Source of the DNA: an uncultured Chitinophagaceae bacterium
GTDB lineage: Bacteria > Bacteroidota > Bacteroidia > Chitinophagales > CAIOSU01
Direction: 5' to 3'
DNA length: 64,000 bases
NCBI GenBank assembly: GCA_964502525.1
Contig: CAZCXH010000002.1
Span: forward strand, 28,031-92,030
Program-made: the position numbers and the translations under genes
In this document: positions 1-64,000 of the stretch, piece after piece
Numbering within the stretch: the first letter of the stretch is position 1
How the letters are laid out: each line of letters opens with the position of its first letter
Notes under the pieces: generated by a model
What the model was told of the DNA's origin: nothing
What the model saw: the letters and a program-made list of their open reading frames with translations, nothing else
The model's database searches: none

Positions 1-2
1 GT

Positions 3-452
3 GCGGCTATTGATGTTTTCCCGGCAGAACCGAAGTCAAAACAGGAGAAGTTTGTTTCGCCCCTGCAAAACCTCCGCAATGTGATCCTCACGCCCCACAT
101 CGGTGGCTCAACGCTCGAAGCGCAGGAAAATATCGGACTTGACGTATCAAGAAAAATCATCAGCCTTTTGGACACGGGCGCAACGATGGGTTCGCATACG
201 GTGCCTCCGCTCACCCTGCCTGTTCAGCAGGACACGCATCGTCTGCTGCACATTCATAAGAACCTGCCGGGCATGTTGTCGCAGATCAACGGCATCTGCT
301 CCGCTCTCAATGTGAACATTGTCGGGCAATACCTGAAAACCAACGACAAAATCGGATATGTTGTTCTTGACGTGGAGAAAACCACTTCCAAAAAAGCCTT
401 CGAAGAGATGAAGAAGGTGAAGCACACCATCAAGACAAGGATATTATATTGA
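3..452 (+). CDS. serA: D-3-phosphoglycerate dehydrogenase, C-terminal part (5' end lies outside the window)
   Basis: The frame is open from base 3. AAIDVFPAEP...LTPHIGGSTLEAQENIG is followed by an ACT-type regulatory domain ending TRILY, collinear with the E. coli SerA C-terminus as I remember it. Confidence 0.9.
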   Translation, partial: AAIDVFPAEPKSKQEKFVSPLQNLRNVILTPHIGGSTLEAQENIGLDVSRKIISLLDTGATMGSHTVPPLTLPVQQDTHRLLHIHKNLPGMLSQINGICSALNVNIVGQYLKTNDKIGYVVLDVEKTTSKKAFEEMKKVKHTIKTRILY

Positions 453-467
453 AGCAGACCTGACGGC

Positions 468-501
468 AGACCTGACAGGTTTTTAAAAACCTGTCAGGTC
501 T
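468..501. repeat. GACCTGACAGG palindromic element, copy 1 (just after the serA stop)
   Basis: AGACCTGACAGGTTTTT/AAAAACCTGTCAGGTCT is a perfect 34-nt palindrome. A partial extra half (CAGACCTGACGG) lies at 455-466. Confidence 0.9.
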
Positions 502-677
502 TATCCCCCTCCGTCCGTTATTTCAAACAAACTCCGGTTTGCGTGTTTAAATCGAAAAATGCAAGCTGCCTGTTTAGCGGATACTTTAGCCCATAATTAT
601 TCAGCCATGTTTGCCCAAAGCCCTCCCTGCCAGGAGGGCTTTCTTTTTCTTATTTTCACTCCTCAAATACCTGATTC

Positions 678-1079
678 ATGTCATCTAAAATCGCTCATAT
701 TGGCGGTACGTTCATCTACTCAAAAAATCCCGCGCGGTTAGCCGCATGGTATAAAGCGAATCTTGGGATTGAGTACACCCATTCACCTGAGTATAACGCC
801 TGGTTTGCATCATTCTATTACAATGATGAAAAAACCGGAAGGCGGGCTTATGTGGCATGGTCAATTCTTGAAAACAAAAACCGCCCTGAACTGAGTGATA
901 ACGAAAAAGTTTTCTGCATCAACTACCGCGTGAATGACCTTGAATCGCTGGCGGCTGAATTGAAAGCCAAAGGCATTGCGGTTAAGGGCATCGAAACTTA
1001 TCCTGAAGGAAAATTCGCGTGGATACATGATCCGGATGATAATTACATCGAACTGTGGGAAGACACCGCTTTGAAATAG
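678..1079 (+). CDS. VOC / glyoxalase-bleomycin resistance family protein
   Basis: 133 aa. The small beta-alpha-beta-beta-beta style sequence and the C-terminal FAWIHDPDDNYIELWE are typical of glyoxalase-fold proteins. Confidence 0.65.
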   Translation: MSSKIAHIGGTFIYSKNPARLAAWYKANLGIEYTHSPEYNAWFASFYYNDEKTGRRAYVAWSILENKNRPELSDNEKVFCINYRVNDLESLAAELKAKGIAVKGIETYPEGKFAWIHDPDDNYIELWEDTALK

Positions 1080-1092
1080 CAAATTTGAAATC

Positions 1093-2271
1093 ATGAATAT
1101 CGCATCCCGAATGGCGAAAGTTATTTTGACTCTTCTTTTGCTGAATTTTCATGCTTACGCGCAGAAATTTCCAAACCTCGCCCTCACCCCGCCCATGGGC
1201 TGGAACAGTTGGAACTACTTTCATTGCGAGGGGCTGAATGAGCAAATGGTGCGCGAGATGGCTGATGCCATGGTGAGCAGCGGCATGAAAGATGCAGGAT
1301 ACGAGTACATCGTGCTGGACGATTGCTGGCAGACTGCACGAGATAAAGACGGCAATATCATTGCTGACTCAACAAAATTTCCTTCCGGAATGAAGGCGCT
1401 GGGCGATTACATCCATTCAAAAGGTTTGAAATATGGAATCTACTCCTGCGCGGGCAGAAAGACCTGCCAGGATCGCCCTGGCGGGCATCGTTATGAGAAA
1501 CAGGACGCGCAAGCCTACGCCTCATGGGATGTTGATTATTTGAAATATGACTGGTGCCACCATCGTTTTCTCAAATCGAAAAAACAATATGCGAAGATGC
1601 GCGATGCGCTCTACGAGGCAGGCCGTCCTGTGGTTTTCAGCATCTGCGAATGGGGTACCACCAAACCCTGGAAGTGGGGAAAAGACGTTGGACACCTGTG
1701 GCGCACCACGCGCGACATTGTTGACTGCTGGGATTGCAGCAAATACCTCGGCTACCTTGATGGCGTGATGAAAATTCTGGATCAGCAGACGGGGCTTGAA
1801 CAATATGCTGGTCCCGGGCATTGGAACGATCCCGACATGCTCGAAGTGGGCAATGGCGGCATGACCGAAAGCGAATACCGCGCCCACTTCAGCCTGTGGT
1901 GCATGTTAACCGCTCCGCTCATGGCGGGAAATGATTTGCGCAGCATGTCGCAAAGCACCATTGACATTCTGACCAATAAGGAAGCGATTGCCATTGACCA
2001 GGACACTCTTGGCGCGCAGGGTTTTAAGATCTCTGATGAGGGCGACTTTGAGGTTTGGGCGAAACGCCTCGCAGGTGACGAATGGGCGTTCTGTTTCCTC
2101 AATCGCGGATCAGCGTCTGTCAGCCGTGCCATTGACTGGAGCAAGTTTAATATCACGCAGTCTTACCGCATCCGTGATCTATGGAAACATGCCGATGCGG
2201 GAACCACCCGGTCTCCCTTTGAAATCACCGTGCAGCCGCATGATGTGGTGATGGTGAGGTTAAGAAATTAG
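1093..2271 (+). CDS. alpha-galactosidase, glycoside hydrolase family 27, secreted
   Basis: An N-terminal signal peptide is present, with the GH27 motifs PPMGWNSWN, YIVLDDCW and YLKYDWC. Confidence 0.9.
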   Translation: MNIASRMAKVILTLLLLNFHAYAQKFPNLALTPPMGWNSWNYFHCEGLNEQMVREMADAMVSSGMKDAGYEYIVLDDCWQTARDKDGNIIADSTKFPSGMKALGDYIHSKGLKYGIYSCAGRKTCQDRPGGHRYEKQDAQAYASWDVDYLKYDWCHHRFLKSKKQYAKMRDALYEAGRPVVFSICEWGTTKPWKWGKDVGHLWRTTRDIVDCWDCSKYLGYLDGVMKILDQQTGLEQYAGPGHWNDPDMLEVGNGGMTESEYRAHFSLWCMLTAPLMAGNDLRSMSQSTIDILTNKEAIAIDQDTLGAQGFKISDEGDFEVWAKRLAGDEWAFCFLNRGSASVSRAIDWSKFNITQSYRIRDLWKHADAGTTRSPFEITVQPHDVVMVRLRN

Positions 2272-2279
2272 GTTCTCTA

Positions 2280-2924
2280 TTGAAACAGGAATTGCTGAGA
2301 GAATATGAATTTAACCCTGGGCGAATCAATGTCTTTTGGTTTTCCCTTTTGCTATTGATTCAAACAGTACGCGCGCAGCCTGATGCCATTTCAAAAGCGT
2401 TTCCTTTCGAATTATCAAAATTTACATGGGAGTCAGGAGTTGAGTATCTGTGGCCGGTTGAGCGGGAGCGCCAAATCCAAACTGTTTCTTTTAATACGTT
2501 CATTGGAAAAGAGTTCTTCAAAAAAATCCACTTGTCCCCTTATGGAGGAATCACTGCAACTTATGCATGGGGAAGCATCATCCAAACTGACGATACTTTT
2601 CAGGAAGTGGAATATGATAATGCCGCTTTTGGCGCAGGTCCCGTTTTCATGCTGCGCTTTGAGCCGCTCGTTTACAGGGGCTTCTCGCTCGGTGCGGACG
2701 CCAGCGGTGGAATTATTTTCTACACCAGCGATTTTCCTGCCGGAGGCGATTTCTACAATTTCATGTGGCGCATAGGCCCAACAGCAGCCTGGCGATTCAA
2801 CAACAAATATTCAATCAACGCGGGCTTCCGCTGGATGCACGTCTCAAACGGACAGGGGATTGGACGGCATAATCCATATTACCCCGCTCGGGGAATTTTC
2901 TTCAACTTTAGACGGTATTTCTGA
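2280..2924 (+). CDS. outer-membrane acyloxyacyl hydrolase / lipid A 3-O-deacylase (PagL)-like beta-barrel protein
   Basis: It has a signal peptide, alternating beta-strand pattern, the PagL-type WMHVSNGQG His-Ser motif and a terminal aromatic residue. The start codon is uncertain (TTG 2280). Confidence 0.6.
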   Translation: MKQELLREYEFNPGRINVFWFSLLLLIQTVRAQPDAISKAFPFELSKFTWESGVEYLWPVERERQIQTVSFNTFIGKEFFKKIHLSPYGGITATYAWGSIIQTDDTFQEVEYDNAAFGAGPVFMLRFEPLVYRGFSLGADASGGIIFYTSDFPAGGDFYNFMWRIGPTAAWRFNNKYSINAGFRWMHVSNGQGIGRHNPYYPARGIFFNFRRYF

Positions 2925-2985
2925 TCGGGTTTGATTTTCACTTCGTCATTCATTATATTCATTTCCCATAGTAGCGCAACAACAA

Positions 2986-3477
2986 ATGCCTGCCTGGATT
3001 TTTAAAAAATTTGAGGAACTTACCCCGCACGAATTGTATGACGCGCTTGCCCTCCGTCAGAAGGTCTTCATTGTCGAGCAACACTGCCCCTACCTCGATG
3101 CTGACGGCAAAGACAAGCAGGCGCATCACCTCCTCGCTTACGAAGGCAGCAGGCTGCTGGCTTATGCCCGCATTACGTTCCCTGGGGTGCGTTTCAGGGA
3201 AGTTTCTGTCGGACGCATCATCAGCGACCCGGGGCACCGGAGAAAAGGACTCGGAAAGAAAGTGACCGCCATGGGATTGCAGAAAATAAAAGAAATATAT
3301 GGTGATGTCCCCGTCCGCATTTCGGCTCAGAGCTATCTTGTTCCTTTCTATGAATCATTCGGGTTTGAGGCGGTTGGCAATGAATATGACGAGGATGGAA
3401 TTCCGCACCGGGAAATGGTCAGGATGGCGGATTCAGATGATGAATTGCTTTTTGAACCTATCTCAAAAATGCCATAA
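2986..3477 (+). CDS. GNAT family N-acetyltransferase (ElaA-like)
   Basis: ELTPHELYDALALRQKVFIVEQHCPYLDADGKD and the RRKGLGKK acetyl-CoA loop are present. Confidence 0.8.
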   Translation: MPAWIFKKFEELTPHELYDALALRQKVFIVEQHCPYLDADGKDKQAHHLLAYEGSRLLAYARITFPGVRFREVSVGRIISDPGHRRKGLGKKVTAMGLQKIKEIYGDVPVRISAQSYLVPFYESFGFEAVGNEYDEDGIPHREMVRMADSDDELLFEPISKMP

Positions 3478-3526
3478 TTGCAATATGATGCGGCAATCAA
3501 CCTGCGAAAATCAGCGGGAAATTATA

Positions 3527-3637
3527 CAGGTTTTCGAACTCGTACTGCATAGTACCCGATGGCATATCCTCCGAAGGAGTCCGGAGTCCTTCGGACCGAT
3601 CGCAATTCGTTTTTTACACTTGTTTCGGGATAATTAT
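3527..3637 (+). repeat. about 85-110-nt intergenic repeat, copy A (carries a 26-nt palindromic insertion)
   Basis: CAGGTTTTCGAACTCGTACTGCATAGTACCCGATGG...CCGATCGCAATTCGTTTTTTACACTTGTTTCGGGATAA aligns with 24639-24720. The extra TCCGAAGGAGTCCGGAGTCCTTCGGA lies at 3570-3595. Confidence 0.85.
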
Positions 3638-3657
3638 CCACTCGTCATTTCTCTTGC

Positions 3658-3665
3658 TACCTTTG
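3658..3665 (+). promoter_or_regulatory. -7 box TACCTTTG upstream of tag
   Basis: Exact TAnnTTTG match, with 7 nt between the box and the ATG at 3673. Confidence 0.45.
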
Positions 3666-3672
3666 AGATTAA

Positions 3673-4275
3673 ATGTCAAAGCAACTTACCCGTTGCCTCT
3701 GGCCCGGAACAAATCCGCTGATGATCGCCTATCACGACCGCGAATGGGGCCGTCCGAGCCATAACGATCGCAAGCTGTTTGAAGCCGTTGTGCTGGATGG
3801 CTTTCAGGCAGGGCTGAGCTGGAGCACCATCTTGAACAAGCGCGAAAACTTCCGCAAGGCATTCGACAACTTCGATGCGGAAAAAATTGCGCGTTACAAT
3901 TCCCGAAAGCTCAACGCTCTGATGAACGATGCCGGCATCATCCGCAACAAGATGAAGATTGAAGCTTCAGTAAAGAACGCCAAAACCTTTTTGAAAACAC
4001 AGGAAGAGTTCGGCAGCTTCGACAGATACATCTGGCAATTCACCGATCACAAAACAATTCATAACAAATGGGAGCACAGGAAGCAGATTCCCGCAAGCAC
4101 AAAAGAATCTGACGCCATGAGCAAAGACATGAAGCAAAGGGGGTTCGGCTTCTGCGGCACCACCATTTGTTACGCCTTCATGCAGGCGGTGGGCATGGTG
4201 AACGATCATCTGATGGATTGCTTTTGCTACAATCAGATAAGAGCATCATCCTATGATAATACATCTGATGACTAA
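3673..4275 (+). CDS. tag: DNA-3-methyladenine glycosylase I
   Basis: RCLWPGTNPLMIAYHDREWGRP and the C-terminal zinc-site HLMDC pattern are present. Confidence 0.9.
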   Translation: MSKQLTRCLWPGTNPLMIAYHDREWGRPSHNDRKLFEAVVLDGFQAGLSWSTILNKRENFRKAFDNFDAEKIARYNSRKLNALMNDAGIIRNKMKIEASVKNAKTFLKTQEEFGSFDRYIWQFTDHKTIHNKWEHRKQIPASTKESDAMSKDMKQRGFGFCGTTICYAFMQAVGMVNDHLMDCFCYNQIRASSYDNTSDD

Positions 4276-4302
4276 TGTCGGTTTTTCGGAGGAGGCTCAA
4301 AC

Positions 4303-5073
4303 TTGCAAACTTCACTACCTTTATCCCGCGTGAATAAAAACCAGATCATCTACGGCAGGCACCCTGTTTTCGAAGCTCTGAAAGCCGGGAAGACATTTGA
4401 AAAAATCCTCTTGCAGCAGGGGATCGCCTCTCCTGAAATCAGATCCGTCAAGCAACTGGCGAGACAGATGGAGATTCCCCTGCAGAATGTTCCACCGCAA
4501 AAGCTGTACGCCATCACCGCGAAAAACCACCAGGGCGTGGTGGCTTTTCTTTCGCTGATACAATATTATAATGTGGAGGATGTGATGCTGAAGGCGTATG
4601 ACGAGGGGCGTGCACCCCTATTAATGGTGCTCGACAATATTACCGATGTGCGGAATTTCGGGGCGATAGCGCGCTCGGCAGAGGTGGCGGGTGTGGATGC
4701 GCTGGTGGTGCCGCAAAAAGGGGGCGCGCTGATCAATGAAGATGCGGTGAAAACATCGGCAGGCGCATTGAACCTGATTCACGTATGCAAGGCAAGGTCG
4801 CTGGCTGAAGCGGTTGATTACCTGAAACTCAACGGCATCCGTATTTTTGCGGCAGAGGAGCGGGCTGATAAAAAAGTGTTCGAGATGGATTTCACGATTC
4901 CCGCAGCGGTAATATTGGGTGCCGAAGGTGAAGGTATCGGCAAAGAGTTGATGAAAAAGGCCGATGCATCATTCAGCATCCCGATGAAGGGAAAAATCGG
5001 CTCGTTCAATGTTTCTGTGGCAGCGGGAATTGTGATGTATGAAGCAATGCGGCAACGTACCAGTGTCAAGTAG
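4303..5073 (+). CDS. rlmB: 23S rRNA (guanosine-2'-O)-methyltransferase RlmB / TrmH-SpoU family
   Basis: An N-terminal substrate-binding domain (YGRHPVFEAL) is followed by SpoU motifs (NFGAIARSAE, ILGAEGEGI, SFNVSVAAGIVMYE). Confidence 0.85.
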   Translation: MQTSLPLSRVNKNQIIYGRHPVFEALKAGKTFEKILLQQGIASPEIRSVKQLARQMEIPLQNVPPQKLYAITAKNHQGVVAFLSLIQYYNVEDVMLKAYDEGRAPLLMVLDNITDVRNFGAIARSAEVAGVDALVVPQKGGALINEDAVKTSAGALNLIHVCKARSLAEAVDYLKLNGIRIFAAEERADKKVFEMDFTIPAAVILGAEGEGIGKELMKKADASFSIPMKGKIGSFNVSVAAGIVMYEAMRQRTSVK

Positions 5074-5142
5074 CCGGTGCCCGGATCTCAGTTATCCGCG
5101 CACCGAGCATCAGCGCTGATGCGCTCAGTGCTCAGCGCTTGC

Positions 5143-6492
5143 TTACAGCGTATTGAACTCATCCATGGTCACCGTCTTGCCCTCCAGCGTCACTTTGCCC
5201 TTGATGAACTCGATAACTTTCCTGCCGGTCAATTCCTCATAGAAACGCTTCGCATGTTCTTCCTTTTTCAGCATTTCGTCAGCCAACCCTCCGATCATTT
5301 TGCCGCTCTCTTCATTATCGGGCAAACCATAATAGCTGCGGATAATTTCCTTTGCATGAGCTTTCATTTCACCGGCTGACACTTCCAGGTTGCTATCCTT
5401 TTTGATCTTACTGGAGATGAGCGTCCATTTCAGGTTTCTCGCAAAGCCATTGTATTCGTGCTCCACCTGTTCGCGCGACACGGGCTTTTCGCTGCTGTGC
5501 TGTATCCACCGCTTCAGGAATTCATCCGGCAATTGCACGTTCGTTTTTTCAAGAAATACATTGACGATGTCGCGGTTCAGCAGGTGTTCGCATTCTTTTT
5601 TGTAAGCTTCCTCCAGATCCTTTTTCAGCCTTTCGCGGAATTCTTCTGTTGATTTAACAGCGTCTTTTCCGAAAACCTTGTCGAACAGTTGCTGATTGAT
5701 TTCAGCCGGAATAACGCGGTTGATTTTTTCCAATTGAATCCGGAAGATTTTATTCAGATGAACATGCTCCTTTAATTTCAGGTAATGATGAATAATATCT
5801 TCCACACCGGCTTTTAATGATTTCATCAGCTCGGCATCAAGATGCTCGCCCGGTTTTTTACCGATCCATTGTTCGGCAACCGCATCCTCAAACTTTGCGA
5901 GGGGAACTGCCGTTGCATTCTGAACACCGCCTTCCTTCACGTTTCCGGTTTCGTCCAATTCAATAAACTTAACATATAATATGTCTCCGCTTGCAACCGC
6001 ATCTTCTGGATTGGTCATCTCTCCGTAGCGTTTCTGCAAGTATTCCGCATTCTTGTCAACAGCCTTGTCGTCAATTTTCACTTCATAGCGGGTTATTTTG
6101 GTATCAAGGCTCAGGGCTGTCACTTCTATCATAGGGTTTAATCCCAGATCGTAGGCGAACTCGTAGTTTTTCTGCTCATTCACTTCTAATTGGAGCTTTC
6201 CCCCATTTTCATGGGGCAAAGGACTGCCGAGAATTTCGATCTTGTTGTCCGTGAGATATTTGGTAAGCTCTTTGTTAATGAGGTTATTCAACTCTTCAGC
6301 AAGCACATCGTTGCCATAAAGCTTCTTAATGTGCCCAACGGGGACAAAACCCTTGCGGAAGCCTTTGATATCAGCCTTTTTGCTGAGTTTCTTCAATGAT
6401 TCGCTCACCAGCGGCTCATAGTCCTGCGGGGTTACATTGATTTTGAGCGTTGCGTTTTGGGCGTCAACGGTTTCCTTTGTAATTGTAGCCAT
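5143..6492 (-). CDS. tig: trigger factor
   Basis: 449 aa. The N-terminal ribosome-binding motif GFRKGFVP is present and the domain order is typical of trigger factor. Confidence 0.9.
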   Translation of the reverse strand: MATITKETVDAQNATLKINVTPQDYEPLVSESLKKLSKKADIKGFRKGFVPVGHIKKLYGNDVLAEELNNLINKELTKYLTDNKIEILGSPLPHENGGKLQLEVNEQKNYEFAYDLGLNPMIEVTALSLDTKITRYEVKIDDKAVDKNAEYLQKRYGEMTNPEDAVASGDILYVKFIELDETGNVKEGGVQNATAVPLAKFEDAVAEQWIGKKPGEHLDAELMKSLKAGVEDIIHHYLKLKEHVHLNKIFRIQLEKINRVIPAEINQQLFDKVFGKDAVKSTEEFRERLKKDLEEAYKKECEHLLNRDIVNVFLEKTNVQLPDEFLKRWIQHSSEKPVSREQVEHEYNGFARNLKWTLISSKIKKDSNLEVSAGEMKAHAKEIIRSYYGLPDNEESGKMIGGLADEMLKKEEHAKRFYEELTGRKVIEFIKGKVTLEGKTVTMDEFNTL

Positions 6493-6496
6493 TTTG

Positions 6497-6588
6497 ATTT
6501 GGTTATTTGTTGATCGGTTTATTGGTTAATTGGTAATAGGTATCTGGAATTCCCAATTAACCTATTAACGAATTAACCGATAACCGAA
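6497..6588. repeat. tandem-word hairpin (GGTTAAT/ATTAACC words) between tRNA-Leu and the tig start
   Basis: The left arm CGGTTTATTGGTTAATTGGTAATAGGT is complementary, with mismatches, to the right arm CCAATTAACCTATTAACGAATTAACCGATAACCG. Confidence 0.75.
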
Positions 6589-6594
6589 TGAAAG

Positions 6595-6676
6595 TGCGGA
6601 TGAAGGGACTCGAACCCCCAAGGATTGCTCCACCAGATCCTAAGTCTGGCGCGTCTGCCAGTTCCGCCACATCCGC
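6595..6676 (-). tRNA. tRNA-Leu, anticodon TAG, type II with long variable arm; CCA not encoded
   Basis: The reverse complement folds as acceptor GCGGATG/CATCCGC, D-arm GCG-GAACTGGCAGA-CGC, anticodon stem-loop CCAGA-CTTAGGA-TCTGG, a 13-nt variable arm, and T-arm GGGGG-TTCGAGT-CCCTT. Confidence 0.85.
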
Positions 6677-6689
6677 CTGAAAAACAGGG

Positions 6690-6697
6690 CAAAGTTA
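6690..6697 (-). promoter_or_regulatory. Bacteroidota -7 box TAACTTTG upstream of tRNA-Leu
   Basis: The reverse complement of CAAAGTTA is an exact TAnnTTTG match, 13 nt before the mature tRNA 5' end. Confidence 0.5.
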
Positions 6698-6791
6698 CAA
6701 AATCAGGATGGTAAGAAGTACCTGAAAAACGGTTTCGGCAACTAAATCCCCCGCATTTCCGTCTGAATTATTACCCTGAATTTTTGTTAAA

Positions 6792-9077
6792 ATGAAGGCG
6801 GCTCTATCTAAATTTACTTCCGCACCAAAGGTTATGACGCAAAATCCTGTCATATACGACATTGAACAGGAGCGCAAGGAAATCCTGAAGCGTTACCGCT
6901 ACCTGCTGAGGGTGGTCAAGCCGCGGCTCAATGATGAGCAGGACAAGCGCATGCTGCGCAAAGCTTTTGAGATAGCGCTTGAAGCCCATAAGGAGATGCG
7001 CAGGAAGTCCGGTGAGCCGTATATATTGCATCCCCTTGCCGTTGCAACTATCGTAGCGGAGGAGATGGGGATGGGCCCGACATCTGTCATCTGCGCGTTA
7101 TTGCACGACACCGTGGAGGACACGGAACTCTCCATTGAAGACATACGCGCGGAGTTCAGCGAATCCATCGCCAAGATCGTTGACGGGCTGACAAAAATCT
7201 CAGGGATATTTGACCTGCACAGCTCGCAGCAGGCGGAGAACTTCCGCAAGCTCGTTTTTTCGATCGCTGACGACATGCGCGTGATACTGATCAAGATAGC
7301 CGACCGTCTCCACAACATGCGAACGCTCGAACACATGCCGCGCGACAAGCAGCTTAAAATCGCTTCCGAAACTTCCTATCTGTATGCCCCGCTTGCCCAC
7401 CGTCTTGGATTCTATGAAATAAAATCGGAGCTGGAAGACCTCGCGATGAAATACACCCAGCGGGACATGTACCGCTTCATCGCCAAAAAGCTGAACGAAA
7501 GCAAGCGCGAGCGCAACAAATACATCAATGAGTTCATCAAGCCGATAGAGGAGCGGCTGAAGAAGGAAGGCTTGAAATTCCGCATCTACGGACGCCCGAA
7601 ATCCATTCATTCCATATGGAATAAGATGCAGACGAAGCAAGTGGATTTCGAGCAGGTGTATGATCTGTTCGCCATCCGCATCATTATTGACACCACGCCC
7701 GACAAGGAAAAGGCTGAGTGCTGGAGAGTTTATTCTATCGTTACTGACTTCTACCGTCCCAACCCCAGCAGGCTGCGCGACTGGATCAGCAACCCCAAGG
7801 CAAACGGTTATGAAGCCCTGCACACAACGGTAGTCAAGAACGGCAAATGGGTGGAAGTGCAGATACGCACCGAGCGGATGGATGAGATTGCCGACCGGGG
7901 ATATGCTGCGCATTGGAAATACAAGGAAGGCAGCAACGCCTCTACCGAAAGCGCACTGGACGAATGGCTGATGAAGATGCGCGAGATCATCAAGAATCCT
8001 GAATCGAGCGCGCTCGACTTCATGAACGATTTCCGGCTGAATCTTTATTCGCAGGAAATCTATGTGTTTACCCCGAAAGGTCAGTTGAAACGCCTGCCCA
8101 GCGGCTCCACCGCGCTGGATTTCGCTTTCGATATTCACACGCAGATCGGGATGTCATGCATTGGCGCCAAAGTGAATTACAAGCTGGTGCCCCTGAGCCA
8201 CACGCTCAGAACGGGAGACCAGGTGGAGATCATCACGTCCAAAAAACAAAAGCCAAAAGAAGACTGGCTCAACTTCGTCACCACCGGCAAGGCGAAAGCG
8301 AAAATCAAGAATGCGCTCAAGGAGGAAATGCGCCTCGTGGCTGCCGAAGGCAGGGAAATCCTCGAACGCAGGCTGCGCGCGCTGAAAGTGGACTTTTCAC
8401 CCGACCTTGCCCAAGCCCTTGCAAAACACTACAAGTTGCCTGGCACAAATGAGATGTATGCGGAGATAGTGTCGAAAAAAATTGACCTGAAAAATCTTGC
8501 AAAAGACAACTTTGACGGCAACAAGCTGGCAGCGCCTAAGGAGGCTGAGAAGAAGGTTGTTGAAAAACCAGAAAGCATCGAAGATGCCGTCCGCAAAACG
8601 CTGAACAGAAATGCAGAACTGCTGATCTTTGACGATAACATTGAAAAGATTGACTATAAGTTCGCTCAATGCTGCAATCCTATACCCGGTGATGACGTAT
8701 TCGGTTTCATCACCATCAATGAAGGGATCAAGATCCATAAAACCAACTGTCCGAATGCCACGCAGCTCATGAGCAATTACGGGTACCGCATCATCAAAAC
8801 ACGGTGGAACAAGCAGCATGAAATCGCATTCCTTACGGAACTGAAGGTGAACGGCATTGATGATGTGGGGGTGATGCAGAAGATCACCAACATCATTTCA
8901 GGAGAAATGCGGCTCAACATGCAAAGCATATCGCTGGACAGCAAAGACGGCATCTTCGAAGGTGTGATCACCGTTTTCGTCCACGACACCGGGCAGTTGG
9001 AAGATTTGATCACCCGGCTTAAAAAAATTGAAGGACTGCTTTCGATCAGCAGAAGCGACAACCTCGAAAAAAAATAG
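6792..9077 (+). CDS. bifunctional (p)ppGpp synthetase/hydrolase, RelA/SpoT family
   Basis: The domains are HD hydrolase (HPLAVATIVAEE...LLHDTVEDT), synthetase (RPKSIHSIWNKM, YEALHTTV), TGS and ACT. The true start may be the Met at 6834. Confidence 0.95.
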   Translation: MKAALSKFTSAPKVMTQNPVIYDIEQERKEILKRYRYLLRVVKPRLNDEQDKRMLRKAFEIALEAHKEMRRKSGEPYILHPLAVATIVAEEMGMGPTSVICALLHDTVEDTELSIEDIRAEFSESIAKIVDGLTKISGIFDLHSSQQAENFRKLVFSIADDMRVILIKIADRLHNMRTLEHMPRDKQLKIASETSYLYAPLAHRLGFYEIKSELEDLAMKYTQRDMYRFIAKKLNESKRERNKYINEFIKPIEERLKKEGLKFRIYGRPKSIHSIWNKMQTKQVDFEQVYDLFAIRIIIDTTPDKEKAECWRVYSIVTDFYRPNPSRLRDWISNPKANGYEALHTTVVKNGKWVEVQIRTERMDEIADRGYAAHWKYKEGSNASTESALDEWLMKMREIIKNPESSALDFMNDFRLNLYSQEIYVFTPKGQLKRLPSGSTALDFAFDIHTQIGMSCIGAKVNYKLVPLSHTLRTGDQVEIITSKKQKPKEDWLNFVTTGKAKAKIKNALKEEMRLVAAEGREILERRLRALKVDFSPDLAQALAKHYKLPGTNEMYAEIVSKKIDLKNLAKDNFDGNKLAAPKEAEKKVVEKPESIEDAVRKTLNRNAELLIFDDNIEKIDYKFAQCCNPIPGDDVFGFITINEGIKIHKTNCPNATQLMSNYGYRIIKTRWNKQHEIAFLTELKVNGIDDVGVMQKITNIISGEMRLNMQSISLDSKDGIFEGVITVFVHDTGQLEDLITRLKKIEGLLSISRSDNLEKK

Positions 9078-9617
9078 CTATCCCTTCAGGTTGAAACTCC
9101 CCGCCACGTTGTAAACAGGGCCGGATGGACGGTTAGCGGATTCCATCAGTTCGATATTTCTAACATCAAATGATATTTTCCTTATCTCAGGTAAAGCCGG
9201 AATTTCCAATCCCTTGCCTTCCTTAATTCTTGCCAGCGTGATGTGCGGATTAGGCTTCCTGCTGCCATCTCCTGAAAGCTCTTGATGGAATCTCAGAGCA
9301 AGATCAGAAAATATTTCATTTTCTTTCAATGCCGCCCATATCATCACCGGATTTTTGCCTTTCCTGATCACTTTAATATTCTCCATCGTCATGCTGAATG
9401 GCGGAGTTTTATCGGCAGTTGCAGAAATTTTCCCGGCAATCAGAGCAAGCTCATTCAGTTCCGTTTGCCCGATAAAGTGCACCGTGATGTGCAGATTTTG
9501 TCGGGGCGTCCAGCGAACGGCAGGATGTTTGAGAAAAGAATTCAGCGCGGCAAGCTCGTTTCTTACGGATTCGGGAATATTGATGGCGATGAAAAGACGC
9601 CTGGAGTTTTTGAGCAT
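9078..9617 (-). CDS. thpR: RNA 2',3'-cyclic phosphodiesterase (2H phosphoesterase, LigT/ThpR)
   Basis: Two HxT motifs are present (LHITVHF and PHITLAR), at the usual spacing for the family. Confidence 0.8.
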   Translation of the reverse strand: MLKNSRRLFIAINIPESVRNELAALNSFLKHPAVRWTPRQNLHITVHFIGQTELNELALIAGKISATADKTPPFSMTMENIKVIRKGKNPVMIWAALKENEIFSDLALRFHQELSGDGSRKPNPHITLARIKEGKGLEIPALPEIRKISFDVRNIELMESANRPSGPVYNVAGSFNLKG

Positions 9618-9624
9618 TGCATTA

Positions 9625-9657
9625 GACCTGACAGGTTTTCGAAAAACCTGTCAGGTC
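9625..9657. repeat. GACCTGACAGG palindromic element, copy 2 (between divergent thpR and udg starts)
   Basis: GACCTGACAGGTTTT-CGA-AAAACCTGTCAGGTC has perfect 15-bp arms. Confidence 0.9.
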
Positions 9658-9674
9658 ATCAAGGTTACGAGAGT

Positions 9675-9682
9675 TATTTTTG
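9675..9682 (+). promoter_or_regulatory. -7 box TATTTTTG upstream of the uracil-DNA glycosylase gene
   Basis: Exact TAnnTTTG match, with 9-12 nt before TTG 9692 / ATG 9695. Confidence 0.45.
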
Positions 9683-9691
9683 GAATTTTGA

Positions 9692-10360
9692 TTGATGGAT
9701 ACTATCACCAGCCTTTCACGGACGATCACCGGCTGCACACGCTGTCCCCGTCTGACGAAATATACCCGTGCAATCGCGTCAACTAAAGTAAGGAGGTTCA
9801 GGGAATGGAACTATTGGGGGAAGCCTGTTCCCGGCTTCGGTGATCCGCTTGCTGAAGTGCTCATTATCGGTCTTGCGCCTGCAGCGCATGGCGCCAACAG
9901 AACGGGCAGGATGTTCACCGGAGACTCCTCTGGCGATTGGCTGTATCGGGCATTGCATGAAACCGGGTTTGCCAGCCAGCCGGACAGCACGAGCACAGAT
10001 GATGGACTTCAGTTGAAAAATGTTTTTATTTCGGCAGTTTGCCGGTGCGCTCCGCCTGACAACAAGCCACTCCCAACGGAAATTGCCAACTGCTCTCCTT
10101 TCCTGGAAAAAGAAATTGAATTGCTGCGAAACGTGAAGGTGATTGTATGCCTCGGTCAAATTGCCTTCACCCGCTATTGCAAACTTCACGCTTTAAAAGG
10201 GCTCGCTTTTTCTCATGGAAAAAAATACAAATTGGATGATGGAACAATCCTGATCAGTTCTTACCATCCGAGCAGGCAAAACACCAATACCGGAAAACTG
10301 AAATGGCGCCATTGGCTGAACGTGTTTCAGGATGTGCGATCCATCGTTGAAAAAGGTTGA
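9692..10360 (+). CDS. uracil-DNA glycosylase, family 4/5 (Fe-S type)
   Basis: CTRCPRL Cys motif, GLAPAAHGANRTGRMFTGD active-site region and YHPSRQN are present. Confidence 0.8.
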   Translation: MMDTITSLSRTITGCTRCPRLTKYTRAIASTKVRRFREWNYWGKPVPGFGDPLAEVLIIGLAPAAHGANRTGRMFTGDSSGDWLYRALHETGFASQPDSTSTDDGLQLKNVFISAVCRCAPPDNKPLPTEIANCSPFLEKEIELLRNVKVIVCLGQIAFTRYCKLHALKGLAFSHGKKYKLDDGTILISSYHPSRQNTNTGKLKWRHWLNVFQDVRSIVEKG

Positions 10361-10364
10361 ATCC

Positions 10365-12029
10365 CTACCACTTGAATTTCCCGGTGAATTTTTTCGCCCC
10401 GCATGTTACCATGCAGAAATAAATTCCAGGATATGAATAGAATCCTGCATTCAACCCGTTTTGAAGAAAAGCATTTTCCTCAAACAATTTTCTTCCCGTA
10501 ATATCAAAAATTTCAATTAACGCGTTGCCCAGGACATCATCATTTGAAAACCTGATATTGACAGACCCCGTCTGCGGATCAGGGGAGATGATGATTTCAG
10601 AAGAGTTAACCTTTTCAATTCCGGAAGCAATTTCGCTTAAGCAATACCGGCTGCCGGTTTGAACCGGTTCATATTGAGGGCTTTCAATCACATCCTCTGT
10701 AACCAAAGCTGGCCGCAGGTCTGCTGCATCCGCTTCAAAGCAAACGTTGCTGAGTTTCAAATTTTTAACATGACGCGCATACAACCCTTGCGCAGGAATC
10801 GTATCACCAAATATGTCACAGTTGGGGCGATCGGTTTCGTTTTCCGGGACAATATATCCAGGGCGAACCTCCTGCTCTCCTCCGGGAAAATTGACGGTAA
10901 CATCTTCCAGCGTCACATCCTCAACATAATAACCCGGTATCCCGGTGATTGAACTTGTCAGATTGCTTTCAGCAGTGATGGTGATATTTTGAAAACTGAC
11001 ATTCCTGATATAGCCTACCGGAGGCGTTGGCGCAGCAGGCGTGTATTTTCTCCCCTGATTGCCGAGGCGAAGGAACAGCGCGGTATTCACGCCAGCCATG
11101 GTGATATTGCGGAGCGTGAGACTGTCAATGAAGCCGCCATCCACAATGGAGAGGTTCATGCCGCAATCCGCTGTGGGAATAATGCTGTGAGGCTGCACCA
11201 CGCAATCCTCAATCAGGATGTTTCTAAATCCTCCGGTCGTTTCCGTTCCTATTTTGATGGCCCGCGCAACCGTTGAAACCGTGCAGTTGCGGATAACAAC
11301 GTTCTCGCAGTTCAATGGCGTAGTGGTTTTCAACACCAACGGGTCGTCAAGCGAACTGACGGTGCAGTTTTCTATCAGCACATTGCGGCAGGCGTCAATG
11401 CCGATTCCGTCATTATTGGAATTGGAGTTGTTGGATACCGTGACATTGCGGATGGCGAGCGAATCAACATCGAGGTTGTGCATCATCCAGAAAGCGGCAT
11501 TCACAAGTTCAATGCTGTCATACATTACGTTTTGGCAAGAAATGATCCGGATACCGTAAGGGCGTTCGTTCGCTCCGAGAAATGAAAATCCGTTCCCGTC
11601 AACGGTCCCTGTGCCGGTAATGGAAATATTGTGCCGGTTTTCGGCATAGATGATTGACTTCTGCGAATTCTCATCGGCAAGGGAGCGCAGGGCGGGAATC
11701 ATATCAGGGTAATGGCTGATGTTTGTACTGCCTTTCAACGTTCCAACAACGCGAAGATTAACATTGCTTTTAAGCATAATCGTGCCGGTGACAAATGTGC
11801 CGGAAGGCACGAGCACGGTTCCACCGGCAATTGCGCATGAGTCAATGGCATCCTGGATAGCGTTGGTGTTAACCGTGCTGCCGTTGCCGATAGCGCCAAA
11901 ATCAGTGATATCCCATGTTTGGGCAAATGATAGGATTGAGCAAAGCGCGAAGCAGGCAAAAGCGGTCAGAACTCTCATCAAAAGAATTGAATCCGCTAAA
12001 AATAATGTTTTCATGGGAAGGGAAGGCAA
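10365..12029 (-). CDS. glycoside hydrolase family 28 (polygalacturonase-like, right-handed beta-helix) with T9SS C-terminal sorting domain
   Basis: ITDFGAIGNGSTVNTNAIQDAID is followed by repeated NxxIxN beta-helix turns and NNDGIGID. The C-terminal roughly 80 aa end in GIYFCMVTCGAKKFTGKFKW, which is Por_Secre_tail-like. Confidence 0.8.
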   Translation of the reverse strand: MPSLPMKTLFLADSILLMRVLTAFACFALCSILSFAQTWDITDFGAIGNGSTVNTNAIQDAIDSCAIAGGTVLVPSGTFVTGTIMLKSNVNLRVVGTLKGSTNISHYPDMIPALRSLADENSQKSIIYAENRHNISITGTGTVDGNGFSFLGANERPYGIRIISCQNVMYDSIELVNAAFWMMHNLDVDSLAIRNVTVSNNSNSNNDGIGIDACRNVLIENCTVSSLDDPLVLKTTTPLNCENVVIRNCTVSTVARAIKIGTETTGGFRNILIEDCVVQPHSIIPTADCGMNLSIVDGGFIDSLTLRNITMAGVNTALFLRLGNQGRKYTPAAPTPPVGYIRNVSFQNITITAESNLTSSITGIPGYYVEDVTLEDVTVNFPGGEQEVRPGYIVPENETDRPNCDIFGDTIPAQGLYARHVKNLKLSNVCFEADAADLRPALVTEDVIESPQYEPVQTGSRYCLSEIASGIEKVNSSEIIISPDPQTGSVNIRFSNDDVLGNALIEIFDITGRKLFEENAFLQNGLNAGFYSYPGIYFCMVTCGAKKFTGKFKW

Positions 12030-12056
12030 ACAATCTTAAACCGCAATTTCAGGCTT

Positions 12057-13463
12057 TCAGCGATACTGATTCACCACCTGCTGCACGGCAAGGTCTTTTT
12101 CCATTTTCGGAGCCACCTCGAAAATGACGGGGTGAAGCTTGAAATCAATCAGCAACGCCTTTTCAAGGTTGAGAAGGGATTCCTTTTTATTGCCGATTAA
12201 ATAATAGTAGGCGCTTTTAACATAGATGATATCTGCCGGATCATCGAACTCTTCGCAGGCGTCATCCAAAACGGTAAATGCGTCACGATGCATCCCTGAT
12301 TCGAGGAGCGTGCGCGCCAGAGCCAGCCAGGCATCACGCGAGTTAGGGCGTATGTCAATGGCTTTGCTGAACAGCTCGATAGCCAAATCCAAATCACCCA
12401 ACTCATAGTTGGCATCAGCAAGCATTTCCAAATAATCCGGATCATCGTCTTTCAGCTTGCAGGCTCTTTCAAAAGAGGTGAGCGCGTTGTTCCACTTCTC
12501 TTCCTCGCGGTAACACAAGCCGATATGGAAAAAGGCTTCATGAAAATGCGGATCAATGTTTATTGCCTTGCGGTAGTAGTTGCGCGCATTGCCGTAATCT
12601 TCGAGGCACTGGTAACACTCCCCTATGCCGAAGTAAACTTCTTTTGACGGTCGGGCAACTTCAAGCGCGCCCTTGTAATACTCAATCGCTTTGGGGTATT
12701 GCTCCATCCTGAAAAGCACGTCCCCGCAATCCTTGTGGGCATACTCAAATTTCTCATTGATGGCGATCACGAAATCGAAAGCCTCCACTGCATTTTCCAA
12801 TTCACCCGTTCCAACGTAAGCATGGGCAAGATTGAACCATGCGAGGTGGCTGTATGGACGCAGGTCAATGATGCGCCTGTGCAGCTCAACGCTCTCCTTG
12901 AATTTCTCGGCAAACTGAACGCAGAACCACATGCGGTTGAGCGCCTCTTCGTTGCCGGCATCATGCTCAAGCGACTGTTTCAGACATTCAAAAACCTGAC
13001 CATACTTCTCCCACTCCTCGTAGATGTCGGCAAGTTCGAGATAAAGCGATCCGATGTCGTCCTCCTCGCAGATCTCCATGGCATATTCAATGGTTGCAAC
13101 AGCCTTTTTGTAATCATCCATCCATACGTACACGTCCGCCCGCAGCAGGTATAGCTGTATCTCATGTTTGTCAAGGACTTCAGCTTTATCCAGCGCTTCG
13201 AGCGCCTGGTCAAACAGCTTCATATCGAAAAGAAACTGCGCTTTTTTAACCAGAAAATATGCTGAAAAAGGATATTGGATGATTGCCTGATCCGCCACTT
13301 TTGAAGCCTTGTCGTTCTTTTTCTTCCGCTCGTAGTAATCAATCAGTTGTTCGTAGGATGATTCTTCAAGGAAAAGATGGGAATTGGTTCTTTCCATCTC
13401 TTCAAAATGGGCTGCAAGGTCGCTCACCTTCAGGTGGTCATCGAATGGGTTGCTCGCAGACAT
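12057..13463 (-). CDS. tetratricopeptide repeat protein
   Basis: There are multiple 34-aa TPR units (W..LA..Y...G....A...F..A pattern) throughout the 468 aa. Confidence 0.8.
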   Translation of the reverse strand: MSASNPFDDHLKVSDLAAHFEEMERTNSHLFLEESSYEQLIDYYERKKKNDKASKVADQAIIQYPFSAYFLVKKAQFLFDMKLFDQALEALDKAEVLDKHEIQLYLLRADVYVWMDDYKKAVATIEYAMEICEEDDIGSLYLELADIYEEWEKYGQVFECLKQSLEHDAGNEEALNRMWFCVQFAEKFKESVELHRRIIDLRPYSHLAWFNLAHAYVGTGELENAVEAFDFVIAINEKFEYAHKDCGDVLFRMEQYPKAIEYYKGALEVARPSKEVYFGIGECYQCLEDYGNARNYYRKAINIDPHFHEAFFHIGLCYREEEKWNNALTSFERACKLKDDDPDYLEMLADANYELGDLDLAIELFSKAIDIRPNSRDAWLALARTLLESGMHRDAFTVLDDACEEFDDPADIIYVKSAYYYLIGNKKESLLNLEKALLIDFKLHPVIFEVAPKMEKDLAVQQVVNQYR

Positions 13464-13535
13464 TCGGCAGATGGTTGTCTTGTTTAAAAGTACGGGCTAA
13501 AAGTAAAGAATTCCATTTTAACTTTCCGCAGTATC

Positions 13536-16500
13536 TTGCAAAAATTTCTCAACACGGGAGTTAATGCAATAATGACGCGAGTTTTCACGCTGTTACTGCC
13601 GTATTTTTTTTCCACATTTTTCCTTCCTGCTCCGGTTTTTTCGCAAAATCCACCTTACTGGCAGCAAAAAGCCAGCTATGCCATTGAAGTGAGGCTGGAT
13701 GACGTCAGGCACGAACTGCACGGAAATATCAGAATAGAATACACCAACAATTCTCCGGATACTCTTTCATTCATCTGGTTTCATTTGTGGCCCAATGCCT
13801 ATAAAAATCTGAACACTGCCTTTGCAAATCAGCAGTTGGAAAACCGCAACACAAAATTCTATTTCTCAAAACCCGAAGAGCGCGGATACATTGACAGCCT
13901 TGACTTTCGATCCGAAGGCCGGAAGCTGGAATGGCAATATGATTCCATCCACATTGACGTCTGCAAGGTGTTTTTGGCAGAACCGCTTGCGAGCGGAGAA
14001 ACCCTAACTGTCACCACGCCCTTTCATGTGAAAATCCCCGAAAGTTTTTCGCGCCTTGGGCATGTCAGGCAATCTTATCAGATTACGCAATGGTATCCCA
14101 AGCCGGCCGTGTATGATAATAATGGCTGGCACCCGATGCCTTATCTGGATCAGGGAGAATTCTATTCTGAATTCGGCTCGTTTGACGTGAAGATTACGCT
14201 GCCGAAAAATTATGTAGTGGGCGCATCCGGCAATTTGCAGAATGAAGATGAGTTGCAATGGCTGAATGAGCTTGCGGAGAAAACTGCGAAGCTGACAAAA
14301 TTTGAAGGCGATGAAGGCTTTCCTCCATCGGACAGCGTCATGAAAACATTGCATTACAAGCTCGATAACGCTCACGACTTCGCCTGGTTTGCCGACAAAC
14401 GGTTTCATGTGCTGAAGGGCGAAGTGGCGCTTCCTCATTCGCAGCGAAAGATTACAACATGGGCGATGTTCACCAACCATGATGCAGACCTTTGGAAAAA
14501 CAGCCTCGAATATCTTCACGATGCAGCTTACTATTATTCGCTTTGGATTGGTGATTACGCATACGATCAGGTGACTGCCGTGGAAGGAGCGCTGAGCGCA
14601 GGCAGCGGAATGGAATATCCAACCATTACGATAATCGGCAGTTCAAGAAATGCATCCGAACTCGAAACAATCATCATGCACGAGGTGGGGCATAACTGGT
14701 TTTACGGCATGCTTGGAACGAACGAGCGCGACCATCCGTGGATGGATGAGGGCATCAACTCGTTTTATGAGAACCGTTATCTGCTCAGGAAATATCCCGA
14801 TAAGAAATGGCTGTCTCAATTCAAGTTCGATGGAGTGAAGCGTTTCCTTGATCTGAATAATTATCCGCTTGATTTCACCGATGAACTGGGTTATCTCTAC
14901 ACCGCCACCCGCCATCTTGACCAGCCCATCGAACTGCCCGCGGTGAAATACTACTACATCAACTACGGAACCATCGTTTATTTCAAAACGGCAATAGTTT
15001 TTAAGCATCTGCAGGCTTATCTCGGTGACAGCATTTTCGACAATATCATGCAGCGCTATTTTGACGAATGGAGATTCAAGCATCCGCAGCCGGAAGATTT
15101 GCGGACGCTGTTTGAAACGATGAGCGGGAAAAATCTGTCATGGTTTTTCGATGATTTAATCGGAACGGATAAAAAGATGGATTACAAAATTTCAAAGATC
15201 AAAAAAGACAAGGTCAACAACATCCACACGCTGAAGGTTGCCAATAAATCGGGAATCGCTGCGCCTGTTTCCGTATCAGCCCTCCGCAAAGACACGGTGG
15301 CGAAAACAATCTGGATGGAAGGCTTTGAAGGCGAAAGGGAAATCGAAATCCTCAATGAAAAATATCAGCAGTACCGCATTGATGCGGCAGGAGCTACAAC
15401 CGAAATTAAACGCAGGAACAACAACTACCGTGTAAGCGGCTTGCTGCATAAATCAGAACGGCTGCGTTTTCAGATGTTCGGCAGCGTTGAAAACCCGCAA
15501 CGGACGCAATTGTTTTTCACGCCCGCAGTAGGCTGGAATAACTATGACAAGACATTGGTGGGTATTGCATTTTACAATCACGTCCTGCCGTTTAAAAGGT
15601 TTGAGTTCGAACTGGTGCCGCTGTTCGGAACGGGCTCGCTTCAGTTTGCGGGGATGGGAAGCGTTGGTTACAATTTCTATCTGAAGAAGAGCAGGCTGCA
15701 CAACATCAATCTGAGCTTGCAGGGCAGGCGGTTCAGTTACGATTTGTTTCCCGATGCGCTCAACTATAATAAAATACAGCCGGTGCTTTCATTTGAGTTC
15801 AGGAAAAAAAATCCCAGAAGCTGGGTGGACAAGAAGCTTGTGTTGCGCAACGTGCAGGTGTGGCAGGATCACCGCGAATACAATCAGGAGTTGAAGGCGT
15901 ATGAAAATGTCACCACCCGTTATTGCCTGAATGAAGCCGCTTTTTTTTGGAACAACTCCCGTGTGATTAACCCTTTTGGCTTCAGCCTCGCTTTGCAGCA
16001 GCAGCGGGAAAATTTCATCCGTGTTTTTGGCGAGTTCAACTGCAAGATCACCTACGACAGCGAGAGGAAGGGACTTTTCATCCGGCTTTTTGCCGGAGGT
16101 TTCCCGTACAATAACCGGGATGAAAGCAAAATTCCCGATCCGAGATTCAGGATGAACTTTTCCACCGGCAAGGAACTATATCAAAAGGATTTTCTTTTTG
16201 ACGAATATTTCTTCGGTAGAAACGAAACCGAGATTTTCTCATCGCAGCAGGTAGTTGCCAAAGAAGGCGGGTTCCGTTCGCATAATAATTTCGGACAAAC
16301 GGATAAATGGATCACAACGGTAAATCTCACTTCCACCATCCCGGGAAAAATTCCAATCCGTCCATACACCAGCTTTGGCATTTATGGCGATGAAGGTTCA
16401 AACTTCAATATGGCTTATGAACTTGGCTTAGCGGTAGCCATTCTTCCCGACATCTTTGAAATTTATTTTCCCTTGGTTTCAATTACGCAATACACCCCCG

Positions 16501-16658
16501 AAGGCGGTGACACCGAAACAGCCAAGTGGTATCTTGGCTTGGACAAGGAAGATCCGGACAACCTGTATTATGGAGAAAAATACTGGAGCCTCATCACCTT
16601 CCAGTTCAACATCAAAAAGATGAATCCGTTTGATGCAGTGAAGAAGCTGCCGTTTTAG
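13536..16658 (+). CDS. M1 family metallopeptidase (aminopeptidase N-like), secreted, with long C-terminal extension
   Basis: The HEVGHNWFYG zincin motif is followed by WMDEG. A signal peptide starts at the Met at 13572, which may be the true start. Confidence 0.85.
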   Translation: MQKFLNTGVNAIMTRVFTLLLPYFFSTFFLPAPVFSQNPPYWQQKASYAIEVRLDDVRHELHGNIRIEYTNNSPDTLSFIWFHLWPNAYKNLNTAFANQQLENRNTKFYFSKPEERGYIDSLDFRSEGRKLEWQYDSIHIDVCKVFLAEPLASGETLTVTTPFHVKIPESFSRLGHVRQSYQITQWYPKPAVYDNNGWHPMPYLDQGEFYSEFGSFDVKITLPKNYVVGASGNLQNEDELQWLNELAEKTAKLTKFEGDEGFPPSDSVMKTLHYKLDNAHDFAWFADKRFHVLKGEVALPHSQRKITTWAMFTNHDADLWKNSLEYLHDAAYYYSLWIGDYAYDQVTAVEGALSAGSGMEYPTITIIGSSRNASELETIIMHEVGHNWFYGMLGTNERDHPWMDEGINSFYENRYLLRKYPDKKWLSQFKFDGVKRFLDLNNYPLDFTDELGYLYTATRHLDQPIELPAVKYYYINYGTIVYFKTAIVFKHLQAYLGDSIFDNIMQRYFDEWRFKHPQPEDLRTLFETMSGKNLSWFFDDLIGTDKKMDYKISKIKKDKVNNIHTLKVANKSGIAAPVSVSALRKDTVAKTIWMEGFEGEREIEILNEKYQQYRIDAAGATTEIKRRNNNYRVSGLLHKSERLRFQMFGSVENPQRTQLFFTPAVGWNNYDKTLVGIAFYNHVLPFKRFEFELVPLFGTGSLQFAGMGSVGYNFYLKKSRLHNINLSLQGRRFSYDLFPDALNYNKIQPVLSFEFRKKNPRSWVDKKLVLRNVQVWQDHREYNQELKAYENVTTRYCLNEAAFFWNNSRVINPFGFSLALQQQRENFIRVFGEFNCKITYDSERKGLFIRLFAGGFPYNNRDESKIPDPRFRMNFSTGKELYQKDFLFDEYFFGRNETEIFSSQQVVAKEGGFRSHNNFGQTDKWITTVNLTSTIPGKIPIRPYTSFGIYGDEGSNFNMAYELGLAVAILPDIFEIYFPLVSITQYTPEGGDTETAKWYLGLDKEDPDNLYYGEKYWSLITFQFNIKKMNPFDAVKKLPF

Positions 16659-16701
16659 GAAAAGGCATAAGGTAATTGGAATCTAAAGCCGTCATCTTTT
16701 G

Positions 16702-16768
16702 AAAAAATGCAAAAGGCAAATTTGCAAAGGGCAATCGCTTTCTTGCCTTTTGCACTTTGCCTTTTTCT
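16702..16768. repeat. tandem-word hairpin (AAAGGCAA/TTGCCTTT words) between convergent genes
   Basis: TGCAAAAGGCAAATTTGCAAAGGGCAA-TCGCTTTC-TTGCCTTTTGCACTTTGCCTTTTT. Confidence 0.8.
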
Positions 16769-16798
16769 TGGGCTTGTTCGATTTCAAATTGAGGTGTA

Positions 16799-18058
16799 TT
16801 ACGTCTTCTGCGGTTTCTTCTTCGCTGCGGGGAAGAGGACGTTGTTGAGAATCAGCCGGTAGCCCGGTGAGTTGGGGTGCAGATTCAAATCGGTGGGGGG
16901 GTCACCGACAAAGTGCTGATAATCTTCAGGATCATGGCCGCCATAAAACGTCCAGGTGCCGAAGCCATGGCTGCTGTGAATATAACGCGCTTCACTGGCT
17001 GATTTGTTTTCACCCATCACCAGCACTTCCGACTTGATAATCTCATTTCTGAACGCGGTGGTTTGCCCCATGAATCCTTTGACCGTTCGCGTGTGACATT
17101 GCGTAAGCATGGTGGGAACCGGATCCCACTTGGCTGAAAATTCAAACAGGGTGAAATAATCAGTACTGGGCGGCACCTGCCTCGGAACAGGCACGTCAAT
17201 GTTAGCAAATTCGTATTGGTAAGGGTTCATCTCCAGTTTAAATTTTTCAAATGCAAAAGTTTTACCATAATCGAGCTTCTGCTGCGCCTGCGGGTCAGGG
17301 GGATCGCCATCAAACATCTGGTCGCAAATATCATCTCCTTCGGCAGCTAATGCAATGTCATAAGAATCAGTTGCCGAGCACATCGCAAACATGAATCCGC
17401 CACCCACCACGTAGTCCCTGATTTTTTGCGCCACCGCGAGTTTCAGTTGCGATACTTTGCTGAATCCCATTTTAGCCGCATCAGCCTCTGCGTCACGCAC
17501 CTGCTGCTGATACCATTGCTGGTTGCGGTATTGTCCATAAAATTTTCCGTATTGTCCGGTAAAATCTTCGTGATGAAGGTGGAGCCAGTCATATTTCGGA
17601 AGTATTCCTGAGAGGACTTCTTCATCATAAATCAGATCATAAGGAATTTCTGCATACGTCAAAACCAGTGTCACGGCATCGTCCCACGGCAGGTTGTAGG
17701 GTGGCGCATACACGGCAATTCTGGGCGCTTTCTCCATTTTCACAATATCCATGTTCACCTCCGGATTGGCGATTTCAGCCTGTATTTTGGAGTATTGCCC
17801 GTCAGCAAGCACCTCATAGGAAACTCCGCGGATCTGACATTCCTGTTCGAGAGCGGCTGCGTGTTTGTAAGCAAAAGAACCTCCGCGGTAATTCAGCAGC
17901 CAGTCAACGCTCACGCCATTCTTCAAAATCCAGTAAGCAACCCCATAAGCCTTAAGATGATTTTTTTGCTCTGTATCCATCGGAATGAGGACATACGCAG
18001 CACGAAGGGGAGCAGAAAAAACGATGAAAACAATGGTAATATATGCGAGTATCTTCAT
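16799..18058 (-). CDS. conserved secreted protein of unknown function
   Basis: The ORF is 419 aa, long and clean, with a signal peptide. I recall homologs in Bacteroidota being auto-annotated as asparagine synthetase B, but I see no supporting motif. Confidence 0.6.
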   Translation of the reverse strand: MKILAYITIVFIVFSAPLRAAYVLIPMDTEQKNHLKAYGVAYWILKNGVSVDWLLNYRGGSFAYKHAAALEQECQIRGVSYEVLADGQYSKIQAEIANPEVNMDIVKMEKAPRIAVYAPPYNLPWDDAVTLVLTYAEIPYDLIYDEEVLSGILPKYDWLHLHHEDFTGQYGKFYGQYRNQQWYQQQVRDAEADAAKMGFSKVSQLKLAVAQKIRDYVVGGGFMFAMCSATDSYDIALAAEGDDICDQMFDGDPPDPQAQQKLDYGKTFAFEKFKLEMNPYQYEFANIDVPVPRQVPPSTDYFTLFEFSAKWDPVPTMLTQCHTRTVKGFMGQTTAFRNEIIKSEVLVMGENKSASEARYIHSSHGFGTWTFYGGHDPEDYQHFVGDPPTDLNLHPNSPGYRLILNNVLFPAAKKKPQKT

Positions 18059-18117
18059 AAGGAGAATCTAACGGATATTGATTCGGAAAATTTTGTAGAG
18101 TTCGTCATGTGGAGTTC

Positions 18118-18172
18118 ATCATCACCGAATTATCAAATTATCGAATCACCGAATCAGCAAATCACCGAATCA
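18118..18172. repeat. tandem 8-nt word array YAYCRAAT (reverse complement of ATTYGRTR), single arm, abutting the icd stop
   Basis: CACCGAAT TATCAAAT TATCGAAT CACCGAAT CAGCAAAT CACCGAAT. Confidence 0.8.
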
Positions 18173-19450
18173 CACCTCCACCAAATCCATGCTGTTGATG
18201 ACCTCCGTTCCAAACTCAGAACACTTCAGCAGCGTGGCTCCTTCCATGAGGCGATGGAAATCATAGGTAACTTTCTTGTTTGCGAAAGCCGTTTCCAGTC
18301 CTTTGATGATGAGGTCTTTCGCCTCAAGCCAGCCCATGTATTCCAGCATCATCGCGCCTGAGAGTATCACCGAACTGGGGTTCACCTTATCCTGACCGGC
18401 ATATTTGGGAGCCGTGCCGTGCGTGGCTTCAAAGATGGCAGCCCCGATTTCGTAGTTGATATTGGCGCCCGGAGCGATGCCTATTCCTCCAACTCCCGCA
18501 GCGAGCGCATCGGAGATATAATCGCCATTCAGGTTGAGCGTTGCCAGCACGGAATATTCCTGCGGTCTTAACTGAATCTGCTGCAGGAACGCATCCGCGA
18601 TGGAATCTTTAATGATCACCTTTCCTCCTTCAGTTGCCTGTTTCATCATCTTGTTCGCCTGCTCCGACCCCTTTTCCTGAACTATCTTATCATACTGTTG
18701 CCAGGTGAACACCTTGTCTCCGAATTCTTTTTCCGCCAGTTCATATCCCCATTTTTTGAAACCGCCCTCAGTGTATTTCATGATGTTGCCCTTATGCACT
18801 AATGTCAGTGAAGGTTTTTTCTGCTCAATGGCATACCTGAGGGCAGCTCTCACCAGCCGCTCAGTGCCTTCCTTTGAAACCGGCTTGATGCCGATGGATG
18901 ATGTTTTCGGGAAACGTATCTGGTTCACCCCCATTTCGTTTTGCAGGAAAGCAATGACCTTGTTCGCTTCCGGTGTGCCCGCATTCCACTCTATACCCGC
19001 GTAAATGTCCTCTGTGTTTTCACGGAACACCACCATGTCAATCCATTCCGGATGCTTCATGGGCGATGGGACGTTCGTGAAATACTGCACCGGGCGCACA
19101 CAGGCATAGAGATCAAGCTTTTGCCGCAAAGCCACATTGAGCGAACGGATGCCGCCCCCAACGGGCGTTGTCAAAGGACCTTTGATTGCGATGAGATACT
19201 TGGTGATGGCTTCCAGCGTTTCTTCCGGCAGCCAGTCGCCTTTCAGATTAAAGGCTTTCTCCCCGGCATAAACCTCCATCCATTGAATCTTTCGCTTGCC
19301 GTGATAGGCTTTCTCCACAGCGGCATCCAGCACACGCACCGATGCCGCCCAGATGTCGGGTCCGGTGCCATCGCCCTCTATAAATGGAATAACCGGGTTG
19401 TCAGGAACTTGCAACTTGCCGTTTTTGATGGTTACTTTTTCGCTAGACAT
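18170..19450 (-). CDS. icd: NADP-dependent isocitrate dehydrogenase
   Basis: [21 protein letters not shown] and NLNGDYISD motifs are present, with the 426-aa length typical of prokaryotic homodimeric IDH. Confidence 0.95.
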
Positions 19451-19566
19451 GGTTGATGGTTTTATGAATTATATAATTGTATGGCTAAATTACGGATTTC
19501 GGCAGAATGGAATGGACATGCGAGGTCATGCCCTGCTTTGATTATCTTTACAAAATATAGATTGAG

Positions 19567-19788
19567 ATGAAGCACGTAGTGGAAATTGATGACAAAAGCG
19601 AGGCTGGTAAACGGCTTGTCAGACATTTAAAATCCGTGGCGCAGCGCAATAAGACGGTAAATATCCTTACACGCTCATCCCTCCGGGCAAAAGAAGATGA
19701 TGCACTTGCCCGTATGATAAATGAAGGTTTGAAGAGCGGGATGACTAATAAGAACCGCGTTCTGAAGAAATTCGGCATCAAGCCATGA
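19567..19788 (+). CDS. putative antitoxin partner of the downstream RelE/ParE-family toxin
   Basis: The 73-aa ORF overlaps the toxin start by 4 nt (ATGA). No family was recognised by eye. Confidence 0.55.
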   Translation: MKHVVEIDDKSEAGKRLVRHLKSVAQRNKTVNILTRSSLRAKEDDALARMINEGLKSGMTNKNRVLKKFGIKP

Positions 19789-20051
19789 ATGTTGAGTTTA
19801 CTCACCGGTTTGAAAAAGAAACCGATGAGATTTTCGAACCGAAACTTAGGGAAAGGATCAAAAGCATAATTCAAGCAGTGCGCAATGCCTCATCTCCGCG
19901 CCAAATACCGCATCTCAAAAAGTTAAAGGGTTATCGAGAATTTTACAGGATCAGAGTAGCAGATTACCGAATCGGCATCAGGATAGAAGGTGACACGGTA
20001 ATATTTGCTGCATTTGGTTCAAGGAAAGATATTTACAGGAATTTCCCGTGA
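19785..20051 (+). CDS. type II toxin, RelE/ParE family
   Basis: 88 aa. KKLKGYREFYRIRVADYRIGIRIEGDTVIFAAFGSRKDIY matches the RelE/ParE core pattern. Confidence 0.85.
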   Translation: MNVEFTHRFEKETDEIFEPKLRERIKSIIQAVRNASSPRQIPHLKKLKGYREFYRIRVADYRIGIRIEGDTVIFAAFGSRKDIYRNFP

Positions 20052-20851
20052 TGCGAATAATAGAAAAACTTTTCATCATCAAAATTGGCGGTAACATCCT
20101 TGACGATGAACAAAAACTTCATTCATTTTTAAAAAATCTGGTTCAAGTTCAGGGGAAGAAAATTCTGGTGCATGGCGGAGGAAAGCTCGCCACTTCATTG
20201 AGCGCCAAACTTGGCATTGAAGCAAAAATGCACAACGGCAGGCGTATCACCGACTTGGAAACGGTGCGCGTGGTAACGATGGTGTATGCAGGCTGGATTA
20301 ACAAGAGCATCGTTGCGGAATTAAATTCACTGGGTGCAAATGCCATCGGACTTTCAGGAGCAGACGCGCAGCTTATTCCCGCTGAAAAAAGACCAGTGCG
20401 CGATATTGACTATGGTTTTGCCGGAGATATTTTGCAGGAAAAAGTGAATGCAAAATTCCTGGCTGAACTCGTTGCAACCGGTTCACTTCCCGTTATCGCG
20501 CCCATCACGGCTGACAGCAAAGGTCAACTGCTCAACACCAATGCCGACACGATTGCCTCGGCTTTGGCGGTGGCGCTTGCTGACAAGTATGAAGTGAATT
20601 TGATTTATTGCTTCGAGAAAAAAGGCGTGCTCCTTGATGTCAATAAAGACGATTCTGTGATAAGCGCGATGGATGAAAAACGGTTTGCTGAATTAAAATC
20701 GCAAGGTATCATTGACAAGGGTATGCTCCCGAAACTGGATAACGCTTTCGCTGCGCTGGCTCAAGGCGTGGAGCGCGTACTGATTGGTCATGCAGATGAT
20801 ATAATTTCATTGACGGAAAACCAACATGAAGGAACGCTCCTCCACAAGTAA
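20048..20851 (+). CDS. argB: acetylglutamate kinase
   Basis: KIGGNIL, VHGGG, NTNADT and amino-acid kinase fold motifs are present. The ATG at 20051 shares one base with the toxin TGA stop. Confidence 0.9.
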   Translation: MMRIIEKLFIIKIGGNILDDEQKLHSFLKNLVQVQGKKILVHGGGKLATSLSAKLGIEAKMHNGRRITDLETVRVVTMVYAGWINKSIVAELNSLGANAIGLSGADAQLIPAEKRPVRDIDYGFAGDILQEKVNAKFLAELVATGSLPVIAPITADSKGQLLNTNADTIASALAVALADKYEVNLIYCFEKKGVLLDVNKDDSVISAMDEKRFAELKSQGIIDKGMLPKLDNAFAALAQGVERVLIGHADDIISLTENQHEGTLLHK

Positions 20852-21959
20852 TTCCGTTCGCACTCCCCTCTCCACCGGAGAGGGGACGGGGGTGAGGCTT
20901 CTTGCAGAAGAAGCAATCCGGTTGCTCAAACAACTAATTGCCATTCCCTCTTTCAGCCGGGAAGAATCAGGCACTGCTGATTTGTTACAAAACTTTTTAG
21001 AGCAAAAAGGAATTCTTGTCAATCGCAAAATGAATAATGTTTGGGTAAAAAATAAATTCTTCGATGAGAAGAAACCCACGCTGCTGCTGAACTCGCACCA
21101 TGATACGGTAAAACCCAATTCTGCTTACACGCTGAATCCGTTTGAGCCGGTGGAGAAAGACGGCAATCTCTATGGGCTTGGCAGTAATGACGCTGGCGGC
21201 TGTCTGGTGTCGCTGCTTGCTGTGTTCCTGCATTTTTATTTGAAGGAAGATCTCACGTTCAATATCATTTTCGCAGCAACAGCGGAGGAAGAAATTTCGG
21301 GAGTGAACGGCATTGAATCCATCTTCAGTGAGTTAGGAAATATTTCACTTGCCATTGTTGGCGAGCCGACTCAAATGAATCTCGCTATTGCCGAAAAAGG
21401 ACTGCTTGTGCTGGATTGCATCGCGCACGGGAAACCCGGTCATGCCGCCCGCGATGAAGGGGATAATGCGATTTACAAAGCGCTCCGCGACATTGAATGG
21501 TTCAGAACTTTTCAATTTCCAAAAACATCAGACTTGCTTGGTCCGGTGAAGATGAATGTAACCGTGATTAAAGCAGGCACACAACACAACGTTGTTCCCG
21601 GCATGTGCGAGTTTGTAGCGGATGTGCGGCTCAACGAAAAATACACGCACGAAGAAATCCTGAGCATCATTCAACAAAATGTGCAGTGTGAAGTGAAGCC
21701 GCGCTCCCTGCGTATTAAGCCTTCCTCAATTCCAAAAGAACATCCCATTGTGAAAGCCGCTGAAAGCCTCGGCATGAAAACTTTCGGCTCACCGACCACA
21801 TCCGATCAGGCATTAATGAATTTTCCCTCCGTAAAAATCGGTCCCGGAGATTCCGCACGCTCGCACAGCGCGGATGAGTTTATTTATGTGGAGGAGATAA
21901 AAAAAGGGATTGAGGTTTATATACGGTTGATTGGTGCAATTACAGATTCCATCGTTTAA
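20826..21959 (+). CDS. argE: acetylornithine deacetylase-like M20 metallopeptidase
   Basis: LIAIPSFSREE, LNSHHDTV, SNDAGG and ATAEEE metal-ligand motifs are present. The true start is probably the in-frame GTG at 20892, downstream of a CCCCTCTCC hairpin repeat. Confidence 0.85.
   Translation: MKERSSTSNSVRTPLSTGEGTGVRLLAEEAIRLLKQLIAIPSFSREESGTADLLQNFLEQKGILVNRKMNNVWVKNKFFDEKKPTLLLNSHHDTVKPNSAYTLNPFEPVEKDGNLYGLGSNDAGGCLVSLLAVFLHFYLKEDLTFNIIFAATAEEEISGVNGIESIFSELGNISLAIVGEPTQMNLAIAEKGLLVLDCIAHGKPGHAARDEGDNAIYKALRDIEWFRTFQFPKTSDLLGPVKMNVTVIKAGTQHNVVPGMCEFVADVRLNEKYTHEEILSIIQQNVQCEVKPRSLRIKPSSIPKEHPIVKAAESLGMKTFGSPTTSDQALMNFPSVKIGPGDSARSHSADEFIYVEEIKKGIEVYIRLIGAITDSIV
20865..20897 (+). repeat. 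CCCCTCTCC hairpin element between argB and the probable argE start
   Basis: CCCCTCTCC-ACC-GGAGAGGGG is followed by ACGGGGGTGAGG. Confidence 0.75.
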
Positions 21960-22491
21960 GAACTATCATCCCGACATCCGAAGCGGAAAAGAGTATGTTC
22001 TCGCACTCATGTTTGATATGAATCAGTTGTGGGAGGAATTTATTTTCAGGTCTTTGAAGAGGTGCGCTGCTGAAACTGAGTTTACAGTTCACGCGAAAAA
22101 ACGCCACAAATACTGGTTTCCGGATTCGGGATATGGCAAGCGTCTGGAACCTGATATTCTGATTACGAAAGGCTCGGACAATATCATCCTTGACACAAAA
22201 TGGAAAAATGTCGAGGAGAGCGGAGCTGTGGGCGAAGACGACCTCAGGCAATTGTTCGTTTACAATTTGTACTTCGATGCTTCAAAAGCATTTTTGGTTT
22301 ACCCGGGAAAAAAAGGAAATATTCAGCTTACGGAAGGACAGTTCAACCGAAACTCCCGCGAGGAAAAAACAATAACTTTTGACCACAGGCATTTAAACGG
22401 AGGCATCATGAATGTTGACATTTTAACTGACAGCAAGTTGGATAAACGGATTGGCGACAAAATCCTCCAAAGGTTTTATAAAGCTGGATGA
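21931..22491 (+). pseudogene. truncated McrC-like restriction-system subunit (C-terminal PD-(D/E)xK nuclease half only)
   Basis: MNQLWEEFIF...LEPDILI...IILDTKWK...LRQLFVYNLYF matches the McrC C-terminal nuclease region. The N-terminal half and mcrB are absent, and the ORF start overlaps the argE 3' end. Confidence 0.6.
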
Positions 22492-22522
22492 AATCACGCA
22501 GATGTAAATCGTATAATTAATT

Positions 22523-22530
22523 TAGCTTTG
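22523..22530 (+). promoter_or_regulatory. -7 box TAGCTTTG upstream of the HicB-like gene
   Basis: Exact TAnnTTTG match, with 5 nt before the ATG at 22536. Confidence 0.45.
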
Positions 22531-22535
22531 TTCAC

Positions 22536-22718
22536 ATGAATCACAAGCATATCAAAATTGTAATTGAAAAGCACACGGACGGATACGTTGCTTATCCGGT
22601 TGGATTAAAAGGAGTTGAGGTGGGAGAAGGAAATACTTATAAAGAAGCATGGGCAGATGTGCAATCTGCTATGAAATTCCATATCAAAACCTTTGACAAA
22701 GGAGTCTTGGATAACTAA
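22536..22718 (+). CDS. HicB-like (UPF0150) antitoxin-family protein, orphan
   Basis: 60 aa. IVIEKHTDGYVAYPVGLKGV.GEGNTYKEAWADVQSAMKFHI matches the short HicB pattern. I found no HicA-like ORF adjacent. Confidence 0.65.
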   Translation: MNHKHIKIVIEKHTDGYVAYPVGLKGVEVGEGNTYKEAWADVQSAMKFHIKTFDKGVLDN

Positions 22719-22727
22719 ATTGTAATT

Positions 22728-22934
22728 ATGGACCTCTCATCAAAAAAACTTGAACTCCTTGACTGGCTCATGCACATCAATGATGTGAAACTGCTGCGGC
22801 AAATTGAAAAATTGAAGCAAAAGCTAACACCATCCGTAAATGAGCAGGCCGTGTTCGGGAGGCTGAAGGGGAAGATAAAAATGTCTCCCGATTTCGATAC
22901 TCCTTTAAGCGAGTTTAAGGAATACATGGAATGA
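22728..22934 (+). CDS. antitoxin (DUF2281-like) of VapC-type PIN toxin
   Basis: The 68-aa ORF overlaps the PIN gene start by 4 nt. The C-terminal FGRLKGKIKMSPDFDTPLSEFKEY motif is typical of PIN-associated antitoxins. Confidence 0.6.
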   Translation: MDLSSKKLELLDWLMHINDVKLLRQIEKLKQKLTPSVNEQAVFGRLKGKIKMSPDFDTPLSEFKEYME

Positions 22935-23305
22935 ACCTGCTGCTTGATACCCAGGCATTCCTCTGGTTTGAAAGCGGAGATAAGCGCATAACCGCTACGG
23001 TAAAGCAGGCAATTACCGAACCCGTCAATGTCAAGTTTATCAGCATGGCCGTGTTTTGGGAGATTGCCATCAAAAATTCCCTCGGCAAACTTGAGTTGCA
23101 TATTCCTTTTGATGACCTGCTCATGCTGAATGGCTACACGCATCCTCACATCACCGGAAGCCATTTGAAAGCCGTGCGCGCCTTGCCTTATCATCACCGA
23201 GACCCTTTTGACCGGCTTCTTATTGCACAAGCGATGCAAGAGAGCTTCGCTATGATAAGCGCTGACAAGCAATTCGATTCGTATGGAATAAAAAGGATTT
23301 GGTAA
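22931..23305 (+). CDS. vapC: type II toxin, PIN domain (VapC family)
   Basis: LLLDTQAFLW (first acidic residue), FISMAVFWEIAIK and DPFDRLLIAQA are PIN signatures. Confidence 0.85.
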   Translation: MNLLLDTQAFLWFESGDKRITATVKQAITEPVNVKFISMAVFWEIAIKNSLGKLELHIPFDDLLMLNGYTHPHITGSHLKAVRALPYHHRDPFDRLLIAQAMQESFAMISADKQFDSYGIKRIW

Positions 23306-23323
23306 CCTGCACAGGTATTTAAA

Positions 23324-24637
23324 ATGAAACTCTGGCAAAAACCCAATTATAAAGAAACCGGCAAATCAAAGGTGGTCGAGCAATTTACCGTAGGTGATGA
23401 CCGCGAGTTGGATTTGGTGCTGGCTGAATTTGATGTCATCGGCTCAAAGGCTCATGCGGAGATGCTGAGCAAGGTTGGTATTCTCACAAAAGAAGAAAAC
23501 AAAAAACTTCAGAAAGCGCTGGATGAGATTTTGCAGGAAATCAAAAAGGGAAATTTCAAGATTGGCGACAGCGTTGAGGATGTTCATTCGCAAATAGAAT
23601 TTATGCTCACGGAAAGAGTGGGCGAAGCCGGAAAAAAAATTCACACAGGCCGTTCGCGCAATGACCAGGCGCTGCTCGACATCAAGTTATATATCCGGCA
23701 TGAGTTGAAAGAAATCAGGAAGTCCGTTGTGCAGCTTTTTGACAAGCTTCTTTCATTGAGCGAAGTGCATAAAAACAAACTTCTTCCCGGCTACACGCAC
23801 TTTCAACTTGCGATGCCTTCTTCGTTTGGGTTGTGGTTTGCCGCCTATGCCGAAAGCCTTGTTGACGATATGGAGTTAGTCGTTGCCGCCTACCACCTTG
23901 CCAATAAAAATCCACTTGGCTCAGGAGCAGGCTATGGCTCTGCATTTCCGCTCGACAGAAAACTCACAACCACATTGCTGGGGTTTGAAACCATGAACTA
24001 TAATTCCGTTTACGCGCAGATGACACGCGGAAAGACGGAGAAAGCGATGGCAACCGCAATTGCGGCAATTGCCGCAACGCTTTCGAGATTTGCTTATGAT
24101 GTTACGCTCTACATGAATCAGAACTTCGGGTTCATTTCATTTTCCGATGAACTCACCACCGGCAGCAGCATCATGCCGCATAAGAAAAACCCGGACGTGT
24201 TTGAATTGCTCCGCGCAAAATGCAATCGTCTGCAGGCTGTGCCGAATGAGTTGACGTTGCTCACGAACAATCTCCCTTCCGGCTATCACCGCGACCTGCA
24301 GCTCACGAAAAACATTTTGTTTCCGGCAATCAAAGAAATCAAAGAATGTCTGAGCGTTACTCTTTTTGCGCTGAATGACATTCGCGTGAAAGACAACATT
24401 CTCGATGATGCGAAATACAACGAGTTGTTCAGCGTAGAGGAAATCAATAATGAAATCATCAGAGGAACTCCGTTTCGTGATGCGTATAAAATTGTCGGCA
24501 GAAAAATTCAGGAAGGAAAATTCAAGCCGGAGAAAAAGCTGAAACACACGCACGAAGGCAGCATCGGGAATTTATGCACTCGTGAAATCAGGAGGTGGAT
24601 GGAAAAAATTACATTGAGAATAGTATACCATCGGTAA
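23324..24637 (+). CDS. argH: argininosuccinate lyase
   Basis: HTGRSRNDQ, GYTHFQLAMPS and the GSSIMPHKKNPD signature of the fumarate-lyase superfamily are present. Confidence 0.95.
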   Translation: MKLWQKPNYKETGKSKVVEQFTVGDDRELDLVLAEFDVIGSKAHAEMLSKVGILTKEENKKLQKALDEILQEIKKGNFKIGDSVEDVHSQIEFMLTERVGEAGKKIHTGRSRNDQALLDIKLYIRHELKEIRKSVVQLFDKLLSLSEVHKNKLLPGYTHFQLAMPSSFGLWFAAYAESLVDDMELVVAAYHLANKNPLGSGAGYGSAFPLDRKLTTTLLGFETMNYNSVYAQMTRGKTEKAMATAIAAIAATLSRFAYDVTLYMNQNFGFISFSDELTTGSSIMPHKKNPDVFELLRAKCNRLQAVPNELTLLTNNLPSGYHRDLQLTKNILFPAIKEIKECLSVTLFALNDIRVKDNILDDAKYNELFSVEEINNEIIRGTPFRDAYKIVGRKIQEGKFKPEKKLKHTHEGSIGNLCTREIRRWMEKITLRIVYHR

Positions 24638-24638
24638 T

Positions 24639-24720
24639 CAGGTTTTCGAACTTGCACTGAGTAGTCCCCGATGGTGTATCCCGATCACAGTTCGTTTTTT
24701 ACATTTGCTTCGGGATAAAC
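24639..24720 (+). repeat. about 85-nt intergenic repeat, copy B (after argH)
   Basis: CAGGTTTTCGAACTTGCACTGAGTAGTCCCCGATGGTGTATCCCGATCACAGTTCGTTTTTTACATTTGCTTCGGGATAA. Confidence 0.85.
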
Positions 24721-24793
24721 TGATAATTACCTGTTAGCAACCGGGTATATCACGCGAGTTCATGAAATCGAAGCTCCCTGAGAAAGTGCTGCG

Positions 24794-25189
24794 TTAATCA
24801 CCTTTTTCCACAGGATATCCCGCTTTCTCCCAATCGGGATAGCCGCCCTGCATTTCCATTATGCTCCTGAAGCCTGATTTTTTCATTTGTTCAGCGGCTT
24901 TGCTGGCGCGGCCTCCCACGGTGCAATAGACAAGGTATGTTTTGGATGTATCGAGCTTGCCAACTTCACCTGCGAAGTCTTTGCCGTTGTAGTCAACATT
25001 CACCGCGCCCGGCAGATGGCCGGCACTGTACTCGCCCGGTGAGCGCACGTCCAAAATGACCACGCCAGGTTCTTCCATCTTTTGCTTGAATTGTTCCGGG
25101 GCGAGTTTGGTTTGGCTGGTGCCGCTCTGGCAGGCAAACAGAAGGGCTGATAATGCAGGCAGCAGCAGGCGAAGAAAGCGCTTGTTCAT
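24794..25189 (-). CDS. rhodanese-like sulfurtransferase domain protein, exported (lipoprotein-type signal)
   Basis: A signal peptide ending LLFAC is followed by the rhodanese active-site loop YCTVGGRAS. Confidence 0.85.
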   Translation of the reverse strand: MNKRFLRLLLPALSALLFACQSGTSQTKLAPEQFKQKMEEPGVVILDVRSPGEYSAGHLPGAVNVDYNGKDFAGEVGKLDTSKTYLVYCTVGGRASKAAEQMKKSGFRSIMEMQGGYPDWEKAGYPVEKGD

Positions 25190-25200
25190 TGATTTTTTCT

Positions 25201-25208
25201 CAAAAATA
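25201..25208 (-). promoter_or_regulatory. -7 box TATTTTTG upstream of the rhodanese gene
   Basis: The reverse complement of CAAAAATA matches, with 11 nt before the ATG at 25189. Confidence 0.45.
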
Positions 25209-25232
25209 TGAATGTGCGGGCAAACTTGCCGG

Positions 25233-26417
25233 CTACTGCCTCCAGGAGTTCAAAAGTGAATCAGCATGTATCTGTTCGTTGAGGTCAAGGAGCGGGAACA
25301 TCCGCGCCACATACAGGGGCATTCTCCGCGCAAGGTCAGCCAAATCATCATGGGGAGGCTGCTCATACGTTAACGCTATCTGATCGAACATCTCTTTGAA
25401 CTGCGGAGTGAATTGTTGCTTCAATCGGTAGGGCGCCACAATCCTGAAGTATTTGCTGCTGTTTCCCCTTTCGGCCGAAATTATTTCCGAGGTGTCCAAG
25501 CCCCAGGCGGTAAACGGAATACATGGGGAATCGTGAATCAGCAGCTTATAGGTGCCGAAAGTTTCAACGCTCACTTCGCCAAGCGAATGTTCCCGGGCAA
25601 GTTGAAAATATTTTTGCATGTCGAGCCATTCACCATCATGCCGGTAACGGATTCCAAAGAAATTATCCACCGGGTACCACTTTTTGTTATGCGGGTTTTG
25701 AAGAATATTAATCATGTGCCCCACGGCTATGGTCGCAAACCGGGGCACTTCCTCCGGAATCTTTCGCTTTCGGTTCGGGCGCATCGAATAGCAATATGAT
25801 TTGATTCCAAAATGCTTGTAGAACAGCACCGCATAATAACCGTGAAAACCGCAGGCGCCCGCCACGCTGTCGCTGTTATTGACATTATACAGGTATTCAA
25901 GGTCTATATGCTTCAGGACGTATGTTTTGCCGATCACTCTGTCAATGTTGTTTTTGGTTACGTCACCCGTCCTGATATTCTGATAGAGCCACGTGCTTAA
26001 AACATTCACGCTGTCGAACCAGTCCTTGCTGCGGGATAATTCAGAATTGATGCTCTTCAGAACTTCATCCCATGCGCGCTTCCTTTTTATGTCAGTAAAC
26101 TCCGGCATGATGGTGCCTGCCGGGCAGCGCCACTCCGACTTTGGCTGAGGCGCAGGCCTCGCAGCTTCGTTCGCTTCATTGAATGGTTTCGCAACTGAAT
26201 CAATTTCAATCGCGTCCGTGTCAGGCGCAATGTATGTCTGGTTATAGGGCTGCATTTGTCCGCTAAGCGGCAACTCCTTCTTGCGCTCTTCCGGCAAGCT
26301 TTGTTTCTGATGTGTCAAACGCTTTGCAATAAAGAAGCTGAACAGCAAGAGCGCCAGCACCAAAATCAGCTTCTTTGCGCGTATTGACATTGGAGTAAAT
26401 TTAGATGTTTTAAGCAT
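25233..26417 (-). CDS. membrane-anchored protein with possible transglutaminase-like Cys-His-Asp core
   Basis: It has an N-terminal TM helix. GACGFHGYY, VGHMINIL and WYPVDNFF are spaced like a papain/transglutaminase-fold triad. The function call is weak. Confidence 0.5.
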   Translation of the reverse strand: MLKTSKFTPMSIRAKKLILVLALLLFSFFIAKRLTHQKQSLPEERKKELPLSGQMQPYNQTYIAPDTDAIEIDSVAKPFNEANEAARPAPQPKSEWRCPAGTIMPEFTDIKRKRAWDEVLKSINSELSRSKDWFDSVNVLSTWLYQNIRTGDVTKNNIDRVIGKTYVLKHIDLEYLYNVNNSDSVAGACGFHGYYAVLFYKHFGIKSYCYSMRPNRKRKIPEEVPRFATIAVGHMINILQNPHNKKWYPVDNFFGIRYRHDGEWLDMQKYFQLAREHSLGEVSVETFGTYKLLIHDSPCIPFTAWGLDTSEIISAERGNSSKYFRIVAPYRLKQQFTPQFKEMFDQIALTYEQPPHDDLADLARRMPLYVARMFPLLDLNEQIHADSLLNSWRQ

Positions 26418-26659
26418 TAAACCGGAATCTCATGCCGTCTGAAAAAATACCAGTCTGACGGCTTCCTCCTTCCATTTTCGTTATGAGCAATCATACGGGG
26501 AGCCGGAAAAATAATGAAGACACATATCTTCTTCGGATTCCGCAGGTAAACGCTGATAGTTTTCTTTCTGCGGAAAATCAGCGTAAGGCGTAAAAAGGTC
26601 AGCGAAATCGAGGGCAATCTCACCACGGTCAGCGAAGTCTGCCGGGAGTATCAGGTTAC

Positions 26660-26883
26660 CTGGACTGCGATATATTCAACGGCACGATCAGGAATTATTA
26701 TCTGAGCCGTTACTATCCACAAAGCTTTGAAGAGCTCAAACTGATGGTGAAGAAAGCGGGGATATGTACAACCTGCACAAGCCGCATGAATCCCTGAACC
26801 ATCTGAGTCCTGCGGCTTATGAAACCTTATCCGCCCCAAACAATGGTTTTCAAAAAAGAAAAAAAGTAGCAAAAAAGAAATAA
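26660..26883 (+). pseudogene. frameshifted C-terminal remnant of a DDE (rve-type, IS3-like) transposase
   Basis: Two frames read ...FNGTIRNYYLSRYYPQSFEELKLMVKKA / DMYNLHKPHESLNHLSPAAYE. This matches the conserved integrase-core C-terminus (YN..RPH.SL....P..YE). No upstream catalytic part remains. Confidence 0.55.
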
Positions 26884-26957
26884 TATGACGATGGTCATAA
26901 TGGTAAATAAATTAAATTAGGTTTGTCAACTCAAAAAACGGTCAGCGCTATTCAGGC

Positions 26958-27944
26958 ATGGACATTCGCTGTGCCGGAATCATAAAACCGAAAACTGAAA
27001 CAATGACTATCCTCGTCACCGACAACATTCACCTCTCTTTCTTCAAGGAGCTTGAAGAGGGCAAGTTCGATATTGACTATCGTCCGGAGATTGACCAGCA
27101 GGGAATTCTCGACATCATCCACGATTTTGACGGCATCGTCATTAACAGCAAGACCACTGCTGATAAGGCTCTTATTGACAAAGGGAAAAATCTGAAGTTC
27201 ATCGCCCGCATGGGTTCGGGAATGGAAATCGTGGATGTGGCGCATGCAAAACAAAAAGGTATCGCATGCATCAGTTCACCGGAAGGCAACCGCGATGCCG
27301 TTGCGGAACATGCCATCGGAATGCTGTTGTCGTTGTTCAACCACATTCACACTGCCGATGCGGAGGTGCGAAGCTCCCAATGGGAGCGCGAGAAGAACAG
27401 GGGCATGGAGATGGGCGGCAAGGTCGTTGGAATCTATGGTTATGGCAACACCGGCAGCGCACTCGCAAAGAGGCTGAGCTGCTTTGATGCGCAGGTGCTC
27501 GCGTACGACAAATACAAATCCAATTTCAGCGAAGGTCATGTGAAGCAAAGCACGCCTGAAGATATTTTTGACAAAGCTGACGTGCTAAGCCTCCATCTTC
27601 CGCTCACAGATGAAACAAGGTTTCTCGTTGATTATGCCTTTCTTGCCCGTTTCAAAAAACGCATTTGGCTCATCAACACCGCGAGAGGCGCCATCATCAG
27701 GACGGCTGACCTGCTCAAAGCAATCCGGGATGGGAAGGTGATGGGGGCTGCGCTCGATGTGCTCGAAAATGAAAAGTTCGATAACCTGACTGCTGAAGAC
27801 AAGCAATGGTTTGACGAACTGATTAAAGAACGCAGGGTGCTGCTGACGCCCCACATTGCAGGACTTACCAGGGAGTCAAAGGAAAAGATTGCGAGAATAC
27901 TTGCCACGAGAATAAAGGAATTGCGAAGCACGAATGACGAATGA
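26958..27944 (+). CDS. D-isomer-specific 2-hydroxyacid dehydrogenase (phosphoglycerate dehydrogenase-like)
   Basis: The NAD-binding motif GIYGYGNTG is present, with LINTARG and LLTPHIAG catalytic-region motifs. The likely true start is the Met at 27003. Confidence 0.85.
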   Translation: MDIRCAGIIKPKTETMTILVTDNIHLSFFKELEEGKFDIDYRPEIDQQGILDIIHDFDGIVINSKTTADKALIDKGKNLKFIARMGSGMEIVDVAHAKQKGIACISSPEGNRDAVAEHAIGMLLSLFNHIHTADAEVRSSQWEREKNRGMEMGGKVVGIYGYGNTGSALAKRLSCFDAQVLAYDKYKSNFSEGHVKQSTPEDIFDKADVLSLHLPLTDETRFLVDYAFLARFKKRIWLINTARGAIIRTADLLKAIRDGKVMGAALDVLENEKFDNLTAEDKQWFDELIKERRVLLTPHIAGLTRESKEKIARILATRIKELRSTNDE

Positions 27945-28022
27945 CGAATTGAGAACAAGGCTTCATCAATTACGAATGCAATTCAACTAATTCATGAATT
28001 CATAATTCGTCATTCGAAATCG
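27929..28022. repeat. tandem-word hairpin (ACGAATG words) overlapping the dehydrogenase stop codon
   Basis: The left arm CACGAATGACGAATGACGAATTGAG pairs with the right arm ...CATAATTCGTCATTCGAAATCG. Confidence 0.75.
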
Positions 28023-28051
28023 TATTTTAGCCGTTCATTAAAGAAGATTCA

Positions 28052-28729
28052 TTGCAACTCATTCTGTATTTCTTCTGGGTCCTGGCGCTGCTCAACATTG
28101 CGGGTGAATGGATGGAATACCAGCCGCTGGAATATGCCACCAAGCCGCTGCTGATGATTGCGCTTGGACTTTGGTATTTCCGGGCTACGGCAGGCAAACG
28201 CACCGCCACGCAAAAACTGATACTTATTGCCCTGGCATTTTCATGGGCGGGTGATATGTTCCTGATGGGAAGCACGGAGATTTTCTTCCTGCCCGGGCTG
28301 GTATCATTCCTCATCACCCACGTTCTTTATATCATCGGGTTTCGAAAAGAGATCAGTTTGGTTCAGGGATCAACGCTTCTGAAACGGCAGCCGCTGATTG
28401 CAATACCGGTGGTGCTTTTAACAGGAGGACTAATCGTACTCGTGTTCAACCGCATGGAGCCTGCCATGAAAATCCCGGTGGTCGTGTATGCCACAGTCAT
28501 AACCTTGATGGTGCTGACAGCCATGAACAGGTGCGGCAGGGTTTCGGCAAACAGTTTCCGCCTGGTGTTTGCCGGAGCGTTCCTATTCATGCTCTCTGAC
28601 AGCCTTATCGCGCTCAATAAATTCTATTTCAGCGATGCGATGTGGAAAGCCGGCTTTTTCATCATGCTGCTGTATATTGCAGGACAATTTATGATTGCGA
28701 AAGGAACCGCTAAAACCGATCTGACATGA
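28052..28729 (+). CDS. YhhN / lysoplasmalogenase family membrane protein
   Basis: It has about 8 TM helices, and FSWAGDMFLM and FMLSDSLIAL are YhhN-type motifs. Confidence 0.75.
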   Translation: MQLILYFFWVLALLNIAGEWMEYQPLEYATKPLLMIALGLWYFRATAGKRTATQKLILIALAFSWAGDMFLMGSTEIFFLPGLVSFLITHVLYIIGFRKEISLVQGSTLLKRQPLIAIPVVLLTGGLIVLVFNRMEPAMKIPVVVYATVITLMVLTAMNRCGRVSANSFRLVFAGAFLFMLSDSLIALNKFYFSDAMWKAGFFIMLLYIAGQFMIAKGTAKTDLT

Positions 28730-29325
28730 ACGTGAGCCTTTACGCAATACCCTTTATCGCAGCGGGCATCGGCTGGTTCACCAACTGGATTGCCATCAAG
28801 ATGCTTTTCTGGCCGCGCAAAAAAATTACCGTTGGCCCGTTTGCGATACAAGGCATCTTCCCTAAGCGGCAGGAGGAGGTTGCGGAACGTATCGGCAAGC
28901 TGGTTTCCGATGAACTGCTTTCCGTTCACGACATCAGGAATAAAATCAACCGCCCCGAAACGCTCTTCATGATCAATCAGAAGGTGGAATCGAAAATTGA
29001 TGAGTATCTCACCTCCACATTTCCCAATAATTATCCCTTCGTTTCCATCTTTGTAAGCGACAAAGTGAAAAACCGGCTTAAGAACGATTTCCTGCAGGAA
29101 GTTGATGATCTCGCCCCCGAAATCGTGGAGCAGTACATCATCAACATGGAGGGACATTTAAACATCGAAAAAATCATCAAGGAGAAAGTTGCCGTGCTTT
29201 CGCCCGCCAAGCTCGAAGAACTCATCAACCAGATACTCAAGAAGGAATTCCGCTTCATCGAATTCATTGGCGCTGTGCTCGGCTTCGTTATCGGGGTGAT
29301 CCAGTTGGGGCTGACGATGATTTAA
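28726..29325 (+). CDS. DUF445 family membrane-associated protein
   Basis: N-terminal GWFTNWIAIKMLFWPRK and C-terminal TM segments are present. It overlaps the upstream gene by 4 nt. Confidence 0.65.
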   Translation: MNVSLYAIPFIAAGIGWFTNWIAIKMLFWPRKKITVGPFAIQGIFPKRQEEVAERIGKLVSDELLSVHDIRNKINRPETLFMINQKVESKIDEYLTSTFPNNYPFVSIFVSDKVKNRLKNDFLQEVDDLAPEIVEQYIINMEGHLNIEKIIKEKVAVLSPAKLEELINQILKKEFRFIEFIGAVLGFVIGVIQLGLTMI

Positions 29326-29326
29326 T

Positions 29327-29420
29327 GTGCTGTTCTGCTATATATAATATGCTGATTTGCTGATGCGTCACAAGAGTTATCCACCTTAAACTTCAACATA
29401 TCAACATGTTATCAAATTTG
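29327..29420. repeat. tandem-word hairpin (TGCTGAT / ATCAACAT words) between convergent genes
   Basis: ATGCTGATTTGCTGATG pairs with CAACATATCAACATGTTATCAA. Pairing needs G:U only if read as minus-strand RNA. Confidence 0.55.
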
Positions 29421-29421
29421 T

Positions 29422-30375
29422 TCATTTCTTCGGCACCGGCACAGGCGGGTTATCATTCTGATTAATATTGATGGTTTTGATTTTTTCAACATGCGCCCAC
29501 TTTCCTTTCTTTAACCGGAAGCCCTCATAAGTGCCGTCAGGGATGAAGGTGAATTTTAAATCAGCCAATCGCAGCTCCGGTGCAACGAGATGGTCGTAAA
29601 CGATCATCTTGTCGCTGACGGAATAATTCAGCGTGGTGATAGCGTCTTTCCGGAATTCAAGGATGAAGCGGTTCAGCATGGTCTTCTTGCCGGTGCTGTC
29701 AGTAAATTCAAAAATGGGCGCACCAAACACGGGCTTGCCGTTTTCAAAATGCAATACTTCGAGCAGCTTTTTGCTGCTCCACAAATCGTTCTGGTCAAAG
29801 CCGAAGAGGATATAATATTTCTTCCCTTTCGATTTGAATTCATAGATATTGTAATAAAGCCCTCCGTACCATTTATCCTTGTCAAGTATCAGGGACTGTG
29901 CATTTCCCAATGAATCTGAAAAATCAAACAAGGGATGCAGCACCAACTTGGCAGGATCGTTCATCTGTATTGCCCCGTAATGCCGGAACAGCCCGTTACC
30001 CCACCGCAGTTGCCATGTGAAGATGCGGAACGAATTGTCAGCCGGCTTCAGGATGGAAATGGTTTCCAGCGAGTCAAAAGGATAGTCGAATGAGCCTGGA
30101 ATTTTCAATGCCTCCACCAGCTTCGGTATGAATTTAAAGCACGCCTTCGCCCGCTGCTCCTGCGCAGAGTCGTTCACGATGCGGAAACTGAGCTTCGCCA
30201 GTTCGCGCTCGTATTTTGTGAGCGAATCAATTTGCGGGGAAACAACCTGTGCGGATGATTGCAATGGAATAAATAACATCCCGCACAAAATGAATAATGA
30301 ACAAAGACAAATTACTTTGTCATTACTCATTTTCTGTTGAGCGCTATTCACATCAATTTGACGGCAGAACTTCAA
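29422..30375 (-). CDS. secreted hypothetical protein
   Basis: The ORF is clean and has a signal peptide (likely start at MSNDKVICL). No motif was recognised. Confidence 0.6.
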   Translation of the reverse strand: MKFCRQIDVNSAQQKMSNDKVICLCSLFILCGMLFIPLQSSAQVVSPQIDSLTKYERELAKLSFRIVNDSAQEQRAKACFKFIPKLVEALKIPGSFDYPFDSLETISILKPADNSFRIFTWQLRWGNGLFRHYGAIQMNDPAKLVLHPLFDFSDSLGNAQSLILDKDKWYGGLYYNIYEFKSKGKKYYILFGFDQNDLWSSKKLLEVLHFENGKPVFGAPIFEFTDSTGKKTMLNRFILEFRKDAITTLNYSVSDKMIVYDHLVAPELRLADLKFTFIPDGTYEGFRLKKGKWAHVEKIKTININQNDNPPVPVPKK

Positions 30376-30478
30376 ATCTTCTTCGTCCGCAAAGAAACGA
30401 AAACGGAGGAGATGTATTATCGGAGGATAATGGGGTGATGGATGATGGGGTAACGAATGCAGCGAGCCGAGATTGGAC

Positions 30479-31138
30479 TCAATCCAACCGTGCTATCACC
30501 GTCTTGCCGCCCTTCACTTTCTGCTTAAGCTCGATTGCCAGCTTGGTGTCAACCGGAAGGAAGAGGTCAATGCGCGAGCCGAATTTGATGAATCCAAGCT
30601 GTTTGCCTTGTTCGATTTCCTCGCCTTCTTCGAGGTAGTTGACGATTCTTCTTGCGAGAACACCGGCAATCTGCCGCACCAGCACTTCCACGCCATCTTC
30701 ATCTTCAATTACAACGGAAGTCCGTTCATTCTTCACCGATGATTTCGGATGCCACGCGACAAGATACTTCCCAGGATGGTAGGCGGTGTATTTCACCTCA
30801 CCGCTGATGGGCGTCCAGTTCACATGCACATTTGCTGGCGACATGAAGATGGAAACCTGAAGGCGCTTGTCTTTGAAGTATTCAGGCTCATACACTTCCT
30901 CAATGGCAACCACCTTTCCATCGCAGGGAGCGATAACAATATCTTCGTCTGCCACAATATAGCGTTTCGGATTGCGAAAAAAGAAAGCCGTGAAGAGGAA
31001 CAAGCCCAAAGACAGCAGGGTGCAAAAAAGAATCACGTCATCGCTGCTTGTCAACTGCCTCACCGCGATATTAAATATCAGCAGCATCATGATCAGCCCT
31101 AACAGAATCTTATACCCTTCTTTGTGGATCGTCATCAT
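30479..31138 (-). CDS. psd: phosphatidylserine decarboxylase proenzyme
   Basis: N-terminal TM segments are followed by the C-terminal FGSRID self-cleavage (G-S) site. Confidence 0.9.
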   Translation of the reverse strand: MMTIHKEGYKILLGLIMMLLIFNIAVRQLTSSDDVILFCTLLSLGLFLFTAFFFRNPKRYIVADEDIVIAPCDGKVVAIEEVYEPEYFKDKRLQVSIFMSPANVHVNWTPISGEVKYTAYHPGKYLVAWHPKSSVKNERTSVVIEDEDGVEVLVRQIAGVLARRIVNYLEEGEEIEQGKQLGFIKFGSRIDLFLPVDTKLAIELKQKVKGGKTVIARLD

Positions 31139-31160
31139 GGTTTAGTTCATTAATAATAAT

Positions 31161-31168
31161 CAAAGTTA
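31161..31168 (-). promoter_or_regulatory. -7 box TAACTTTG upstream of psd
   Basis: The reverse complement of CAAAGTTA matches, with 22 nt before the ATG at 31138. Confidence 0.45.
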
Positions 31169-31228
31169 GAGAATCCTGCAAATCTCAATATTAATAATAG
31201 TCAATCCTGTCTTGTGTTTTCGTTGCTT

Positions 31229-32053
31229 TTACCGGATAAACAAAACATAAGCCGCAGCGAATGGAACGGAAAAAATAAAAGCGTCAAACCTGTCTAAGAA
31301 CCCTCCATGTCCCGGGAAAAAATGCCCGGTATCCTTGATGCTCACGCTGCGTTTAAACATGGAGACGATCAAATCACCGGCAGTGGCCACCACCCAGATA
31401 ATCAAAGCAAGCGCCATCCAATCAGCAATCGAAAAGATTCCGAAAAGCAGGTACTGCAAATATGCTACCACCAAACATCCGAAAGCCCCGCCAAAAAATC
31501 CCTCAATGGTTTTGTTGGGGGATATCCTCTGGAGAAATTTATGCTTGCCGAACAGCGAGCCGAACACATAGGCAGCCGCATCATTTACCCAAACAAGGAA
31601 CAAAATTCCTATTACTACTTTCGGCTGATATTGATCCTGGAAAAAAGCCACGTAATTGAGGATTGCAAAAGGAATGGATACGTAAATGATGCCCGTTATG
31701 TTTTGCGCGATGTTGGCAAGCGGTGTGGATGATTCCGAAAAGATTTCAAGCGCGAAAAATGTAAAAAGCAGGCAGGTGGGTATTATATAAATAATACCGC
31801 CCGTCCACCCTTGTATCACAGCAAATGAAGCCATAAAAGTTGCCAGCCCCGTCACGATACCTACCGGCATGTAAAGCAGGCTTATCCGGTTGGCTTCGCG
31901 CGTGTAACTGATCAGCGTGAAGTACTCATACAGACTGAATATGATAATAACCGCCATCAGCCCCAAATATGACCAATGATTCCAGAAAATCCCGCCAAGC
32001 ATCACCACCACGAAAAATATTGCCGTTTGAGACCGGATAAGGAAGTTACGCAT
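31229..32053 (-). CDS. cdsA: phosphatidate cytidylyltransferase
   Basis: It is a polytopic membrane protein with the signature SMFKRSVSIKDTGHFFPGHGGFLDRFD. Confidence 0.9.
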   Translation of the reverse strand: MRNFLIRSQTAIFFVVVMLGGIFWNHWSYLGLMAVIIIFSLYEYFTLISYTREANRISLLYMPVGIVTGLATFMASFAVIQGWTGGIIYIIPTCLLFTFFALEIFSESSTPLANIAQNITGIIYVSIPFAILNYVAFFQDQYQPKVVIGILFLVWVNDAAAYVFGSLFGKHKFLQRISPNKTIEGFFGGAFGCLVVAYLQYLLFGIFSIADWMALALIIWVVATAGDLIVSMFKRSVSIKDTGHFFPGHGGFLDRFDAFIFSVPFAAAYVLFIR

Positions 32054-32252
32054 CCAACACGTTTTTGATGAGATGTGTCGCCTTCAGCACGTCTTCCTGC
32101 TTCACATATAGCTCGGCTTCCCCGATAAACAGGGATGAATCTTTCTTATTGATCACCACCGGCTGGATGCCGTTTTCCAGCAGCAGGCTCTTTGCCATTT
32201 CAGCCTTAATCACGTCTGAAGTTGCATAAATCTTAACCCAATCCTTTTCCAT
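32046..32252 (-). CDS. DUF2007-like small protein (putative signal-transducing fold)
   Basis: MEKDWVKIYATSDVIKAEMAKSLLLENGIQPVVINKKDSS is present. The longer ORF to 32324 would overlap the upstream CPBP gene, so the Met at 32252 is preferred. Confidence 0.6.
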   Translation of the reverse strand: MEKDWVKIYATSDVIKAEMAKSLLLENGIQPVVINKKDSSLFIGEAELYVKQEDVLKATHLIKNVLDA

Positions 32253-33165
32253 CCTCAGGCGTTGTTTTCTTTTGGGTAGCGAGGTCAAAGATATAAACTG
32301 CCGCAAACAGTAAAACTGTCGCAATCATGGTGATGTAGGGCGGAAATGCCGGCATTTCCTCTACGTCATAAGAAATCATACCCGCCTGAAACAGGTAAAG
32401 CATCACCACCTGGACGGCATTATTCAGGAAATGCGCGAATATCGGCACCCACAAACTGCCGCTCCAGTAAAACAGATAGCCGAACAGAATGCCGAGCAGC
32501 ATGCGCGGAAAAAAACCATAGAACTGGAAATGGATGAAGCTGAAAAACATGCCCGTGATAAAAATGGCAATATGAACATCACCCAGGGCTTTGTGAAGCA
32601 TCTGCTGCAACGAGCCTCTGAAAAGAAGTTCTTCCGCCAGTGCCGGCACAATGGCGATCATCAGGAAATTAACCATGAAGTCAAACCGGCTGTTCATGAT
32701 TAAAAGCGTCTTCAGCATCTGCTCGTTCTTGTCCTCAAGGTCGCGCAGGTAATTCTCAATCTCTCTCAGCGCTGAAGGAAAACTCATGTCCTGGTTCACG
32801 TCCAGCGCCCAAATGATCACCGGGGCTGCCAGCGCCATGATTAACACCGTCAGCGAAACCAATCTCAGAGGCGGAACTTTATTCAGCCTGAAAAACGACC
32901 AGTCCCGTTGCTTGCTGATAATCATGTAAACAAAGGGGGGAACTCCGAAAATGCCGATGGAGAGAATGATCTGCAGGAAGCGGACGATGTTAAGATGCTC
33001 CGTAGCAACGTTATCGGAGGAAGAAGAGATAACGCTATACACTTCTTCACCGAAAGACAGTAGCAGCACACCTGCCATCAGCAGGTTGAAGAAGAGGAAG
33101 CATCCCATCCACACCATAAAAAACAACCCCAACTGCTCTAAGGGCGTACGCTCCTGTTGAATCAT
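32233..33165 (-). CDS. CPBP family intramembrane glutamic endopeptidase (CAAX protease-like)
   Basis: The EELLFRG, FSFIHF and HFLNN motifs sit in TM helices. Confidence 0.85.
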   Translation of the reverse strand: MIQQERTPLEQLGLFFMVWMGCFLFFNLLMAGVLLLSFGEEVYSVISSSSDNVATEHLNIVRFLQIILSIGIFGVPPFVYMIISKQRDWSFFRLNKVPPLRLVSLTVLIMALAAPVIIWALDVNQDMSFPSALREIENYLRDLEDKNEQMLKTLLIMNSRFDFMVNFLMIAIVPALAEELLFRGSLQQMLHKALGDVHIAIFITGMFFSFIHFQFYGFFPRMLLGILFGYLFYWSGSLWVPIFAHFLNNAVQVVMLYLFQAGMISYDVEEMPAFPPYITMIATVLLFAAVYIFDLATQKKTTPEDGKGLG

Positions 33166-33270
33166 CCTAATTATAAATCTGTGAAGTCCGGGTAATCAGC
33201 GATTATCAGATTAATCGCTTTGAAACTGTGTTTGCGTTCGTAAATTTACACTTTCCTTCATGGGAAAGAA

Positions 33271-34278
33271 TTGACAATGGTTAAAATCGGCAACATAGAA
33301 TTGGGCGAATTTCCGTTGCTCCTTGCCCCCATGGAAGATGTGAGCGACCCTCCCTTCCGCGGACTGTGCAAGAAGCATGGCGCTGACCTCATGTTCACCG
33401 AGTTCATCTCGTCTGAAGGCTTGATTCGCTATGCGGACAAAAGCGTTCAGAAGCTCGACATCTTCGACTATGAGCGACCCATCGGCATCCAGATTTTCGG
33501 AGGCGAGATCGAATCCATGCGCAGGGCGGCTGAAATCGTTGAACAAGCTAAACCTGATATTCTCGACATCAACTACGGCTGCCCGGTGAAGAAGGTAGTG
33601 TGCAAAGATGCCGGAGCGGGCATCCTGCGCGATGTTCCGAGGATGGTGAAGCTTACGGAGGAAATTGTAAAATCCACTTCGCTGTCCGTCACCGTGAAAA
33701 CCCGACTGGGCTGGGACGACAAAACAAAATACGTGGTGGAAGTAGCTGAGCGACTGCAAGACGTGGGCATCAAAGCCATTTCCATCCATGGGCGCACCCG
33801 CCAGCAGATGTACAAAGGCGGTGCCGACTGGACTTTAATCGCTGCTGTGAAGAACAATCCCCGCATGAAGATTCCCGTGTTCGGCAATGGCGATGTGGAT
33901 ACTCCGCAAAAGGCAAAGCTCATGCGCGACACTTATGGCGTTGACGGCATCATGGTTGGCAGGGCATCCATCGGTCATCCATGGATTTTCAGGGAAATCA
34001 AGCATTTCCTGGCAACCGGAGAAACTCTTGCTCCACCCACTTTGGAGGAGCGGGTTGAAGCCTGCCGTGAGCATGTGATGCGATCTGTGGAATGGAAGGG
34101 GGAAAAACTTGGCATCCTTGAAATGCGCAGGCATTATGCCAATTACTTCCGTGGATATCCCAACGTGAAACCTGTAAGGGCGCAGTTGGTTTCAGCCGAA
34201 ACGCTTCCTGCCATTTTGGAAATTCTTGCATCTTTGCCCCGAAACCTGTCCATTTCAGAACTGGAACAGGCAGCGTGA
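33271..34278 (+). CDS. dusB: tRNA-dihydrouridine synthase
   Basis: LAPMEDVSDPPFR, DINYGCP and ISIHGRTR motifs are present. Confidence 0.9.
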   Translation: MTMVKIGNIELGEFPLLLAPMEDVSDPPFRGLCKKHGADLMFTEFISSEGLIRYADKSVQKLDIFDYERPIGIQIFGGEIESMRRAAEIVEQAKPDILDINYGCPVKKVVCKDAGAGILRDVPRMVKLTEEIVKSTSLSVTVKTRLGWDDKTKYVVEVAERLQDVGIKAISIHGRTRQQMYKGGADWTLIAAVKNNPRMKIPVFGNGDVDTPQKAKLMRDTYGVDGIMVGRASIGHPWIFREIKHFLATGETLAPPTLEERVEACREHVMRSVEWKGEKLGILEMRRHYANYFRGYPNVKPVRAQLVSAETLPAILEILASLPRNLSISELEQAA

Positions 34279-34383
34279 TGTTGAACGGGTGACATTATTA
34301 CAGGAAAAATTCTAACGGCATATCATTTGCAAAAACTTATTCGTGAAGAAATTTGAACATTAATAACTTAAAACCATCGTAAA

Positions 34384-35055
34384 ATGTACATGATTCTCAT
34401 TCTCGTGATTATGGGGGCAAGCTGGGCGGTTGGCGCCATGCTCAAAAGCAAGTTCCAGAAATATTCGCAGGTGCCCACCGGCAGCGGGTTGAGCGGCAAA
34501 GAAATCGCTGAAAAGATGCTGCGCGACAACAACATCAGCGGGGTGCAGGTCATCTCCGTTCCCGGTCAGTTGACCGACCATTACAATCCGCTGAAGAAAA
34601 CCGTCAACCTCAGCCCTGAAGTGTATCACGGCAAAAGCGTTGCGGCTGCTGCAGTGGCAGCGCACGAATGCGGTCATGCGGTGCAACACGCCCAGGCTTA
34701 TTTATGGTTGCAAATGCGCTCGTCTCTCGTGCCGGTTGTTAACGTTTCTTCAAAATGGATGCAGTGGATATTGCTGGCAGGCATTCTGCTGATACAGGTT
34801 TCCATCATACCCCTTACGGTGGGAGTGGCGCTGTTTGCCATGACTACGCTGTTTGCCTTTATCACCCTGCCGGTTGAGTTCGATGCTTCGCGCAGGGCTT
34901 TGGTGTGGCTCGAAAGCACCCGTATGACCAACCGCCAGGAACACGATCAGGCAAAAGATGCCTTGAAATGGGCGGCAATGACCTACGTGGTGGCTGCATT
35001 GGCTTCACTCGCTACATTGCTGTATTATCTTTCGATGCTGAACCGGAGAAGGTAA
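34384..35055 (+). CDS. membrane zinc metallopeptidase (YugP / Zn_peptidase_2-like)
   Basis: The HECGHAVQH zincin motif lies between TM helices, with the family-typical N-terminus. Confidence 0.8.
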   Translation: MYMILILVIMGASWAVGAMLKSKFQKYSQVPTGSGLSGKEIAEKMLRDNNISGVQVISVPGQLTDHYNPLKKTVNLSPEVYHGKSVAAAAVAAHECGHAVQHAQAYLWLQMRSSLVPVVNVSSKWMQWILLAGILLIQVSIIPLTVGVALFAMTTLFAFITLPVEFDASRRALVWLESTRMTNRQEHDQAKDALKWAAMTYVVAALASLATLLYYLSMLNRRR

Positions 35056-35063
35056 TGGCTGAA

Positions 35064-35759
35064 TTAATCCAGCGGCAGGTAGAATCTGCCGTCACGGATA
35101 TAATAATTTTCCCCGGTGCCTGAAACTGAAATATCTGCCGTGAAAGTTCCTTCAGAGTGACTGGTATTGTTAATGATATCAATGGAGAAGGTGACCACCG
35201 TGATGCCTCCGGCAACCGGGTAGGCAATTTTTCCGGAGTTGGTGAATACCACCTTTAAAGCAATGCAGGCAGAATCCGTTCCGCAGAGGGGAAAGGTGGT
35301 AACCTGCAAAGCAGGTATTCGCGACACAATGATCGAATCAATTTCACCTCCAACTGGAAACACGCCAGAGAAGTCATAGAACTTCCAAATCGTATCTTCC
35401 TGCGTATAGTTGCTGGTCTTCACATTACTCATCGCTGTCGTATCGGAGCCAAACCAGAATCGGATGTAATAAGCCGGATCGCGCTGGTCGCAATTAGCGC
35501 CTACCCAACCCTGGATACAACTGCAGCCGCACGGAGGTGAAAAAAGGCCTCCATAGCTATAGACGCCATGAACCACGTTGGGCGGACAGTGGAAGTTGAT
35601 GCTGTCATTCAGGCATGTGCAATCAGCCTGCACAATTTGACAATCAGAGCACCAATTGAATGAGCAATCATCATGTTTGTCCTTGCATGAAGGAATAAGA
35701 AATATAAAACTGGCGTTAATAACAATCATCCAAAAATTTAACGCTTGCCTTCTTTGCAT
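35064..35759 (-). CDS. Cys-rich lipoprotein with EGF-like motif
   Basis: It has a lipobox (FLIPSC) and 14 Cys in the first roughly 90 mature residues, including CSCIQGWVGANC. The C-terminal region is beta-rich. Confidence 0.6.
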   Translation of the reverse strand: MQRRQALNFWMIVINASFIFLIPSCKDKHDDCSFNWCSDCQIVQADCTCLNDSINFHCPPNVVHGVYSYGGLFSPPCGCSCIQGWVGANCDQRDPAYYIRFWFGSDTTAMSNVKTSNYTQEDTIWKFYDFSGVFPVGGEIDSIIVSRIPALQVTTFPLCGTDSACIALKVVFTNSGKIAYPVAGGITVVTFSIDIINNTSHSEGTFTADISVSGTGENYYIRDGRFYLPLD

Positions 35760-35772
35760 CTCGTTTGTATTT

Positions 35773-36027
35773 AACGTGAGTTATGGATTCAAAACTATCT
35801 CGCAACTGTCCTCATTGCCATCCGCTTTAGCGGATGGCAATGAATTTCAATAAGTTAAGTTACCCTGGTTGTTTCAAGTCTTCCGAAGGAGGACTTGGAA
35901 CATGGGATAGAGGAAGGTCTTTCGACCTTCCGGCAAGACGAAAGTCTTGCCGTTATTACGAATCACAAGTGTCCCTTCGGAACACTTGCGATAACGGGTA
36001 TCTTGTCGGTAATCCATAACTCACGTT
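35773..36027. other. 255-nt multi-hairpin element closed by a perfect 17-bp stem (candidate structured RNA / 5' leader, or nested palindromic repeats)
   Basis: AACGTGAGTTATGGATT (35773-35789) pairs perfectly with 36011-36027. Inside are five near-perfect hairpins: 35815-35840, 35875-35897, 35912-35931, 35932-35951 and 35966-35988. There is also a CCGTTAT/ATAACGG helix. Confidence 0.5.
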
Positions 36028-36034
36028 TATATTG

Positions 36035-36065
36035 AAAACTTACTATTAAAAAGTCACCCTCCAAA
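36035..36065 (-). promoter_or_regulatory. candidate promoter TTTG-N19-TAAGTTTT reading into the 255-nt structured element and the lipoprotein gene
   Basis: On the minus strand, TTTG (36065-36062) is followed by a 19-nt spacer and TAAGTTTT (36042-35). This is an imperfect -7 box ending 7 nt before the first base of the 17-bp closing stem. Confidence 0.35.
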
Positions 36066-36162
36066 TGACATTTGTCAATTTGAATTAAAGTCTGCCGGAT
36101 AACCAACCCGCCCATTCATGGCAATTACAATCCCGAGCGATGCATACAAAAAGAAAGTTTTA

Positions 36163-36220
36163 CTCCTCTCCATCCGGAATGGGTTGAGGTGAGGCGTAAA
36201 AGAGCAATTTTTAGAACTGC
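36163..36220 (+). repeat. degenerate CCTCTCC element with AATTTTTAGAACTGC tail
   Basis: CTCCTCTCCATCCGGAATGGGTTGAGGTGAGGCGTAAAAGAGCAATTTTTAGAACTGC shares its head and 15-nt tail with 49555-49601. Confidence 0.6.
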
Positions 36221-36222
36221 GC

Positions 36223-37197
36223 TTAAACAATTTCATGCACATCAATATCCGCGCATTTGAAATGCCCTTCCGGGCAGTTGCGGAAGCCATGGATGCCGCA
36301 TGGTCTGCAGGAGAGATGTTCCCGGGTTTCTGCAACCTTCGACTTGCCGGAAAGAGGCGTAAAACCAAATTCCGGAACTGTTGAACAATAAACCGCTGTC
36401 ACCGGAGCATCCACCGCTGATGCCAAATGAAGCGGGGCAGAGTCGTTCACGTAATTCATCACTGCGCTTTTCATCAGCGCTGCCGACTGCATGAGGTTGA
36501 TCTTGCCCGCAAGGCTGATGACTCTTTCTCTTGCCGATTTGCCGCGGATATATTCGCACAAAGCGGCATCGTCCTTTCCTCCGAGCAAATAAATTGCAAA
36601 GGACTTGTCAATCAGCCCGATCAATTCAATCCATTTTTCCTTTGGCAACTGCTTGGTGAACCAGATGGAGCTGGGGGCGATGCAAACAAAACTTTCATCT
36701 TTTTTCACCTGCGCGAAATCTTCCGCTGAAGGATATATTTTGGGTTTCACGAAACTGTCGTCCGTAAGATGCCTGATGAGCATGAGGTTGCGCCCGGTTT
36801 CGTGCACCGGCATTTCTTTTGAGCCGAGGATGTGTTTGACTCTTTTGCCGAAAAGGAACGACATCGGATTTTTATCGAAACCGGCTGTCTCCTTAGCGCC
36901 TGAAAAAGCCGCGAGCAACCCGGTTGAGAAAAAACGCTGCACGGTAATCACCGCATCATACTTTCTTTTTCTGATTTCTCCCAGCATCCGCAGCAGGTTG
37001 GCGGTTTTGTTTTGCGATTTATCCCAAACCAAAATCTCATGGATGTGCGGGTTGTTTGCAAGCAGGATTTCGTTTCCTTTGCGCAGCAGGAAATCAATCC
37101 TTGCCTGCGGGTAAAACGCATGAAGCTTTTCAACTAACGGTGTGGCGAGGATGACGTCACCGATAAAGGCAGTTTGGATGATGAGGAAGTTGTTCAG
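36223..37197 (-). CDS. glycosyltransferase family 9 (LPS heptosyltransferase-like)
   Basis: The frame is open to 37197 and encodes LNNFLIIQTAFIGDVILATP, the conserved GT9 N-terminus. There is no ATG/GTG/TTG before the TTG at 37032, so a CTG (37197) or other non-canonical start is implied. Confidence 0.8.
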   Translation of the reverse strand: MNNFLIIQTAFIGDVILATPLVEKLHAFYPQARIDFLLRKGNEILLANNPHIHEILVWDKSQNKTANLLRMLGEIRKRKYDAVITVQRFFSTGLLAAFSGAKETAGFDKNPMSFLFGKRVKHILGSKEMPVHETGRNLMLIRHLTDDSFVKPKIYPSAEDFAQVKKDESFVCIAPSSIWFTKQLPKEKWIELIGLIDKSFAIYLLGGKDDAALCEYIRGKSARERVISLAGKINLMQSAALMKSAVMNYVNDSAPLHLASAVDAPVTAVYCSTVPEFGFTPLSGKSKVAETREHLSCRPCGIHGFRNCPEGHFKCADIDVHEIV

Positions 37198-37347
37198 ATG
37201 TTAGATGGCGGATGTTAGATATTAGATATTAGATATTGGATATTAGATATTGGATGTTAGATGTTAGATATTGGATGTTAGATATTGGATGTTAGATATT
37301 TAGATATTGTTCGTCTAACATCTAATATCTAATATCTAAAATCTAAC
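37198..37347. repeat. 16 tandem heptamers ATRTTRG followed by an inverted arm of 4.7 CYAAYAT units
   Basis: The units are ATGTTAG/ATATTAG/ATATTGG, and 14 of 16 fit ATRTTRG. The right arm is CTAACAT CTAATAT CTAATAT CTAAAAT CTAAC. The element fills the whole murB-GT9 intergenic gap. Confidence 0.9.
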
Positions 37348-37349
37348 TT

Positions 37350-38378
37350 TCAAACCACATTCACCTCCGCAACAATCTCAATCCCGAATTTCTCTTTCAC
37401 CGAGTCTTTGATTTTCATGGCAAGATCAATCACTTCAGCGCCAGTTGCGTTGCCGTAGTTCACCAGCACCAGCGCCTGGTCTTTGTGCGAGCCGGTGTTG
37501 CCGATGCGCTTGCCCTTCCACCCACACTGCTCGATGAGCCATCCGGCCGGGATTTTTATTTTGCCGTCCTTGCCGGGATAATGCGGAACAGACGGAAATT
37601 TTTCCGCCAATGTTTTATAAACGTCCTGCGCCACCTCCGGATTTTTGAAGAAGCTGCCTGCATTGCCTATCACCTTCGGATCGGGCAGCTTGCTTGCGCG
37701 TATCGCAATCACCGCATCGCTGACGGCTTTGATGGAAATCTCTTTCACTCCCATCCTTTCCAGCGTCTCGCGGATGGCTCCGTATGAAGTGTTGAACACC
37801 GGCTTCTTGTTCAGCCGCAGCGTAACGGAAGTGATGATGTACTGATCCTTCAGCGCGCCCTTGAACACGCTTTCGCGGTAGCCGAAGCCGCAAGCCTTAC
37901 GCAGGAAAATCCGCTCCTCGCCCGTGTGGATGTTCACCGCCTGCAGGCTGTCAAACACCGATTCAAGCTCCACTCCGTAGGCACCGATGTTCTGCATGGG
38001 CGCAGCGCCCACCAGCCCCGGTATCAGCGAGAGGTTTTCGATGCCGGCATAATTATTTTTAATGCAAAACATTACCAATTCATGCCACACCTCGCCCGCG
38101 CCCGCTTTCAGCCACACGTTGCCGCCATCTTCCTTCATCACTTCGATTCCCCGCAGCGAATTTTTGATAACCAGCCCGTCAAAATCTTTGGTGAACAAAA
38201 TGTTGCTGCCGCCTCCAAGAACCAGTTTTTCATATTCATCAAGCTCAGGCGAATGGATGATCTCGCGGAGGGCGTCCATATCTTCGATTTCAGCAAACAG
38301 GGCGCACCGTGCGTCAATCCCGAAGGTGTTGCAGGATTTGAGGGAATAGTTTCTCCTGATATTTAAAGATGTTGTCAT
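37350..38378 (-). CDS. murB: UDP-N-acetylenolpyruvoylglucosamine reductase
   Basis: The FAD-binding domain (LGGGSNILF) and the C-terminal MurB domain (AGWLIEQCGWKG, HKDQALVLVN) are present. Confidence 0.95.
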   Translation of the reverse strand: MTTSLNIRRNYSLKSCNTFGIDARCALFAEIEDMDALREIIHSPELDEYEKLVLGGGSNILFTKDFDGLVIKNSLRGIEVMKEDGGNVWLKAGAGEVWHELVMFCIKNNYAGIENLSLIPGLVGAAPMQNIGAYGVELESVFDSLQAVNIHTGEERIFLRKACGFGYRESVFKGALKDQYIITSVTLRLNKKPVFNTSYGAIRETLERMGVKEISIKAVSDAVIAIRASKLPDPKVIGNAGSFFKNPEVAQDVYKTLAEKFPSVPHYPGKDGKIKIPAGWLIEQCGWKGKRIGNTGSHKDQALVLVNYGNATGAEVIDLAMKIKDSVKEKFGIEIVAEVNVV

Positions 38379-40453
38379 TCCTTGACGGTTTCGGGGTAAG
38401 CAATCCTGACGTGATAGATGCTGTTGAGCATTTTCTTGAAAATCCGCTTGATAGCGGTGATTTCCCTGAAGGTGATGTTGCTGTTCACCAACTGGTTTTC
38501 CCTGATCTTGTGTTGGATGATATTTTCCACCAGCTTGTCAATCTCCGCGCTGGACGGGCTTTTGAGGCTCCTGGCAGCGGCTTCCGTTGAATCAGCCATC
38601 ATCACAATGGCAGTCTCGCGCGAATAGGGCAGCGGACCCGGATAGCGGAAATCTTCTATATCCGCTTCCTTTTCCGGATAGTTCTTCAGAAACGATTGGT
38701 AGAAGTAATGCACTACGGTTGTCCCGTGATGCGTGCGGATAAAATCAATCAGGATATCGGGCAGTTTGTTCGCCTTAGCCATCCGCACGCCATCCTTCAC
38801 GTGGTCAATGATGATGCGCGCGCTCTCATCAAAGGTAAGCTCGTCATGCGGGTTGACGTCAGGATTTTGATTCTCGATGAAGTAATGCGGCTTGTTCATC
38901 TTGCCGATGTCGTGATACAGCGCGCCCGCCTTCACCAGCAGTGTGTTGGCTTTTATCTCGAATGCAGCCGCCTCGGCAAGGTTGGCCACCTGCAATGAAT
39001 GTTGAAACGTTCCGGGCGCTTTGATGGAAAGTTCTTTCAGCAGCGGCTTGTTGATGTCGGAAAGCTCCAGCAGCGTGATGTCGGAAACAAAGCCGAACCC
39101 TTTTTCCAGCAGCGGCACCAGGGGGTAGGCGAGCAGCAGCAGCAGCACGTTGAGCCCCAGCCACCCGAAGTTGGCGTAATCAATATCATGGAACGTGCCT
39201 TCCTGAACGATGGCAAGCGCAAAATAGCCGGTCAGGTAGGCAGCGAGTATAAAACCGTTTGATTGAAAAAACTGCGACCAATAGTAGGATCGCACGTTGG
39301 TGAGAATCGCCACCATGCCGGCAATGAACTGGAGGAAGGCAAACTGCACTCCGTTATGAACAATGAAGCTGCTCAGCAAAACCAGCGCGATATGCGCGTG
39401 AAGGGCCGTGGTGGTGCCGAAAAACGTGCGCAGGATAACCGGCACGATACATACGGGAATAGCATAAAGTATTGGCAGGTCGGTTTTCACGATCGTGCTG
39501 ATCACCACGATCATCACCGTGATGAGGAAAAAAATGAGCAGGTGCTTCCGGTTGCTGTCCCACACCTCCGGGGAAAACACCTTCAGCAAAACCGACAATA
39601 TCACCAGGACGATCAGCGACAGCAGGAAATTGCCGAGATAAATCACCTGCATCTTTTTAATGCCAAACACGTTGCCTTCATACTCCTCCTGAAACGAAAG
39701 CAGCATCTGGTATTTATCGGGTGTGATGATCGCCCCCTTGGCGATGATCATTTCCCCCTGCTGCACCTTGCCGCGCGTGAGGGAAATGTTTTCCAGCAAT
39801 TCGTTCTGAAACTTCTGAGTGGTTGCCTCATCATAAAAAACATTGTAAGCGAGCGACTGCTCAATCAGCGGAAGCAGGAATCCCATATCCGCACGGCTGG
39901 CGGCTTTCAGGCTGTCCTTCACAAATTCAAACGCCTGCTTGATGCTGAACAGTCCGCCCAACAGCCGTTTTTCAGCCACATTCTCCTCCGTCAATACGTT
40001 CAGCTCGCGCGATGGCGCAAACGACTTGTGCTCGTCAATGAGGCTGATGATGCCAACGGAAAAAATGCGGTCGAGGATGCGCGTGCCGGCTTCACGCGCC
40101 CTGGCTGAATCAATCTTCACCTGCCCCCCTACCTCCGTCAGCTTACGGTAAAAGCTTTCGCTGAATTTTTTCTGCTGCTCCTCCTTCACGCCCTCGTCAA
40201 ATTTGTAATAGGGCGAAAACCCTTCCAGCAGCCAGTCCTTCTCTTCGGTAATCTGCTGCTCTGTTTTCAGGATGCCTATGTCGAAAGGCGCTATCAGGTC
40301 GTCATACTTCCACGGCTTGCCTACCTCAAACGAATATTTGAAAATGCCTGTTTTCGGAAAAAAATAAGAGATGACCAGCGATGATGCGATAACGATGACA
40401 TACCGCAGGTAGTCCTGGTGGCGGTTGACGATGTTGACAAAAATCCTGTTCAA
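38375..40453 (-). CDS. 7TM-HD membrane phosphohydrolase (PgpH/YqfF-like, HDIG domain)
   Basis: An extracellular N-terminal domain and a 7-TM block are followed by an HD domain (HSLQVANLAE, ALYHDIGK, HHG). Confidence 0.9.
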   Translation of the reverse strand: MNRIFVNIVNRHQDYLRYVIVIASSLVISYFFPKTGIFKYSFEVGKPWKYDDLIAPFDIGILKTEQQITEEKDWLLEGFSPYYKFDEGVKEEQQKKFSESFYRKLTEVGGQVKIDSARAREAGTRILDRIFSVGIISLIDEHKSFAPSRELNVLTEENVAEKRLLGGLFSIKQAFEFVKDSLKAASRADMGFLLPLIEQSLAYNVFYDEATTQKFQNELLENISLTRGKVQQGEMIIAKGAIITPDKYQMLLSFQEEYEGNVFGIKKMQVIYLGNFLLSLIVLVILSVLLKVFSPEVWDSNRKHLLIFFLITVMIVVISTIVKTDLPILYAIPVCIVPVILRTFFGTTTALHAHIALVLLSSFIVHNGVQFAFLQFIAGMVAILTNVRSYYWSQFFQSNGFILAAYLTGYFALAIVQEGTFHDIDYANFGWLGLNVLLLLLAYPLVPLLEKGFGFVSDITLLELSDINKPLLKELSIKAPGTFQHSLQVANLAEAAAFEIKANTLLVKAGALYHDIGKMNKPHYFIENQNPDVNPHDELTFDESARIIIDHVKDGVRMAKANKLPDILIDFIRTHHGTTVVHYFYQSFLKNYPEKEADIEDFRYPGPLPYSRETAIVMMADSTEAAARSLKSPSSAEIDKLVENIIQHKIRENQLVNSNITFREITAIKRIFKKMLNSIYHVRIAYPETVKE

Positions 40454-40493
40454 CGAACCCGTTTTTGCACGCCTAAAGTTACAGCCTTCGAAA

Positions 40494-40528
40494 AAGACCT
40501 GACGGGGTTTTATAACCTGTCAGGTCTT
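40494..40528. repeat. GACCTGACAGG palindromic element, copy 3 (next to the IS256 remnant)
   Basis: AAGACCTGACGGGGTTTTATAACCTGTCAGGTCTT is an imperfect copy. Confidence 0.8.
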
Positions 40529-40639
40529 GATAACTTTTCGGTGGAAACAGTTTGGAGTTTGAAGTTTAATAAGATTTTTTTTAGCCCGTCAAGGATTGAA
40601 AGCACTTCCTGCAATTCCTTTTTTGAACAACATCACGGT

Positions 40640-40810
40640 GCAAACCAAAGCCAAGCCTACAAGGTAGTCTTCAAAAGCTGGCGCCACAACTGGGAACGCC
40701 TGAGTAACTTCTTCAAATATCCGCCCGCATTAAGACGAGTGATTTACACCACCAACCCCATAGAAAGCTATCACCGCATGATTCGCAAAGTCACCAAAAC
40801 AGACTTAACG
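40640..40810 (+). pseudogene. C-terminal remnant of an IS256-family (Mutator-type) transposase
   Basis: ...KSWRHNWERLSNFFKYPPALRRVIYTTNPIESYHRMIRKVTKT matches the conserved IS256 transposase C-terminus. No upstream catalytic region remains. Confidence 0.6.
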
Positions 40811-40851
40811 TTGCAGCAGGTTGTAGAATTTTCAGAACCTTCCATTATTCG

Positions 40852-42627
40852 TCATTTCCTCAGATAATATTCCCCTTTCTGAACATTCCCTTTTTTCTTT
40901 AAAGCCGTTCCGAGTTTTTGATAAAACGGGATGAGATTGTGCCTCTCCCCCACCCTTTCAAGATAATTAAGATACTCGTCCACAAATGGCATGGGGCGCG
41001 TCATTTGAATTTTGAAAAATCCATCGAGAAGCTTATCGAGGTTGCGGTCATTCTGATAATAGCCTGTTAACAATCCCGCCTTGGCGGTAAGCGCATCCGG
41101 ATATTCGGGGTAAATGGACAATGCGCGGTCAACATATGGCGCAGCTTCATCAAATAATTTTAACTGCTCTTCAGCGGTCTTTGCTTCCAGACCCTTGCGG
41201 TATAATCCGTAACCCATGAAGCTGTTGGCGCGGGCGCTGTTGGTTGAAACCCTCACGGCAGCGCGGTCCAGCGAGAGGCTGTCTTTCCAGGCGGGAACGC
41301 GGGTGATGGTTTTCACGCTGAAGCCTGCAATTACCACCGCAATCAACCCAAAGCTTACCGCTCTCTTCAAAGACTCGTTTTTTATCCATCCGGGAATTTT
41401 TACGGCAAACCAATAGGCTGCAAGAATGCAAAACGCGAGTGACGGCATATATAAAAACCGTTCATTCATAAACGTGCCGATGGGAAACACGATGTTGGAT
41501 GCGATGGAGAGCGTGATGATGAAGTACAGGATGCAGAATGAAGCAATTGTCTTTTTCCGGAAGAAGACCAGCGCGTAAACGATGATTCCGGCATAAAATA
41601 CCAGCGGCAGGAAAGCCCTTAGATCGCTCCAGTTGATGATGGGAATTTGATAAGGATAATAGTCATGCGTGAGCGGATGGGGAAAAAAAAGCAGCTTCAC
41701 GTAAAGAATCAATGTGTAAAAGATGGTTGCATATTTCTCCGCCTCCGTAGCTCCCAGAAAGGGATTGTTCATCAGCCCGGTGATTTCCCTGCCGCTGTCA
41801 AGCAGGTATCCGATCACCTGATGCCGCAAGATGATATAAGATGCAGCCGCGACAATAAGCGGGATGGACGATAGCAGAATTTTTTTGAATGAAGAATCCT
41901 TGACAAAGAAGTAAAGCGCCAGCGGTATCACAGCGAGAAAAGTGATTGCGTTTTCCTTTGCAAGCAAGGCGAGAAAAAACGCCAATGCAGAAATTGCCGG
42001 AAGATATTTCTTCCCATGATGAACATATTTGATGCTTGCAGCCAGCGCGAGCAATGCAAACAGGAACGAAAGAATCTCATCGCGGCTCTTGATATTCGCT
42101 ACAACCTCCGTGTGAACGGGATGCGCCACAAACAGCAGTGCCGCAACAAACGGCATTCCCGTCATCCATTTCGCTTTTCCTCTTAACGGAAACAAGAGGG
42201 AAAGCAGCCACAGCAAAAGCACGGCAGTTGCGCCATACAGCAGCACATTGATAAAATGACTCACCCGGGGATTCAACCCCAGGAACTGATATTCAATCGC
42301 AAAAGTGATGATTGACAGGGGCCTGTAACGCGCGCCAGCAACCAGATGCTGTTGCGTTCCCAGATAGCCGGTGAAGCTGTCGTTGGCGAGGATATCGCCT
42401 ATTCCTGCAAAGCCTTTTTTTACAAACTTATTTTCAGACAGCACCAGTTCATCATCGAGCACGTAGCCAAAGGTGATGCTGTAGCCATATAAGATAAAAG
42501 GAAATACGAAGAGGATGAATGCCGCAGCCTTATAATCTTTCCGGAAAGAAGGCTGCATGATGCGCGGTGTTTCCGCTGTCGAATTTTTATTTTCCTTGCG
42601 GGCTTTTCTTTTTGCCTGCTGCTTCAC
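40852..42627 (-). CDS. TMTC-like / DUF1736 polytopic membrane glycosyltransferase-like protein with C-terminal TPR
   Basis: It has more than 10 TM helices, the HPVHTEVVANIKSRDEIL motif and C-terminal TPR-like repeats. Confidence 0.7.
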   Translation of the reverse strand: MKQQAKRKARKENKNSTAETPRIMQPSFRKDYKAAAFILFVFPFILYGYSITFGYVLDDELVLSENKFVKKGFAGIGDILANDSFTGYLGTQQHLVAGARYRPLSIITFAIEYQFLGLNPRVSHFINVLLYGATAVLLLWLLSLLFPLRGKAKWMTGMPFVAALLFVAHPVHTEVVANIKSRDEILSFLFALLALAASIKYVHHGKKYLPAISALAFFLALLAKENAITFLAVIPLALYFFVKDSSFKKILLSSIPLIVAAASYIILRHQVIGYLLDSGREITGLMNNPFLGATEAEKYATIFYTLILYVKLLFFPHPLTHDYYPYQIPIINWSDLRAFLPLVFYAGIIVYALVFFRKKTIASFCILYFIITLSIASNIVFPIGTFMNERFLYMPSLAFCILAAYWFAVKIPGWIKNESLKRAVSFGLIAVVIAGFSVKTITRVPAWKDSLSLDRAAVRVSTNSARANSFMGYGLYRKGLEAKTAEEQLKLFDEAAPYVDRALSIYPEYPDALTAKAGLLTGYYQNDRNLDKLLDGFFKIQMTRPMPFVDEYLNYLERVGERHNLIPFYQKLGTALKKKGNVQKGEYYLRK

Positions 42628-42636
42628 TCAGGAAAT

Positions 42637-43839
42637 CTACTCCGCTTTCATCAACTTTCCGAAGGAAATCTTTCCATCATCATTGCTGCGTATCTCATAC
42701 AGGTAGCAGCCTTCTGGCAATGATGACGCTTGCAGAATATTTTTACCGCGTGAAACTGCTGCCATTTTCACCATCTTCCCACCGGAATCGTAGAGGCTGA
42801 ATACCGCGCTTTCCGCATCAATTTCTACTGTCAGGAAATCGCTGACCGGGTTGGGGAATATCCTGCTGAAACCGGCATTGACTTCAGGCGCGGCAGTGAG
42901 GGGAATCTGGTATGACCACAGGTCAGCGTGGCACACGCCCGGAGAATCAATTCCCATGCCCACATAGATGGTGGTGCCGATGGCAAACCCAATGGCGCTC
43001 CTTCTGCCGCTGCCGCCAAAATTGGGGCATCTGCTCCACAGCTTCGTAGCCTGATCCAGCGACCAGCAGTCGTTCAGATAAGAAGTGCCCCTGAAATATC
43101 CGCATAGGATATATCCCTTGCCAATCGCATCCACACCGAGCGCCACCGCATCTTCCCTGCCCACTCCCGGGAATTCATCGGGGATGCGGTACCAATAATT
43201 GCCTTCCGGAATATATTCATACACATCCTTGCGGTATTCCCCGCGCGACTCAAAGCCGAGACCGACATACCCCCTGTTGCCGATGCTGAAGCCCACTGCG
43301 CCCATTTTCTTATGCCCCGGAACGTTGGCTTTCTGCGTCCACGCATCGGCAGCCGGATCGTATTCCCATAAATCTTCATAATAGTCGAGATGGTCCATGC
43401 CGGTGCCCATGTATCCTTTATTGCCGATGCTGAAGGCAACGGCTTTTTGCCTTGGCGAGGCGGCAAAACCAGCTTTCTGCCCCCATGCCCCGCTGCCGGT
43501 GTTATATTCAAAGAAATCATTGCTCAAGCCGGAGGCGGTGACGCCCGTTCCGATATACGCGTTGCCGCTGATGCTCATTCCTGCGGAATATTTCCTGCCT
43601 TCGCCAATGAAGTCGGTCTTTTGCGACCATTGGTCGGAGGCGGGATCGTACTGCCAGAAATCAGTGTAAAAAGTATCTTCCTGCGTGCCGTTGCAGACAT
43701 ATCCTTTGTCGCCAATGCCGAATGAGACGGCTGACTCCCTCGGCTGAGCGGGGAAATTGTTTTTCTGAACCCATCCGTTCTGTGCCTCCGCGCGCAGCGA
43801 TAGCAGGAAAATGAGAATTAATGCACTATTGTTTTTCAT
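42637..43839 (-). CDS. Kelch-type beta-propeller protein with T9SS C-terminal sorting domain
   Basis: A signal peptide is followed by about 6 repeats of the G.GY.G.G....Y..D.W.YDP pattern. The C-terminal roughly 80 aa are Por_Secre_tail-like. Confidence 0.75.
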   Translation of the reverse strand: MKNNSALILIFLLSLRAEAQNGWVQKNNFPAQPRESAVSFGIGDKGYVCNGTQEDTFYTDFWQYDPASDQWSQKTDFIGEGRKYSAGMSISGNAYIGTGVTASGLSNDFFEYNTGSGAWGQKAGFAASPRQKAVAFSIGNKGYMGTGMDHLDYYEDLWEYDPAADAWTQKANVPGHKKMGAVGFSIGNRGYVGLGFESRGEYRKDVYEYIPEGNYWYRIPDEFPGVGREDAVALGVDAIGKGYILCGYFRGTSYLNDCWSLDQATKLWSRCPNFGGSGRRSAIGFAIGTTIYVGMGIDSPGVCHADLWSYQIPLTAAPEVNAGFSRIFPNPVSDFLTVEIDAESAVFSLYDSGGKMVKMAAVSRGKNILQASSLPEGCYLYEIRSNDDGKISFGKLMKAE

Positions 43840-43949
43840 TCCTTAAGGGTTTTTGTTAAGTCCTTATCAAGCTATTATCCAATTCGCCCGGCAAAGTAAA
43901 GAGAAAATGGTTATTATCAAAACGGTGTTGAATGCCCGGTGCTAAGTGT

Positions 43950-44098
43950 TCAATGGTTTTGCCTTTGCTTATTGCCTTTTACCTTTTGTCCCTTGCCTAT
44001 TGCCTATTGGCCTTTTACTAATGGAATTCGGATGGTTGATTTCAATCCCTTTGCCTATTGGCCTTTTACCTTTTGCCCTTTGCCTTTTCCACTTTTTT
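43950..44098. repeat. T-rich tandem-word array (TTGCCTTT / TTGCCTAT words) with an internal 19-nt direct repeat
   Basis: TTGCCTATTGGCCTTTTAC occurs twice, flanked by TTTGCC/CTTTTGCC words. There is no inverted arm. Confidence 0.75.
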
Positions 44099-44107
44099 CA
44101 AAGATTG

Positions 44108-45397
44108 CTACCCGGCAATCTTCCTGATCGCCTCCACCAGCCTGTCAAGATCGGAAATCTTCGTGTAAACGTGGGGAGTGATGCGGATGCCTTCAAAAGC
44201 ATCATGCACGATGGTGGTGGTGTAGATTTTATAATCCTCGAAAAGGGCTTTGTGCATGTCGCCCGCTTTCATGTCTTTGATTCTGAAATTGCACAGCCCG
44301 CAGGAAAATTCTTTTTTCAGCGAAGTATTGAATTTTATTGCGGGTATTCCGGCAACCGCATTCGCCCAGTAATCTTTCAGGTAGCGCAGCCGCGCCTCTT
44401 TCCGCTGGATGCCGATGCCGTTGTGGAAGTCAATGGCCTCGTTGATGGCAAGTTCGGCAGGGAAGGAGCGCGTGCCGAGGTGCTCGAACTTGCTCATCCT
44501 GTCAGCCTGGTCTTCGGGGCTGCCAAACAGCGACCATATCTTGCTGATTTTTTCTTTTTTCACGTACAGCATTCCGCAGCCGAACGGGGCGTTCAGCCAT
44601 TTGTGCAGGCTGGTACCGAAATAGTCGCAATGCAGATCGGGTATCTTGAAATCGAGCTGCGCGAACGAATGCGCCCCATCCACCACCACCTCCAGCCCTC
44701 GCTCATGCGCCATGTCGCAGATTTCGCGCACCGGCATGATCTGCCCGGTGGTGTAGTTGATATGGCAAACAACAATCACTTTTGTTTTCGAGGTGATTGC
44801 TTTTTTGAAACGATTCACTACCTCCTCCTTGTCTTCTGCCGGAGTGGGGATGGAGATTTTTACAATCTTCACGCCCTCCCTGCGCGCGCGCTGGTCAAGC
44901 CCCGCCATCACGGTGGGATAATCCTGGCTGGTGGTGATGACCTCATCATCTTTTTTCAGATCCATGCCGAGTATCACGGTTTCCAACGCTTCTGTCGTAT
45001 TACGGCAAAGCGAAATCTCTTCCTGCGCGCATCCTGCGAGCACCGACAGCCTGCGCTTGATGGTTTCGCGCTGGCGCGTGAATTCACCGAACATATAATA
45101 TGTGGGAGCCTGGTTTGCCAGCTTGTAATAGTGCAGGAACGACTCCTGCACCACCTTCGGCTGAGGACACACTCCGCCATTGTTGAGGTTGATGAACAGC
45201 GAGGTGGGCGTGTATTCCTGCTGAATCTGGAACCAAAAGTCCTCATCAGCGGCTGCCTGCTCCGTGCTTTTGTGCTCAAACGAGGCGAGCGCTTTTCTTT
45301 TTTCGAGAAAATCACCGGAGGTGAAAAGCGTCATTGACAATCCGCCTAAGGAAATTGCGCCCATGTCGGTTAGGAATTTTCTGCGTGAGTGGGTCAC
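44108..45397 (-). CDS. aminotransferase class V-fold PLP enzyme with twin-arginine signal
   Basis: The N-terminal SRRKFLTDMGAISLGG is a Tat motif, and the PLP-lysine region is TSLHKWLNAPFGCGMLY. Confidence 0.85.
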   Translation of the reverse strand: MTHSRRKFLTDMGAISLGGLSMTLFTSGDFLEKRKALASFEHKSTEQAAADEDFWFQIQQEYTPTSLFINLNNGGVCPQPKVVQESFLHYYKLANQAPTYYMFGEFTRQRETIKRRLSVLAGCAQEEISLCRNTTEALETVILGMDLKKDDEVITTSQDYPTVMAGLDQRARREGVKIVKISIPTPAEDKEEVVNRFKKAITSKTKVIVVCHINYTTGQIMPVREICDMAHERGLEVVVDGAHSFAQLDFKIPDLHCDYFGTSLHKWLNAPFGCGMLYVKKEKISKIWSLFGSPEDQADRMSKFEHLGTRSFPAELAINEAIDFHNGIGIQRKEARLRYLKDYWANAVAGIPAIKFNTSLKKEFSCGLCNFRIKDMKAGDMHKALFEDYKIYTTTIVHDAFEGIRITPHVYTKISDLDRLVEAIRKIAG

Positions 45398-45417
45398 GAG
45401 TGCGAAGATAATCTAAG

Positions 45418-45497
45418 GTTCACGGTTTACACGTTTACGTTTACGGTTGCACAAGAAAATAGAACCGTAAACAAGTAAACCGTAAACGTGTAAACCC
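45418..45497. repeat. tandem-word hairpin, GTTTACR family, copy 1 (divergent promoter region)
   Basis: CACGGTTTACACGTTTACGTTTACGGTT ... AACCGTAAACAAGTAAACCGTAAACGTGTAAACCC. Confidence 0.85.
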
Positions 45498-45516
45498 ATT
45501 TTCCTATCTTTCCCCC

Positions 45517-46230
45517 ATGCCGATTTTTGAATTGAACAATGACGTTGTTTTCCCCAACCCAGAATTAGCTGACGACAATGGCATCATCGCCATCGGTGGC
45601 GACCTGGAGCCGGGCAGGCTGCTGCAGGCTTACCGCATGGGCATCTTCCCGTGGTTTAACGAGAACGACCCTATCGTGTGGTGGTCGCCCGACCCGCGCA
45701 TGGTGATGCACCCGTCAGAATTGAAAGTGTCGCACAGCATGAGGAAGATTTTGCGCGACAATATTTTCCGCGTGACGTTCGATCAGGAGTTTGAAGCGGT
45801 GATCAGAAACTGCCGAGAGCAAAAGCGGCCGGGGCAAAAGGGCACGTGGATCACAGATGAAATGATAAAAGCATATTTGCAGTTGCATCATCTTGGGTAT
45901 GCTCATTCGGTGGAGGTGTGGAAAGACAACAATCTTGCCGGAGGGCTGTATGGCATGTCGCTGGGAAAAATGTTTGCCGGTGAATCCATGTTCAGCAAGA
46001 TGAGCAACGCCTCGAAAACGGGGTTCATCATTTTAGCGCGAAAATTAGAATCGCTCGGGTTTGAGATGATTGACTGCCAGATGCACACGCAGCACCTCGC
46101 CAGCATGGGGGCGAAAGCCATCAGCAGGAAAAAATATCTGAGGATGCTGCAAGAAAGTCTTCAGAACAGTACGCTGAAAGGCAACTGGGGCGAGATGCGG
46201 GCTTTTCAGGAGGCGTTCAGTTTGTCGTGA
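45517..46230 (+). CDS. aat: leucyl/phenylalanyl-tRNA--protein transferase
   Basis: GIFPWFNENDPIVWWSPDPR, GTWITDEM and GESMFS motifs are present. Confidence 0.9.
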   Translation: MPIFELNNDVVFPNPELADDNGIIAIGGDLEPGRLLQAYRMGIFPWFNENDPIVWWSPDPRMVMHPSELKVSHSMRKILRDNIFRVTFDQEFEAVIRNCREQKRPGQKGTWITDEMIKAYLQLHHLGYAHSVEVWKDNNLAGGLYGMSLGKMFAGESMFSKMSNASKTGFIILARKLESLGFEMIDCQMHTQHLASMGAKAISRKKYLRMLQESLQNSTLKGNWGEMRAFQEAFSLS

Positions 46231-46266
46231 AGCGGGTTCTTTCGACTTGCCATCCTCAAATCTACT

Positions 46267-46327
46267 TTACCGTTTACGGTTACACAATACAACAAACTGT
46301 AAACGTGTAAACCGGAAACCGTAAACT
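46267..46327. repeat. tandem-word hairpin, GTTTACR family, copy 2 (convergent gene ends)
   Basis: CCGTTTACGGTTACAC ... CTGTAAACGTGTAAACCGGAAACCGTAAAC. Confidence 0.85.
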
Positions 46328-46341
46328 ATTAATTTAATAAT

Positions 46342-47343
46342 TTAATTTAGAATCCTGTACGCAAGCTCCGTGAGCAGCGTGCCTTTCTCCGCTCCGGCAA
46401 AGTCAACGCCTTTGACTTTCATATCATATTCGTGAAGGGTATTCAGGATTTTCACGGTTTCCTGTGTTTTGTACTTCTTCATGTAATTCTTCAAATCATC
46501 AGCCATCGGCTTGGAGCGTATCTGCAAATCGCTCATCATCTCATAAGGATTTGAATTCATGCTTTGCAGCACGAGCGCCTTGCTGAAAAACGAGTAGAGC
46601 ATCCCCAGCACCATCACCGGCTCGCCCGCCTTGGGATTTTTTTCAAAGTACTTCACGATGCGGTAAGTCTTCACCGGGTCGCGCATCGCCAGCGACTTGG
46701 TCAGCTCGAACACATTATACTCCTTGCTGATGCCGATGTACTTCTCGATATGATGCGTGGAAACCGTAACGCCTTCCTTCACGTTAAGCGCAAGTTTTTC
46801 CAGCTCGTGAACGATTTTGGAGAGGTCGTTGCCGAGATATTCCGCCAGCAGTTCTTTCGCATCATGGCTGACGCTGAGCTTCATGTCTTTGGTGACAGAA
46901 TCAATAAATGGCGGGATTTGGTTGTCATATAATTTTTTGCTTTCCAGCGCGACACCTTTTGTCGAAAGCAGCTTGTAGGATTTGCTACGCCCGTCAAACT
47001 TTTTGTATTTGTAGCAGATCACGAAAATTGTTGACCGCACGGGATGCTCGAAATACTTCTGCAGCTTGTCCATATCCCTGAATTGCTGCGCCTCCTTGAG
47101 GATCACCACCTGGTGAGCCGACATCATGGGATAGCGCCTCAGCGTGTCGAGCAGCGCCATGTGATTGGCGTCCTTGCCATAGACAACGGTTTGGTTGAAG
47201 CTGCGCTCGCTTTCGCTGAGCAGGTTATGCTCGATATAGTTGCAGGCAACATCAATATAGTACGGCTCCTCCCCGTGCAGCAGGTACAACGGGTGATAGA
47301 TTTTATTTTGAAGATCTTTGAGGAGTTGCTTGAATTCGGACAT
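46342..47343 (-). CDS. holA: DNA polymerase III subunit delta
   Basis: 333 aa. YLLHGEEPYYID has the N-terminal delta-subunit pattern, and the gene sits in the conserved Bacteroidota context next to an HsdR_N-domain gene. Confidence 0.8.
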   Translation of the reverse strand: MSEFKQLLKDLQNKIYHPLYLLHGEEPYYIDVACNYIEHNLLSESERSFNQTVVYGKDANHMALLDTLRRYPMMSAHQVVILKEAQQFRDMDKLQKYFEHPVRSTIFVICYKYKKFDGRSKSYKLLSTKGVALESKKLYDNQIPPFIDSVTKDMKLSVSHDAKELLAEYLGNDLSKIVHELEKLALNVKEGVTVSTHHIEKYIGISKEYNVFELTKSLAMRDPVKTYRIVKYFEKNPKAGEPVMVLGMLYSFFSKALVLQSMNSNPYEMMSDLQIRSKPMADDLKNYMKKYKTQETVKILNTLHEYDMKVKGVDFAGAEKGTLLTELAYRILN

Positions 47344-47348
47344 TATGC

Positions 47349-47417
47349 GGTCGTTTACGGTTTACACGTTTACTGTTTACATGTTGCTAAAACCTTAAAC
47401 ATGTAAACCGTAAACCG
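47349..47417. repeat. tandem-word hairpin, GTTTACR family, copy 3 (divergent promoter region)
   Basis: CGTTTACGGTTTACACGTTTACTGTTTACATGTT ... AACATGTAAACCGTAAACCG. Confidence 0.85.
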
Positions 47418-47446
47418 AGTCAGCCAAGTTATTTATTTTTCGCCAG

Positions 47447-47893
47447 ATGAAAATTATCAGGATTGAAAGCATGGGGGAAAAGTTTAAGTCGCTTGCGGGC
47501 GCAAAGTCATTGTTCGATGTCGTCAGGAAGAAGCATGTTGCCGCCACTCCTGAGGAAAAGATACGGCAGTTGATGATCCAGTATTTGATCGAAAAGAAAA
47601 ACTTCCCGCGCTCATTGCTTGGCATAGAGGTTTCTCTTTCCATCAATCGCCTTGCCAGGCGATGCGATATAGTCGCTTACAAAAACAGTTTGCCGGTGAT
47701 GATTGCGGAGTGCAAAGCGCCATCCATTAAAATTGACCAGTCGGTTTTCGAACAAGCATCGCGGTATAATCTGGCGTTAAGAGTTCCCTACCTGCTGGCG
47801 ACAAACGGTGGGGTAACGCTATGCTGCAAAGTTGATTTGAAGGAGAGCAGTTTTGAGTTTTTGGAGGAGATACCGGAATACCAACAACTTTAA
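47447..47893 (+). CDS. type I restriction enzyme HsdR N-terminal-domain-like small protein
   Basis: 148 aa with a PD-(D/E)xK-like core (RCDIVAY...IAECKAP). It is commonly found divergent from holA in Bacteroidota. Confidence 0.65.
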   Translation: MKIIRIESMGEKFKSLAGAKSLFDVVRKKHVAATPEEKIRQLMIQYLIEKKNFPRSLLGIEVSLSINRLARRCDIVAYKNSLPVMIAECKAPSIKIDQSVFEQASRYNLALRVPYLLATNGGVTLCCKVDLKESSFEFLEEIPEYQQL

Positions 47894-47909
47894 ACTTTAA
47901 ACTCCAAAT

Positions 47910-48039
47910 GGCTTTGTTGCATGAATAACTTCAATACTGATAAGGGTTTCGGAAGTTTTCAAGTTGTTTTTTCGTTAAATTTCGACATCAAAAATCTTGA
48001 AACGCCTGTAAAATCAGGGTTTATTCGTGCAACAAAGCC
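47910..48039. repeat. 130-nt element with 19-bp terminal inverted repeats between convergent genes
   Basis: GGCTTTGTTGCATGAATAA (47910-47928) pairs with TTATTCGTGCAACAAAGCC (48021-48039) with 1 mismatch. There is an inner GTTTTCAAG / CTTGAAAC stem. Confidence 0.7.
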
Positions 48040-48058
48040 ACTCCAAACTCTAAACTTC

Positions 48059-49495
48059 TCAAGGGAAAATCCCCAGCGCCATATAATCATCGGCCACTTT
48101 GTTGATGGCGCAGACGAACGCAGCGGTGCGCAGGTCTTTGATGTCTTTGCTGCGCAGCCATATCTCGCGAATCTGGCGATAGGCGAAAATCATGGTTTCT
48201 TCCAACCCCGAATTCACGAGATCAATTTCTTCCGCCCCTCGCGCGATGATTGATTTCTCTTTTGCGGAAACACTTTTCTTGGTAAGGCGCTCCACCAATT
48301 CAATCACACCGGTCATAGAAGATTCGTCAAAGCGCTTTTGCATCCTGCCGAAACGAACATGCGACAGGTTTTTCAGCCATTCAAAGTACGAAACGGTGAC
48401 ACCGCCCGCGTTCAAATAAATATCGGGTATTATAAATACACCGTGCTTCAGCAATTTTCTTTCAGCCTCAGGATTGATAGGTCCGTTGGCGCCTTCCGCA
48501 ATGATTTTTGCTTTTATTTCATCCACGTTGCCCTCATGGATCTGGTTTTCCAGCGCAGCGGGAACAAGGATGTCGCATTCCAGTTCAAGCGCGTCATATT
48601 TATCCTTCATGTTGATGGCGCCTTCAAAATCCATGATGGAGCCTGTTTCCTGCCGGTGCTTGTAAAGCTTGTTGATGTCAATTCCATTCTGGTCATAAAT
48701 AGCCCCTTCCACCTCCGAGATGGCGATGATTTTTGCGCCCTCTTCAAAAAGGAACTTCGCGCAGTAATAGCCCACGTTGCCGAAACCCTGCACCACAATG
48801 GTTTTTCCCTCGATGCCCGGCTCAAGGCCCAATTCAGCCATGTCATCCTTATAGCTTAACGCTTCCTTCATCCCGTACATAATGCCCTTGCCGGTTGCCT
48901 CCTTCCTTCCGCGGATGCCGTTCTGGCTCACCGGCTTGCCGGTGACGCAGGCGTAGCCGTCAAGGTTTCCGGGATTGTATGACATATAAGTGTCGAGTAT
49001 CCACGCCATTTCGCGCTCTCCCGAACCGTAGTCGGGCGCGGGCACGTCAATGCCGGGTCCGATAAAATTTTTCTTAATCAATTCGGCAGTGTATCTCCGC
49101 ACGATTCTCTGCAGTTGCTGCTGCGTCACTTTGCGCGGGCTGATTTTGATGCCGCCTTTTGCTCCGCCAAACGGCACGTCAACGATGGCGCACTTGTAGG
49201 TCATGAGCGCAGCGAGCGCCATCACTTCGTCCTGCGTCACCATGGAACTGATGCGGATGCCGCCCTTGGTAGGAACGCGGTGGTGGCTGTGCTGCGCGCG
49301 ATATGCTTCCACCACCTGATACTCATTGCCAATCTTCACCGGGTATCGCATGCGGTAAACGCTGTTGCAGGCTTTGATCTGCTCCAGCAAGCCTTTTGGC
49401 ACTTTCGTGTGTTCAGCGGCTTTATCGAAGTAGTTGTTTACGCCCTGGAAAAAACTGAACTCGGCTTTTGCTTTTTCTTTTTTATCAGCAATCAT
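48059..49495 (-). CDS. Glu/Leu/Phe/Val dehydrogenase family, glutamate dehydrogenase-like
   Basis: The catalytic-lysine motif PFGGAKGGIKI and the NAD(P) Rossmann motif VQGFGNVG are present. Confidence 0.9.
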   Translation of the reverse strand: MIADKKEKAKAEFSFFQGVNNYFDKAAEHTKVPKGLLEQIKACNSVYRMRYPVKIGNEYQVVEAYRAQHSHHRVPTKGGIRISSMVTQDEVMALAALMTYKCAIVDVPFGGAKGGIKISPRKVTQQQLQRIVRRYTAELIKKNFIGPGIDVPAPDYGSGEREMAWILDTYMSYNPGNLDGYACVTGKPVSQNGIRGRKEATGKGIMYGMKEALSYKDDMAELGLEPGIEGKTIVVQGFGNVGYYCAKFLFEEGAKIIAISEVEGAIYDQNGIDINKLYKHRQETGSIMDFEGAINMKDKYDALELECDILVPAALENQIHEGNVDEIKAKIIAEGANGPINPEAERKLLKHGVFIIPDIYLNAGGVTVSYFEWLKNLSHVRFGRMQKRFDESSMTGVIELVERLTKKSVSAKEKSIIARGAEEIDLVNSGLEETMIFAYRQIREIWLRSKDIKDLRTAAFVCAINKVADDYMALGIFP

Positions 49496-49554
49496 AGGGA
49501 TAGGGATTTGTCAATTGGTTTATGGGCAGTTCCAAAAATTGCTCTTTTTATCGC

Positions 49555-49601
49555 CTCATCCTTTCCCTCTCCAGAAGGAGAGGGCGTAAGCGGTAGAATT
49601 T
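49555..49601 (+). repeat. CCCTCTCC hairpin element with AATTTTTAGAACTGC tail
   Basis: CCCTCTCC-AGAA-GGAGAGGG is followed by CGTAAGCGGTAGAATTTTTAGAACTGC. Confidence 0.75.
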
Positions 49602-49661
49602 TTAGAACTGCTCTTATGGGAAATTTTGATTCTGTTTGCGGCATATTTGCTGATGTCCTCA

Positions 49662-49853
49662 TCACATCTTTTTTTCCAAACGGCTTATTTTTCTCTCCAG
49701 AATGAAAAGGAATATAAAAATTAATATAAGAATCGTCAGCAGCACACCCAGCACCACATGTATTTTGCCCGTGGTCCACAGCGTTTCCGCTTCCGCTGCC
49801 ATTGCCGGCACCATCATTGCCAGGAAAATTAATATGCTAAACAACGCTTTCAT
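49662..49853 (-). CDS. CcmD-like small membrane protein
   Basis: 63 aa from the Met at 49853, with a signal-like N-terminus, one TM helix and a basic tail (ERKISRLEKKM). It lies immediately after the ccmC stop. Confidence 0.55.
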   Translation of the reverse strand: MKALFSILIFLAMMVPAMAAEAETLWTTGKIHVVLGVLLTILILIFIFLFILERKISRLEKKM

Positions 49854-49854
49854 A

Positions 49855-50916
49855 TCAGTTGTGCATTTTTTCAGATTGAATTTGCGACAATGACCTGTAC
49901 CGCGCAGCAAGCGACAGCATCCACGATCCGAGAAAAATAAATCCCAGCACCGCTGAATAAAAAACAGGTCTCATTTTATCATCGAGGTCATAGGTTTTGA
50001 AAGCCGGATTGCCTCCGCTGCCGGGATGCAGCGTATCGGTGAGGCGCGGAACCACAAAGATGAACACAATAAAAATCACGAAAGCGAACACATTATAAAC
50101 AGCCGACACCTTGGCGCGCGCCCGGCTGTCGGTCAGCGAACCGCGCAGGATGAAATATGCGAAATAAATCAGCATGCCCAGAGCGGCTCCGTTCAGCTTG
50201 GGATCATTCACCCAGGGAGCGCCCCATGTGAAATTCGCCCATTGCATGCCGGTAAGGATTCCGAGCGCTCCAAAGAAAATGCCCACGCCCGCTGCCGTTG
50301 AGCCAATCAGATCATATTGCTGATTGCTCTTTGACAGAAAGAATATGCCGCACACAAACGAAACCAGCATCAGGAAAATCATCGTGAACCACATGGGCAC
50401 GTGAAAAAAGAGGTTGCGGATAGATTCGTACAAAATTTCACGGTAAGGAAAAGTCATTCCTGCAGCGGGAACAACTTCCAATATTGTGGTGCATCGCAAA
50501 CTGATACCCTTTACCGTGTCGGTTCTACCGATGGAGAAGGCGTTGTTGAGGAAAAAGGTGCCGTCCTTTTCATTATAAATAATCAGGCTGTAAAAATCCT
50601 GCTTGTTGTCGGTTCGCAGGTCGCCCGGGATGCCGAATTCAACATTGAGATGCTTTTCATTAATTACGGTCACGAAATTGTTGCAGATGAGGTTGTTCTC
50701 ATTTTTCAGCACCACGTTGAGCGACTGGTCGTCTTCGTTGAAGTGTGTGTTATAGCAAACGATGTCGAGCGAAATGGTTGCCCCACGGTCGGTATGAACA
50801 GGGTTAATGCTGACAATGCCGGGACCCAGCGGGATGAGCATCCCGGCTGTGAGCGCATAAACCAACAAAGGAATACTGAGGAATTTCCACCACCTCTGTC
50901 GGAGAAGACTCATCAT
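49855..50916 (-). CDS. ccmC: CcmC-like heme exporter / cytochrome c assembly protein with about 130-aa N-terminal periplasmic extension
   Basis: The Trp-rich motif WGAPWVNDPKL lies in a TM core. A beta-rich domain is inserted after the first TM helix. Confidence 0.8.
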   Translation of the reverse strand: MMSLLRQRWWKFLSIPLLVYALTAGMLIPLGPGIVSINPVHTDRGATISLDIVCYNTHFNEDDQSLNVVLKNENNLICNNFVTVINEKHLNVEFGIPGDLRTDNKQDFYSLIIYNEKDGTFFLNNAFSIGRTDTVKGISLRCTTILEVVPAAGMTFPYREILYESIRNLFFHVPMWFTMIFLMLVSFVCGIFFLSKSNQQYDLIGSTAAGVGIFFGALGILTGMQWANFTWGAPWVNDPKLNGAALGMLIYFAYFILRGSLTDSRARAKVSAVYNVFAFVIFIVFIFVVPRLTDTLHPGSGGNPAFKTYDLDDKMRPVFYSAVLGFIFLGSWMLSLAARYRSLSQIQSEKMHN

Positions 50917-50919
50917 GCG

Positions 50920-51594
50920 TTAATCGCGCCAAAGATAGGGAAATAAAATGTACGACAGCGAGACGAGCATCACGTCAAACGCGAGCAGAACGGCAATATC
51001 TTTTGCAACACCATTCAGTGTCGTATCAACGAAAAAGGCGCTGCCGGCAAATTTCATCAGCACAAGGATAAACACCAATATGACCGGCAGGCTGAGGATG
51101 GGCATCAGCGTGGCGTTGTTATCGGCTTTGGAGGCGATGGACGAGACAAGCGTTAGCAGGAACGAAAAGCCGCTGCCGCCCAGCGCCAGCGCGATGAGGA
51201 ACACCGCAAAGTTTTTCACCGGAGCGCCCAGCATCACAAAAAACACTGCCGATGCGATTACCGCTAAAACAAGCATCAGCAGCATGTTGTAAAGCATCTT
51301 CGCAAGGATGATGGATTGCGGGCGCACCAGCGTGTAATAATAAAGCAGCCGCTCGCGGCTCTCCTGCGTGAAGCTTTTGGCGATGGCATTCACCGCAGTG
51401 AAAACCATCGTGAGCCAAAACAGCACATTCCACCAACGGTAATTCACCATGCCCAGCGCCTGTTCGCTGTTGAGGATGGAGTAGATGACAAACACGGTAG
51501 CCACCACATAAAGCAGGATGCCCCCAACAGCATAGCGCATGCGCCATTCGAGCAATACATCCTTTTTCACCAGCAGCAGTATTTCGCGGAGCAT
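50920..51594 (-). CDS. ccmB: heme exporter protein CcmB-like ABC permease
   Basis: 224 aa with 6 TM helices and the CcmB-like N-terminus LLVKKDVLLEWR. Confidence 0.8.
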   Translation of the reverse strand: MLREILLLVKKDVLLEWRMRYAVGGILLYVVATVFVIYSILNSEQALGMVNYRWWNVLFWLTMVFTAVNAIAKSFTQESRERLLYYYTLVRPQSIILAKMLYNMLLMLVLAVIASAVFFVMLGAPVKNFAVFLIALALGGSGFSFLLTLVSSIASKADNNATLMPILSLPVILVFILVLMKFAGSAFFVDTTLNGVAKDIAVLLAFDVMLVSLSYILFPYLWRD

Positions 51595-51734
51595 GGGGGA
51601 AAGTTACAAAAGGGGATTTTGATTATGTCATATACTCTCATCTATTACAGAGCAGTAGCCTCCGGGTATTATTTATTTAAAGAACCAATTCGCCAGGATG
51701 AGCAGAACACTCCCCTCAGTCTTTTCCCCGGCTA

Positions 51735-51876
51735 TGGCGCAAGCGTCCGCGCTTGTGTCCATCATCCTGAAGCGTCCGCTTACCCAGCTCTGGCGCGGGC
51801 GTCCGCCCGTGTCCAGTTATTTACAAGCGTCCGCTTTTATTTGTCGCACCAGCGGGAAGCTGGCGCGAGGTGAGGG
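51735..51876 (+). repeat. 142-nt GC-rich multi-hairpin direct repeat, copy A (a further partial unit lies at 51889-51917)
   Basis: It aligns to 52572-52714 with about 6 differences, all substitutions being transitions. Confidence 0.9.
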
Positions 51877-51944
51877 GAACCCTTAAACTGGCGCAAGCGT
51901 GCGCGCTTGTGCCCATCCCTCCCTTGGGGGAGGTTGTAGGGTAA

Positions 51945-52110
51945 GTTTGAACCTTAAATCCGCAAACTATTTGAAATGACAGGTCTCCCGCTGATTTCGC
52001 TGATTCAAGCAGATGAATGTTAGAAAAGAATATTTTCTGCGGAAATCTGCGGTATCTGCAGGAAATTGATTGTTCATGGAATTTGAGTTTGCGGAATTTA
52101 GGTTGAAGCT
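51945..52110. repeat. imperfect about 32-nt inverted repeats enclosing CTGATTTCGCTGATT / CTGCGGAAATCTGCGG words
   Basis: GTTTGAACCTTAAATCCGCAAACT... pairs with ...AGTTTGCGGAATTTAGGTTGAAGC. Similar CTGCGRAAAATCAGCG words occur at 3502-3517 and 26572-26587. Confidence 0.6.
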
Positions 52111-52141
52111 AAAACCTCCGGAGTCGCGCAGAGGTTTTTTT
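52111..52141 (+). terminator. intrinsic-terminator-like hairpin with T-run
   Basis: AAAACCTC-CGGAGTCGCGCA-GAGGTTTT is followed by TTT. Confidence 0.4.
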
Positions 52142-52220
52142 GCGCATCACAAAACCGGAAGCGTTTTTGCTTGTGAAACTTTACTTCGTTGTAAGGGTTT
52201 GTTATCTTTGAAGGAAATCT

Positions 52221-52508
52221 TTGGACATGGTAGTTTCAGAAATCACCTTATTCAATGTATTAAGGGAAAAATTTGGGGAACAGACCGCCCAGAGTGTGAT
52301 TGAGGGCATCCGTTCATCCGTAAAAACGGAATTTGAAAATCAAAAAGACATTCTGGCGAGCAAAGAATTGGTGAAGGATGAAATTCACCGGCTGGAAATT
52401 AAAATCGAAAAATCAGATATACAGACATCCATTTACATTGTCGGTTTGATTCAATATCTCGCCATCCTTGGTTCGTTGGTTGCCTTGATTAAGTTTGTGA
52501 TGAATTAG
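52221..52508 (+). CDS. small coiled-coil protein with C-terminal TM anchor (DUF1640-like), hypothetical
   Basis: The 95-aa ORF (ATG at 52227) has a heptad-like charged middle and a hydrophobic tail IYIVGLIQYLAILGSLVALI. Confidence 0.45.
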   Translation: MDMVVSEITLFNVLREKFGEQTAQSVIEGIRSSVKTEFENQKDILASKELVKDEIHRLEIKIEKSDIQTSIYIVGLIQYLAILGSLVALIKFVMN

Positions 52509-52571
52509 ACCTTTTGTATCTTCCTGCAATCAGCCAAGGCCTGCAACTGCATATTCATCTACCCCTCAAAC

Positions 52572-52714
52572 TGGCGCAAGCGTCCGTGCTTGTGCCCATC
52601 ATCTTGAAGCGTCCGCTTACCCCAACTCTGGCGCGGGCGTCCGCCCGTGTCCAGCTATTTACAAGCGTCCGCTTTTATTTGTCGCACCAGCGGGAAGCTG
52701 GCGCGAGGTGAGGG
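52572..52714 (+). repeat. 143-nt GC-rich multi-hairpin direct repeat, copy B
   Basis: See copy A. It contains the GGCGCAAGCG-TCCG-YGCTTGTGYCC and GGCGCGGGC-GTCC-GCCCGTGTCC hairpins. Confidence 0.9.
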
Positions 52715-52840
52715 TTGAGGGGATTCTTCGCTACGCTCAGAATGACGCTTTGATTAAGCCAATAGATACCGCTGAACTTCTGGCAAGGTCGCTACCAAAC
52801 AGAGCCGCTGAAGAAACGAAGTCAGTACGCGCCAAAACCA

Positions 52841-52950
52841 ATTCGGTGATTCGGTAATTCGATGATTCGATAATGAAATACACCATCGAATTATCAAATT
52901 ATCGAATCATCACATCACCGAATCATCGAATCACCGAATTATCGAATTAC
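52841..52950. repeat. tandem-word hairpin, ATTCGRTR family (4 left units, 8 right units)
   Basis: The left arm is ATTCGGTG ATTCGGTA ATTCGATG ATTCGATA. The right arm has eight YAYCRAAT units and runs into the TACTTTTG box. Confidence 0.9.
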
Positions 52951-52955
52951 TTTTG
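52948..52955 (+). promoter_or_regulatory. -7 box TACTTTTG at the flavoprotein gene start
   Basis: Exact TAnnTTTG match. It overlaps the TTG at 52953, so the real start may be the GTG at 52962. Confidence 0.4.
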
Positions 52956-54233
52956 CGGAGCGTGCCTAAAAAAATCAAACAGGTAGCCATCATCGGGGGC
53001 GGTCCCTCGGGGTGCACCACGGCAATCAAGGTGGCGCGGCAGGGCAAGAAGGTCGCCATCTTCGACACCGGCAAGCGCCCCGACCTCATCGTGGGCGAGT
53101 CGCTCATCCCTGCCGTGATGCCCATCATCCGCGACCTGGGCGTGGAGGACGACATCAAGGGCTTCAGCGTGGTGAAGCCGGGCGCCTCGGTGTGGATGTC
53201 CGATGCCGAAGAGGCGACAGGACACTATACGCGGGCTGGCGGAAACTTGCCCACGTATGCCTACCAGGTGCCGCGCGGCCAGTTCGATGAGGTGCTGCTG
53301 AGGGCTGCCGAAAAAGAAGGCGTGAAGATTTTCAAGCTGCGCGCCAAAGTGGAGCGCGTGGGCAACACCGACCGCGTACGCCTTGCCGGTGAGACGCTCG
53401 CTGAAACCGAGGGCTTCTTCGATGGCGAGCCTGACTTCATCGTTGACTCCACCGGCAGAACGCGGATGTTCTCCAATCTGCTGGATGTAACCGCGAAAGA
53501 GGGTTCCCGCAAGGATTTTGCGCTCTTTGCCCATGTGAACCAGGCATCCATGAGCCCTGACGGGCATGTGCACATGCACCGCTGCGAGCACGGCTGGTCA
53601 TGGCGCATCCCGCTGCACAACCGCATTTCGGTGGGCGTGGTGGCAAGCCCGCAGCACCTGGAGAAATATGGCGCCACCATCGAGGAGCAGTATGACAATT
53701 TTATCAAACATGAAAAGGGCATCAGCAAATTCACCGCCAGTTCGGTGAGAGTGTCGAAAGTGATGAAGTATAATAATTATCAATTGATTTCCGACCGCAT
53801 GGCGGGCGACAACTGGGCGATGGCGGGTGATGCGGCAGGATTCATTGATCCGGTGTTTTCATCCGGTGTGTACCTTGCGATGAAAAGCGGTGTGGAGCTG
53901 GCAAGGGCGCTGGAAGCCGGCACTCCGGAAGCGATGATGCGCTATGAACGCATCTGGCGCAGGGAACTCAAGCTGTGGCAGCGCATGGTGAACACCTGGT
54001 ACAACGGCAGGCTGTTCACACTCTTCCGCGTGGGGCAGGATATGATGGGCAACTTTGTGGGTCGCGCCATCGAGCCGCACATGGCAAGCCAACTGATACA
54101 GATATTCACGGGTGGAGCCAACGACAGCGCCTACTGCCGCAACTTCCTGCGCTTCGTCACCGGCCCGCTGCTCGACTTCATGAACAACACGCGGATGACC
54201 AAGCGCCACCACAGCGAGCTGACGATTAACTGA
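52953..54233 (+). CDS. FAD-dependent oxidoreductase, flavin-halogenase-like (alternatively geranylgeranyl-reductase-like)
   Basis: The N-terminal dinucleotide motif IIGGGPSG and a WxWxIP-type motif GWSWRIPL are present. GC is much higher than in neighbouring genes. Confidence 0.8.
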   Translation: MRSVPKKIKQVAIIGGGPSGCTTAIKVARQGKKVAIFDTGKRPDLIVGESLIPAVMPIIRDLGVEDDIKGFSVVKPGASVWMSDAEEATGHYTRAGGNLPTYAYQVPRGQFDEVLLRAAEKEGVKIFKLRAKVERVGNTDRVRLAGETLAETEGFFDGEPDFIVDSTGRTRMFSNLLDVTAKEGSRKDFALFAHVNQASMSPDGHVHMHRCEHGWSWRIPLHNRISVGVVASPQHLEKYGATIEEQYDNFIKHEKGISKFTASSVRVSKVMKYNNYQLISDRMAGDNWAMAGDAAGFIDPVFSSGVYLAMKSGVELARALEAGTPEAMMRYERIWRRELKLWQRMVNTWYNGRLFTLFRVGQDMMGNFVGRAIEPHMASQLIQIFTGGANDSAYCRNFLRFVTGPLLDFMNNTRMTKRHHSELTIN

Positions 54234-54236
54234 GGA

Positions 54237-54938
54237 ATGTCACTAATTCGAATTTTTGCAATCATGATGCTGTGCTTTTCGTCATCGGCTTTGGCTTTGT
54301 GCCAAACGGGAGAGACGCTGAGCGGAGACAAATCAGCGGAAATCGCCAAACGGGAAATCAGCAAGTTGAAGAATGGTGTGCTGCTGGTTCGACTGATGAC
54401 AAAATCAAAATCCATAGATGCTTTGCGGGCGCGAGGCGACAACTACACCGCTGATAAGATTCAGCAAAAACAGAATGAGCTCAACACGAGGATAGTTGTG
54501 GCTTTCAGGATAGAGTTTGACTTTTGCCCGGTTTATTTTTTCTACAGCGACTACACGCAGCAAGTGAAAGACAAGCAGCTTGACAACGTGGTCTTCGTTA
54601 ACGACAGCCTCCAGCCGGATTCTTCCATCCGGTTAAACAATGAAAATTTCCTGATTGCCGAGTTCGGAACCGTGATGCAGGAATCGGGGAAACATCGCGA
54701 TGGATATTATTATTATAAAGATAAAGAAAGCGACAGCCTTGCCCGATCTGATTATTATTCAGCCCAATCCGAGTTTCCAGCTTTGGTCATCAGGAACGAC
54801 CGGTTCATCCCGATGCGCTTCTGGCTCTTTCCTTATTACGTCCGTACGCTTGCAGGCATTCGGAACGAGCAAAGCGCAGTGGGTATCATGAACAAAAAGT
54901 TGCTGAAGTTTTACGAAACCCACGGCAAGGGAGAATAG
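54237..54938 (+). CDS. secreted hypothetical protein
   Basis: It has a signal peptide (MLCFSSSALALC) and starts 3 nt after the upstream stop. No motif was recognised. Confidence 0.55.
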   Translation: MSLIRIFAIMMLCFSSSALALCQTGETLSGDKSAEIAKREISKLKNGVLLVRLMTKSKSIDALRARGDNYTADKIQQKQNELNTRIVVAFRIEFDFCPVYFFYSDYTQQVKDKQLDNVVFVNDSLQPDSSIRLNNENFLIAEFGTVMQESGKHRDGYYYYKDKESDSLARSDYYSAQSEFPALVIRNDRFIPMRFWLFPYYVRTLAGIRNEQSAVGIMNKKLLKFYETHGKGE

Positions 54939-54960
54939 CGTTTCCGCTATTTTTGCGCCC

Positions 54961-56463
54961 GTGCCTTCCATCAAAAAAATCCTTGTCGCCAATCGCGGTG
55001 AGATAGCGTTGCGCGTGATGCGCTCCGCCAGGGAAATGGGCATTAAAACTGTGGCAGTTTTTTCCGATGCCGACAGGACGATGCCCTTCGTGAGATTTGC
55101 GGACGAAGCGATTCACATCGGAGGTTCGTTGTCATCACAATCTTATCTGGTGGCGGAAAAAATAATTGATGCCGCGCGGAAAACAAAAGCTAACGCGATT
55201 CATCCCGGCTACGGCTTTCTTTCGGAAAACGAATCCTTTGCTGCGAAAGTCAAAAAAGCCGGAATCATTTTTGTTGGTCCGGATGCAAAGTCCATTGAGA
55301 TGATGGGAAACAAACTGGCGGCTAAAGAAATTGCAAAGAAGCTGAAGGTGCCGCTCGTTCCCGGAACGGAGAAAGCTATCGCCAATCCAAAACAGGCGGC
55401 AGATGAAGCGAAGAAAATCGGCTTTCCCGTTTTGCTGAAAGCGGCCGCTGGCGGTGGCGGAAAAGGGATGCGCGTGGTCAATAAAGAATCGGAACTCGCT
55501 CCTCAGATGGAAAGGGCGCAAAGCGAGGCGCTTTCGTCATTCGGAGATGATTCCGTTTTCATTGAGAAATATATTTCGTCTCCCCGTCATATTGAAATTC
55601 AGATTCTTGCCGACAGTCACGGCAATGTGGTTCACCTGTTCGAGCGCGAATGTTCCATCCAGCGCAGGCATCAGAAGCTAATCGAGGAAGCGCCATCGTC
55701 AGTTCTTACGGAAGAATTGAGAAATAAAATGGGCGAATGTGCCGTTGCAATAGCGAAAGCATGCAAGTACATGAGTGCCGGAACGGTGGAGTTTTTGATG
55801 GATGAAAAGCTCAACTTTTATTTCCTCGAAATGAACACGCGATTGCAGGTGGAACATCCCGTTACGGAAATGATAACGGGAATGGATTTGGTGAAAGAGC
55901 AGATTCGGGTAGCGCAAGGAGAAAAGTTGAGTGTCAAACAAAAAGACTTATCCATTCGCGGACACGCGATTGAATTAAGAGTGAATGCTGAAGATCCCGC
56001 AAATGATTTCCTCCCGAATGCAGGTGCGTTAAAGACCTATAAGAAGCCCTGCGGTCCTGGCATCAGAGTTGATGATGGTTATGAAGAAGGAATGGAAATC
56101 CCTATCTATTACGACCCCATGATTGCAAAACTCATTACGCACGGCAGTGACAGGGAAGAAGCCGTTCACCGCATGGTGAGGGCAATTGATGAATATGCGA
56201 TAACGGGGATGAAGACGACTCTTGGTTTCGGAAAATTCATCATGAACCATAAAGAATTCAGCAAAGGAAACCTCAGCACAAGATTTATCGAACAGCACTT
56301 CAACCCGGAAAGCCTTACATCTCATAAGGATGACGAGGAAGTCATCGCTTCCCTGATTGCCGCAACAATAATGGGCAACAACAACCAACCCAAATCCGTA
56401 AACCAAAAACAGGAACGGGTATCCTCCCGCTGGAAACAAAACCGTTTGAACCTTGAGCTTTAA
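54961..56463 (+). CDS. accC: biotin carboxylase (acetyl/acyl-CoA carboxylase BC subunit), no adjacent BCCP or carboxyltransferase
   Basis: ATP-grasp motifs KAAAGGGGKGMRVV and EMNTRLQVEHPVTE are present. The protein is 500 aa with a C-terminal extension. Confidence 0.9.
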   Translation: MPSIKKILVANRGEIALRVMRSAREMGIKTVAVFSDADRTMPFVRFADEAIHIGGSLSSQSYLVAEKIIDAARKTKANAIHPGYGFLSENESFAAKVKKAGIIFVGPDAKSIEMMGNKLAAKEIAKKLKVPLVPGTEKAIANPKQAADEAKKIGFPVLLKAAAGGGGKGMRVVNKESELAPQMERAQSEALSSFGDDSVFIEKYISSPRHIEIQILADSHGNVVHLFERECSIQRRHQKLIEEAPSSVLTEELRNKMGECAVAIAKACKYMSAGTVEFLMDEKLNFYFLEMNTRLQVEHPVTEMITGMDLVKEQIRVAQGEKLSVKQKDLSIRGHAIELRVNAEDPANDFLPNAGALKTYKKPCGPGIRVDDGYEEGMEIPIYYDPMIAKLITHGSDREEAVHRMVRAIDEYAITGMKTTLGFGKFIMNHKEFSKGNLSTRFIEQHFNPESLTSHKDDEEVIASLIAATIMGNNNQPKSVNQKQERVSSRWKQNRLNLEL

Positions 56464-57196
56464 AGATCATTTTTCAACCCAGTCAGCCGACTACGCCAGA
56501 TACAGGCCGCGCTATCCGAAAGCACTTTACGATTTCCTGCTCGCACATGCGAAAGAGAAAAAAATTGCATGGGATGTGGCAACGGGCAACGGGCAGGTAG
56601 CCGTTGAATTAGCGGAACATTTCGAAAAAGTAATTGCAACTGATGCGAGCGAAAGTCAGATCAGCCATGCGTCTTCACATCCAAAAGTTATTTACAAGGT
56701 GAGCATGGCTGAAAACTGCGGTCTTCCGGATGGAATTGCAGACCTGATTACCGTTGGACAGGCACTGCATTGGTTTGACTTTGAGAAATTTTTCAGCGAA
56801 GTAAAACGAACGGCTAAGCCGGGATGTTTTTTTGCCGCGTGGGGATATAAGCTGCACCATATTTCTCCCGAGGTTGACAAGGTGATCAGCCGCTTTTATG
56901 AGGAGATTGTCGGTCCCTATTGGCCGCGAGAGAGAACCTACGTTGACAATGCCTACAACAACATACCACTGCCGCTTATCCCTGTTGCAACACCTCCGTT
57001 TGAACTTCAGTGGAGATGGAACATGAATGAATTGCTGGGGTATCTCAGCACATGGTCAAGCACTCAGCTTTATCTCAAGTATCAGGGCCGTAATCCGCTG
57101 GAACTGATTGAAGGCGATTTGCAGCAGGCATGGGGCAATCCGCTGGAAGATTTGGAAGTAGTGTGGCCCATTTTCATGAAAGCAGGGCACTTGTAA
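56453..57196 (+). CDS. class I SAM-dependent methyltransferase
   Basis: Motif I is WDVATGNGQ and post-I is ATDASESQ. The TTG start overlaps the accC end by 11 nt. Confidence 0.8.
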   Translation: MSFKDHFSTQSADYARYRPRYPKALYDFLLAHAKEKKIAWDVATGNGQVAVELAEHFEKVIATDASESQISHASSHPKVIYKVSMAENCGLPDGIADLITVGQALHWFDFEKFFSEVKRTAKPGCFFAAWGYKLHHISPEVDKVISRFYEEIVGPYWPRERTYVDNAYNNIPLPLIPVATPPFELQWRWNMNELLGYLSTWSSTQLYLKYQGRNPLELIEGDLQQAWGNPLEDLEVVWPIFMKAGHL

Positions 57197-57251
57197 GTTA
57201 TCCCCTCCGCATCGGCAGCAGCAAGGCATTGAGGGGCTGTCATTCAAATTG

Positions 57252-57259
57252 TAACTTTG
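57252..57259 (+). promoter_or_regulatory. -7 box TAACTTTG immediately upstream of eboA
   Basis: Exact TAnnTTTG match, with 6 nt before the ATG at 57266. Confidence 0.5.
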
Positions 57260-58168
57260 CCCACCATGCATCAGGTGAATCTTCAGGCTGCGCAAAGCTT
57301 TTTCCATTCCGTTCTGTCTCGCAATTCCACCGGAGATTCGCTAACATGGTTGACGGAAAAGATAAATAGGTCTGGAAAGAAATTTTCAGAAAAGGATTTT
57401 TACCTCACCTTCAGCCTGCTCCCGCGCTATTTCAGCAAAGACCAGTTGAAATTCTCTGAAGAGCCTGAGAAGACCGGGGCGCAAATAAGGCAGGGCTTTA
57501 ACCCTTCGGACTTCACCATTGCACAGACAGCAAGAGTGTTGCTTCTGCTGATGATTCCAACGGAGGATGAAAATCTCTTTTTAAAAATCCTGAATAATCT
57601 TTTCACCACAGCGGAAGTAAATGAGCTGGTTGCGCTTTATTCAGCGCTTCCGCTTTTATCTTATCCTGAATCGCTGAAGTCCCGGACGGCTGAAGGCATA
57701 AGAAGCAACATGGCGGTAGTGTTCGATGCCGTTGCTTTAAACAATCCTTATCCGGCAGATTTTTTGGATGATGACGCCTTCAACCAGATGGTGTTGAAAG
57801 CCGTATTCATCGAGCGCTCATTGGACAAAATTTATAAGCTCGATTCAAGAGCCAATAAAGATCTCGCGCGCATGTTGTCTGATTATGCCCACGAGCGTTG
57901 GGCGGCATCGCGTTATGTGACACCGGAATTATGGCGACCGATCGGTCCCTTTATTGATGACAGCTTGCTGAAAGACATTGAACGCCTGCTTGAACAAGGA
58001 AGCGAACTCGATAAACAGGCGGCTGCGTTAGCCGTTCAAAGCAGTAAATCGCTGAAAGCAGCAGAATTGGTTCCTGAGCCTTTAAAATTAAAAGCAGAAA
58101 AAAAAGAATTTGACTGGCACAGTATTTCCAAGAAATGGTTCGCTGAAAGGAATGCGGTGATTCGGTGA
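57257..58168 (+). CDS. eboA: EboA-like protein (ebo cluster gene 1)
   Basis: The position, size and motifs (EGIRSNMAVVFDAVALNNPYP, NQMVLKAVF, LSDYAHERWAA) fit what I remember of EboA. The likely start is the ATG at 57266. Confidence 0.7.
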   Translation: MPTMHQVNLQAAQSFFHSVLSRNSTGDSLTWLTEKINRSGKKFSEKDFYLTFSLLPRYFSKDQLKFSEEPEKTGAQIRQGFNPSDFTIAQTARVLLLLMIPTEDENLFLKILNNLFTTAEVNELVALYSALPLLSYPESLKSRTAEGIRSNMAVVFDAVALNNPYPADFLDDDAFNQMVLKAVFIERSLDKIYKLDSRANKDLARMLSDYAHERWAASRYVTPELWRPIGPFIDDSLLKDIERLLEQGSELDKQAAALAVQSSKSLKAAELVPEPLKLKAEKKEFDWHSISKKWFAERNAVIR

Positions 58169-58241
58169 TTTGATAATTATCAATAAATACAAAACTCCAT
58201 TTCCATTATCGAATCATCAAATTATCGAATTATCGAATTAC
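58154..58241. repeat. tandem-word hairpin, ATTCGRTR family, between eboA and eboB
   Basis: The left arm GCGGTGATTCGGTGATTTGATAATTATC covers the last eboA codons and the stop. The right arm is TTATCGAATCATCAAATTATCGAATTATCGAATTAC. Confidence 0.85.
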
Positions 58242-58257
58242 ACTAAAAATAAACATC

Positions 58258-59172
58258 ATGACGAACTCCAGGATACTATTCATTGACCCGCACATCCACA
58301 TGTCTTCACGAACGACTGACGATTACGAAGCGATGTCCGCGGCAGGTGTTGTTGCGGTGATAGAGCCTTCCTTCTGGCAGGGACAGCCGCGCACGGAAGT
58401 CGGCACGTTCAAAGATTATTTCAGCAGCCTCATAGGATGGGAACGTTTTCGCGCGAGCCAATTTGGAATTAAGCACTATTGCACGATTGGTTTGAATTCA
58501 AAGGAAGCTAATAATGAAGAGCTGGCTGAACAGGTGATTGAATTATTGCCTTTGTTCGCAGCCAAAGAAGGCGTGGTAGCCATTGGCGAAATCGGCTATG
58601 ACGACCAGACCAGGGCTGAAGATAAATATTTCCGAATTCAACTGGAACTGGCAAAAGAACTCAACCTGCCCGTTCAAATTCACACTCCTCACCGCGACAA
58701 AAAGCGCGGAACAACCCGCAGCATGGATGTGTGTGAAGAGCACGGGCTTGATCCTAAAAAAGTGATTATAGATCATAATAATGAAGAAACGATGCGGGAG
58801 GTTTTGGACAGGGGTTATTGGGCTGCTTTCACCATCTATCCTAAAACAAAAATGGGCAATGAGCGCATGGCGGAAGTTGTCAGGAAATTCGGGTATGAGC
58901 GCATCATCGTTGACAGCTCGGCAGATTGGGGTGTGAGCGATCCCCTTGCTGTCCCGAAAACCGCCAACCTGATGTTGAAAAGCGGAGTTGCTGAAGAAAG
59001 TGTAAGGATGACGTGTTACACAAATGCACTCACCGCCTACGGACAGAGCGGGCAAATGAGTGAATCAGACTGGCTCCAGCCAAAAGACATAGATCAAACA
59101 CAACTGTTTTCCGGAAATTCCGTTTTAAGGGGGCAAGCACCAATAATCGCCAAATCAGATATTATAAAATAG
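58258..59172 (+). CDS. eboB: TatD-related metal-dependent hydrolase (EboB)
   Basis: FIDPHIHM, AIGEIGYD and QIHTPH are metal-ligand motifs of the amidohydrolase/TatD fold. Confidence 0.8.
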   Translation: MTNSRILFIDPHIHMSSRTTDDYEAMSAAGVVAVIEPSFWQGQPRTEVGTFKDYFSSLIGWERFRASQFGIKHYCTIGLNSKEANNEELAEQVIELLPLFAAKEGVVAIGEIGYDDQTRAEDKYFRIQLELAKELNLPVQIHTPHRDKKRGTTRSMDVCEEHGLDPKKVIIDHNNEETMREVLDRGYWAAFTIYPKTKMGNERMAEVVRKFGYERIIVDSSADWGVSDPLAVPKTANLMLKSGVAEESVRMTCYTNALTAYGQSGQMSESDWLQPKDIDQTQLFSGNSVLRGQAPIIAKSDIIK

Positions 59173-59212
59173 CAAGTTGTCAGTGAGCAGTTCGCCATCA
59201 TGAGCCAGTAAA

Positions 59213-60160
59213 ATGCCCGATTCCCCGACCAAAGCCCGTCATTCACTATCGGCAAGGTTTTCAGCCTACCTGCAATTAACACGTCCCGCAAATATTCTTA
59301 CCGCAATCGCGGATATCATGGCCGGTTTTGCCGTTTCAGGAGCTATTATCGAAATAGTTGATACCGGAAAAGGATGGTTTTGTATTCCCGAACTTCGCAA
59401 CCTTGCGTTGCTGATTGTCTCTACAACCGGGTTGTATGGAGGAGGTGTGGTGCTGAATGATTTTTTTGATGCAGCGCTGGATTCAACAGAAAGACCGGAA
59501 AGACCGATACCCAGCGGAAAAGCCTCCAGGGCTGGGGCATTCATCTTGGGAATGCTCCTTATTTCTGTTGGCATACAAGCGGCTTCATTTGTTTCATTTC
59601 CCAGCGCGATAATAGCCATTACCATCGCGTCACTTGCGGTATTATATGATGCATGGGGTAAGCATCAGACTTATTTTGGTCCGATTAACATGGGTCTATG
59701 TCGTGGCGGGAATTTGCTGCTTGGCGTGAGCGCATTAACAGCGGCAATTTTTGATTTCTGGTTTATTGCATTTATTCCTGTTCTCTACATCGCAGCGGTA
59801 ACCACCGTCAGCCGGGGAGAGGTGCATGGCAATCATGGCAACTCGCTTCGGAAAGCAGGATGGATGTATTCGGTTGTCATCTTCTTAATTGCTGGTTTAG
59901 CATTTCATCCTGATTTTCATCTGCGTCCTGCCCTACCCTACCTGGTGCTATTTGGATGGATGATATTCGGTCCATTGCGCACCGCTCAAATCACCGGTCA
60001 GCCAAAAGATATTGGCAAGGCGGTGAAATTTGGCGTGCTCTCGCTGATATTGATGGATGCCGCGATTGCCGCGGGTTTTGCCGGATGGGATTACGCGCTT
60101 TTAATTGTTTGCCTGCTGCCCCTGTCGCTATTGCTGTCAAAATTGTTTGCGGTAACATAG
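59213..60160 (+). CDS. eboC: UbiA-family prenyltransferase (EboC)
   Basis: It has 8-9 TM helices and the first Asp-rich motif NDFFDAALDSTERPERPIPSG. Confidence 0.85.
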   Translation: MPDSPTKARHSLSARFSAYLQLTRPANILTAIADIMAGFAVSGAIIEIVDTGKGWFCIPELRNLALLIVSTTGLYGGGVVLNDFFDAALDSTERPERPIPSGKASRAGAFILGMLLISVGIQAASFVSFPSAIIAITIASLAVLYDAWGKHQTYFGPINMGLCRGGNLLLGVSALTAAIFDFWFIAFIPVLYIAAVTTVSRGEVHGNHGNSLRKAGWMYSVVIFLIAGLAFHPDFHLRPALPYLVLFGWMIFGPLRTAQITGQPKDIGKAVKFGVLSLILMDAAIAAGFAGWDYALLIVCLLPLSLLLSKLFAVT

Positions 60161-60247
60161 CCAACGCAGGCTAATCAAGGATTTTCACGCAACTCTTTCG
60201 CGCAAAGTCCGTAAATTCTTAGCGAATTTGTATATCTCAGCCTATTT

Positions 60248-61432
60248 ATGCGTACTATCCGGCAATCATTTTCCGTCAAGTTCAGCTACCCGGTGCATTT
60301 CACCGAAAGTGTTTTTTCAAGTGAAAACACCGTATTTGCAAACCTGCTCTCGGACGATGGCAATCCGGGACCAAAGAAAACGTTGTTCGTTATTGACGAT
60401 GGAGTGAATTTCCATCACCGAAGATTGATCGAAAACATAAAAGCTTATGCAAATGCTCGCAAAAATGTAATCGAGATCTGCGGTGACCTTTTAGTGGTTC
60501 CGGGTGGAGAAGCATGCAAAAATGATATCAGCGCTTTCGATGAAATTATCGCGTCAATTAACCATCACGGGATTGACCGTCATTCCTACGTTATAGGTGT
60601 TGGAGGTGGTGCAGTGCTTGATCTTGTCGGCTATGCTGCAGCCGTTGCGCACAGAGGTATCCGCCACATCAGAATTCCTACAACCGTATTGTCGCAAAAC
60701 GATTCCGGGGTTGGCGTGAAGAATGGCATCAACGCTTTCGGGAAAAAAAATTTTCTCGGAACATTTGCTCCGCCTGTTGGAGTCATCAATGACCATACTT
60801 TCCTGACAACGCTCGACATCCGCGACTGGCGTTCGGGAATTGCCGAGGCAATCAAGGTTGGGCTGATAAAAGATGCCGACTTTTTTCTTTATATCAAAAT
60901 GAACGTGGAAAAGCTGATTGCAAGGGATTCCACCGTAATGCAGGAGCTGATTTATCGCTGCGCAAAGCTGCACCTTGAGCACATTTCCGGTGGCGATCCA
61001 TTTGAAATGGGCTCGTCACGCCCGCTGGATTTCGGACACTGGGCTTCGCACAAGCTGGAAGGATTAACGCAATATGATATCCGCCATGGTGAAGCGGTCG
61101 CTGTTGGAATTTGCCTCGACTCCATATACTCGCATCTTTCCGGATTGCTATCCAAAATTGAATTGGAAGAAATTATTCATTTGATCCGAAAAATCGGCTT
61201 TCAGCTCTATTTTCCGGAATTGTCACAGAACCTTGAAAACCCAAACGATCCAGACAGTTTACTTTCCGGATTAAACGAATTCCGCGAACATCTTGGCGGC
61301 AAACTCACGGTGATGTTGCTGAAAAGGATAGGTCAGGGAGTGGAAGTGAACGAAATGGATTTTGACATGATTAGGAAATCGGTCAATATCCTGAAATCCT
61401 ACCAATCACAGGTTGAATTGCGCAACGCATAA
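60248..61432 (+). CDS. eboD: 3-dehydroquinate synthase-like sugar phosphate cyclase (EboD)
   Basis: GVGGGAVLDLVGYAAA, IPTTVLSQNDSGVGVKNGIN and the metal-ligand His region HWASHKLE are present. Confidence 0.85.
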   Translation: MRTIRQSFSVKFSYPVHFTESVFSSENTVFANLLSDDGNPGPKKTLFVIDDGVNFHHRRLIENIKAYANARKNVIEICGDLLVVPGGEACKNDISAFDEIIASINHHGIDRHSYVIGVGGGAVLDLVGYAAAVAHRGIRHIRIPTTVLSQNDSGVGVKNGINAFGKKNFLGTFAPPVGVINDHTFLTTLDIRDWRSGIAEAIKVGLIKDADFFLYIKMNVEKLIARDSTVMQELIYRCAKLHLEHISGGDPFEMGSSRPLDFGHWASHKLEGLTQYDIRHGEAVAVGICLDSIYSHLSGLLSKIELEEIIHLIRKIGFQLYFPELSQNLENPNDPDSLLSGLNEFREHLGGKLTVMLLKRIGQGVEVNEMDFDMIRKSVNILKSYQSQVELRNA

Positions 61433-61459
61433 ACCCGATAGTCACATATCTTTGGAGAA

Positions 61460-62620
61460 ATGGATGTTGCGGGCAAATATCACCTCACTTATTGCACAAA
61501 CGTACACGCGGGAGAAGGTTGGGAAGAAATGTACCGGCAATTAAAAAATCACCTTCCTTCTGTAAAGCAAGCAGTTTCGCCTAAAGAGAATTTCGGAGTC
61601 GGACTGTACTTATCTGACAAAGCCAGTCGTGAAATTCTGGTTGGAAATAAGCTGCCGGAATTTAAAGAATGGCTCAACAAAGAAGGGTTGTATGTTTTCA
61701 CCATGAACGGGTTTCCGTATGGCAATTTCCACGGTGACATTGTTAAGGATAACGTTTACAAGCCCGATTGGACAACCCGTGAGCGTGTGGAATATACCAA
61801 ACGCCTGTTTCACATACTCGCTGAACTTTTACCAGAAGGTGTAGAAGGAGGAATTTCAACATCTCCCATATCTTACAAGCATTGGTTCGCAGATAGCGAG
61901 CAAAAAGAAAAAGTTTTTGCCACAGCATTCAAGCATTTTGTAGAAATAGCTTGGTTTCTGAATGACCTGTGCGAAAAAACTCAGATGAACCTGCATCTTG
62001 ACATTGAACCGGAACCGGATTGCCTGCTTGAAAATTCAGACGAAGCCGTCAATTTTTTTGAAAGGCTCCATGCCTGTGAAAAAAGAAATGACATTATCAG
62101 CAAATTCCTGGCTCTGTGTTTTGATGTCTGTCATTTTTCCGTTGAGTTTGAGAAACCGGAATCTGCGCTCGCTAAATTGATTTCACAAGGAATCAGGATC
62201 GGAAAGGTTCAACTCAGTTCCGCCCTGAAATTCTCCCTCAACGGCAAAAATGAAAATGACGTCAAAGAGATTTTGCAATTGGATGAGCCGAGATATCTTC
62301 ACCAAACGGTGAAAAGTAAAGTGTCTGGAGAAATTGAAAAATTCCGGGATATTTCCACTGTGGTCACCGGTAATGGAGCTTATGATGCTGAATGGCGCAC
62401 ACATTTTCATGTGCCTTTATTTCTAAACAGTTATGGCAATCTTCAATCAACACAGGATGATGTGGTGGCGGCATTGAGATTTTTAAAGAAAGAAGAAATA
62501 ACAAAACATCTTGAAGTTGAAACATATACGTGGGATGTGCTTCCTGCCGGATTAAAGGGAGATCTGACTGTTTCCATCATTCGCGAATTGGAATGGGTTA
62601 AAAAGGCTCTTGGTGAATGA
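61460..62620 (+). CDS. eboE: xylose-isomerase-like TIM-barrel protein (EboE)
   Basis: The N-terminal YCTNVHAGEGW, the HLDIEPEPDC and CFDVCHFSVEF barrel motifs, and the position in the cluster all fit. Confidence 0.75.
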   Translation: MDVAGKYHLTYCTNVHAGEGWEEMYRQLKNHLPSVKQAVSPKENFGVGLYLSDKASREILVGNKLPEFKEWLNKEGLYVFTMNGFPYGNFHGDIVKDNVYKPDWTTRERVEYTKRLFHILAELLPEGVEGGISTSPISYKHWFADSEQKEKVFATAFKHFVEIAWFLNDLCEKTQMNLHLDIEPEPDCLLENSDEAVNFFERLHACEKRNDIISKFLALCFDVCHFSVEFEKPESALAKLISQGIRIGKVQLSSALKFSLNGKNENDVKEILQLDEPRYLHQTVKSKVSGEIEKFRDISTVVTGNGAYDAEWRTHFHVPLFLNSYGNLQSTQDDVVAALRFLKKEEITKHLEVETYTWDVLPAGLKGDLTVSIIRELEWVKKALGE

Positions 62621-63996
62621 AAAAAACCGCTGTATTGAATGTTGTTGGATTAACTCCTTCGCTCATCGGAGAACACACTCCTTTTTTGAATAAATGGTCG
62701 AAGCTGGGAAAAACAGTTTCCATCGTTCCGCCATTGCCTGCCGTAACCTGCACTTCTCAATCAACATTTCTGACCGGCACCGCGCCTTCCGTTCATGGCA
62801 TCGTTGGCAACGGCTGGTATTTCAGGGAAGAGTGCGAAGTAAAATTCTGGAGGCAGTCCAACCATTTGGTGCAAGGCAAGAAAATCTGGGAAATTGCAAA
62901 AGAAAAGAACCCGGAGTTCACCTGCGCCAACTTATTCTGGTGGTATAACATGTATTCGGGCGTGGATTATTCGGTCACTCCGCGTCCACAGTACCTCGCT
63001 GATGGAAGAAAGTTTCCCGACATCTATGCTTACCCCGCAGGATTACGCGACACCTTGCAGCAGAAGCTTGGAACATTTCCGCTATTTGATTTCTGGGGAC
63101 CGCGAACTACCATTCGTTCGAGCCGGTGGATTGCGGATTCCGCAAAAATGATTGAAAACCTTTACCACCCCACTCTAACGCTGATTTATCTGCCTCATCT
63201 GGACTACAACCTGCAGCGGTACGGAATTGATTTCTCCAAAATCACCAAAGACTTGCAAGAAATTGATTCCGTATGCGAAGATTTGATTTCTTTTTATGAA
63301 ACGCGGGACACTCAGGTAATCGTGCTTTCGGAATATGGAATCACCAATGTCAGCAAGCCAATATCGCTTAACAGGATTTTCCGCGAAAATGGATTGCTTG
63401 CTGTTCGTGAAGAGCGCGGTTTGGAACTGCTGGACGCTGGCGCCAGCAAGGCTTTTGCCGTTGCAGACCACCAATTAGCGCATGTATATGTGAATGATTT
63501 ATCAGAATTAAACCGTGTAAAAAATATTTTGGAGAAAACACAGGGTATTGAGTTGGTTCTTGATGAATTTGGTAAGAGAAAATATAATTTGAATCATGCC
63601 AGATCTGGCGAGTTAACAGCCATTGCGGACAAAGATTCCTGGTTTACCTACTACTATTGGCTGGAAGACAACAAGGCGCCTGATTTTGCAAGAACCGTGG
63701 ACATTCATAAAAAACCAGGCTACGATCCGGTGGAATTATTTATCAATCCGGAACTTGGTTTTATTCCTCTCAGAGTCGGAATTAAGTTATTGAAAAAACA
63801 GGTAGGGTTCAGAATATTGATGGATTTGATTCCGCTTAAGCCGGAATTGGTCCGCGGCTCCCACGGGCGGCTTCCGGAAAGCGAAGGTGATGGACCCTTG
63901 TTTATCAGCAAGGATAAAGCGCTCGTGCCGGACAAGAAAATTGCCGGGCATGAAGTATTCCGCTTGCTTCTCACGCACCTTGTGTTAGCGGGTTAA
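62617..63996 (+). CDS. eboF: alkaline-phosphatase-superfamily nucleotide pyrophosphatase/phosphodiesterase (EboF)
   Basis: VVGLTP...PAVTCTSQSTFLTGTAPSVHGIVGNGWY carries a nucleophile Thr/Ser motif, and SHG lies near the C-terminus. It overlaps eboE by 4 nt. Confidence 0.8.
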   Translation: MKKTAVLNVVGLTPSLIGEHTPFLNKWSKLGKTVSIVPPLPAVTCTSQSTFLTGTAPSVHGIVGNGWYFREECEVKFWRQSNHLVQGKKIWEIAKEKNPEFTCANLFWWYNMYSGVDYSVTPRPQYLADGRKFPDIYAYPAGLRDTLQQKLGTFPLFDFWGPRTTIRSSRWIADSAKMIENLYHPTLTLIYLPHLDYNLQRYGIDFSKITKDLQEIDSVCEDLISFYETRDTQVIVLSEYGITNVSKPISLNRIFRENGLLAVREERGLELLDAGASKAFAVADHQLAHVYVNDLSELNRVKNILEKTQGIELVLDEFGKRKYNLNHARSGELTAIADKDSWFTYYYWLEDNKAPDFARTVDIHKKPGYDPVELFINPELGFIPLRVGIKLLKKQVGFRILMDLIPLKPELVRGSHGRLPESEGDGPLFISKDKALVPDKKIAGHEVFRLLLTHLVLAG

Positions 63997-64000
63997 CCGC

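Follow-up and report, generated by a model that had tools for sequence, protein, structure and literature searches.

Tandem arrays of degenerate 7-8 nt words in the intergenic gaps of a Chitinophagales bacterium

Short-word arrays between the genes

Elements made of short tandem words lie between the genes of the window, the whole 64-kb stretch of DNA analysed here (Table 1). Each consists of an array of degenerate 7-8 nt units. Most have a second, inverted array of the same word as a partner, which allows single strands to fold back. The first-pass annotation had listed twelve such loci, and TRF together with the sequence itself confirmed tandem words of 7-8 nt at all of them. Further arrays that it had missed lie at 5110-5139 (TCAGCGC) and, made of GTTTRRA words, at 40549, 47886 and 48041.

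Table 1. Short-word elements and MITEs in the window; I numbers are inverted repeats, z is the folding score against shuffles, and signs in brackets give the strand
Feature	Position	Words and arrangement	Setting	Detection and folding
E1	6497..6592	hairpin, degenerate 8-mers TTGGTTAA / CCAATTAA	entire spacer from tRNA-Leu 3' end (6594, minus strand) to tig (Pfam match) start codon (6492)	TRF; I2 (48 nt arms, 77% complementary); MFE -34.6 kcal/mol, z = -5.2
E2	16702..16770	hairpin AAAGGCAA / TTGCCTTT	convergent gap	z = -3.7 (+), -4.3 (-)
E3	18121..18173	direct array only, 6.6 x ATCRYCGA	tandem gap, icd to next gene	TRF; z = -0.6 (+), +1.1 (-)
E4	27930..28016	hairpin ACGAATG / CATTCGT	left arm covers stop codon (27942-27944) of 2-hydroxyacid dehydrogenase gene (Pfam)	I24; z = -3.6 (+), -2.8 (-)
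E5	29327..29420	weak degenerate pair TGCTGAT / ATCARCA	convergent gap	z = +0.4 (+), -2.3 (-)
E6	37191..37346	about 16 x GATRTTR, then 5 inverted units (TCTAAYA)	murB-GT9 junction	TRF score 134; I1-I17; MFE -56.0 kcal/mol, z = -6.7
E7	43959..44095	two same-orientation direct arrays of TTGCCTT-type words, 40-nt core between; no hairpin		z = +0.4 (+), +0.3 (-)
E8	45418..45496	GTTTAC(N1-2) hairpin	divergent gap (aminotransferase / aat)	I20; z = -6.7
E9	46267..46327	GTTTAC hairpin	convergent gap (aat / holA)	z = -4.3
E10	47352..47417	GTTTAC hairpin	divergent gap (holA / HSDR_N gene); ends 8 nt before holA ATG	I18; z = -4.8 (+), -6.6 (-)
E11	52840..52950	ATTCGRTR hairpin; left arm 4 units, right arm 8	ends 2 nt before predicted start of FAD-dependent halogenase-like gene	I3 (84% complementary); z = -7.5
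E12	58155..58240	ATTCGRTR hairpin	eboA-eboB (tatD) junction; left arm runs into last codons of eboA	z = -3.5, + strand only
Extra array and hairpin	5110..5139	TCAGCGC words	convergent gap	TRF
Extra short array	40549..40567	GTTTRRA words (AGTTTGGAGTTTGAAGTTT)		TRF
GTTTRRA array	47886..48058	halves 47886-47903 and 48041-48058, 132-nt MITE between	uninterrupted in relative L127	TRF; I23
MITE	47909-48040	20-nt TIR, 8-bp TSD	within GTTTRRA array	
Second true MITE	35773-36027			

Tandem arrays were called with TRF (period 6-9, at least 2.5 copies), and 20 dinucleotide shuffles served as the control. The window contains 22 arrays of 6-9 nt units, compared with 1.2 on average and at most 5 in the shuffles. 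Eighteen of the 22 are intergenic, while intergenic DNA makes up 9.8% of the window (binomial p = 3e-15), and the arrays cover about 1180 nt, or about 19%, of its 6267 nt. The enrichment in intergenic over coding DNA that had been put forward as a check is thus present within the window; as the sample is one 64-kb window and a few short contigs of relatives, a genome-wide claim is an extrapolation. Elements were found in convergent, tandem and divergent gaps alike, as had been stated, with arrays in 5/7, 8/22 and 2/9 of these gaps, respectively.

The arrays are almost certainly not artefacts of short-read metagenome assembly. E6, with near-identical units over about 160 nt, is longer than a typical read, and its unit count could consequently be wrong. 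Nevertheless, an independent Logan assembly (contig L001, run SRR14932634) matches the window at 100% identity over the two GTTTAC hairpins E9 (46.3 kb) and E10 (47.4 kb), so that these are not one assembler's product. In addition, two runs yielded the same organism, and homologous elements are present in relatives that come from other samples, as well as in more than 120 metagenome contigs.

The same families recur at distant sites, as the first reading had noticed: ATTCGRTR at 18.1, 52.9 and 58.2 kb (the ATCRYCGA words of E3 are its reverse complement) and TTGCCTT at 16.7 and 44.0 kb, to which the GTTTAC family at 45.4, 46.3 and 47.4 kb can be added. Units had also been said to vary almost exclusively by transitions. 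This is true of ATTCGRTR (30 transitions to 4 transversions; 15 to 2 in E11) and of GATRTTR in E6 (19 to 3), but it is not general. In the GTTTAC family, the hexamer is constant and a spacer of 1-2 nt varies, and in GGTTAAT transversions outnumber transitions; in a comparison set of 115 unrelated arrays, taken from metagenome contigs, 268 transitions stand against 273 transversions.

Turnover and probable copying of the elements

Copies within the window have more in common than their words. For instance, the loop GGTTRCACAA is common to E8 and E9 (D18), and the junction between loop and right arm is common to E8, E9 and E10. Similarly, the rare unit YATCAAAT is the second unit in E3, E11 and E12, where it is followed by TATCGAAT (family D1). 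These shared loops and this shared order of rare units indicate that the copies derive from one another. Related genomes also draw on the same small vocabulary (ATTCGRTR, GTTTAC, GTTTRRA, TGCTGAT, CATTCGT, TAGATRT) at non-orthologous sites. L108, a Chitinophagales MAG, contains GTTTAC, GTTTRRA and ATTCGRTR, and L092, another, has five copies of CATTCGT; TGCTGAT adjoins ATTCGRTR in L094, and L132 has both GTTTRRA and TGCTGAT. Word matches number 0-1 in outgroups and about 0 in shuffles.

At orthologous sites, the elements turn over very rapidly. E10 is present in L130 (holA 91% aa identity), where both its unit counts and its loop differ, and is absent from L129 (86%), L128 (77%) and L002 (76%), where the gap is just 30-40 nt. 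At the site of E9, aat and holA overlap without a gap in L126 and L128, and the eboA-eboB junction that holds E12 is 21 nt long in L128. The site of E8 is occupied in L126 by a hairpin built from different words. E6, the largest element, contributes a TAA stop that lies two codons before the conserved N-terminus of GT9, which starts with CTG (37197, minus strand). At this murB-GT9 junction, three word sets are found, CATCTAA in the window (murB identity 100%), CACATCAG in L132 (94%) and CATTAGCA in L134 (88%), although the coding flanks align at about 90%. From these alignments, the elements are DNA insertions into formerly very short gaps; their unit number, and even the word itself, changes within about 6-14% protein divergence.

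The differences in unit number between orthologous copies agree with one suggestion of the first-pass annotation, a slippage-prone process that generates repeats. In its purely local form, each array would arise by independent slippage of some 7-8-mer within a hairpin already there, and nothing would be copied from locus to locus. Relatives do fill the same gaps with other words, and heptamers slip most readily of all units in the account of Mrazek 2007 given by PMC4679880. Slippage alone, however, leaves unexplained both the vocabulary shared by the clade and the loops and unit order common to paralogous copies; the same words are found at three or more unrelated loci of the window and elsewhere in the clade, where about 0 hits would be expected by chance. 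A purely local origin is thus already disfavoured and must be regarded as very unlikely.

Alternatively, the elements could be non-autonomous, fold-back mobile elements (MITE- or REP-like) that are moved in trans by a transposase encoded elsewhere, for instance one that recognises hairpins. The tandem words would then be sub-repeats of terminal inverted repeats, as is known from the Foldback transposons of eukaryotes. Presence and absence at otherwise conserved sites and the loops common to paralogous copies would both be expected from such elements, and the three GTTTAC copies inside 2 kb look like local hopping. Moreover, E8 seems to have been inserted at the centre of an older AAGATAGGA...TTATCTT hairpin, of which remnants surround it, and 61 nt of the flank and arm of E11 recur in L092 in a different gene context. 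The genome also hosts true MITEs (Table 1) and an IS256-family remnant. By contrast, target-site duplications were found at none of E6, E10 and E12, the element ends show no conservation, and no two copies are nearly identical. Some arrays consist of direct units only (E3, E7), the words at murB-GT9 seemingly change in place, and the window is without a candidate transposase. Overall, mobility of this kind is conceivable but unlikely.

On balance, the elements are probably satellite-like families of dispersed intergenic repeats in which whole elements are copied, slippage remodels them, and elements persist where they are harmless. Copying from gap to gap would proceed by ectopic recombination, template switching or a trans-acting enzyme; because the window and the contigs of relatives yielded neither a mobilising enzyme nor target-site duplications nor copies close to identity, this step is one that we infer. 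Replication slippage on units of 7-8 nt would lengthen and shorten arrays, fold-back template switching would give rise to inverted pairs, and units would decay mostly via transitions. Selection would act mainly as a filter, with elements staying where they do little harm, that is, at gene ends and especially in convergent gaps. Any effect on RNA, for instance as a transcript's 5′ or 3′ stem-loop, would be a side effect rather than the reason for the elements.

Folding and possible roles in RNA

Words in both orientations had been expected to fold into hairpins in most elements. Hairpins significant against shuffles are found at nine of the 12 loci (6497, 16702, 27929, 37198, 45418, 46267, 47349, 52841 and 58154), with z from -3.5 to -8.3. 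The loci at 18118 and 43950 hold direct arrays only (z about 0), and the hairpin at 29327 is weak and confined to one strand.

A further proposal was that transitions keep the arms paired through G:U in any register, which would make the elements attenuators, RNase barriers or protein-binding arrays in RNA. The results do not support this proposal. In co-directional gaps, the antisense strand folds better than the sense RNA in four of five hairpins, the opposite of what selection for a G:U-tolerant mRNA structure predicts. In addition, the unpaired direct array at 18121 has the same transition bias (8 transitions to 2 transversions), Rfam returned no match above threshold, only generic sub-threshold ones resembling miRNA precursors, and no word hairpin was called terminator-like. 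Orthologous sites do not keep the sequences of the elements either, and no sign of a dedicated RNA device was found for the word arrays.

More generally, selection might maintain the elements as functional cis-elements, either arrays of sites for a sequence-specific RNA- or DNA-binding protein or hairpins at gene boundaries, where they would end or stabilise transcripts. The vocabulary is kept across the clade while single sites turn over, the arrays reach up to start and stop codons (starts are within 1-8 nt of E1, E6, E10 and E11) and are enriched in convergent gaps, and the same positions hold hairpins in other taxa. Regulatory roles have also been proposed for TAACTGA repeats (PMC4679880) and for the heptamer repeats of Nostoc (bioRxiv 10.1101/2022.06.06.494920). 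Nevertheless, the word family at one orthologous junction, murB-GT9, changes between relatives, and close relatives lack an element in gaps of 30-40 nt even beside essential genes like holA. The elements have no consistent orientation with respect to transcription, stems are not G+C-rich and have no U-tract, a period of 7-8 nt does not match the DNA helical repeat, and the neighbours are unrelated housekeeping genes. Maintenance by selection for such functions thus seems rather improbable. However, selection on binding sites would, like satellite-like spread, yield a clade-conserved vocabulary. Word hairpins also occupy sites that hold ordinary hairpins in other taxa, for instance L126 and L018, whose tRNA-Leu-tig spacer carries plain palindromes, and some elements may have taken over a terminator or stabiliser role in this way.

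Relation to known repeat classes

Heptamer repeats of heterocystous cyanobacteria, the short tandemly repeated repetitive (STRR) sequences, were reportedly described by Mazel et al. in 1990. The first-pass annotation had recognised no named class in the elements; intergenic tandem heptamers are nevertheless known as STRR, LSSR and TAACTGA repeats (PMC4679880, PMC4692102). Heptamer repeats are over-represented in bacteria and vary strongly between close relatives, and slippage has been proposed as the cause (PMC4679880, PMC4692102). STRR are also covered in PMC4692102, and contiguous TTTTGAA/TTCAAAA heptamers occur in Nostoc (bioRxiv 10.1101/2022.06.06.494920). Like the arrays in the window, these repeats consist of tandem units of about 7 nt from few word families per lineage, which are found at many intergenic loci and shared by related genomes, in both orientations and often adjoining start codons. 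Here, however, the host belongs to the Chitinophagales (Bacteroidota), units are degenerate and of 7 or 8 nt, and no CCCCAGT, TTGGTCA, CAACAGT or TTTTGAA tandems were found in the window. Most elements are also inverted pairs that form long hairpins, an arrangement of which we found no description as a rule for STRR in the literature.

LSSR, with units of 5-11 nt (Mrazek, Guo and Shah 2007, as summarised in PMC4679880), resemble the arrays, to the extent of that summary, in their excess of tandem repeats at heptamer scale, their bias to non-coding DNA, and the marked differences in length and sequence among close relatives, with polymerase slippage as the proposed cause. They are defined there statistically and as direct repeats, whereas fold-back pairing, a clade vocabulary and paralogous copies with shared loops are, against that description, features of the present elements only. 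The GGGAATC repeats of Xanthomonas and Nostoc (PMC4692102) are similar in these respects, and the words in the window have no G-quadruplex potential.

TAACTGA direct repeats are intergenic and known from Beggiatoaceae, cyanobacteria and five Bacteroidetes (MacGregor 2015, PMC4679880). They, too, are heptamer arrays often immediately upstream of start codons, and in the Bacteroidetes the same gaps also hold other heptamer repeats, while those of close relatives are shorter and repeat-free (PMC4679880). TAACTGA itself is absent from the window. Of the TAACTGA sets, 169 are direct and 1 is indirect, and they run forward to the downstream gene (PMC4679880); in the window, inverted pairs dominate and orientation is inconsistent.

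REP/REPIN sequences and MITEs are likewise small, dispersed intergenic palindromes that vary in presence between relatives, prefer gene ends and may affect mRNA incidentally. The present elements, by contrast, have no conserved 5′ GTAG / CGTC tag, no RAYT gene in view and no TIRs with TSDs. Their arms are also internally tandem-repetitive, and their copies are not nearly identical. Closest to the arrays among known kinds are the cyanobacterial STRR, the prokaryotic LSSR and the TAACTGA-type heptamers, a kind of repeat that is itself poorly understood, and with modest confidence the arrays can be regarded as the Chitinophagales counterpart of STRR and of the heptamer repeats among LSSR.

Number and location of the arrays

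Tandem Repeats Finder confirmed arrays of 7-8 nt period at every locus listed by the first-pass annotation (E1-E12 in the Table). With a period of 6-9 and at least 2.5 copies as the criterion, the window holds 22 arrays, whereas 20 dinucleotide shuffles averaged 1.2 and never exceeded 5. Of the 22 arrays, 18 lie between genes (binomial p = 3e-15, given that intergenic DNA amounts to 6267 nt, or 9.8% of the window, on a greedy, Pfam-corrected ORF map), and one more, at 27930, runs across a stop codon. The arrays span about 1180 nt, approximately 19% of intergenic DNA, and include a TCAGCGC element and several GTTTRRA arrays that had been overlooked. The feature is real and striking. It is not an artefact of one assembler, since a Logan contig from run SRR14932634 is 100% identical to the window over 46.0-48.0 kb, two hairpins included, and the same organism was assembled from a second run as well. 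The number of units in the 160-nt array of E6 could nevertheless be wrong in short-read data.

G+C content is 44-52% without a compositional island, and the genes are of the ordinary housekeeping kind (tig, relA/spoT, icd, murB, holA, aat, gdh, ccm genes, ebo cluster). The named homologues of holA and murB belong to Chitinophagales, Saprospiraceae, and Lewinellaceae; holA of the nearest species-representative genome, a Chitinophagales MAG, is 76% identical. Among gaps 40 nt long or longer, arrays are present in 5 of the 7 convergent, 8 of the 22 tandem, and 2 of the 9 divergent ones, numbers too small for significance but showing a trend compatible with selection acting as a filter. E1 fills the whole spacer between tRNA-Leu and tig, E10 ends 8 nt before the holA ATG, and E4 and E12 overlap the ends of their upstream genes. 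Arrays of this kind distort gene calls, as ORFs become extended through them; for instance, the public call of the glycosyltransferase gene GT9 in the relative L132 carries a false N-terminal extension, and a spurious ORF runs through arrays in the window. They may also break or mis-size short-read assemblies.

Word arrays and other features (window positions unless a contig is named)
Feature	Position	Strand	Character
E1	6497		significant hairpin
E2	16702		significant hairpin
E3	18121 (locus 18118)		direct array
E4	27929		significant hairpin
E5	29327		weak pair
E6	37198		significant hairpin, GATRTTR/TAGATRT
E7	43959 (locus 43950)		direct array
E8	45418		significant hairpin, GTTTAC
E9	46267		significant hairpin, GTTTAC
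E10	47349		significant hairpin, GTTTAC
E11	52841		significant hairpin
E12	58154		significant hairpin
TCAGCGC element	5110		array
GTTTRRA family	40549, 47886, 48041		arrays
MITE	47909-48040		132 nt
Insertion-like element	35773-36027		255 nt
REP-like palindrome	466-500, 9624-9657, 40495-40528		34 nt, three copies
Tandem duplication in first REP-like copy	454-476		12-nt unit
Intergenic element	3527-3633, 24639-24718		~100 nt, two copies
G+C-rich repeat	51735-51876, 52572-52714; partial copy 51889		~140 nt
Non-coding gaps with the ~140-nt repeat	51595-52220, 52509-52952		
IS256/Mutator-family remnant	~40643-40798	+	Pfam PF00872
GT9 start	37195-37203	-	CTG
Spurious ORF	43946-45337		extended through arrays
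TTCGCTACGCTCAGAATGAC	52720-52750		just upstream of E11
ebo-type cluster	57257-63996		eboA-like, TatD-family, UbiA prenyltransferase, DHQ-synthase-like, faint AP_endonuc_2 (xylose-isomerase-like TIM barrel) match, phosphodiesterase
76-nt repeat	L092, 1-300		four tandem copies
GAATCCC / GGGATTC hairpin	L024, 118-326		heptamer words

Repeats of other kinds were noticed in the same window. The MITE has terminal inverted repeats of 20 nt (GGCTTTGTTGCAYGAATAA) and a target-site duplication of 8 bp (TTTGGAGT), marks of its class. It is inserted into a GTTTRRA array, its site is empty in L126-L129, where the gap is 5-18 nt, and a single match resembling its terminal repeat was found, in L060. The insertion-like element has perfect 17-nt inverted repeats at its ends (AACGTGAGTTATGGATT / AATCCATAACTCACGTT), contains four short G+C-rich hairpins of tetraloop type, and has no Rfam match; it looks like an insertion because L132 (94%) ceases to align beyond its left boundary. 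The REP-like palindrome reads AGACCTGACAGGTTTT(N3-4)AAAACCTGTCAGGTCT, and its first copy has the left arm duplicated in tandem. The two copies of the intergenic element, which starts CAGGTTTTCGAACT, are 84-89% identical, while those of the G+C-rich repeat, with its many short hairpins (TGGCGCAAGCGTCCGCGCTTGTG...), are 94-98% identical. The IS256 remnant covers profile positions 299-350 only, in a 398-nt gap where it adjoins a REP-like palindrome and a GTTTRRA array.

Folding and base variation

In general, the arrays form hairpins. When each element was compared with 100 dinucleotide shuffles, nine loci gave z-scores from -3.5 to -8.3, E3 and E7, which are direct arrays without an inverted partner, gave values near 0, and E5 was marginal. 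Thus, the earlier statement that most of them fold into hairpins is correct, although extending it to all would be wrong. The accompanying claim, that units differ almost only by transitions, holds for two families but not as a general rule. When each base was compared with the one a period downstream, ATTCGRTR arrays showed 30 transitions against 4 transversions and GATRTTR 19 against 3, but these families have only two variable positions each, so that the counts reflect few independent events. The GTTTAC family consists instead of an invariant hexamer and a variable spacer of 1-2 nt (G, AC, T, or AT), and in GGTTAAT arrays transversions outnumber transitions. Among 115 arrays of other organisms, unrelated to these, 268 transitions were counted against 273 transversions; per substitution type, this is about double what randomness would give, an ordinary mutational bias. 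E3, devoid of a pairing partner, is biased towards transitions as well, 8 to 2.

The first-pass annotation had proposed RNA elements that tolerate slippage of register through G:U pairs, a reading that the tests leave unsupported. Selection for mRNA folding with such tolerance predicts that the transcribed strand folds no worse than its complement. In the co-directional hairpins (E1, E4, E6, E11, and E12), no bias towards the sense strand was seen: its folding energy was the worse one in four of the five, with -34.2 kcal/mol for sense and -56.0 kcal/mol for antisense in E6. Nothing but tRNA-Leu passed the gathering score of Rfam 15, so no element belongs to a curated RNA family there; in a permissive mode, E6 and E11 matched only plant and animal miRNA-precursor models below threshold, which means simply "long hairpin". 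Intrinsic (Rho-independent) terminators do not fit either. The stems are A+T-rich and lack a T-run, elements occur in divergent gaps too, and the 34 terminator-like sites include no word hairpin of the 36-55.9 kb region. A scan for sigma-70 promoters and intrinsic terminators singled out no word hairpin, and strict matches to the Bacteroidetes -7 motif TAnnTTTG were too few to place promoters relative to arrays; one match precedes tRNA-Leu by 13 nt, and the stretch from the tRNA to tig has none. As far as sequence can tell, the folding, Rfam, and terminator tests offer no evidence of a dedicated RNA function. The main point in favor of a functional cis-element is that the tRNA-Leu-tig spacer of L018, a distant Bacteroidota contig, holds ordinary palindromes; a hairpin may thus be of use at the places that some word hairpins occupy.

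Site turnover and a persistent vocabulary

Comparison of orthologous sites in relatives is the most informative step. The divergent HSDR_N-holA gap measures only 30-40 nt in L129 (86% holA), L128 (77%), and L002 (76%), which share with the window the prefix CTG..GAAAAATAAATAACTTG; in the window, this prefix is followed by E10, a 66-nt GTTTAC hairpin. The closer relative L130 (91% holA) has a GTTTAC hairpin at the same place with a different loop, two full units in its left arm and five in its right, against three plus a partial one and four in the window. Similarly, aat and holA overlap in L126 and L128 but are separated by 111 nt, containing E9, in the window. The junction between eboA and eboB, the first two genes of an ebo-type cluster, is 21 nt in L128 versus 89 nt in the window, where the left arm of E12 replaces the last eboA codons.

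In other cases, the words themselves differ. At the murB-GT9 junction, the coding flanks of the window, L132, and L134 align at about 90%; between them, the window has 16 TAGATRT units plus 5 inverted ones, L132 (94% murB) has a wholly direct arrangement of five AAGTTTR units and then four CACATCAG units, and L134 (88% murB) has a TGCTRAT / ATYAGCA hairpin. The gap between aat and an aminotransferase gene holds a hairpin of TAGAAT / ATCTATC words in L126; E8, in the window, has a central GTTTAC hairpin with matching outer remnants (AAGATAGGA ... TTATCTT). These comparisons indicate that the elements are insertions or expansions in once tiny gaps and turn over much faster than the genes around them. 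Within about 6-12% protein divergence an individual site is renewed completely, yet the word vocabulary of the clade persists.

The start of GT9, a heptosyltransferase gene, lies next to E6. An in-frame TAA supplied by the array stands two codons upstream of the conserved N-terminus (LNNFLIIQTAFIGDV...), which begins with CTG in the window and TTG in L132 and L134; one has to go 55 codons downstream to meet a canonical start codon. Either CTG serves as the start codon, or the start is damaged, or there is a base error.

The persistence of the vocabulary is seen in regular-expression scans covering eight word families. At least four recur within the window, and five window families are shared with L092, L094, L108, L127, L130, L132, and L134 (about 150 kb of the clade), with shuffles giving about zero. 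Because L092, L094, and L108 were found with the ATTCGRTR pattern, only the other families that co-occur in them count as independent evidence: GTTTAC and GTTTRRA beside ATTCGRTR in L108, five CATTCGT in L092, and TGCTGAT merging into ATTCGRTR in L094. L127 and L132 have GTTTRRA, and L130 has GTTTAC. The words at the murB junctions of relatives, GTTTRRA and TGCTGAT, are those of other window sites. Proteins on L092 and L108 are annotated as Chitinophagales MAG. Three outgroup Bacteroidota loci (54 kb) gave 0-1 matches and block-shuffled windows about none; the words are not random.

Some elements also resemble one another beyond their words. E8 and E9 share the loop start GGTT(G/A)CACAA, E8, E9, and E10 have in common the junction at which the loop meets the right arm, and the loop motif TTGTGNAA is present also in the L130 ortholog of E10. 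The rare unit YATCAAAT is the second unit of an AC-rich array in E3, E11, and E12, followed by TATCGAAT, and 61 nt made up of the left flank and first units of E11 are found again in L092 beside unrelated genes. E3 and the right arm of E11 are 85% identical, but this is uninformative, being no better than that of two arrays of one degenerate word, and the shared rare units and loops were relied on instead. Recent copying from arm to arm is excluded by inspection of E11 and E6, in which the order of variant units is not mirrored. Fast turnover of sites, a persistent library, and paralogous copies with common loops and unit order argue that the elements would have spread as units and later been reshaped by slippage. 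The slippage-prone process originally suggested thus survives as a part of the explanation, not as the whole story, and this clade is a good place to seek the spreading mechanism.

Relation to known repeats

Outside the clade, ATTCGRTR was the sole word scanned for, as an exact pattern of 2.6 units in public metagenome contigs. The seed occurs in at least 120 contigs, and the matches listed range from 31% to 67% G+C and include a Flammeovirgaceae and an Acidobacteriota contig. Among these listed matches, seed-carrying contigs are generally array-rich (447 arrays in 817 kb; of 63 loci 5 kb long or longer, 49 have three or more arrays), but an inverted array of the same family lies within 150 nt in only 5 of 120. 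The tandem-word habit is therefore widespread, and the hairpin form characteristic of this lineage and a few others. A hairpin of GAATCCC / GGGATTC heptamers, merging into CGAATCAT words, was observed in L024, a contig of 67% G+C; this word type has been reported for Xanthomonas (PMC4692102), which suggests that words containing GATTC are favored for tandem amplification in very different bacteria. A different, complex repeat, with ATTCGATAATTCGATAATTCG embedded between CCGTGA-rich units (...TCCGTGTGAAGAAAGAAATTCGATAATTCGATAATTCGTGACA...), occurs many times per contig in the metagenome contigs L041, L042, L090, L091, L110, and L119. In L092, a 76-nt tandem repeat contains TTCGCTGCGTAGGACTCCGCTCAGAATGAC, to which the TTCGCTACGCTCAGAATGAC motif of the window is related.

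Several known classes do not accommodate the elements. REP and REPIN sequences are imperfect palindromes of 20-40 nt with a conserved sequence and a GTAG/CGTC tag at one end; the nine hairpins have no consistent tag at their ends, and their arms are degenerate tandem words. Pfam scans of 28 of the approximately 60 window ORFs found no RAYT (IS200/IS605-like Y1 transposase), the IS256-family remnant being the sole transposase-like match. MITEs do not fit, as comparison with empty sites shows no target-site duplication at E10, E12, or E6, and the copies fall short of near-identity. HIP1, TAACTGA, TTTTGAA, and the canonical STRR words are absent from the window. The TAACTGA network consists of direct repeats in forward orientation just upstream of start codons, whereas the arrays here have mixed orientation and no TAACTGA tandems; it was described in intergenic DNA of Beggiatoaceae, cyanobacteria, and five Bacteroidetes, where the gaps contain other heptamer repeats as well and are shorter and free of repeats in close relatives (MacGregor 2015, PMC4679880).

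Heptamer-scale tandem repeats are over-represented in some bacteria. Among long simple sequence repeats, heptamers are the most abundant according to Mrazek et al. 2007, as cited in PMC4679880, and polymerase slippage may be the reason. Heptameric repeats are called barely characterised by Rehm et al. (2015, PMC4692102), who cite the three Calothrix heptanucleotides (STRR) and find that repeats vary strongly in both length and sequence among closely related Xanthomonas. A Nostoc preprint describes TTTTGAA/TTCAAAA heptamers that are contiguous and lie near start codons, and leaves their regulatory effects unresolved (bioRxiv 10.1101/2022.06.06.494920).

The elements are best described as STRR/LSSR-like dispersed families of short-word repeats in Chitinophagales, mostly in fold-back form. 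They share with that type head-to-tail units of 5-11 nt beyond chance, a predominantly non-coding location, recurring units, and copy-number variation between close relatives (E10 against L130; murB-GT9). They are not STRRs in the strict sense, as the relatives are Chitinophagales rather than cyanobacteria and the STRR1-3 words are absent. They are, in effect, a variant of a kind already known but mechanistically unexplained, which in this lineage makes up about one-fifth of intergenic DNA, mostly as inverted pairs. Their sites turn over while the word library persists, the "library" behavior known from eukaryotic satellite DNA.

It is improbable that the conserved 7-8 nt vocabulary is written or read by a sequence-specific system of the clade. 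Such a system might be an enzyme by which word arrays are seeded and copied into gene boundaries and the loops of hairpins, or a binding protein of the arrays, in RNA or DNA, that couples the expression of neighboring genes. Either, if true, would be a tractable Bacteroidota counterpart to the 35-year-old puzzle of the cyanobacterial STRRs.

Follow-up and report, generated by a model that had tools for sequence, protein, structure and literature searches.

Type II toxin-antitoxin (TA) modules encode a labile antitoxin that neutralises its toxin and represses its own promoter. In E. coli McrBC, docking into the McrB ring requires the N-terminal part of McrC. Type II TA modules are described, in the portions of a recent study on which we draw, as occupying discrete intervals amid conserved genes, with a content that varies among related genomes and is lost via deletion or pseudogenisation, and as seldom clustering with defence systems (Belot et al., Mol Biol Evol 2026, PMC13617665). 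Here, we describe a region within a 64-kb stretch of DNA (the window) that, in a composite explanation we consider probable as a whole, represents, in a Chitinophagales bacterium, the distal portion of the arginine operon of Bacteroidota (argG-argC-argD-argF'-argB-argE-argH); as part of the same explanation, sequence comparisons suggest that its argF'/argB and argE/argH junctions are gene-turnover spots with cargo that differs by lineage. These spots exemplify a known process that is well documented here, and they represent no new type of system.

Nine genes of a single orientation, separated by gaps of 0-44 nt, are arranged in the order antitoxin-parE-argB-argE-mcrC'-hicB'-vapB-vapC-argH (Table 1), and all ORFs named in a first-pass annotation of this DNA are present on the + strand where it had placed them. 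That annotation had recognised a ParE-type pair (19567-20051) directly before argB, a DUF2281-like/PIN pair (22728-23305) and an argH gene starting 18 nt past the PIN toxin stop. The domain matches of ParE, DUF2281 and PIN bear out these assignments, as do the overlap of the parE TGA stop with the argB start (GTGATG) and the 18-nt gap between the vapC stop codon (23303-23305) and the argH ATG (23324). The argB start codon is GTG 20048 or ATG 20051. The maximal argE ORF begins at ATG 20826, whereas homologue alignments mostly begin at residue 23-26, and GTG 20892 is likely the real argE start. The hairpin repeat element at the argB/argE junction is present in one copy in the window, and copies related to it are found in relatives at the argG/argC and mcrB/mcrC junctions.

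Table 1. Features of the arginine operon region, numbered from the first nucleotide of the window
Feature	Position	Strand	Basis or remark
icd	18170-19450	-	NF005425, 736 bits; divergent from antitoxin gene
Spacer from icd to antitoxin gene, 116 nt	19451-19566	+	Sole non-coding DNA upstream of antitoxin-parE-argB-argE
Putative antitoxin, 73 aa	19567-19788	+	Position and co-occurrence only
parE, ParE/RelE-superfamily toxin, 88 aa	19785-20051	+	ParE_toxin PF05016, 38 bits versus cut-off of 23
argB, acetylglutamate kinase	20048-20851	+	TIGR00761, 193 bits
argE-type M20 ArgE/DapE-family deacylase	20826-21959	+	PF01546, PF07687
GC-rich hairpin repeat element, argB/argE junction	20858-20903	+	RNA fold -33 kcal/mol, z -3.3
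Deletion junction	21959-21960	.	~3.7 kb gone versus L169; 1 nt (G) microhomology
mcrC', mcrC remnant (codons 270-445 of 445-aa McrC, 176 codons)	21960-22491	+	PF10117; PD-(D/E)xK nuclease part
TAGCTTTG, Bacteroidota-type -7 promoter box	22523-22530	+	5 nt before hicB' ATG
hicB', truncated orphan HicB-family antitoxin, 60 aa	22536-22718	+	Names of homologues; L083 orthologue
vapBC cassette	22696-23308	+	Homology with L083 stops at 22695, resumes at common GCACAGG just before argH
vapB-type antitoxin (DUF2281), 68 aa	22728-22934	+	PF10047, 29.4 bits versus 26.5
vapC, PIN-domain toxin, 124 aa	22931-23305	+	PF01850, 44.6 bits
argH, argininosuccinate lyase	23324-24637	+	TIGR00838, 353 bits

Homology with the related locus L001 begins exactly at the antitoxin ATG (19567), and neither argC, argD nor argF' was found anywhere in the 64-kb window. 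Judged by sequence comparison, the arg operon of this genome is interrupted immediately upstream of the ParE pair and its upstream half is relocated; the separate assembly L168 displays the same break at the icd/antitoxin junction. Two contigs that stem from different sequencing runs match the window with 100% identity, L168 across this junction and L177 from argE/mcrC' through argH, and because they were assembled separately, the junctions are not assembly artefacts. This identity contradicts the reading, hardly credible in our estimation, that the small ORFs arose by chance or through noisy annotation of ordinary intergenic DNA and that the arrangement is a metagenome mis-assembly. While the window apparently derives from a metagenome-assembled genome and two of the five small ORFs lack a Pfam match, these two have conserved homologues, the same cassettes recur in several independent samples, and the other three exceed curated Pfam cut-offs (the ParE, DUF2281 and PIN families among them), in place of the failure in TA-family searches that the first-pass annotation had listed as an argument against its own reading.

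At the argF'/argB junction, a gap of at most 150 nt is the normal state (93/111 loci). The window instead carries the antitoxin and parE, which share a 4-nt ATGA overlap. The 73-aa ORF upstream of ParE has no match in Pfam, NCBIfam or PDB, yields a weak structure model (pTM 0.36) and belongs to an unnamed family of ~71-aa proteins with 33 representatives among 1.8 billion proteins; in an unrelated context (L176), a homologue is likewise paired with a ParE homologue, and we name the ORF the putative antitoxin of ParE from position and co-occurrence only. With dN/dS values of 0.04 (antitoxin) and 0.06 (parE) against L001, the pair is, by this sequence measure, under strong purifying selection and not decayed. 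It lies at the identical site in L001, L085 and L164-L167, three sampled lineages having it between argF' and argB, and the entry of the cassette, again as part of the explanation considered probable as a whole, would predate the split of several sampled lineages; the cassette is tightly joined to argB through the overlapping stop and start. In the closest relatives, L169 and L170 among them, the pair is absent and a 435-aa gene of no known function replaces it at that site. ParE identity to L164 is 87.5% versus 74% for argB, and the data would fit either vertical inheritance with later replacement or transfer by recombination.

At the second junction, an argE/argH gap of at most 250 nt is the majority state of Bacteroidota loci (44/68). 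Comparison of arg operons among relatives, an analysis that the first-pass annotation had proposed for dating the insertions, recovered an uninterrupted argE/argH with a 4-nt ATGA overlap in L001, L085 and L086 of this very clade, rather than an ancient arrangement with no uninterrupted variant. Overall, the islets at this position range from 0 to 7.3 kb, and by lineage the cargo comprises mcrBC, Dcm-Vsr with a PDC-M33A candidate, or TA pairs. L164 and L084 carry a RelE-type pair that overlaps the argH start. L083 carries mcrC'(150 aa)-hicB(77 aa)-hicA-argH, and its mcrC' and hicB are 77-80% identical to the window at the nucleotide level, versus 79-83% for the arg flanks. An undecayed islet, argE-orf86-mcrB-mcrC(445 aa)-hicB'-vapBC-argH, is found in the closest relatives, namely L081 as well as L169 and L170 (the latter two at about 94% nucleotide identity to the window), and the McrB of L169/L170 combines AAA_5 with an McrB lid. 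The arg-junction spots showed no transposase, integrase or flanking repeat.

Relative to L169, the window has lost orf86, mcrB and mcrC codons 1-269. The deletion starts one base past the argE stop codon, the junction sequence is TTTAAG/AACTATC, and the retained DNA resumes precisely at mcrC codon 270; the same argE/mcrC' junction is present in L177. The mechanically called mcrC' ORF (21931-22491) begins at TTG 21931 within argE. As the first-pass annotation had stated, it is truncated, since its match to McrBC PF10117 (E 2.7e-19) covers only profile positions 196-318 of 318, and it is 94% identical to McrC residues 270-445 of L081 and L169. With mcrB absent from the 64-kb window and McrC residues 1-269 missing, mcrC' is a remnant and no working system; both it and hicB' are likely non-functional leftovers. 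A quite improbable alternative holds that the two still function, mcrC' as a free-standing PD-(D/E)xK nuclease domain and the short HicB by cross-neutralising a HicA from elsewhere, and that together with VapBC they make up a working minimal defence set. The mcrC' frame is indeed open for 176 codons without frameshift or stop, retains a PD...DxK-like motif and displays 15 synonymous versus 9 non-synonymous substitutions (dN/dS 0.09-0.13), and the window, L081 and L082 each have an intact hicB'. However, the low mcrC' dN/dS stems mostly from the intact copies compared and from a recombined patch (codons 379-399), translation of mcrC' could start only at the TTG inside argE or at an internal ATG, and the remnant lacks the N-terminal part with which McrC docks in E. 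coli McrBC. In addition, neither mcrB nor hicA was found in the 64-kb window, and in L169 and L170, two deletions of 1 nt each shift the frame of hicB'.

Of the 60 codons of hicB', 53 are native and 7 are new, compared with 72-77 aa in full-length relatives. The 60-aa ORF has no Pfam match, the Pfam HicB models included, although many of its homologues carry the name HicB-family antitoxin (NCBI, JGI), and the L083 orthologue (77 aa) is followed by a HicA gene (PF07927, 3.7e-12). Its structure model superimposes on HicB of PDB 6g26 with an rmsd of 1.5 A over 47 columns (probability 0.97), with a Foldseek E-value of 0.6 that is not significant. The first-pass description of an orphan HicB-like gene is upheld by the homologue names and the L083 hicA pairing, with the correction that the gene itself is truncated; the box ascribed to it is present at 22523-22530. 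As L083 keeps hicB-hicA beside argH, vapBC can be taken to have replaced hicA and the hicB 3' end, and its takeover of that end accounts for the truncation. The vapB and vapC genes share a 4-nt ATGA overlap, VapB scores 48 bits against NCBIfam NF050009 TA_VapB (under the cut-off of 60), and vapC is 98% identical in L169 and L170. Going by what is established for their families, both ParE/antitoxin and VapBC are likely live type II modules.

Collectively, these variants point to a layered history, which shares the standing of the composite explanation above. The argE/argH junction would first have held mcrBC, a restriction module, as well as hicB-hicA; the vapBC cassette would then have displaced hicA together with the final third of hicB; and one illegitimate deletion of ~3.7 kb with 1 nt microhomology would have taken orf86, mcrB and mcrC codons 1-269. 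The sequence of steps is read by parsimony from five lineages, sampled mostly as metagenome contigs. The earlier proposal of a decayed islet inserted into argB-argE-argH is sustained by the empty, undecayed and hicB-hicA variants in relatives, but more than one insertion, at two junctions, is involved and the ParE pair is not decayed. Moreover, vapBC differs from L169/L170 by 1 synonymous difference in ~120 synonymous sites, whereas flanking dS is 0.33-0.73 (Fisher p 1e-9 to 1e-24). Along the region, divergence comes in patches, window-specific mcrC' changes are clustered, and all four genomes have a young tract spanning 22483-23347. In view of this mosaic, we infer that related genomes may swap cargo when homologous recombination takes place in the arg genes on either side.

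No terminator-like hairpins were predicted on the + strand between 19300 and 24900 and, given the nine closely spaced, co-oriented genes, transcription probably runs through the cassettes. With the upstream operon half moved away, argB-argE transcription would have to begin in the 116-nt spacer or within the ParE cassette. The spacer contains no exact TAnnTTTG, the consensus -7 box; TATCTTTA, with one mismatch to it, lies 17 nt upstream of the antitoxin ATG. In this genome, at least 9 of the 25 copies of TAnnTTTG lie at most 60 nt upstream of a gene start (0.64 expected); sigma-70-style promoter scanners are ill-suited to Bacteroidota promoters. The only exact + strand copy between 19300 and 24690, TAGCTTTG, precedes hicB'; it is identical in L081, L169 and L170, frameshifted hicB' copies included, and its L083 counterpart is TAGTTTTG. 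The retention of this sole consensus box in relatives, those with a frameshifted hicB' included, together with the layout and the lack of predicted + strand terminators, makes it plausible that argB and argH would depend on promoters within the cassettes, as the first-pass annotation had suggested, and argH would probably be fed by read-through plus transcripts from the box.

These observations also bear on the possibility, which we judge rather unlikely, that the cassettes have been domesticated, being retained as a promoter or translational coupling for the essential arg gene downstream. In that case, TA autoregulation would control arginine synthesis, e.g. through de-repression on stress degradation of the antitoxin, and the arrangement would amount to more than passive insertion. 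Wherever the site is occupied, argH directly follows, at 0-18 nt, a TA toxin gene read in the same direction: PIN (window), HicA (L083) or RelE-type (L164). In L083, minus-strand genes separate argE from the TA pair, such that argH there cannot use the operon promoter. The spacer before the antitoxin is the sole upstream non-coding DNA for argB-argE in the window, the ParE pair is under strong purifying selection, and the 44 nt upstream of the hicB' box are identical together with it even where hicB' is frameshifted; this last identity, however, carries little weight, as it falls in the young tract. Furthermore, L001 and the majority of Bacteroidota manage with no cassette, and frequent cargo replacement beside argH fits selfish turnover equally well.

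Among individual modules, the ParE pair resembles ParDE/RelBE type II systems in its antitoxin-first two-gene order, 4-nt overlap and a toxin above the Pfam cut-off, but its putative antitoxin lies outside every named family; the window VapBC pair shares these three features with PIN-domain VapBC modules. By homologue naming and the L083 pairing with a PF07927 HicA, hicB' is akin to HicAB of Burkholderia pseudomallei (PDB 6g26), yet the order here is hicB then hicA, the HicB is a short form (~75 aa) without the DNA-binding domain, and the window copy is shortened further to 60 aa and lacks hicA. L169, L170 and L081 match McrBC in that a gene for an AAA_5/McrB-lid protein precedes one for a full PF10117 McrC, whereas the window copy, without mcrB and McrC residues 1-269, keeps the C-terminal part with the PD...DxK-like motif. 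As far as the parts of the two studies considered here extend, the region resembles described TA spots in that vapBC has replaced hicA, an antitoxin is orphaned and truncated, and the cargo varies by lineage; it differs in that the spots are junctions inside a single biosynthetic operon, the co-oriented cargo abuts the downstream arg gene through ATGA or TGATG overlaps, and TA modules share a spot with restriction genes (Belot et al., PMC13617665). Similarly, argE and argH form a fixed core pair framing variable defence-type cargo, as in core defence hotspots, although the arg islets are much smaller, intra-operon and found in an uncultured Chitinophagales clade (Johnson et al., Nucleic Acids Res 2023, PMC10250203).

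Nine co-oriented open reading frames (ORFs) occupy positions 19567-24637 of the plus strand, and seven of them are identified by curated family models. The first-pass annotation had described 19567-23305 as arginine biosynthesis genes interspersed with two toxin-antitoxin (TA) pairs, an orphan HicB-like antitoxin gene and a restriction-gene remnant, and its coordinates and descriptions all proved correct when the ORFs and family models were checked. The 73-aa ORF at the upstream end, a putative antitoxin gene, shares a 4-nt ATGA with parE, whose stop overlaps the argB start (GTGATG); vapB and vapC likewise share ATGA, and 18 nt separate the vapC stop from the argH start. Pfam and PDB sequence searches gave no match for either the 73-aa or the 60-aa ORF (hicB', a shortened hicB), and an Rfam search of 19000-25300 returned no RNA family. 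Exact-sequence look-ups with the argE and argH products of the window gave no match, probably because start calls differ.

Co-oriented genes of the arginine region, in window coordinates, with their family assignments
Feature	Coordinates	Strand	Family evidence
73-aa ORF upstream of ParE		+	unmatched by family models
ParE/RelE-superfamily toxin gene	19785-20051	+	PF05016, 38.0 bits (cut-off 23); residues 3-84 on profile positions 1-89
argB	20048-20851	+	curated family model
M20 ArgE/DapE-type deacylase gene	20826-21959	+	curated family model
McrC fragment (mcrC')	21931-22491	+	McrBC profile, positions 196-318 of 318 only
60-aa ORF (hicB')	22536-22718	+	unmatched by Pfam
DUF2281/VapB antitoxin gene	22728-22934	+	PF10047 (DUF2281), 29.4 bits (cut-off 26.5); NF050009 (TA_VapB), 48 bits, cut-off of 60 not reached
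PIN toxin gene (vapC)	22931-23305	+	PF01850, 44.6 bits (against 23.6); residues 4-119 on profile positions 2-118 of 120
argH	23324-24637	+	curated family model

When species-representative genomes were scanned with the argE product, the best match was the Chitinophagales MAG L001 (84% protein identity), which places the window in Chitinophagales. The usual Bacteroidota operon, as found in related contigs (L001, L164, L169), reads argG-argC-argD-argF'-argB-argE-argH. In the window, argB, the argE-type deacylase gene and argH are adjacent and co-oriented, and the same order is found in about 150 related loci; the argE-argH gap is at most 250 nt in 44 of 68 loci, and the argF'-argB gap at most 150 nt in 93 of 111. 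The operon is broken in the window genome. Homology to L001 starts precisely at the ATG of the antitoxin gene, whose upstream neighbor is the NADP-isocitrate dehydrogenase gene (icd) on the opposite strand, a junction confirmed by a second assembly (L168). None of argG, argC, argD and argF' lies directly upstream, and argC, argD and argF' are absent from the whole 64-kb window.

The pair of 73-aa and 88-aa genes found at the argF'-argB junction is also present there in L001, L085, L086 and L164-L167. Relative to L001, dN/dS is 0.04 for the 73-aa ORF and 0.06 for parE, and because the dN of the pair is moreover comparable to that of the arg genes, the ParE pair is a module under maintenance rather than in decay. 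L169 and L170, the closest relatives, carry no ParE pair at this junction, which instead holds a 435-aa gene without family match (L170 2143-3450; L169 3895-5202, with a run of N inside); its product matched nothing in Pfam, NCBIfam or PADLOC. Since, in addition, similarity to L164 is higher for ParE than for argB, this junction too undergoes turnover, and the pair may have been either inherited or re-acquired by recombination.

The 73-aa protein belongs to a small, unnamed family of putative antitoxins paired with ParE, with 33 representatives at E <=1e-3 among 1.8 billion proteins. A Pfam search of 30 members matched none, a PDB profile search of the family gave no match, and the best match to a known antitoxin was a sub-threshold one to ParD (E 0.07); the protein thus appears to fall outside the known families (ParD, Phd/YefM, RelB and other ribbon-helix-helix antitoxins). 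A homologous 72-aa and 88-aa pair, 42% identical to the window pair in the antitoxin and 49% in ParE, lies in an unrelated context, between ABC-transporter genes, in L176. In L173-L175 (3001-3800), a homologue with 48% identity to the 73-aa protein precedes some 500 nt in which no gene is called, after which come only the final 27 codons of a ParE homologue, leaving a kept antitoxin beside an eroded toxin. Together, the L176 pair and this remnant support an antitoxin role for the 73-aa protein and mobility of the pair. The structure model of the 73-aa protein is helical and weak (pTM 0.36), too weak to justify a fold search; its predicted strand-helix-helix order might, at a guess, reflect a ribbon-helix-helix layout.

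At the argB-argE junction, the window carries a single copy of a GC-rich hairpin repeat (CCTCTCC-ACC-GGAGAGGGG...GGGGGTGAGGCTTCTT; 20858-20903; fold -33 kcal/mol, z -3.3), related copies of which are found at argG-argC and mcrB-mcrC of relatives (L169 327-368 and 5983-6041; L081 809-844). The repeat lengthens the argE ORF by 22 codons, and the true argE start is probably the GTG at 20892.

Insertions at argE-argH recur across Bacteroidota with varied cargo, including four-helix-bundle '23S rRNA IVP' genes, Bro-N, ORF6N/Rha with Fic, NUDIX, kinases and peptidases. The small four-helix-bundle genes for '23S rRNA intervening sequence proteins' (TIGR02436 / PF05635) turn up repeatedly at junctions of the arg operon, at argC-argD in this clade (L001 3207-3578; L169 1386-1751) and at argE-argH in other Bacteroidota (L051, L055, L072, L080). 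Among the nearer relatives, five lineages whose ArgH proteins are 83-90% identical present five different states of argE-argH. The junction is empty in L001, L085 and L086, where argE and argH overlap by ATGA. L164 and L084 hold a 76-aa ORF, a gene for a 1368-aa SprB/T9SS protein, a 123-aa ORF and a gene for a 120-aa RelE-type toxin, the stop of which overlaps the argH start. L083 carries 7.3 kb of cargo comprising Dcm methylase, Vsr endonuclease, DUF6339 and a 664-aa protein corresponding to the PADLOC candidate PDC-M33A (E 6e-23), these four at 1248-6463, and after them a 150-aa mcrC remnant, hicB (77 aa) and hicA (PF07927). In L169, L170, L081, L082 and L171, the order is orf86, mcrB (787-919 aa as called), mcrC (445 aa), hicB', vapB and vapC; the window retains mcrC codons 270-445, hicB', vapB and vapC. 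A single insertion after the split from L001 is ruled out, as argH similarity joins L001 with L164, which holds other cargo. In an unsystematic look, the cassette borders showed neither direct nor inverted repeats, nor any integrase or transposase, and PADLOC did not recognize the mcrC remnant, the full-length McrC or most of the unfamiliar cargo genes.

The mcrC' fragment corresponds to residues 270-445 of the 445-aa McrC of L081 and L169, a protein found through a cluster listing; a homology search with the remnant had returned six proteins only and missed it. An McrB gene (AAA_5, McrB_lid) is adjacent in L169, L170 and L171, and McrB-like sequence is absent from the 64-kb window. Alignment of the window with L169 extends one base past the argE stop and resumes at mcrC codon 270, the junction TTTAAG/AACTATC sharing one G; illegitimate recombination has deleted about 3.7 kb in the window relative to L169. 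L177, a contig from another sequencing run, is 100% identical across the junction. The hairpin repeats at argB-argE and mcrB-mcrC are ruled out as the cause of the deletion, as its end points lie elsewhere. The deletion is likewise ruled out as the origin of the C-terminal tail of argE, which it left unaltered, because L169, with an intact islet, has an identical tail. The mcrC' reading frame contains neither frameshift nor stop, and 18 of its 24 window-specific differences fall within codons 379-399, most of these being synonymous or conservative; mcrC' looks like a recently truncated gene with a recombined patch rather than the product of long neutral decay.

The window and L083 are homologous through mcrC', the spacer between mcrC and hicB, and the first 53 codons of hicB; the homology then breaks, and returns at a common GCACAGG just ahead of argH. 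A vapBC cassette of about 610 nt (22696-23308) has therefore taken the place of the hicB 3' end and the whole of hicA. At 60 aa, hicB' is shorter than its 197 homologues (72-77 aa), many of which are named HicB-family antitoxin by NCBI or JGI; in L169 and L170 it is broken by two single-base deletions. Pfam (E up to 10) and PDB sequence searches with hicB' found no match, and the L083 orthologue reached PF15919 below cut-off (E 0.0067). The hicB' model (pLDDT 82) has three strands and a helix, and its Foldseek match to Burkholderia pseudomallei HicB (6g26) had a probability of 0.97, an rmsd of 1.5 A and a non-significant E of 0.6. The L083 orthologue lies beside a HicA gene (PF07927, 3.7e-12). 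Since no HicA is present anywhere in the 64-kb window, hicB' is best regarded as a truncated orphan remnant, not a HicAB module. A metagenome scan with a 28-nt hicB promoter/start pattern gave no match. By inspection, the vapC translation has acidic residues D6, E44, D91/D94 and D113.

The history of the region appears to include exchange between genomes. Of about 120 synonymous sites in vapBC, a single one differs from L169 and L170, whereas dS is 0.33-0.73 for argB, argE, mcrC' and argH (contrast with vapBC, p 1e-9 to 1e-24), and the region diverges unevenly along its length, 22483-23347 being a young tract. Because vapBC is nearly identical against diverged arg genes, and in view of this unevenness, homologous recombination among related lineages has apparently shuffled the cargo as well as stretches of the arg genes. 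Within argH (23360-24200), comparison with L169, L170 and L081 gives alternating blocks of 15-24 and 0-4 differences per 100 nt, which indicate recombination inside a housekeeping gene. Across vapB and vapC (22728-23305), L169 and L170 differ from the window by six non-synonymous changes and one synonymous change (dN/dS about 1 or higher), counts too few to tell relaxed from diversifying selection.

Prediction of terminator-like hairpins on the plus strand of 19300-24900 found none. TAnnTTTG is the Bacteroidota -7 motif, known from Bacteroides and Flavobacterium promoters, and it is informative in this window because it has fewer copies than chance would give (25, where shuffles predict 38) and is enriched upstream of gene starts (at least 9 of the 25 copies within 60 nt, against 0.64 expected). 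Copies cluster strongly 5-32 nt ahead of start codons; the distribution suggests that mRNA leaders may be very short or absent, with selection against stray promoter boxes. The sole plus-strand copy in 19300-24690, TAGCTTTG, lies 5 nt upstream of hicB'. It is identical in L081 and in L169 and L170, in the latter two of which hicB' is broken, and the box upstream of the L083 hicB orthologue is TAGTTTTG. Transcription of argH would probably combine read-through with an internal promoter ahead of hicB', and that of argB-argE would have to start in the 116-nt spacer ahead of the antitoxin gene or within the cassette. Since repression by the cognate antitoxin or TA complex is the norm in type II TA operons, the first-pass suggestion that arg expression may be coupled to TA regulation is a reasonable one.

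We consider it rather unlikely that the selfish TA cassettes, having settled just ahead of argB and argH, are now entrenched in the arginine pathway as suppliers of a promoter and translational coupling for both genes. If they were, deletion of a cassette would cause arginine auxotrophy, the pathway would be tied to TA autoregulation, i.e. to antitoxin turnover under stress, and the serial replacement of RelE-type, HicBA and VapBC modules beside argH would represent competition for a protected position. The question raised is whether selfish modules persist through capture of an essential neighbor's expression, and the packing of cargo in operon orientation against the next arg gene makes it directly testable.

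The locus offers a stepwise natural record of TA and restriction genes entering, replacing one another and decaying in a chromosome, with empty, intact, swapped, truncated and frameshifted states all represented. For annotation, the 185-186-aa 'McrC' and the 60-aa 'HicB' should be read as remnants, not as systems. The components of the locus are ordinary families, and its pattern matches two known arrangements: chromosomal TA 'spots' with turnover, deletion and pseudogenization, as set out in PMC13617665, and defense hotspots bounded by core genes, as described in PMC10250203. What is unusual is that TA and restriction turnover takes place within an essential biosynthetic operon, with cargo in operon orientation. 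Specific to this locus are the cargo at junctions within such an operon, co-oriented, overlapping and packed against the arg gene that follows; three TA families in succession in the slot next to argH; an unnamed putative antitoxin family; and an unusually complete set of intermediate states.

Follow-up and report, generated by a model that had tools for sequence, protein, structure and literature searches.

A 255-bp element with IS982-family ends, probably a MITE, between a lipoprotein gene and its promoter in an uncultured Chitinophagaceae bacterium

Correia-type MITEs are often found between a promoter and its gene, and their TIRs, when transcribed, pair into a long stem. In Neisseria the Correia stem is a substrate of RNase III, and the ends of the elements can serve as promoters. 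MITEs with a different parentage have been described from the Cardinium endosymbiont of Oedothorax gibbosus, where MITECca01 and MITECca02, which are approximately 240 bp in length, derive from the IS982-family element ISCca4 (PMC9769881). Their inverted repeats are ACGTGAATTCGGGATT and ACCTGAGTTCGGGATT (PMC9769881 supplement). Each of these 16-bp repeats is identical at 13 of 16 positions to ACGTGAGTTATGGATT of the element described below.

Here we describe a 255-bp element in a 64-kb stretch of DNA from an uncultured Chitinophagaceae bacterium (the window, meaning the whole stretch that was analysed). The element is bounded by a perfect 17-bp inverted repeat (35773-35789 and 36011-36027, 100% complementary) that encloses five strong hairpins. 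By our estimate, the chance of finding such a 17-nt pair no more than 300 nt apart anywhere in 64 kb is about 1e-3. An earlier interpretation of the same letters, the sequence-only reading, had left the choice between a novel structured 5' leader or sRNA and a nest of palindromic mobile hairpins with MITE-like termini. We conclude that the element is very probably an IS982-family-derived MITE, inserted between a lipoprotein gene and its promoter. The features of the locus, in order of position, are as follows.

35064-35759, minus strand: intact Cys-rich lipoprotein gene, 231 aa, downstream of the insertion, with its ATG at 35759
35768-35772: left flank TATTT, putative degenerate target-site duplication, with four of five bases as in the right flank TATAT
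35773-35789, no strand: left TIR, AACGTGAGTTATGGATT, perfect complement of 36011-36027
35790-35797, minus strand: outward-facing TAGTTTTG, a -7-like box of putative function, just inside the left TIR and directed toward the lipoprotein gene
35812-35843: hairpin 1, perfect 15-bp arms with 2 nt between them (alternatively a 14-bp stem with a 4-nt loop)
35870-35902: hairpin 2, 87% complementary, inverted copy of hairpin 5
35912-35931: hairpin 3, 8 bp, perfect, loop TTTC, inverted copy of hairpin 4
35931-35952: hairpin 4, 9 bp, perfect, loop GAAA
35950-35956 and 35991-35997: CCGTTAT/ATAACGG helix
35962-35992: hairpin 5, 86% complementary, nested in the CCGTTAT/ATAACGG helix
36011-36027, no strand: right TIR, AATCCATAACTCACGTT
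36028-36032: right flank TATAT, putative degenerate target-site duplication; the empty site of the relative has a single ATAAA-like stretch here
36035-36065, minus strand: host promoter-like pair TTTG-N19-TAAGTTTT, outside the element and belonging to the lipoprotein locus
ending at 36223, minus strand: GT9 heptosyltransferase-like gene, on the other flank of the element

The architecture that had been noticed in the letters, a perfectly paired closing stem of 17 bp, five near-perfect hairpins and the CCGTTAT/ATAACGG helix, is present in full at these positions. With the ISfinder convention of an AC end the element would start at 35774. Hairpins 2 and 3 together align with the reverse complement of hairpins 4 and 5 at a score of 43.4, against 9.1 +/- 5.3 for shuffled sequences, which bears out the earlier claim that the two halves are diverged inverted copies. 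The stem differences between the copies are paired, again as had been claimed: the three stem positions that distinguish hairpin 3 from hairpin 4 are all compensated, and between hairpins 2 and 5 there are one compensated change and two wobble shifts. Hairpin 1 is without a partner in the right half of the element. The interior is a degenerate long palindrome, with hairpins 2 and 3 mirroring hairpins 4 and 5, plus one extra hairpin. The element has a G+C content of 45%, and its five hairpins are G+C-rich. Its interior is non-coding. The longest internal ORF would encode 61 aa, for which a protein search, in which spurious gene calls on other copies of the element were also sought, found no homologue among 5.8e9 proteins. 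No IS982 transposase was found in the 64-kb window by tblastn with an IS982 transposase as the query.

The identity of the element was approached through its ends. The exact 17-mer was scanned against one genome per species (596 Gb), giving at least 105 loci. By chance alone, approximately 70 matches to a 17-mer are expected in 596 Gb. About one third of the matches listed are unrelated and non-Bacteroidota (Proteobacteria, cyanobacteria and Firmicutes), and represent chance, other repeats or conserved genes. The remaining matches listed cluster heavily in Bacteroidota MAGs, and it is on these clustered matches that the argument from the TIR rests. At least some 18 loci are in the Chitinophagaceae MAG CAZSEG, and at least five are in one complete Cyclobacteriaceae chromosome (OZ245942). 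The 17-mer is also frequent in PMXD "bog_950" and in the Lentimicrobiaceae MAG JBAZWY, where several copies sit close to or at the ends of contigs, as is characteristic of a repeat on which assemblies break. In these loci the base before the 17-mer is nearly always a T that closes an A/T-rich stretch, and the base after it an A, beyond which the sequence is family-specific.

Two of the loci contain a complete insertion sequence. In L096 and L105 perfect inverted copies of the 17-mer are 1011 bp and 1025 bp apart, respectively, and enclose one gene each, of 284 aa and 304 aa. Both proteins match the NCBIfam model NF033520 (IS982 family transposase) above its curated cut-off (E values of 1e-57 and 9e-56), as well as the Pfam domain DDE_Tnp_1_3. 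At the right end of both full-length elements are the last codons of the transposase and its stop (..AAT CCA TAA). The same transposase is found beside the 17-mer in L015, where the 17-mer forms one end, and in contig-end fragments of JBAZWY and CAISWS. The 17-mer bounds IS982 transposase genes and is therefore the TIR of IS982-family insertion sequences. What had been called a closing stem is simply a pair of TIRs of the kind that bounds the IS982-family insertion sequences of Bacteroidota.

The 17-mer also occurs in a setting of another kind. In Pseudomonadota MAGs (L042, L052, L058, L064, L090 and L102) it forms part of another multi-copy hairpin element, GAATCCATAAC-ctgc-AACGTGAGTTATGGATTC with a second hairpin after it, and this element lacks the IS982 MITE architecture of the Bacteroidota elements.

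Short relatives with the same ends are numerous. At no fewer than about 20 loci a second, inverted TIR with 0 to 3 mismatches lies 203 to 384 bp away with no transposase between the two. The 17-bp IS982 end bounds many hairpin-rich elements of 200-400 bp in MAGs of Chitinophagaceae, Cyclobacteriaceae, Saprospiraceae, Cytophagales and Bacteroidales. Immediately outside the TIRs, at least 10 elements, including the full insertion sequence L105, have perfect 5-bp direct duplications, as listed here by locus.

L008: AGCTT
L080: AATTT
L002: AAATT
L046: AAATT
L035: ACCTT
L079: ACTTT
L044: AATAA
L066: ATTAT
L104: AAGTT
L105 (full insertion sequence): AATCT

Several further elements have duplications of 4-6 bp that are one base out of register, and a few are without any. 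Whether the terminal A and T belong to the element or to the target is a matter of choice, so that a 7-bp TANNNTA duplication with AC...GT ends is an equivalent reading. AC...GT ends are the ISfinder convention for IS982. One 206-bp element has at least five copies in chromosome OZ245942, each with a different target and duplication, which is the behaviour of a MITE. Sister elements whose ends are identical to those of the window element have transposed with target duplication. Since the same IS982 end is found on many elements across Bacteroidota MAGs, IS982-derived MITEs, described for Cardinium (PMC9769881), appear to be common in free-living Bacteroidota.

Several other features of these elements were observed. 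In L027 (1188-1232, Fibrisoma limi) and L101 (1419-1463) there are 45-bp mini-elements that consist of two inverted TIRs and a spacer of approximately 11 nt; these may be minimal IS982 MITEs or excision footprints. The MITEs of CAZSEG (L008, L033, L043, L062, L063, L065, L067, L070, L076, L080 and L085) share the TIR and are numerous, and their interiors are mosaics of shared modules in varied combinations (AACCACATAGAAACATAG and GTTTGCGTAAGCAAAC being two such modules), as though modules had been reshuffled between MITE copies. At a distance of about 60 nt from the TIR, MITEs of approximately 250 bp in PMXD bog_950 (L028, L037 and L086) contain the hairpin ATTGCCGTCTGCTTTAGCTGACGG, which is similar to hairpin 1 in the window (ATTGCCATCCGCTTTAGCGGATGG) and differs from it by one compensated A-T to G-C change, a match too short to be statistically secure.

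The locus itself was compared with that of the nearest relative. Among 5.8 billion proteins the lipoprotein has a single homologue, P0001, which is 90% identical and is encoded on two Logan contigs (L107 and L108). The genes there are in the order GT9 gene, lipoprotein gene and Zn-peptidase gene, as in the window. On the minus strand of the window a promoter-like pair had been noticed, and it reads as TTTG at 36065-36062, 19 nt, and TAAGTTTT at 36042-36035, ending 7 nt before the element; the 13 nt between the other end of the element and the ATG were likewise confirmed. A sigma-70 promoter scan found none, the sigma-70 model being uninformative for Bacteroidota. The intergenic region is conserved in L107 and L108, including both promoter motifs and their 19-nt spacing, and the 255 bp are absent. 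The distance from the -7 box to the ATG is 18 nt (CGGGATAAAGACCATAAG) in these contigs, whereas the window has 7 nt, then the 255 bp and a further 13 nt between the two. The relative keeps the gene order and the promoter without the 255 bp and therefore shows the empty site, relative to which the element is an insertion. Synteny in relatives had been proposed as a check on the element, and the answer is that the locus is present and the element is not. Between the lipoprotein genes of the window and L107, dN/dS is 0.14 and dS is 0.37. Because of this dS, the mismatch between the flanks TATTT and TATAT would fit a somewhat aged duplication in a fast-evolving leader.

Two repeats elsewhere in the window are recorded here. 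Approximately 14 tandem 7-nt repeats (37191-37346; ATCTAAC/ATCCAAT on the minus strand) abut the 5' end of the GT9 heptosyltransferase-like gene, the start-codon position of which is CTG in the window and TTG in L107. A different 8-nt repeat (GCACATCA) occupies the same place in L107 (1-30). A contingency locus for an LPS/glycan transferase, phase-variable through strand slippage, is one possible reading of the array. A second, unrelated palindrome, GACCTGACAGGTTTT...AAAACCTGTCAGGTC, with stems of 14-15 bp, occurs three times in the window (468-501, 9625-9657 and 40496-40526), with six arm matches where 0.04 would be expected, and resembles a family of REP-like or terminator hairpins.

In the mechanism that we propose, the 17-18-bp TIRs would be the sites recognised and cut by an IS982-family DDE transposase, presumably supplied in trans by a full-length insertion sequence elsewhere in the genome. 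Insertion would have taken place in an A/T-rich, TANNNTA-like site 7 nt downstream of the lipoprotein -7 box, approximately at the transcription start, and about 5 bp of the target would have been duplicated in the process.

The window holds one copy of the element and no further ones. A second copy with the same interior was not found by blastn among the 105 listed loci, where the sole match was a Logan contig of this same locus. The junctions of TIR and subterminal sequence, right and left, were each scanned against metagenomes, with 0 matches in both cases, and blastn against plasmids gave no match. Nor do any of the five hairpins recur as solo copies elsewhere in the window or in the 105 listed loci. 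The mobile-DNA alternative of the sequence-only reading is right in its central claim, as the MITE-like termini are IS982 TIRs and the element is absent from the site of the relative; a nest of hairpins that move independently is not supported. No similarity of the interior to IS982 sequence could be detected, and we infer derivation from a parental insertion sequence from the ends alone. Two short Logan contigs, L109 and L001, belong to the same organism as the window. L001 (from SRR14932511, 1460 nt) ends inside the element just before hairpin 2, which shows that short-read assemblies break at the element.

The predicted fold is very stable. The folding energy is -122.8 kcal/mol on the plus strand (z = -11.2, 200 shuffles) and -124.1 kcal/mol on the minus strand (z = -13.7, 200 shuffles), and none of the 200 shuffled sequences reached the native stability; values of -121.5 and -123.1 for the two strands were also obtained. 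Of the two strands, which are equally stable, one has 4 G-U pairs in its fold and the other 7. The wobble pairs of hairpins 2 and 5 lie on the plus and the minus strand, respectively, which is what inverted copies of DNA should show. A further 13 MITEs that have these TIRs but other interiors also fold below their shuffled sequences on both strands, mostly by a wide margin (for example -110.9 against -37.8 shuffled in L051, and -118.5 against -58.8 in L008). Hairpin-rich, near-palindromic interiors therefore typify the MITE population and are not special to this locus. From the paired changes in the hairpin copies it is evident that the palindromes have been maintained, be it as RNA or as DNA. 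The sequence-only reading had recognised no conserved motifs of RNase P, tmRNA, SRP, 6S or the common riboswitches, and the Rfam scan agrees, with no family at the gathering score across the whole window. At E values up to 10, the region 35500-36300 gave only chance-level matches, the best with E of at least 0.4 (a CRISPR repeat, E = 0.43, and RT-16, E = 1). A retron, which the weak RT-16 match brought to mind, was rejected; the match (E = 1) is largely outside the element, and there is no reverse transcriptase close by.

These results bear on two other explanations of the element as a whole. If it were an evolved structured RNA, either a riboswitch-like cis-regulatory 5' leader or a minus-strand sRNA, the 17-bp stem would be a genuine RNA helix. 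The Bacteroidota-type promoter-like pair would place the start of the transcript at the stem, the minus-strand fold is very stable (z = -13.7), and the stems have been kept intact by paired changes. However, the orthologous leader of the nearest relative has the conserved promoter 18 nt from the ATG without the element, and this empty site already largely refutes an RNA of that kind. The stem is moreover the TIR of a transposon family, folding energy is without strand asymmetry, an Rfam match is absent, and the 105 listed loci and two metagenome scans supplied no homologous copies for covariation. Unrelated MITEs with the same TIRs are likewise far more structured than shuffled sequence. The first alternative of the sequence-only reading, a novel leader or sRNA evolved as an RNA gene, is not supported, and we regard it as highly improbable. 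The element may nevertheless be transcribed as a leader, as a by-product of its insertion site. The element could instead be a one-off remnant of a full-length IS982 that lost its interior in place, a dead scar that never transposed as a short element. Eroded 250-bp remnants of ISCca4 have been described as early stages of MITE birth (PMC9769881), and the single copy in the window, with no companion of the same interior there, among the 105 listed loci or in the metagenome scans, is in keeping with such a history. Against it, the interior holds no trace of a transposase or of IS982 subterminal sequence and is instead a palindromic hairpin array like those found in propagating MITEs that have these TIRs, and its two TIRs have stayed perfect. 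Sampling of the lineage is very thin (three short contigs in the protein-indexed assemblies), so the failure to find copies is weak evidence. We consider a remnant of this kind quite unlikely, and retain the interpretation as an IS982-derived MITE as the most probable one.

Whether such a MITE has acquired a role in lipoprotein expression is a separate matter. By convention, position -7 is given to the last base of the Bacteroidota -7 motif, so the start from the host promoter is predicted at about 36028, the base adjoining the element. An mRNA from this promoter would include the entire element in a highly structured leader of 268 nt; it would begin with a TIR, and the two TIRs would be paired into a 17-bp stem ending 13 nt before the ATG. 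Transcription might alternatively come from the outward-facing -7-like box TAGTTTTG at the gene-proximal end of the element, with a start at about 35783. This box agrees perfectly with the -7 consensus of Bacteroidota, TAnnTTTG, although there is no TTTG at -33. Translation in Bacteroidota is initiated without strong Shine-Dalgarno pairing.

A co-opted MITE could control the lipoprotein gene through the new promoter box or as a structured leader, which might act on translation or on the stability of the mRNA in the way that Correia elements do by means of RNase III. The insertion point nearly coincides with the transcription start predicted for a conserved promoter, the box at 35797-35790 faces the gene and would leave a UTR of 24 nt, and a 13-nt A-rich unpaired stretch precedes the ATG. 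The gene is intact and under purifying selection (dN/dS 0.14), although this ratio spans the whole divergence and is silent on the time since insertion. A match to TAnnTTTG is not rare in 255 A/T-rich bases on two strands (about 0.1-0.2 expected by our estimate), and the -33 TTTG is absent. We regard co-option as rather improbable. We give little credence to a wider proposal, in which the IS982-type MITEs of Bacteroidota would be mobile carriers of stable RNA/DNA hairpin arrays and this copy would have been co-opted as a leader or -7 box. Were such carriage and co-option true, the compensated hairpin changes would reflect selection on structure and the expression of the lipoprotein would be set by the element.

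The interpretation as an IS982-derived MITE has practical consequences. The appropriate annotation for the element is mobile DNA (an IS982-type MITE), as opposed to a candidate RNA gene. IS982-type MITEs often break assemblies, and they will keep yielding false calls of "novel structured RNA". The window and L107 form a natural pair, with and without the insertion, for the effect of a 255-nt structured leader on expression.

Among known systems, the element resembles the Correia elements (CREE/NEMIS) of Neisseria as well as RUP, ERIC and BOX in being short, TIR-bounded, palindromic and non-coding. It differs from Correia elements in its unrelated sequence, its transposase family and its host phylum, and the TA target duplication is theirs. 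With the full-length IS982 insertion sequences of Bacteroidota (L096 and L105; ISCca4) it shares identical 17-bp TIRs, and both these and elements of its own kind have A/T-rich targets with a 5-bp duplication in other copies. The window element is without a transposase gene and measures 255 bp as opposed to approximately 1.0 kb. The Cardinium MITEs differ from it in being high-copy (PMC9769881), as opposed to one copy in 64 kb, and in retaining a few bases of ISCca4 subterminal sequence. The interiors of MITECca01 and MITECca02 are unrelated to it, the last 120 nt or so of MITECca01 being A/T-rich (PMC9769881). These Cardinium elements nevertheless share with it the phylum (Bacteroidota), the size class (approximately 240 and 255 bp), the non-coding nature, the type of repeat and IS982 as the parental family.
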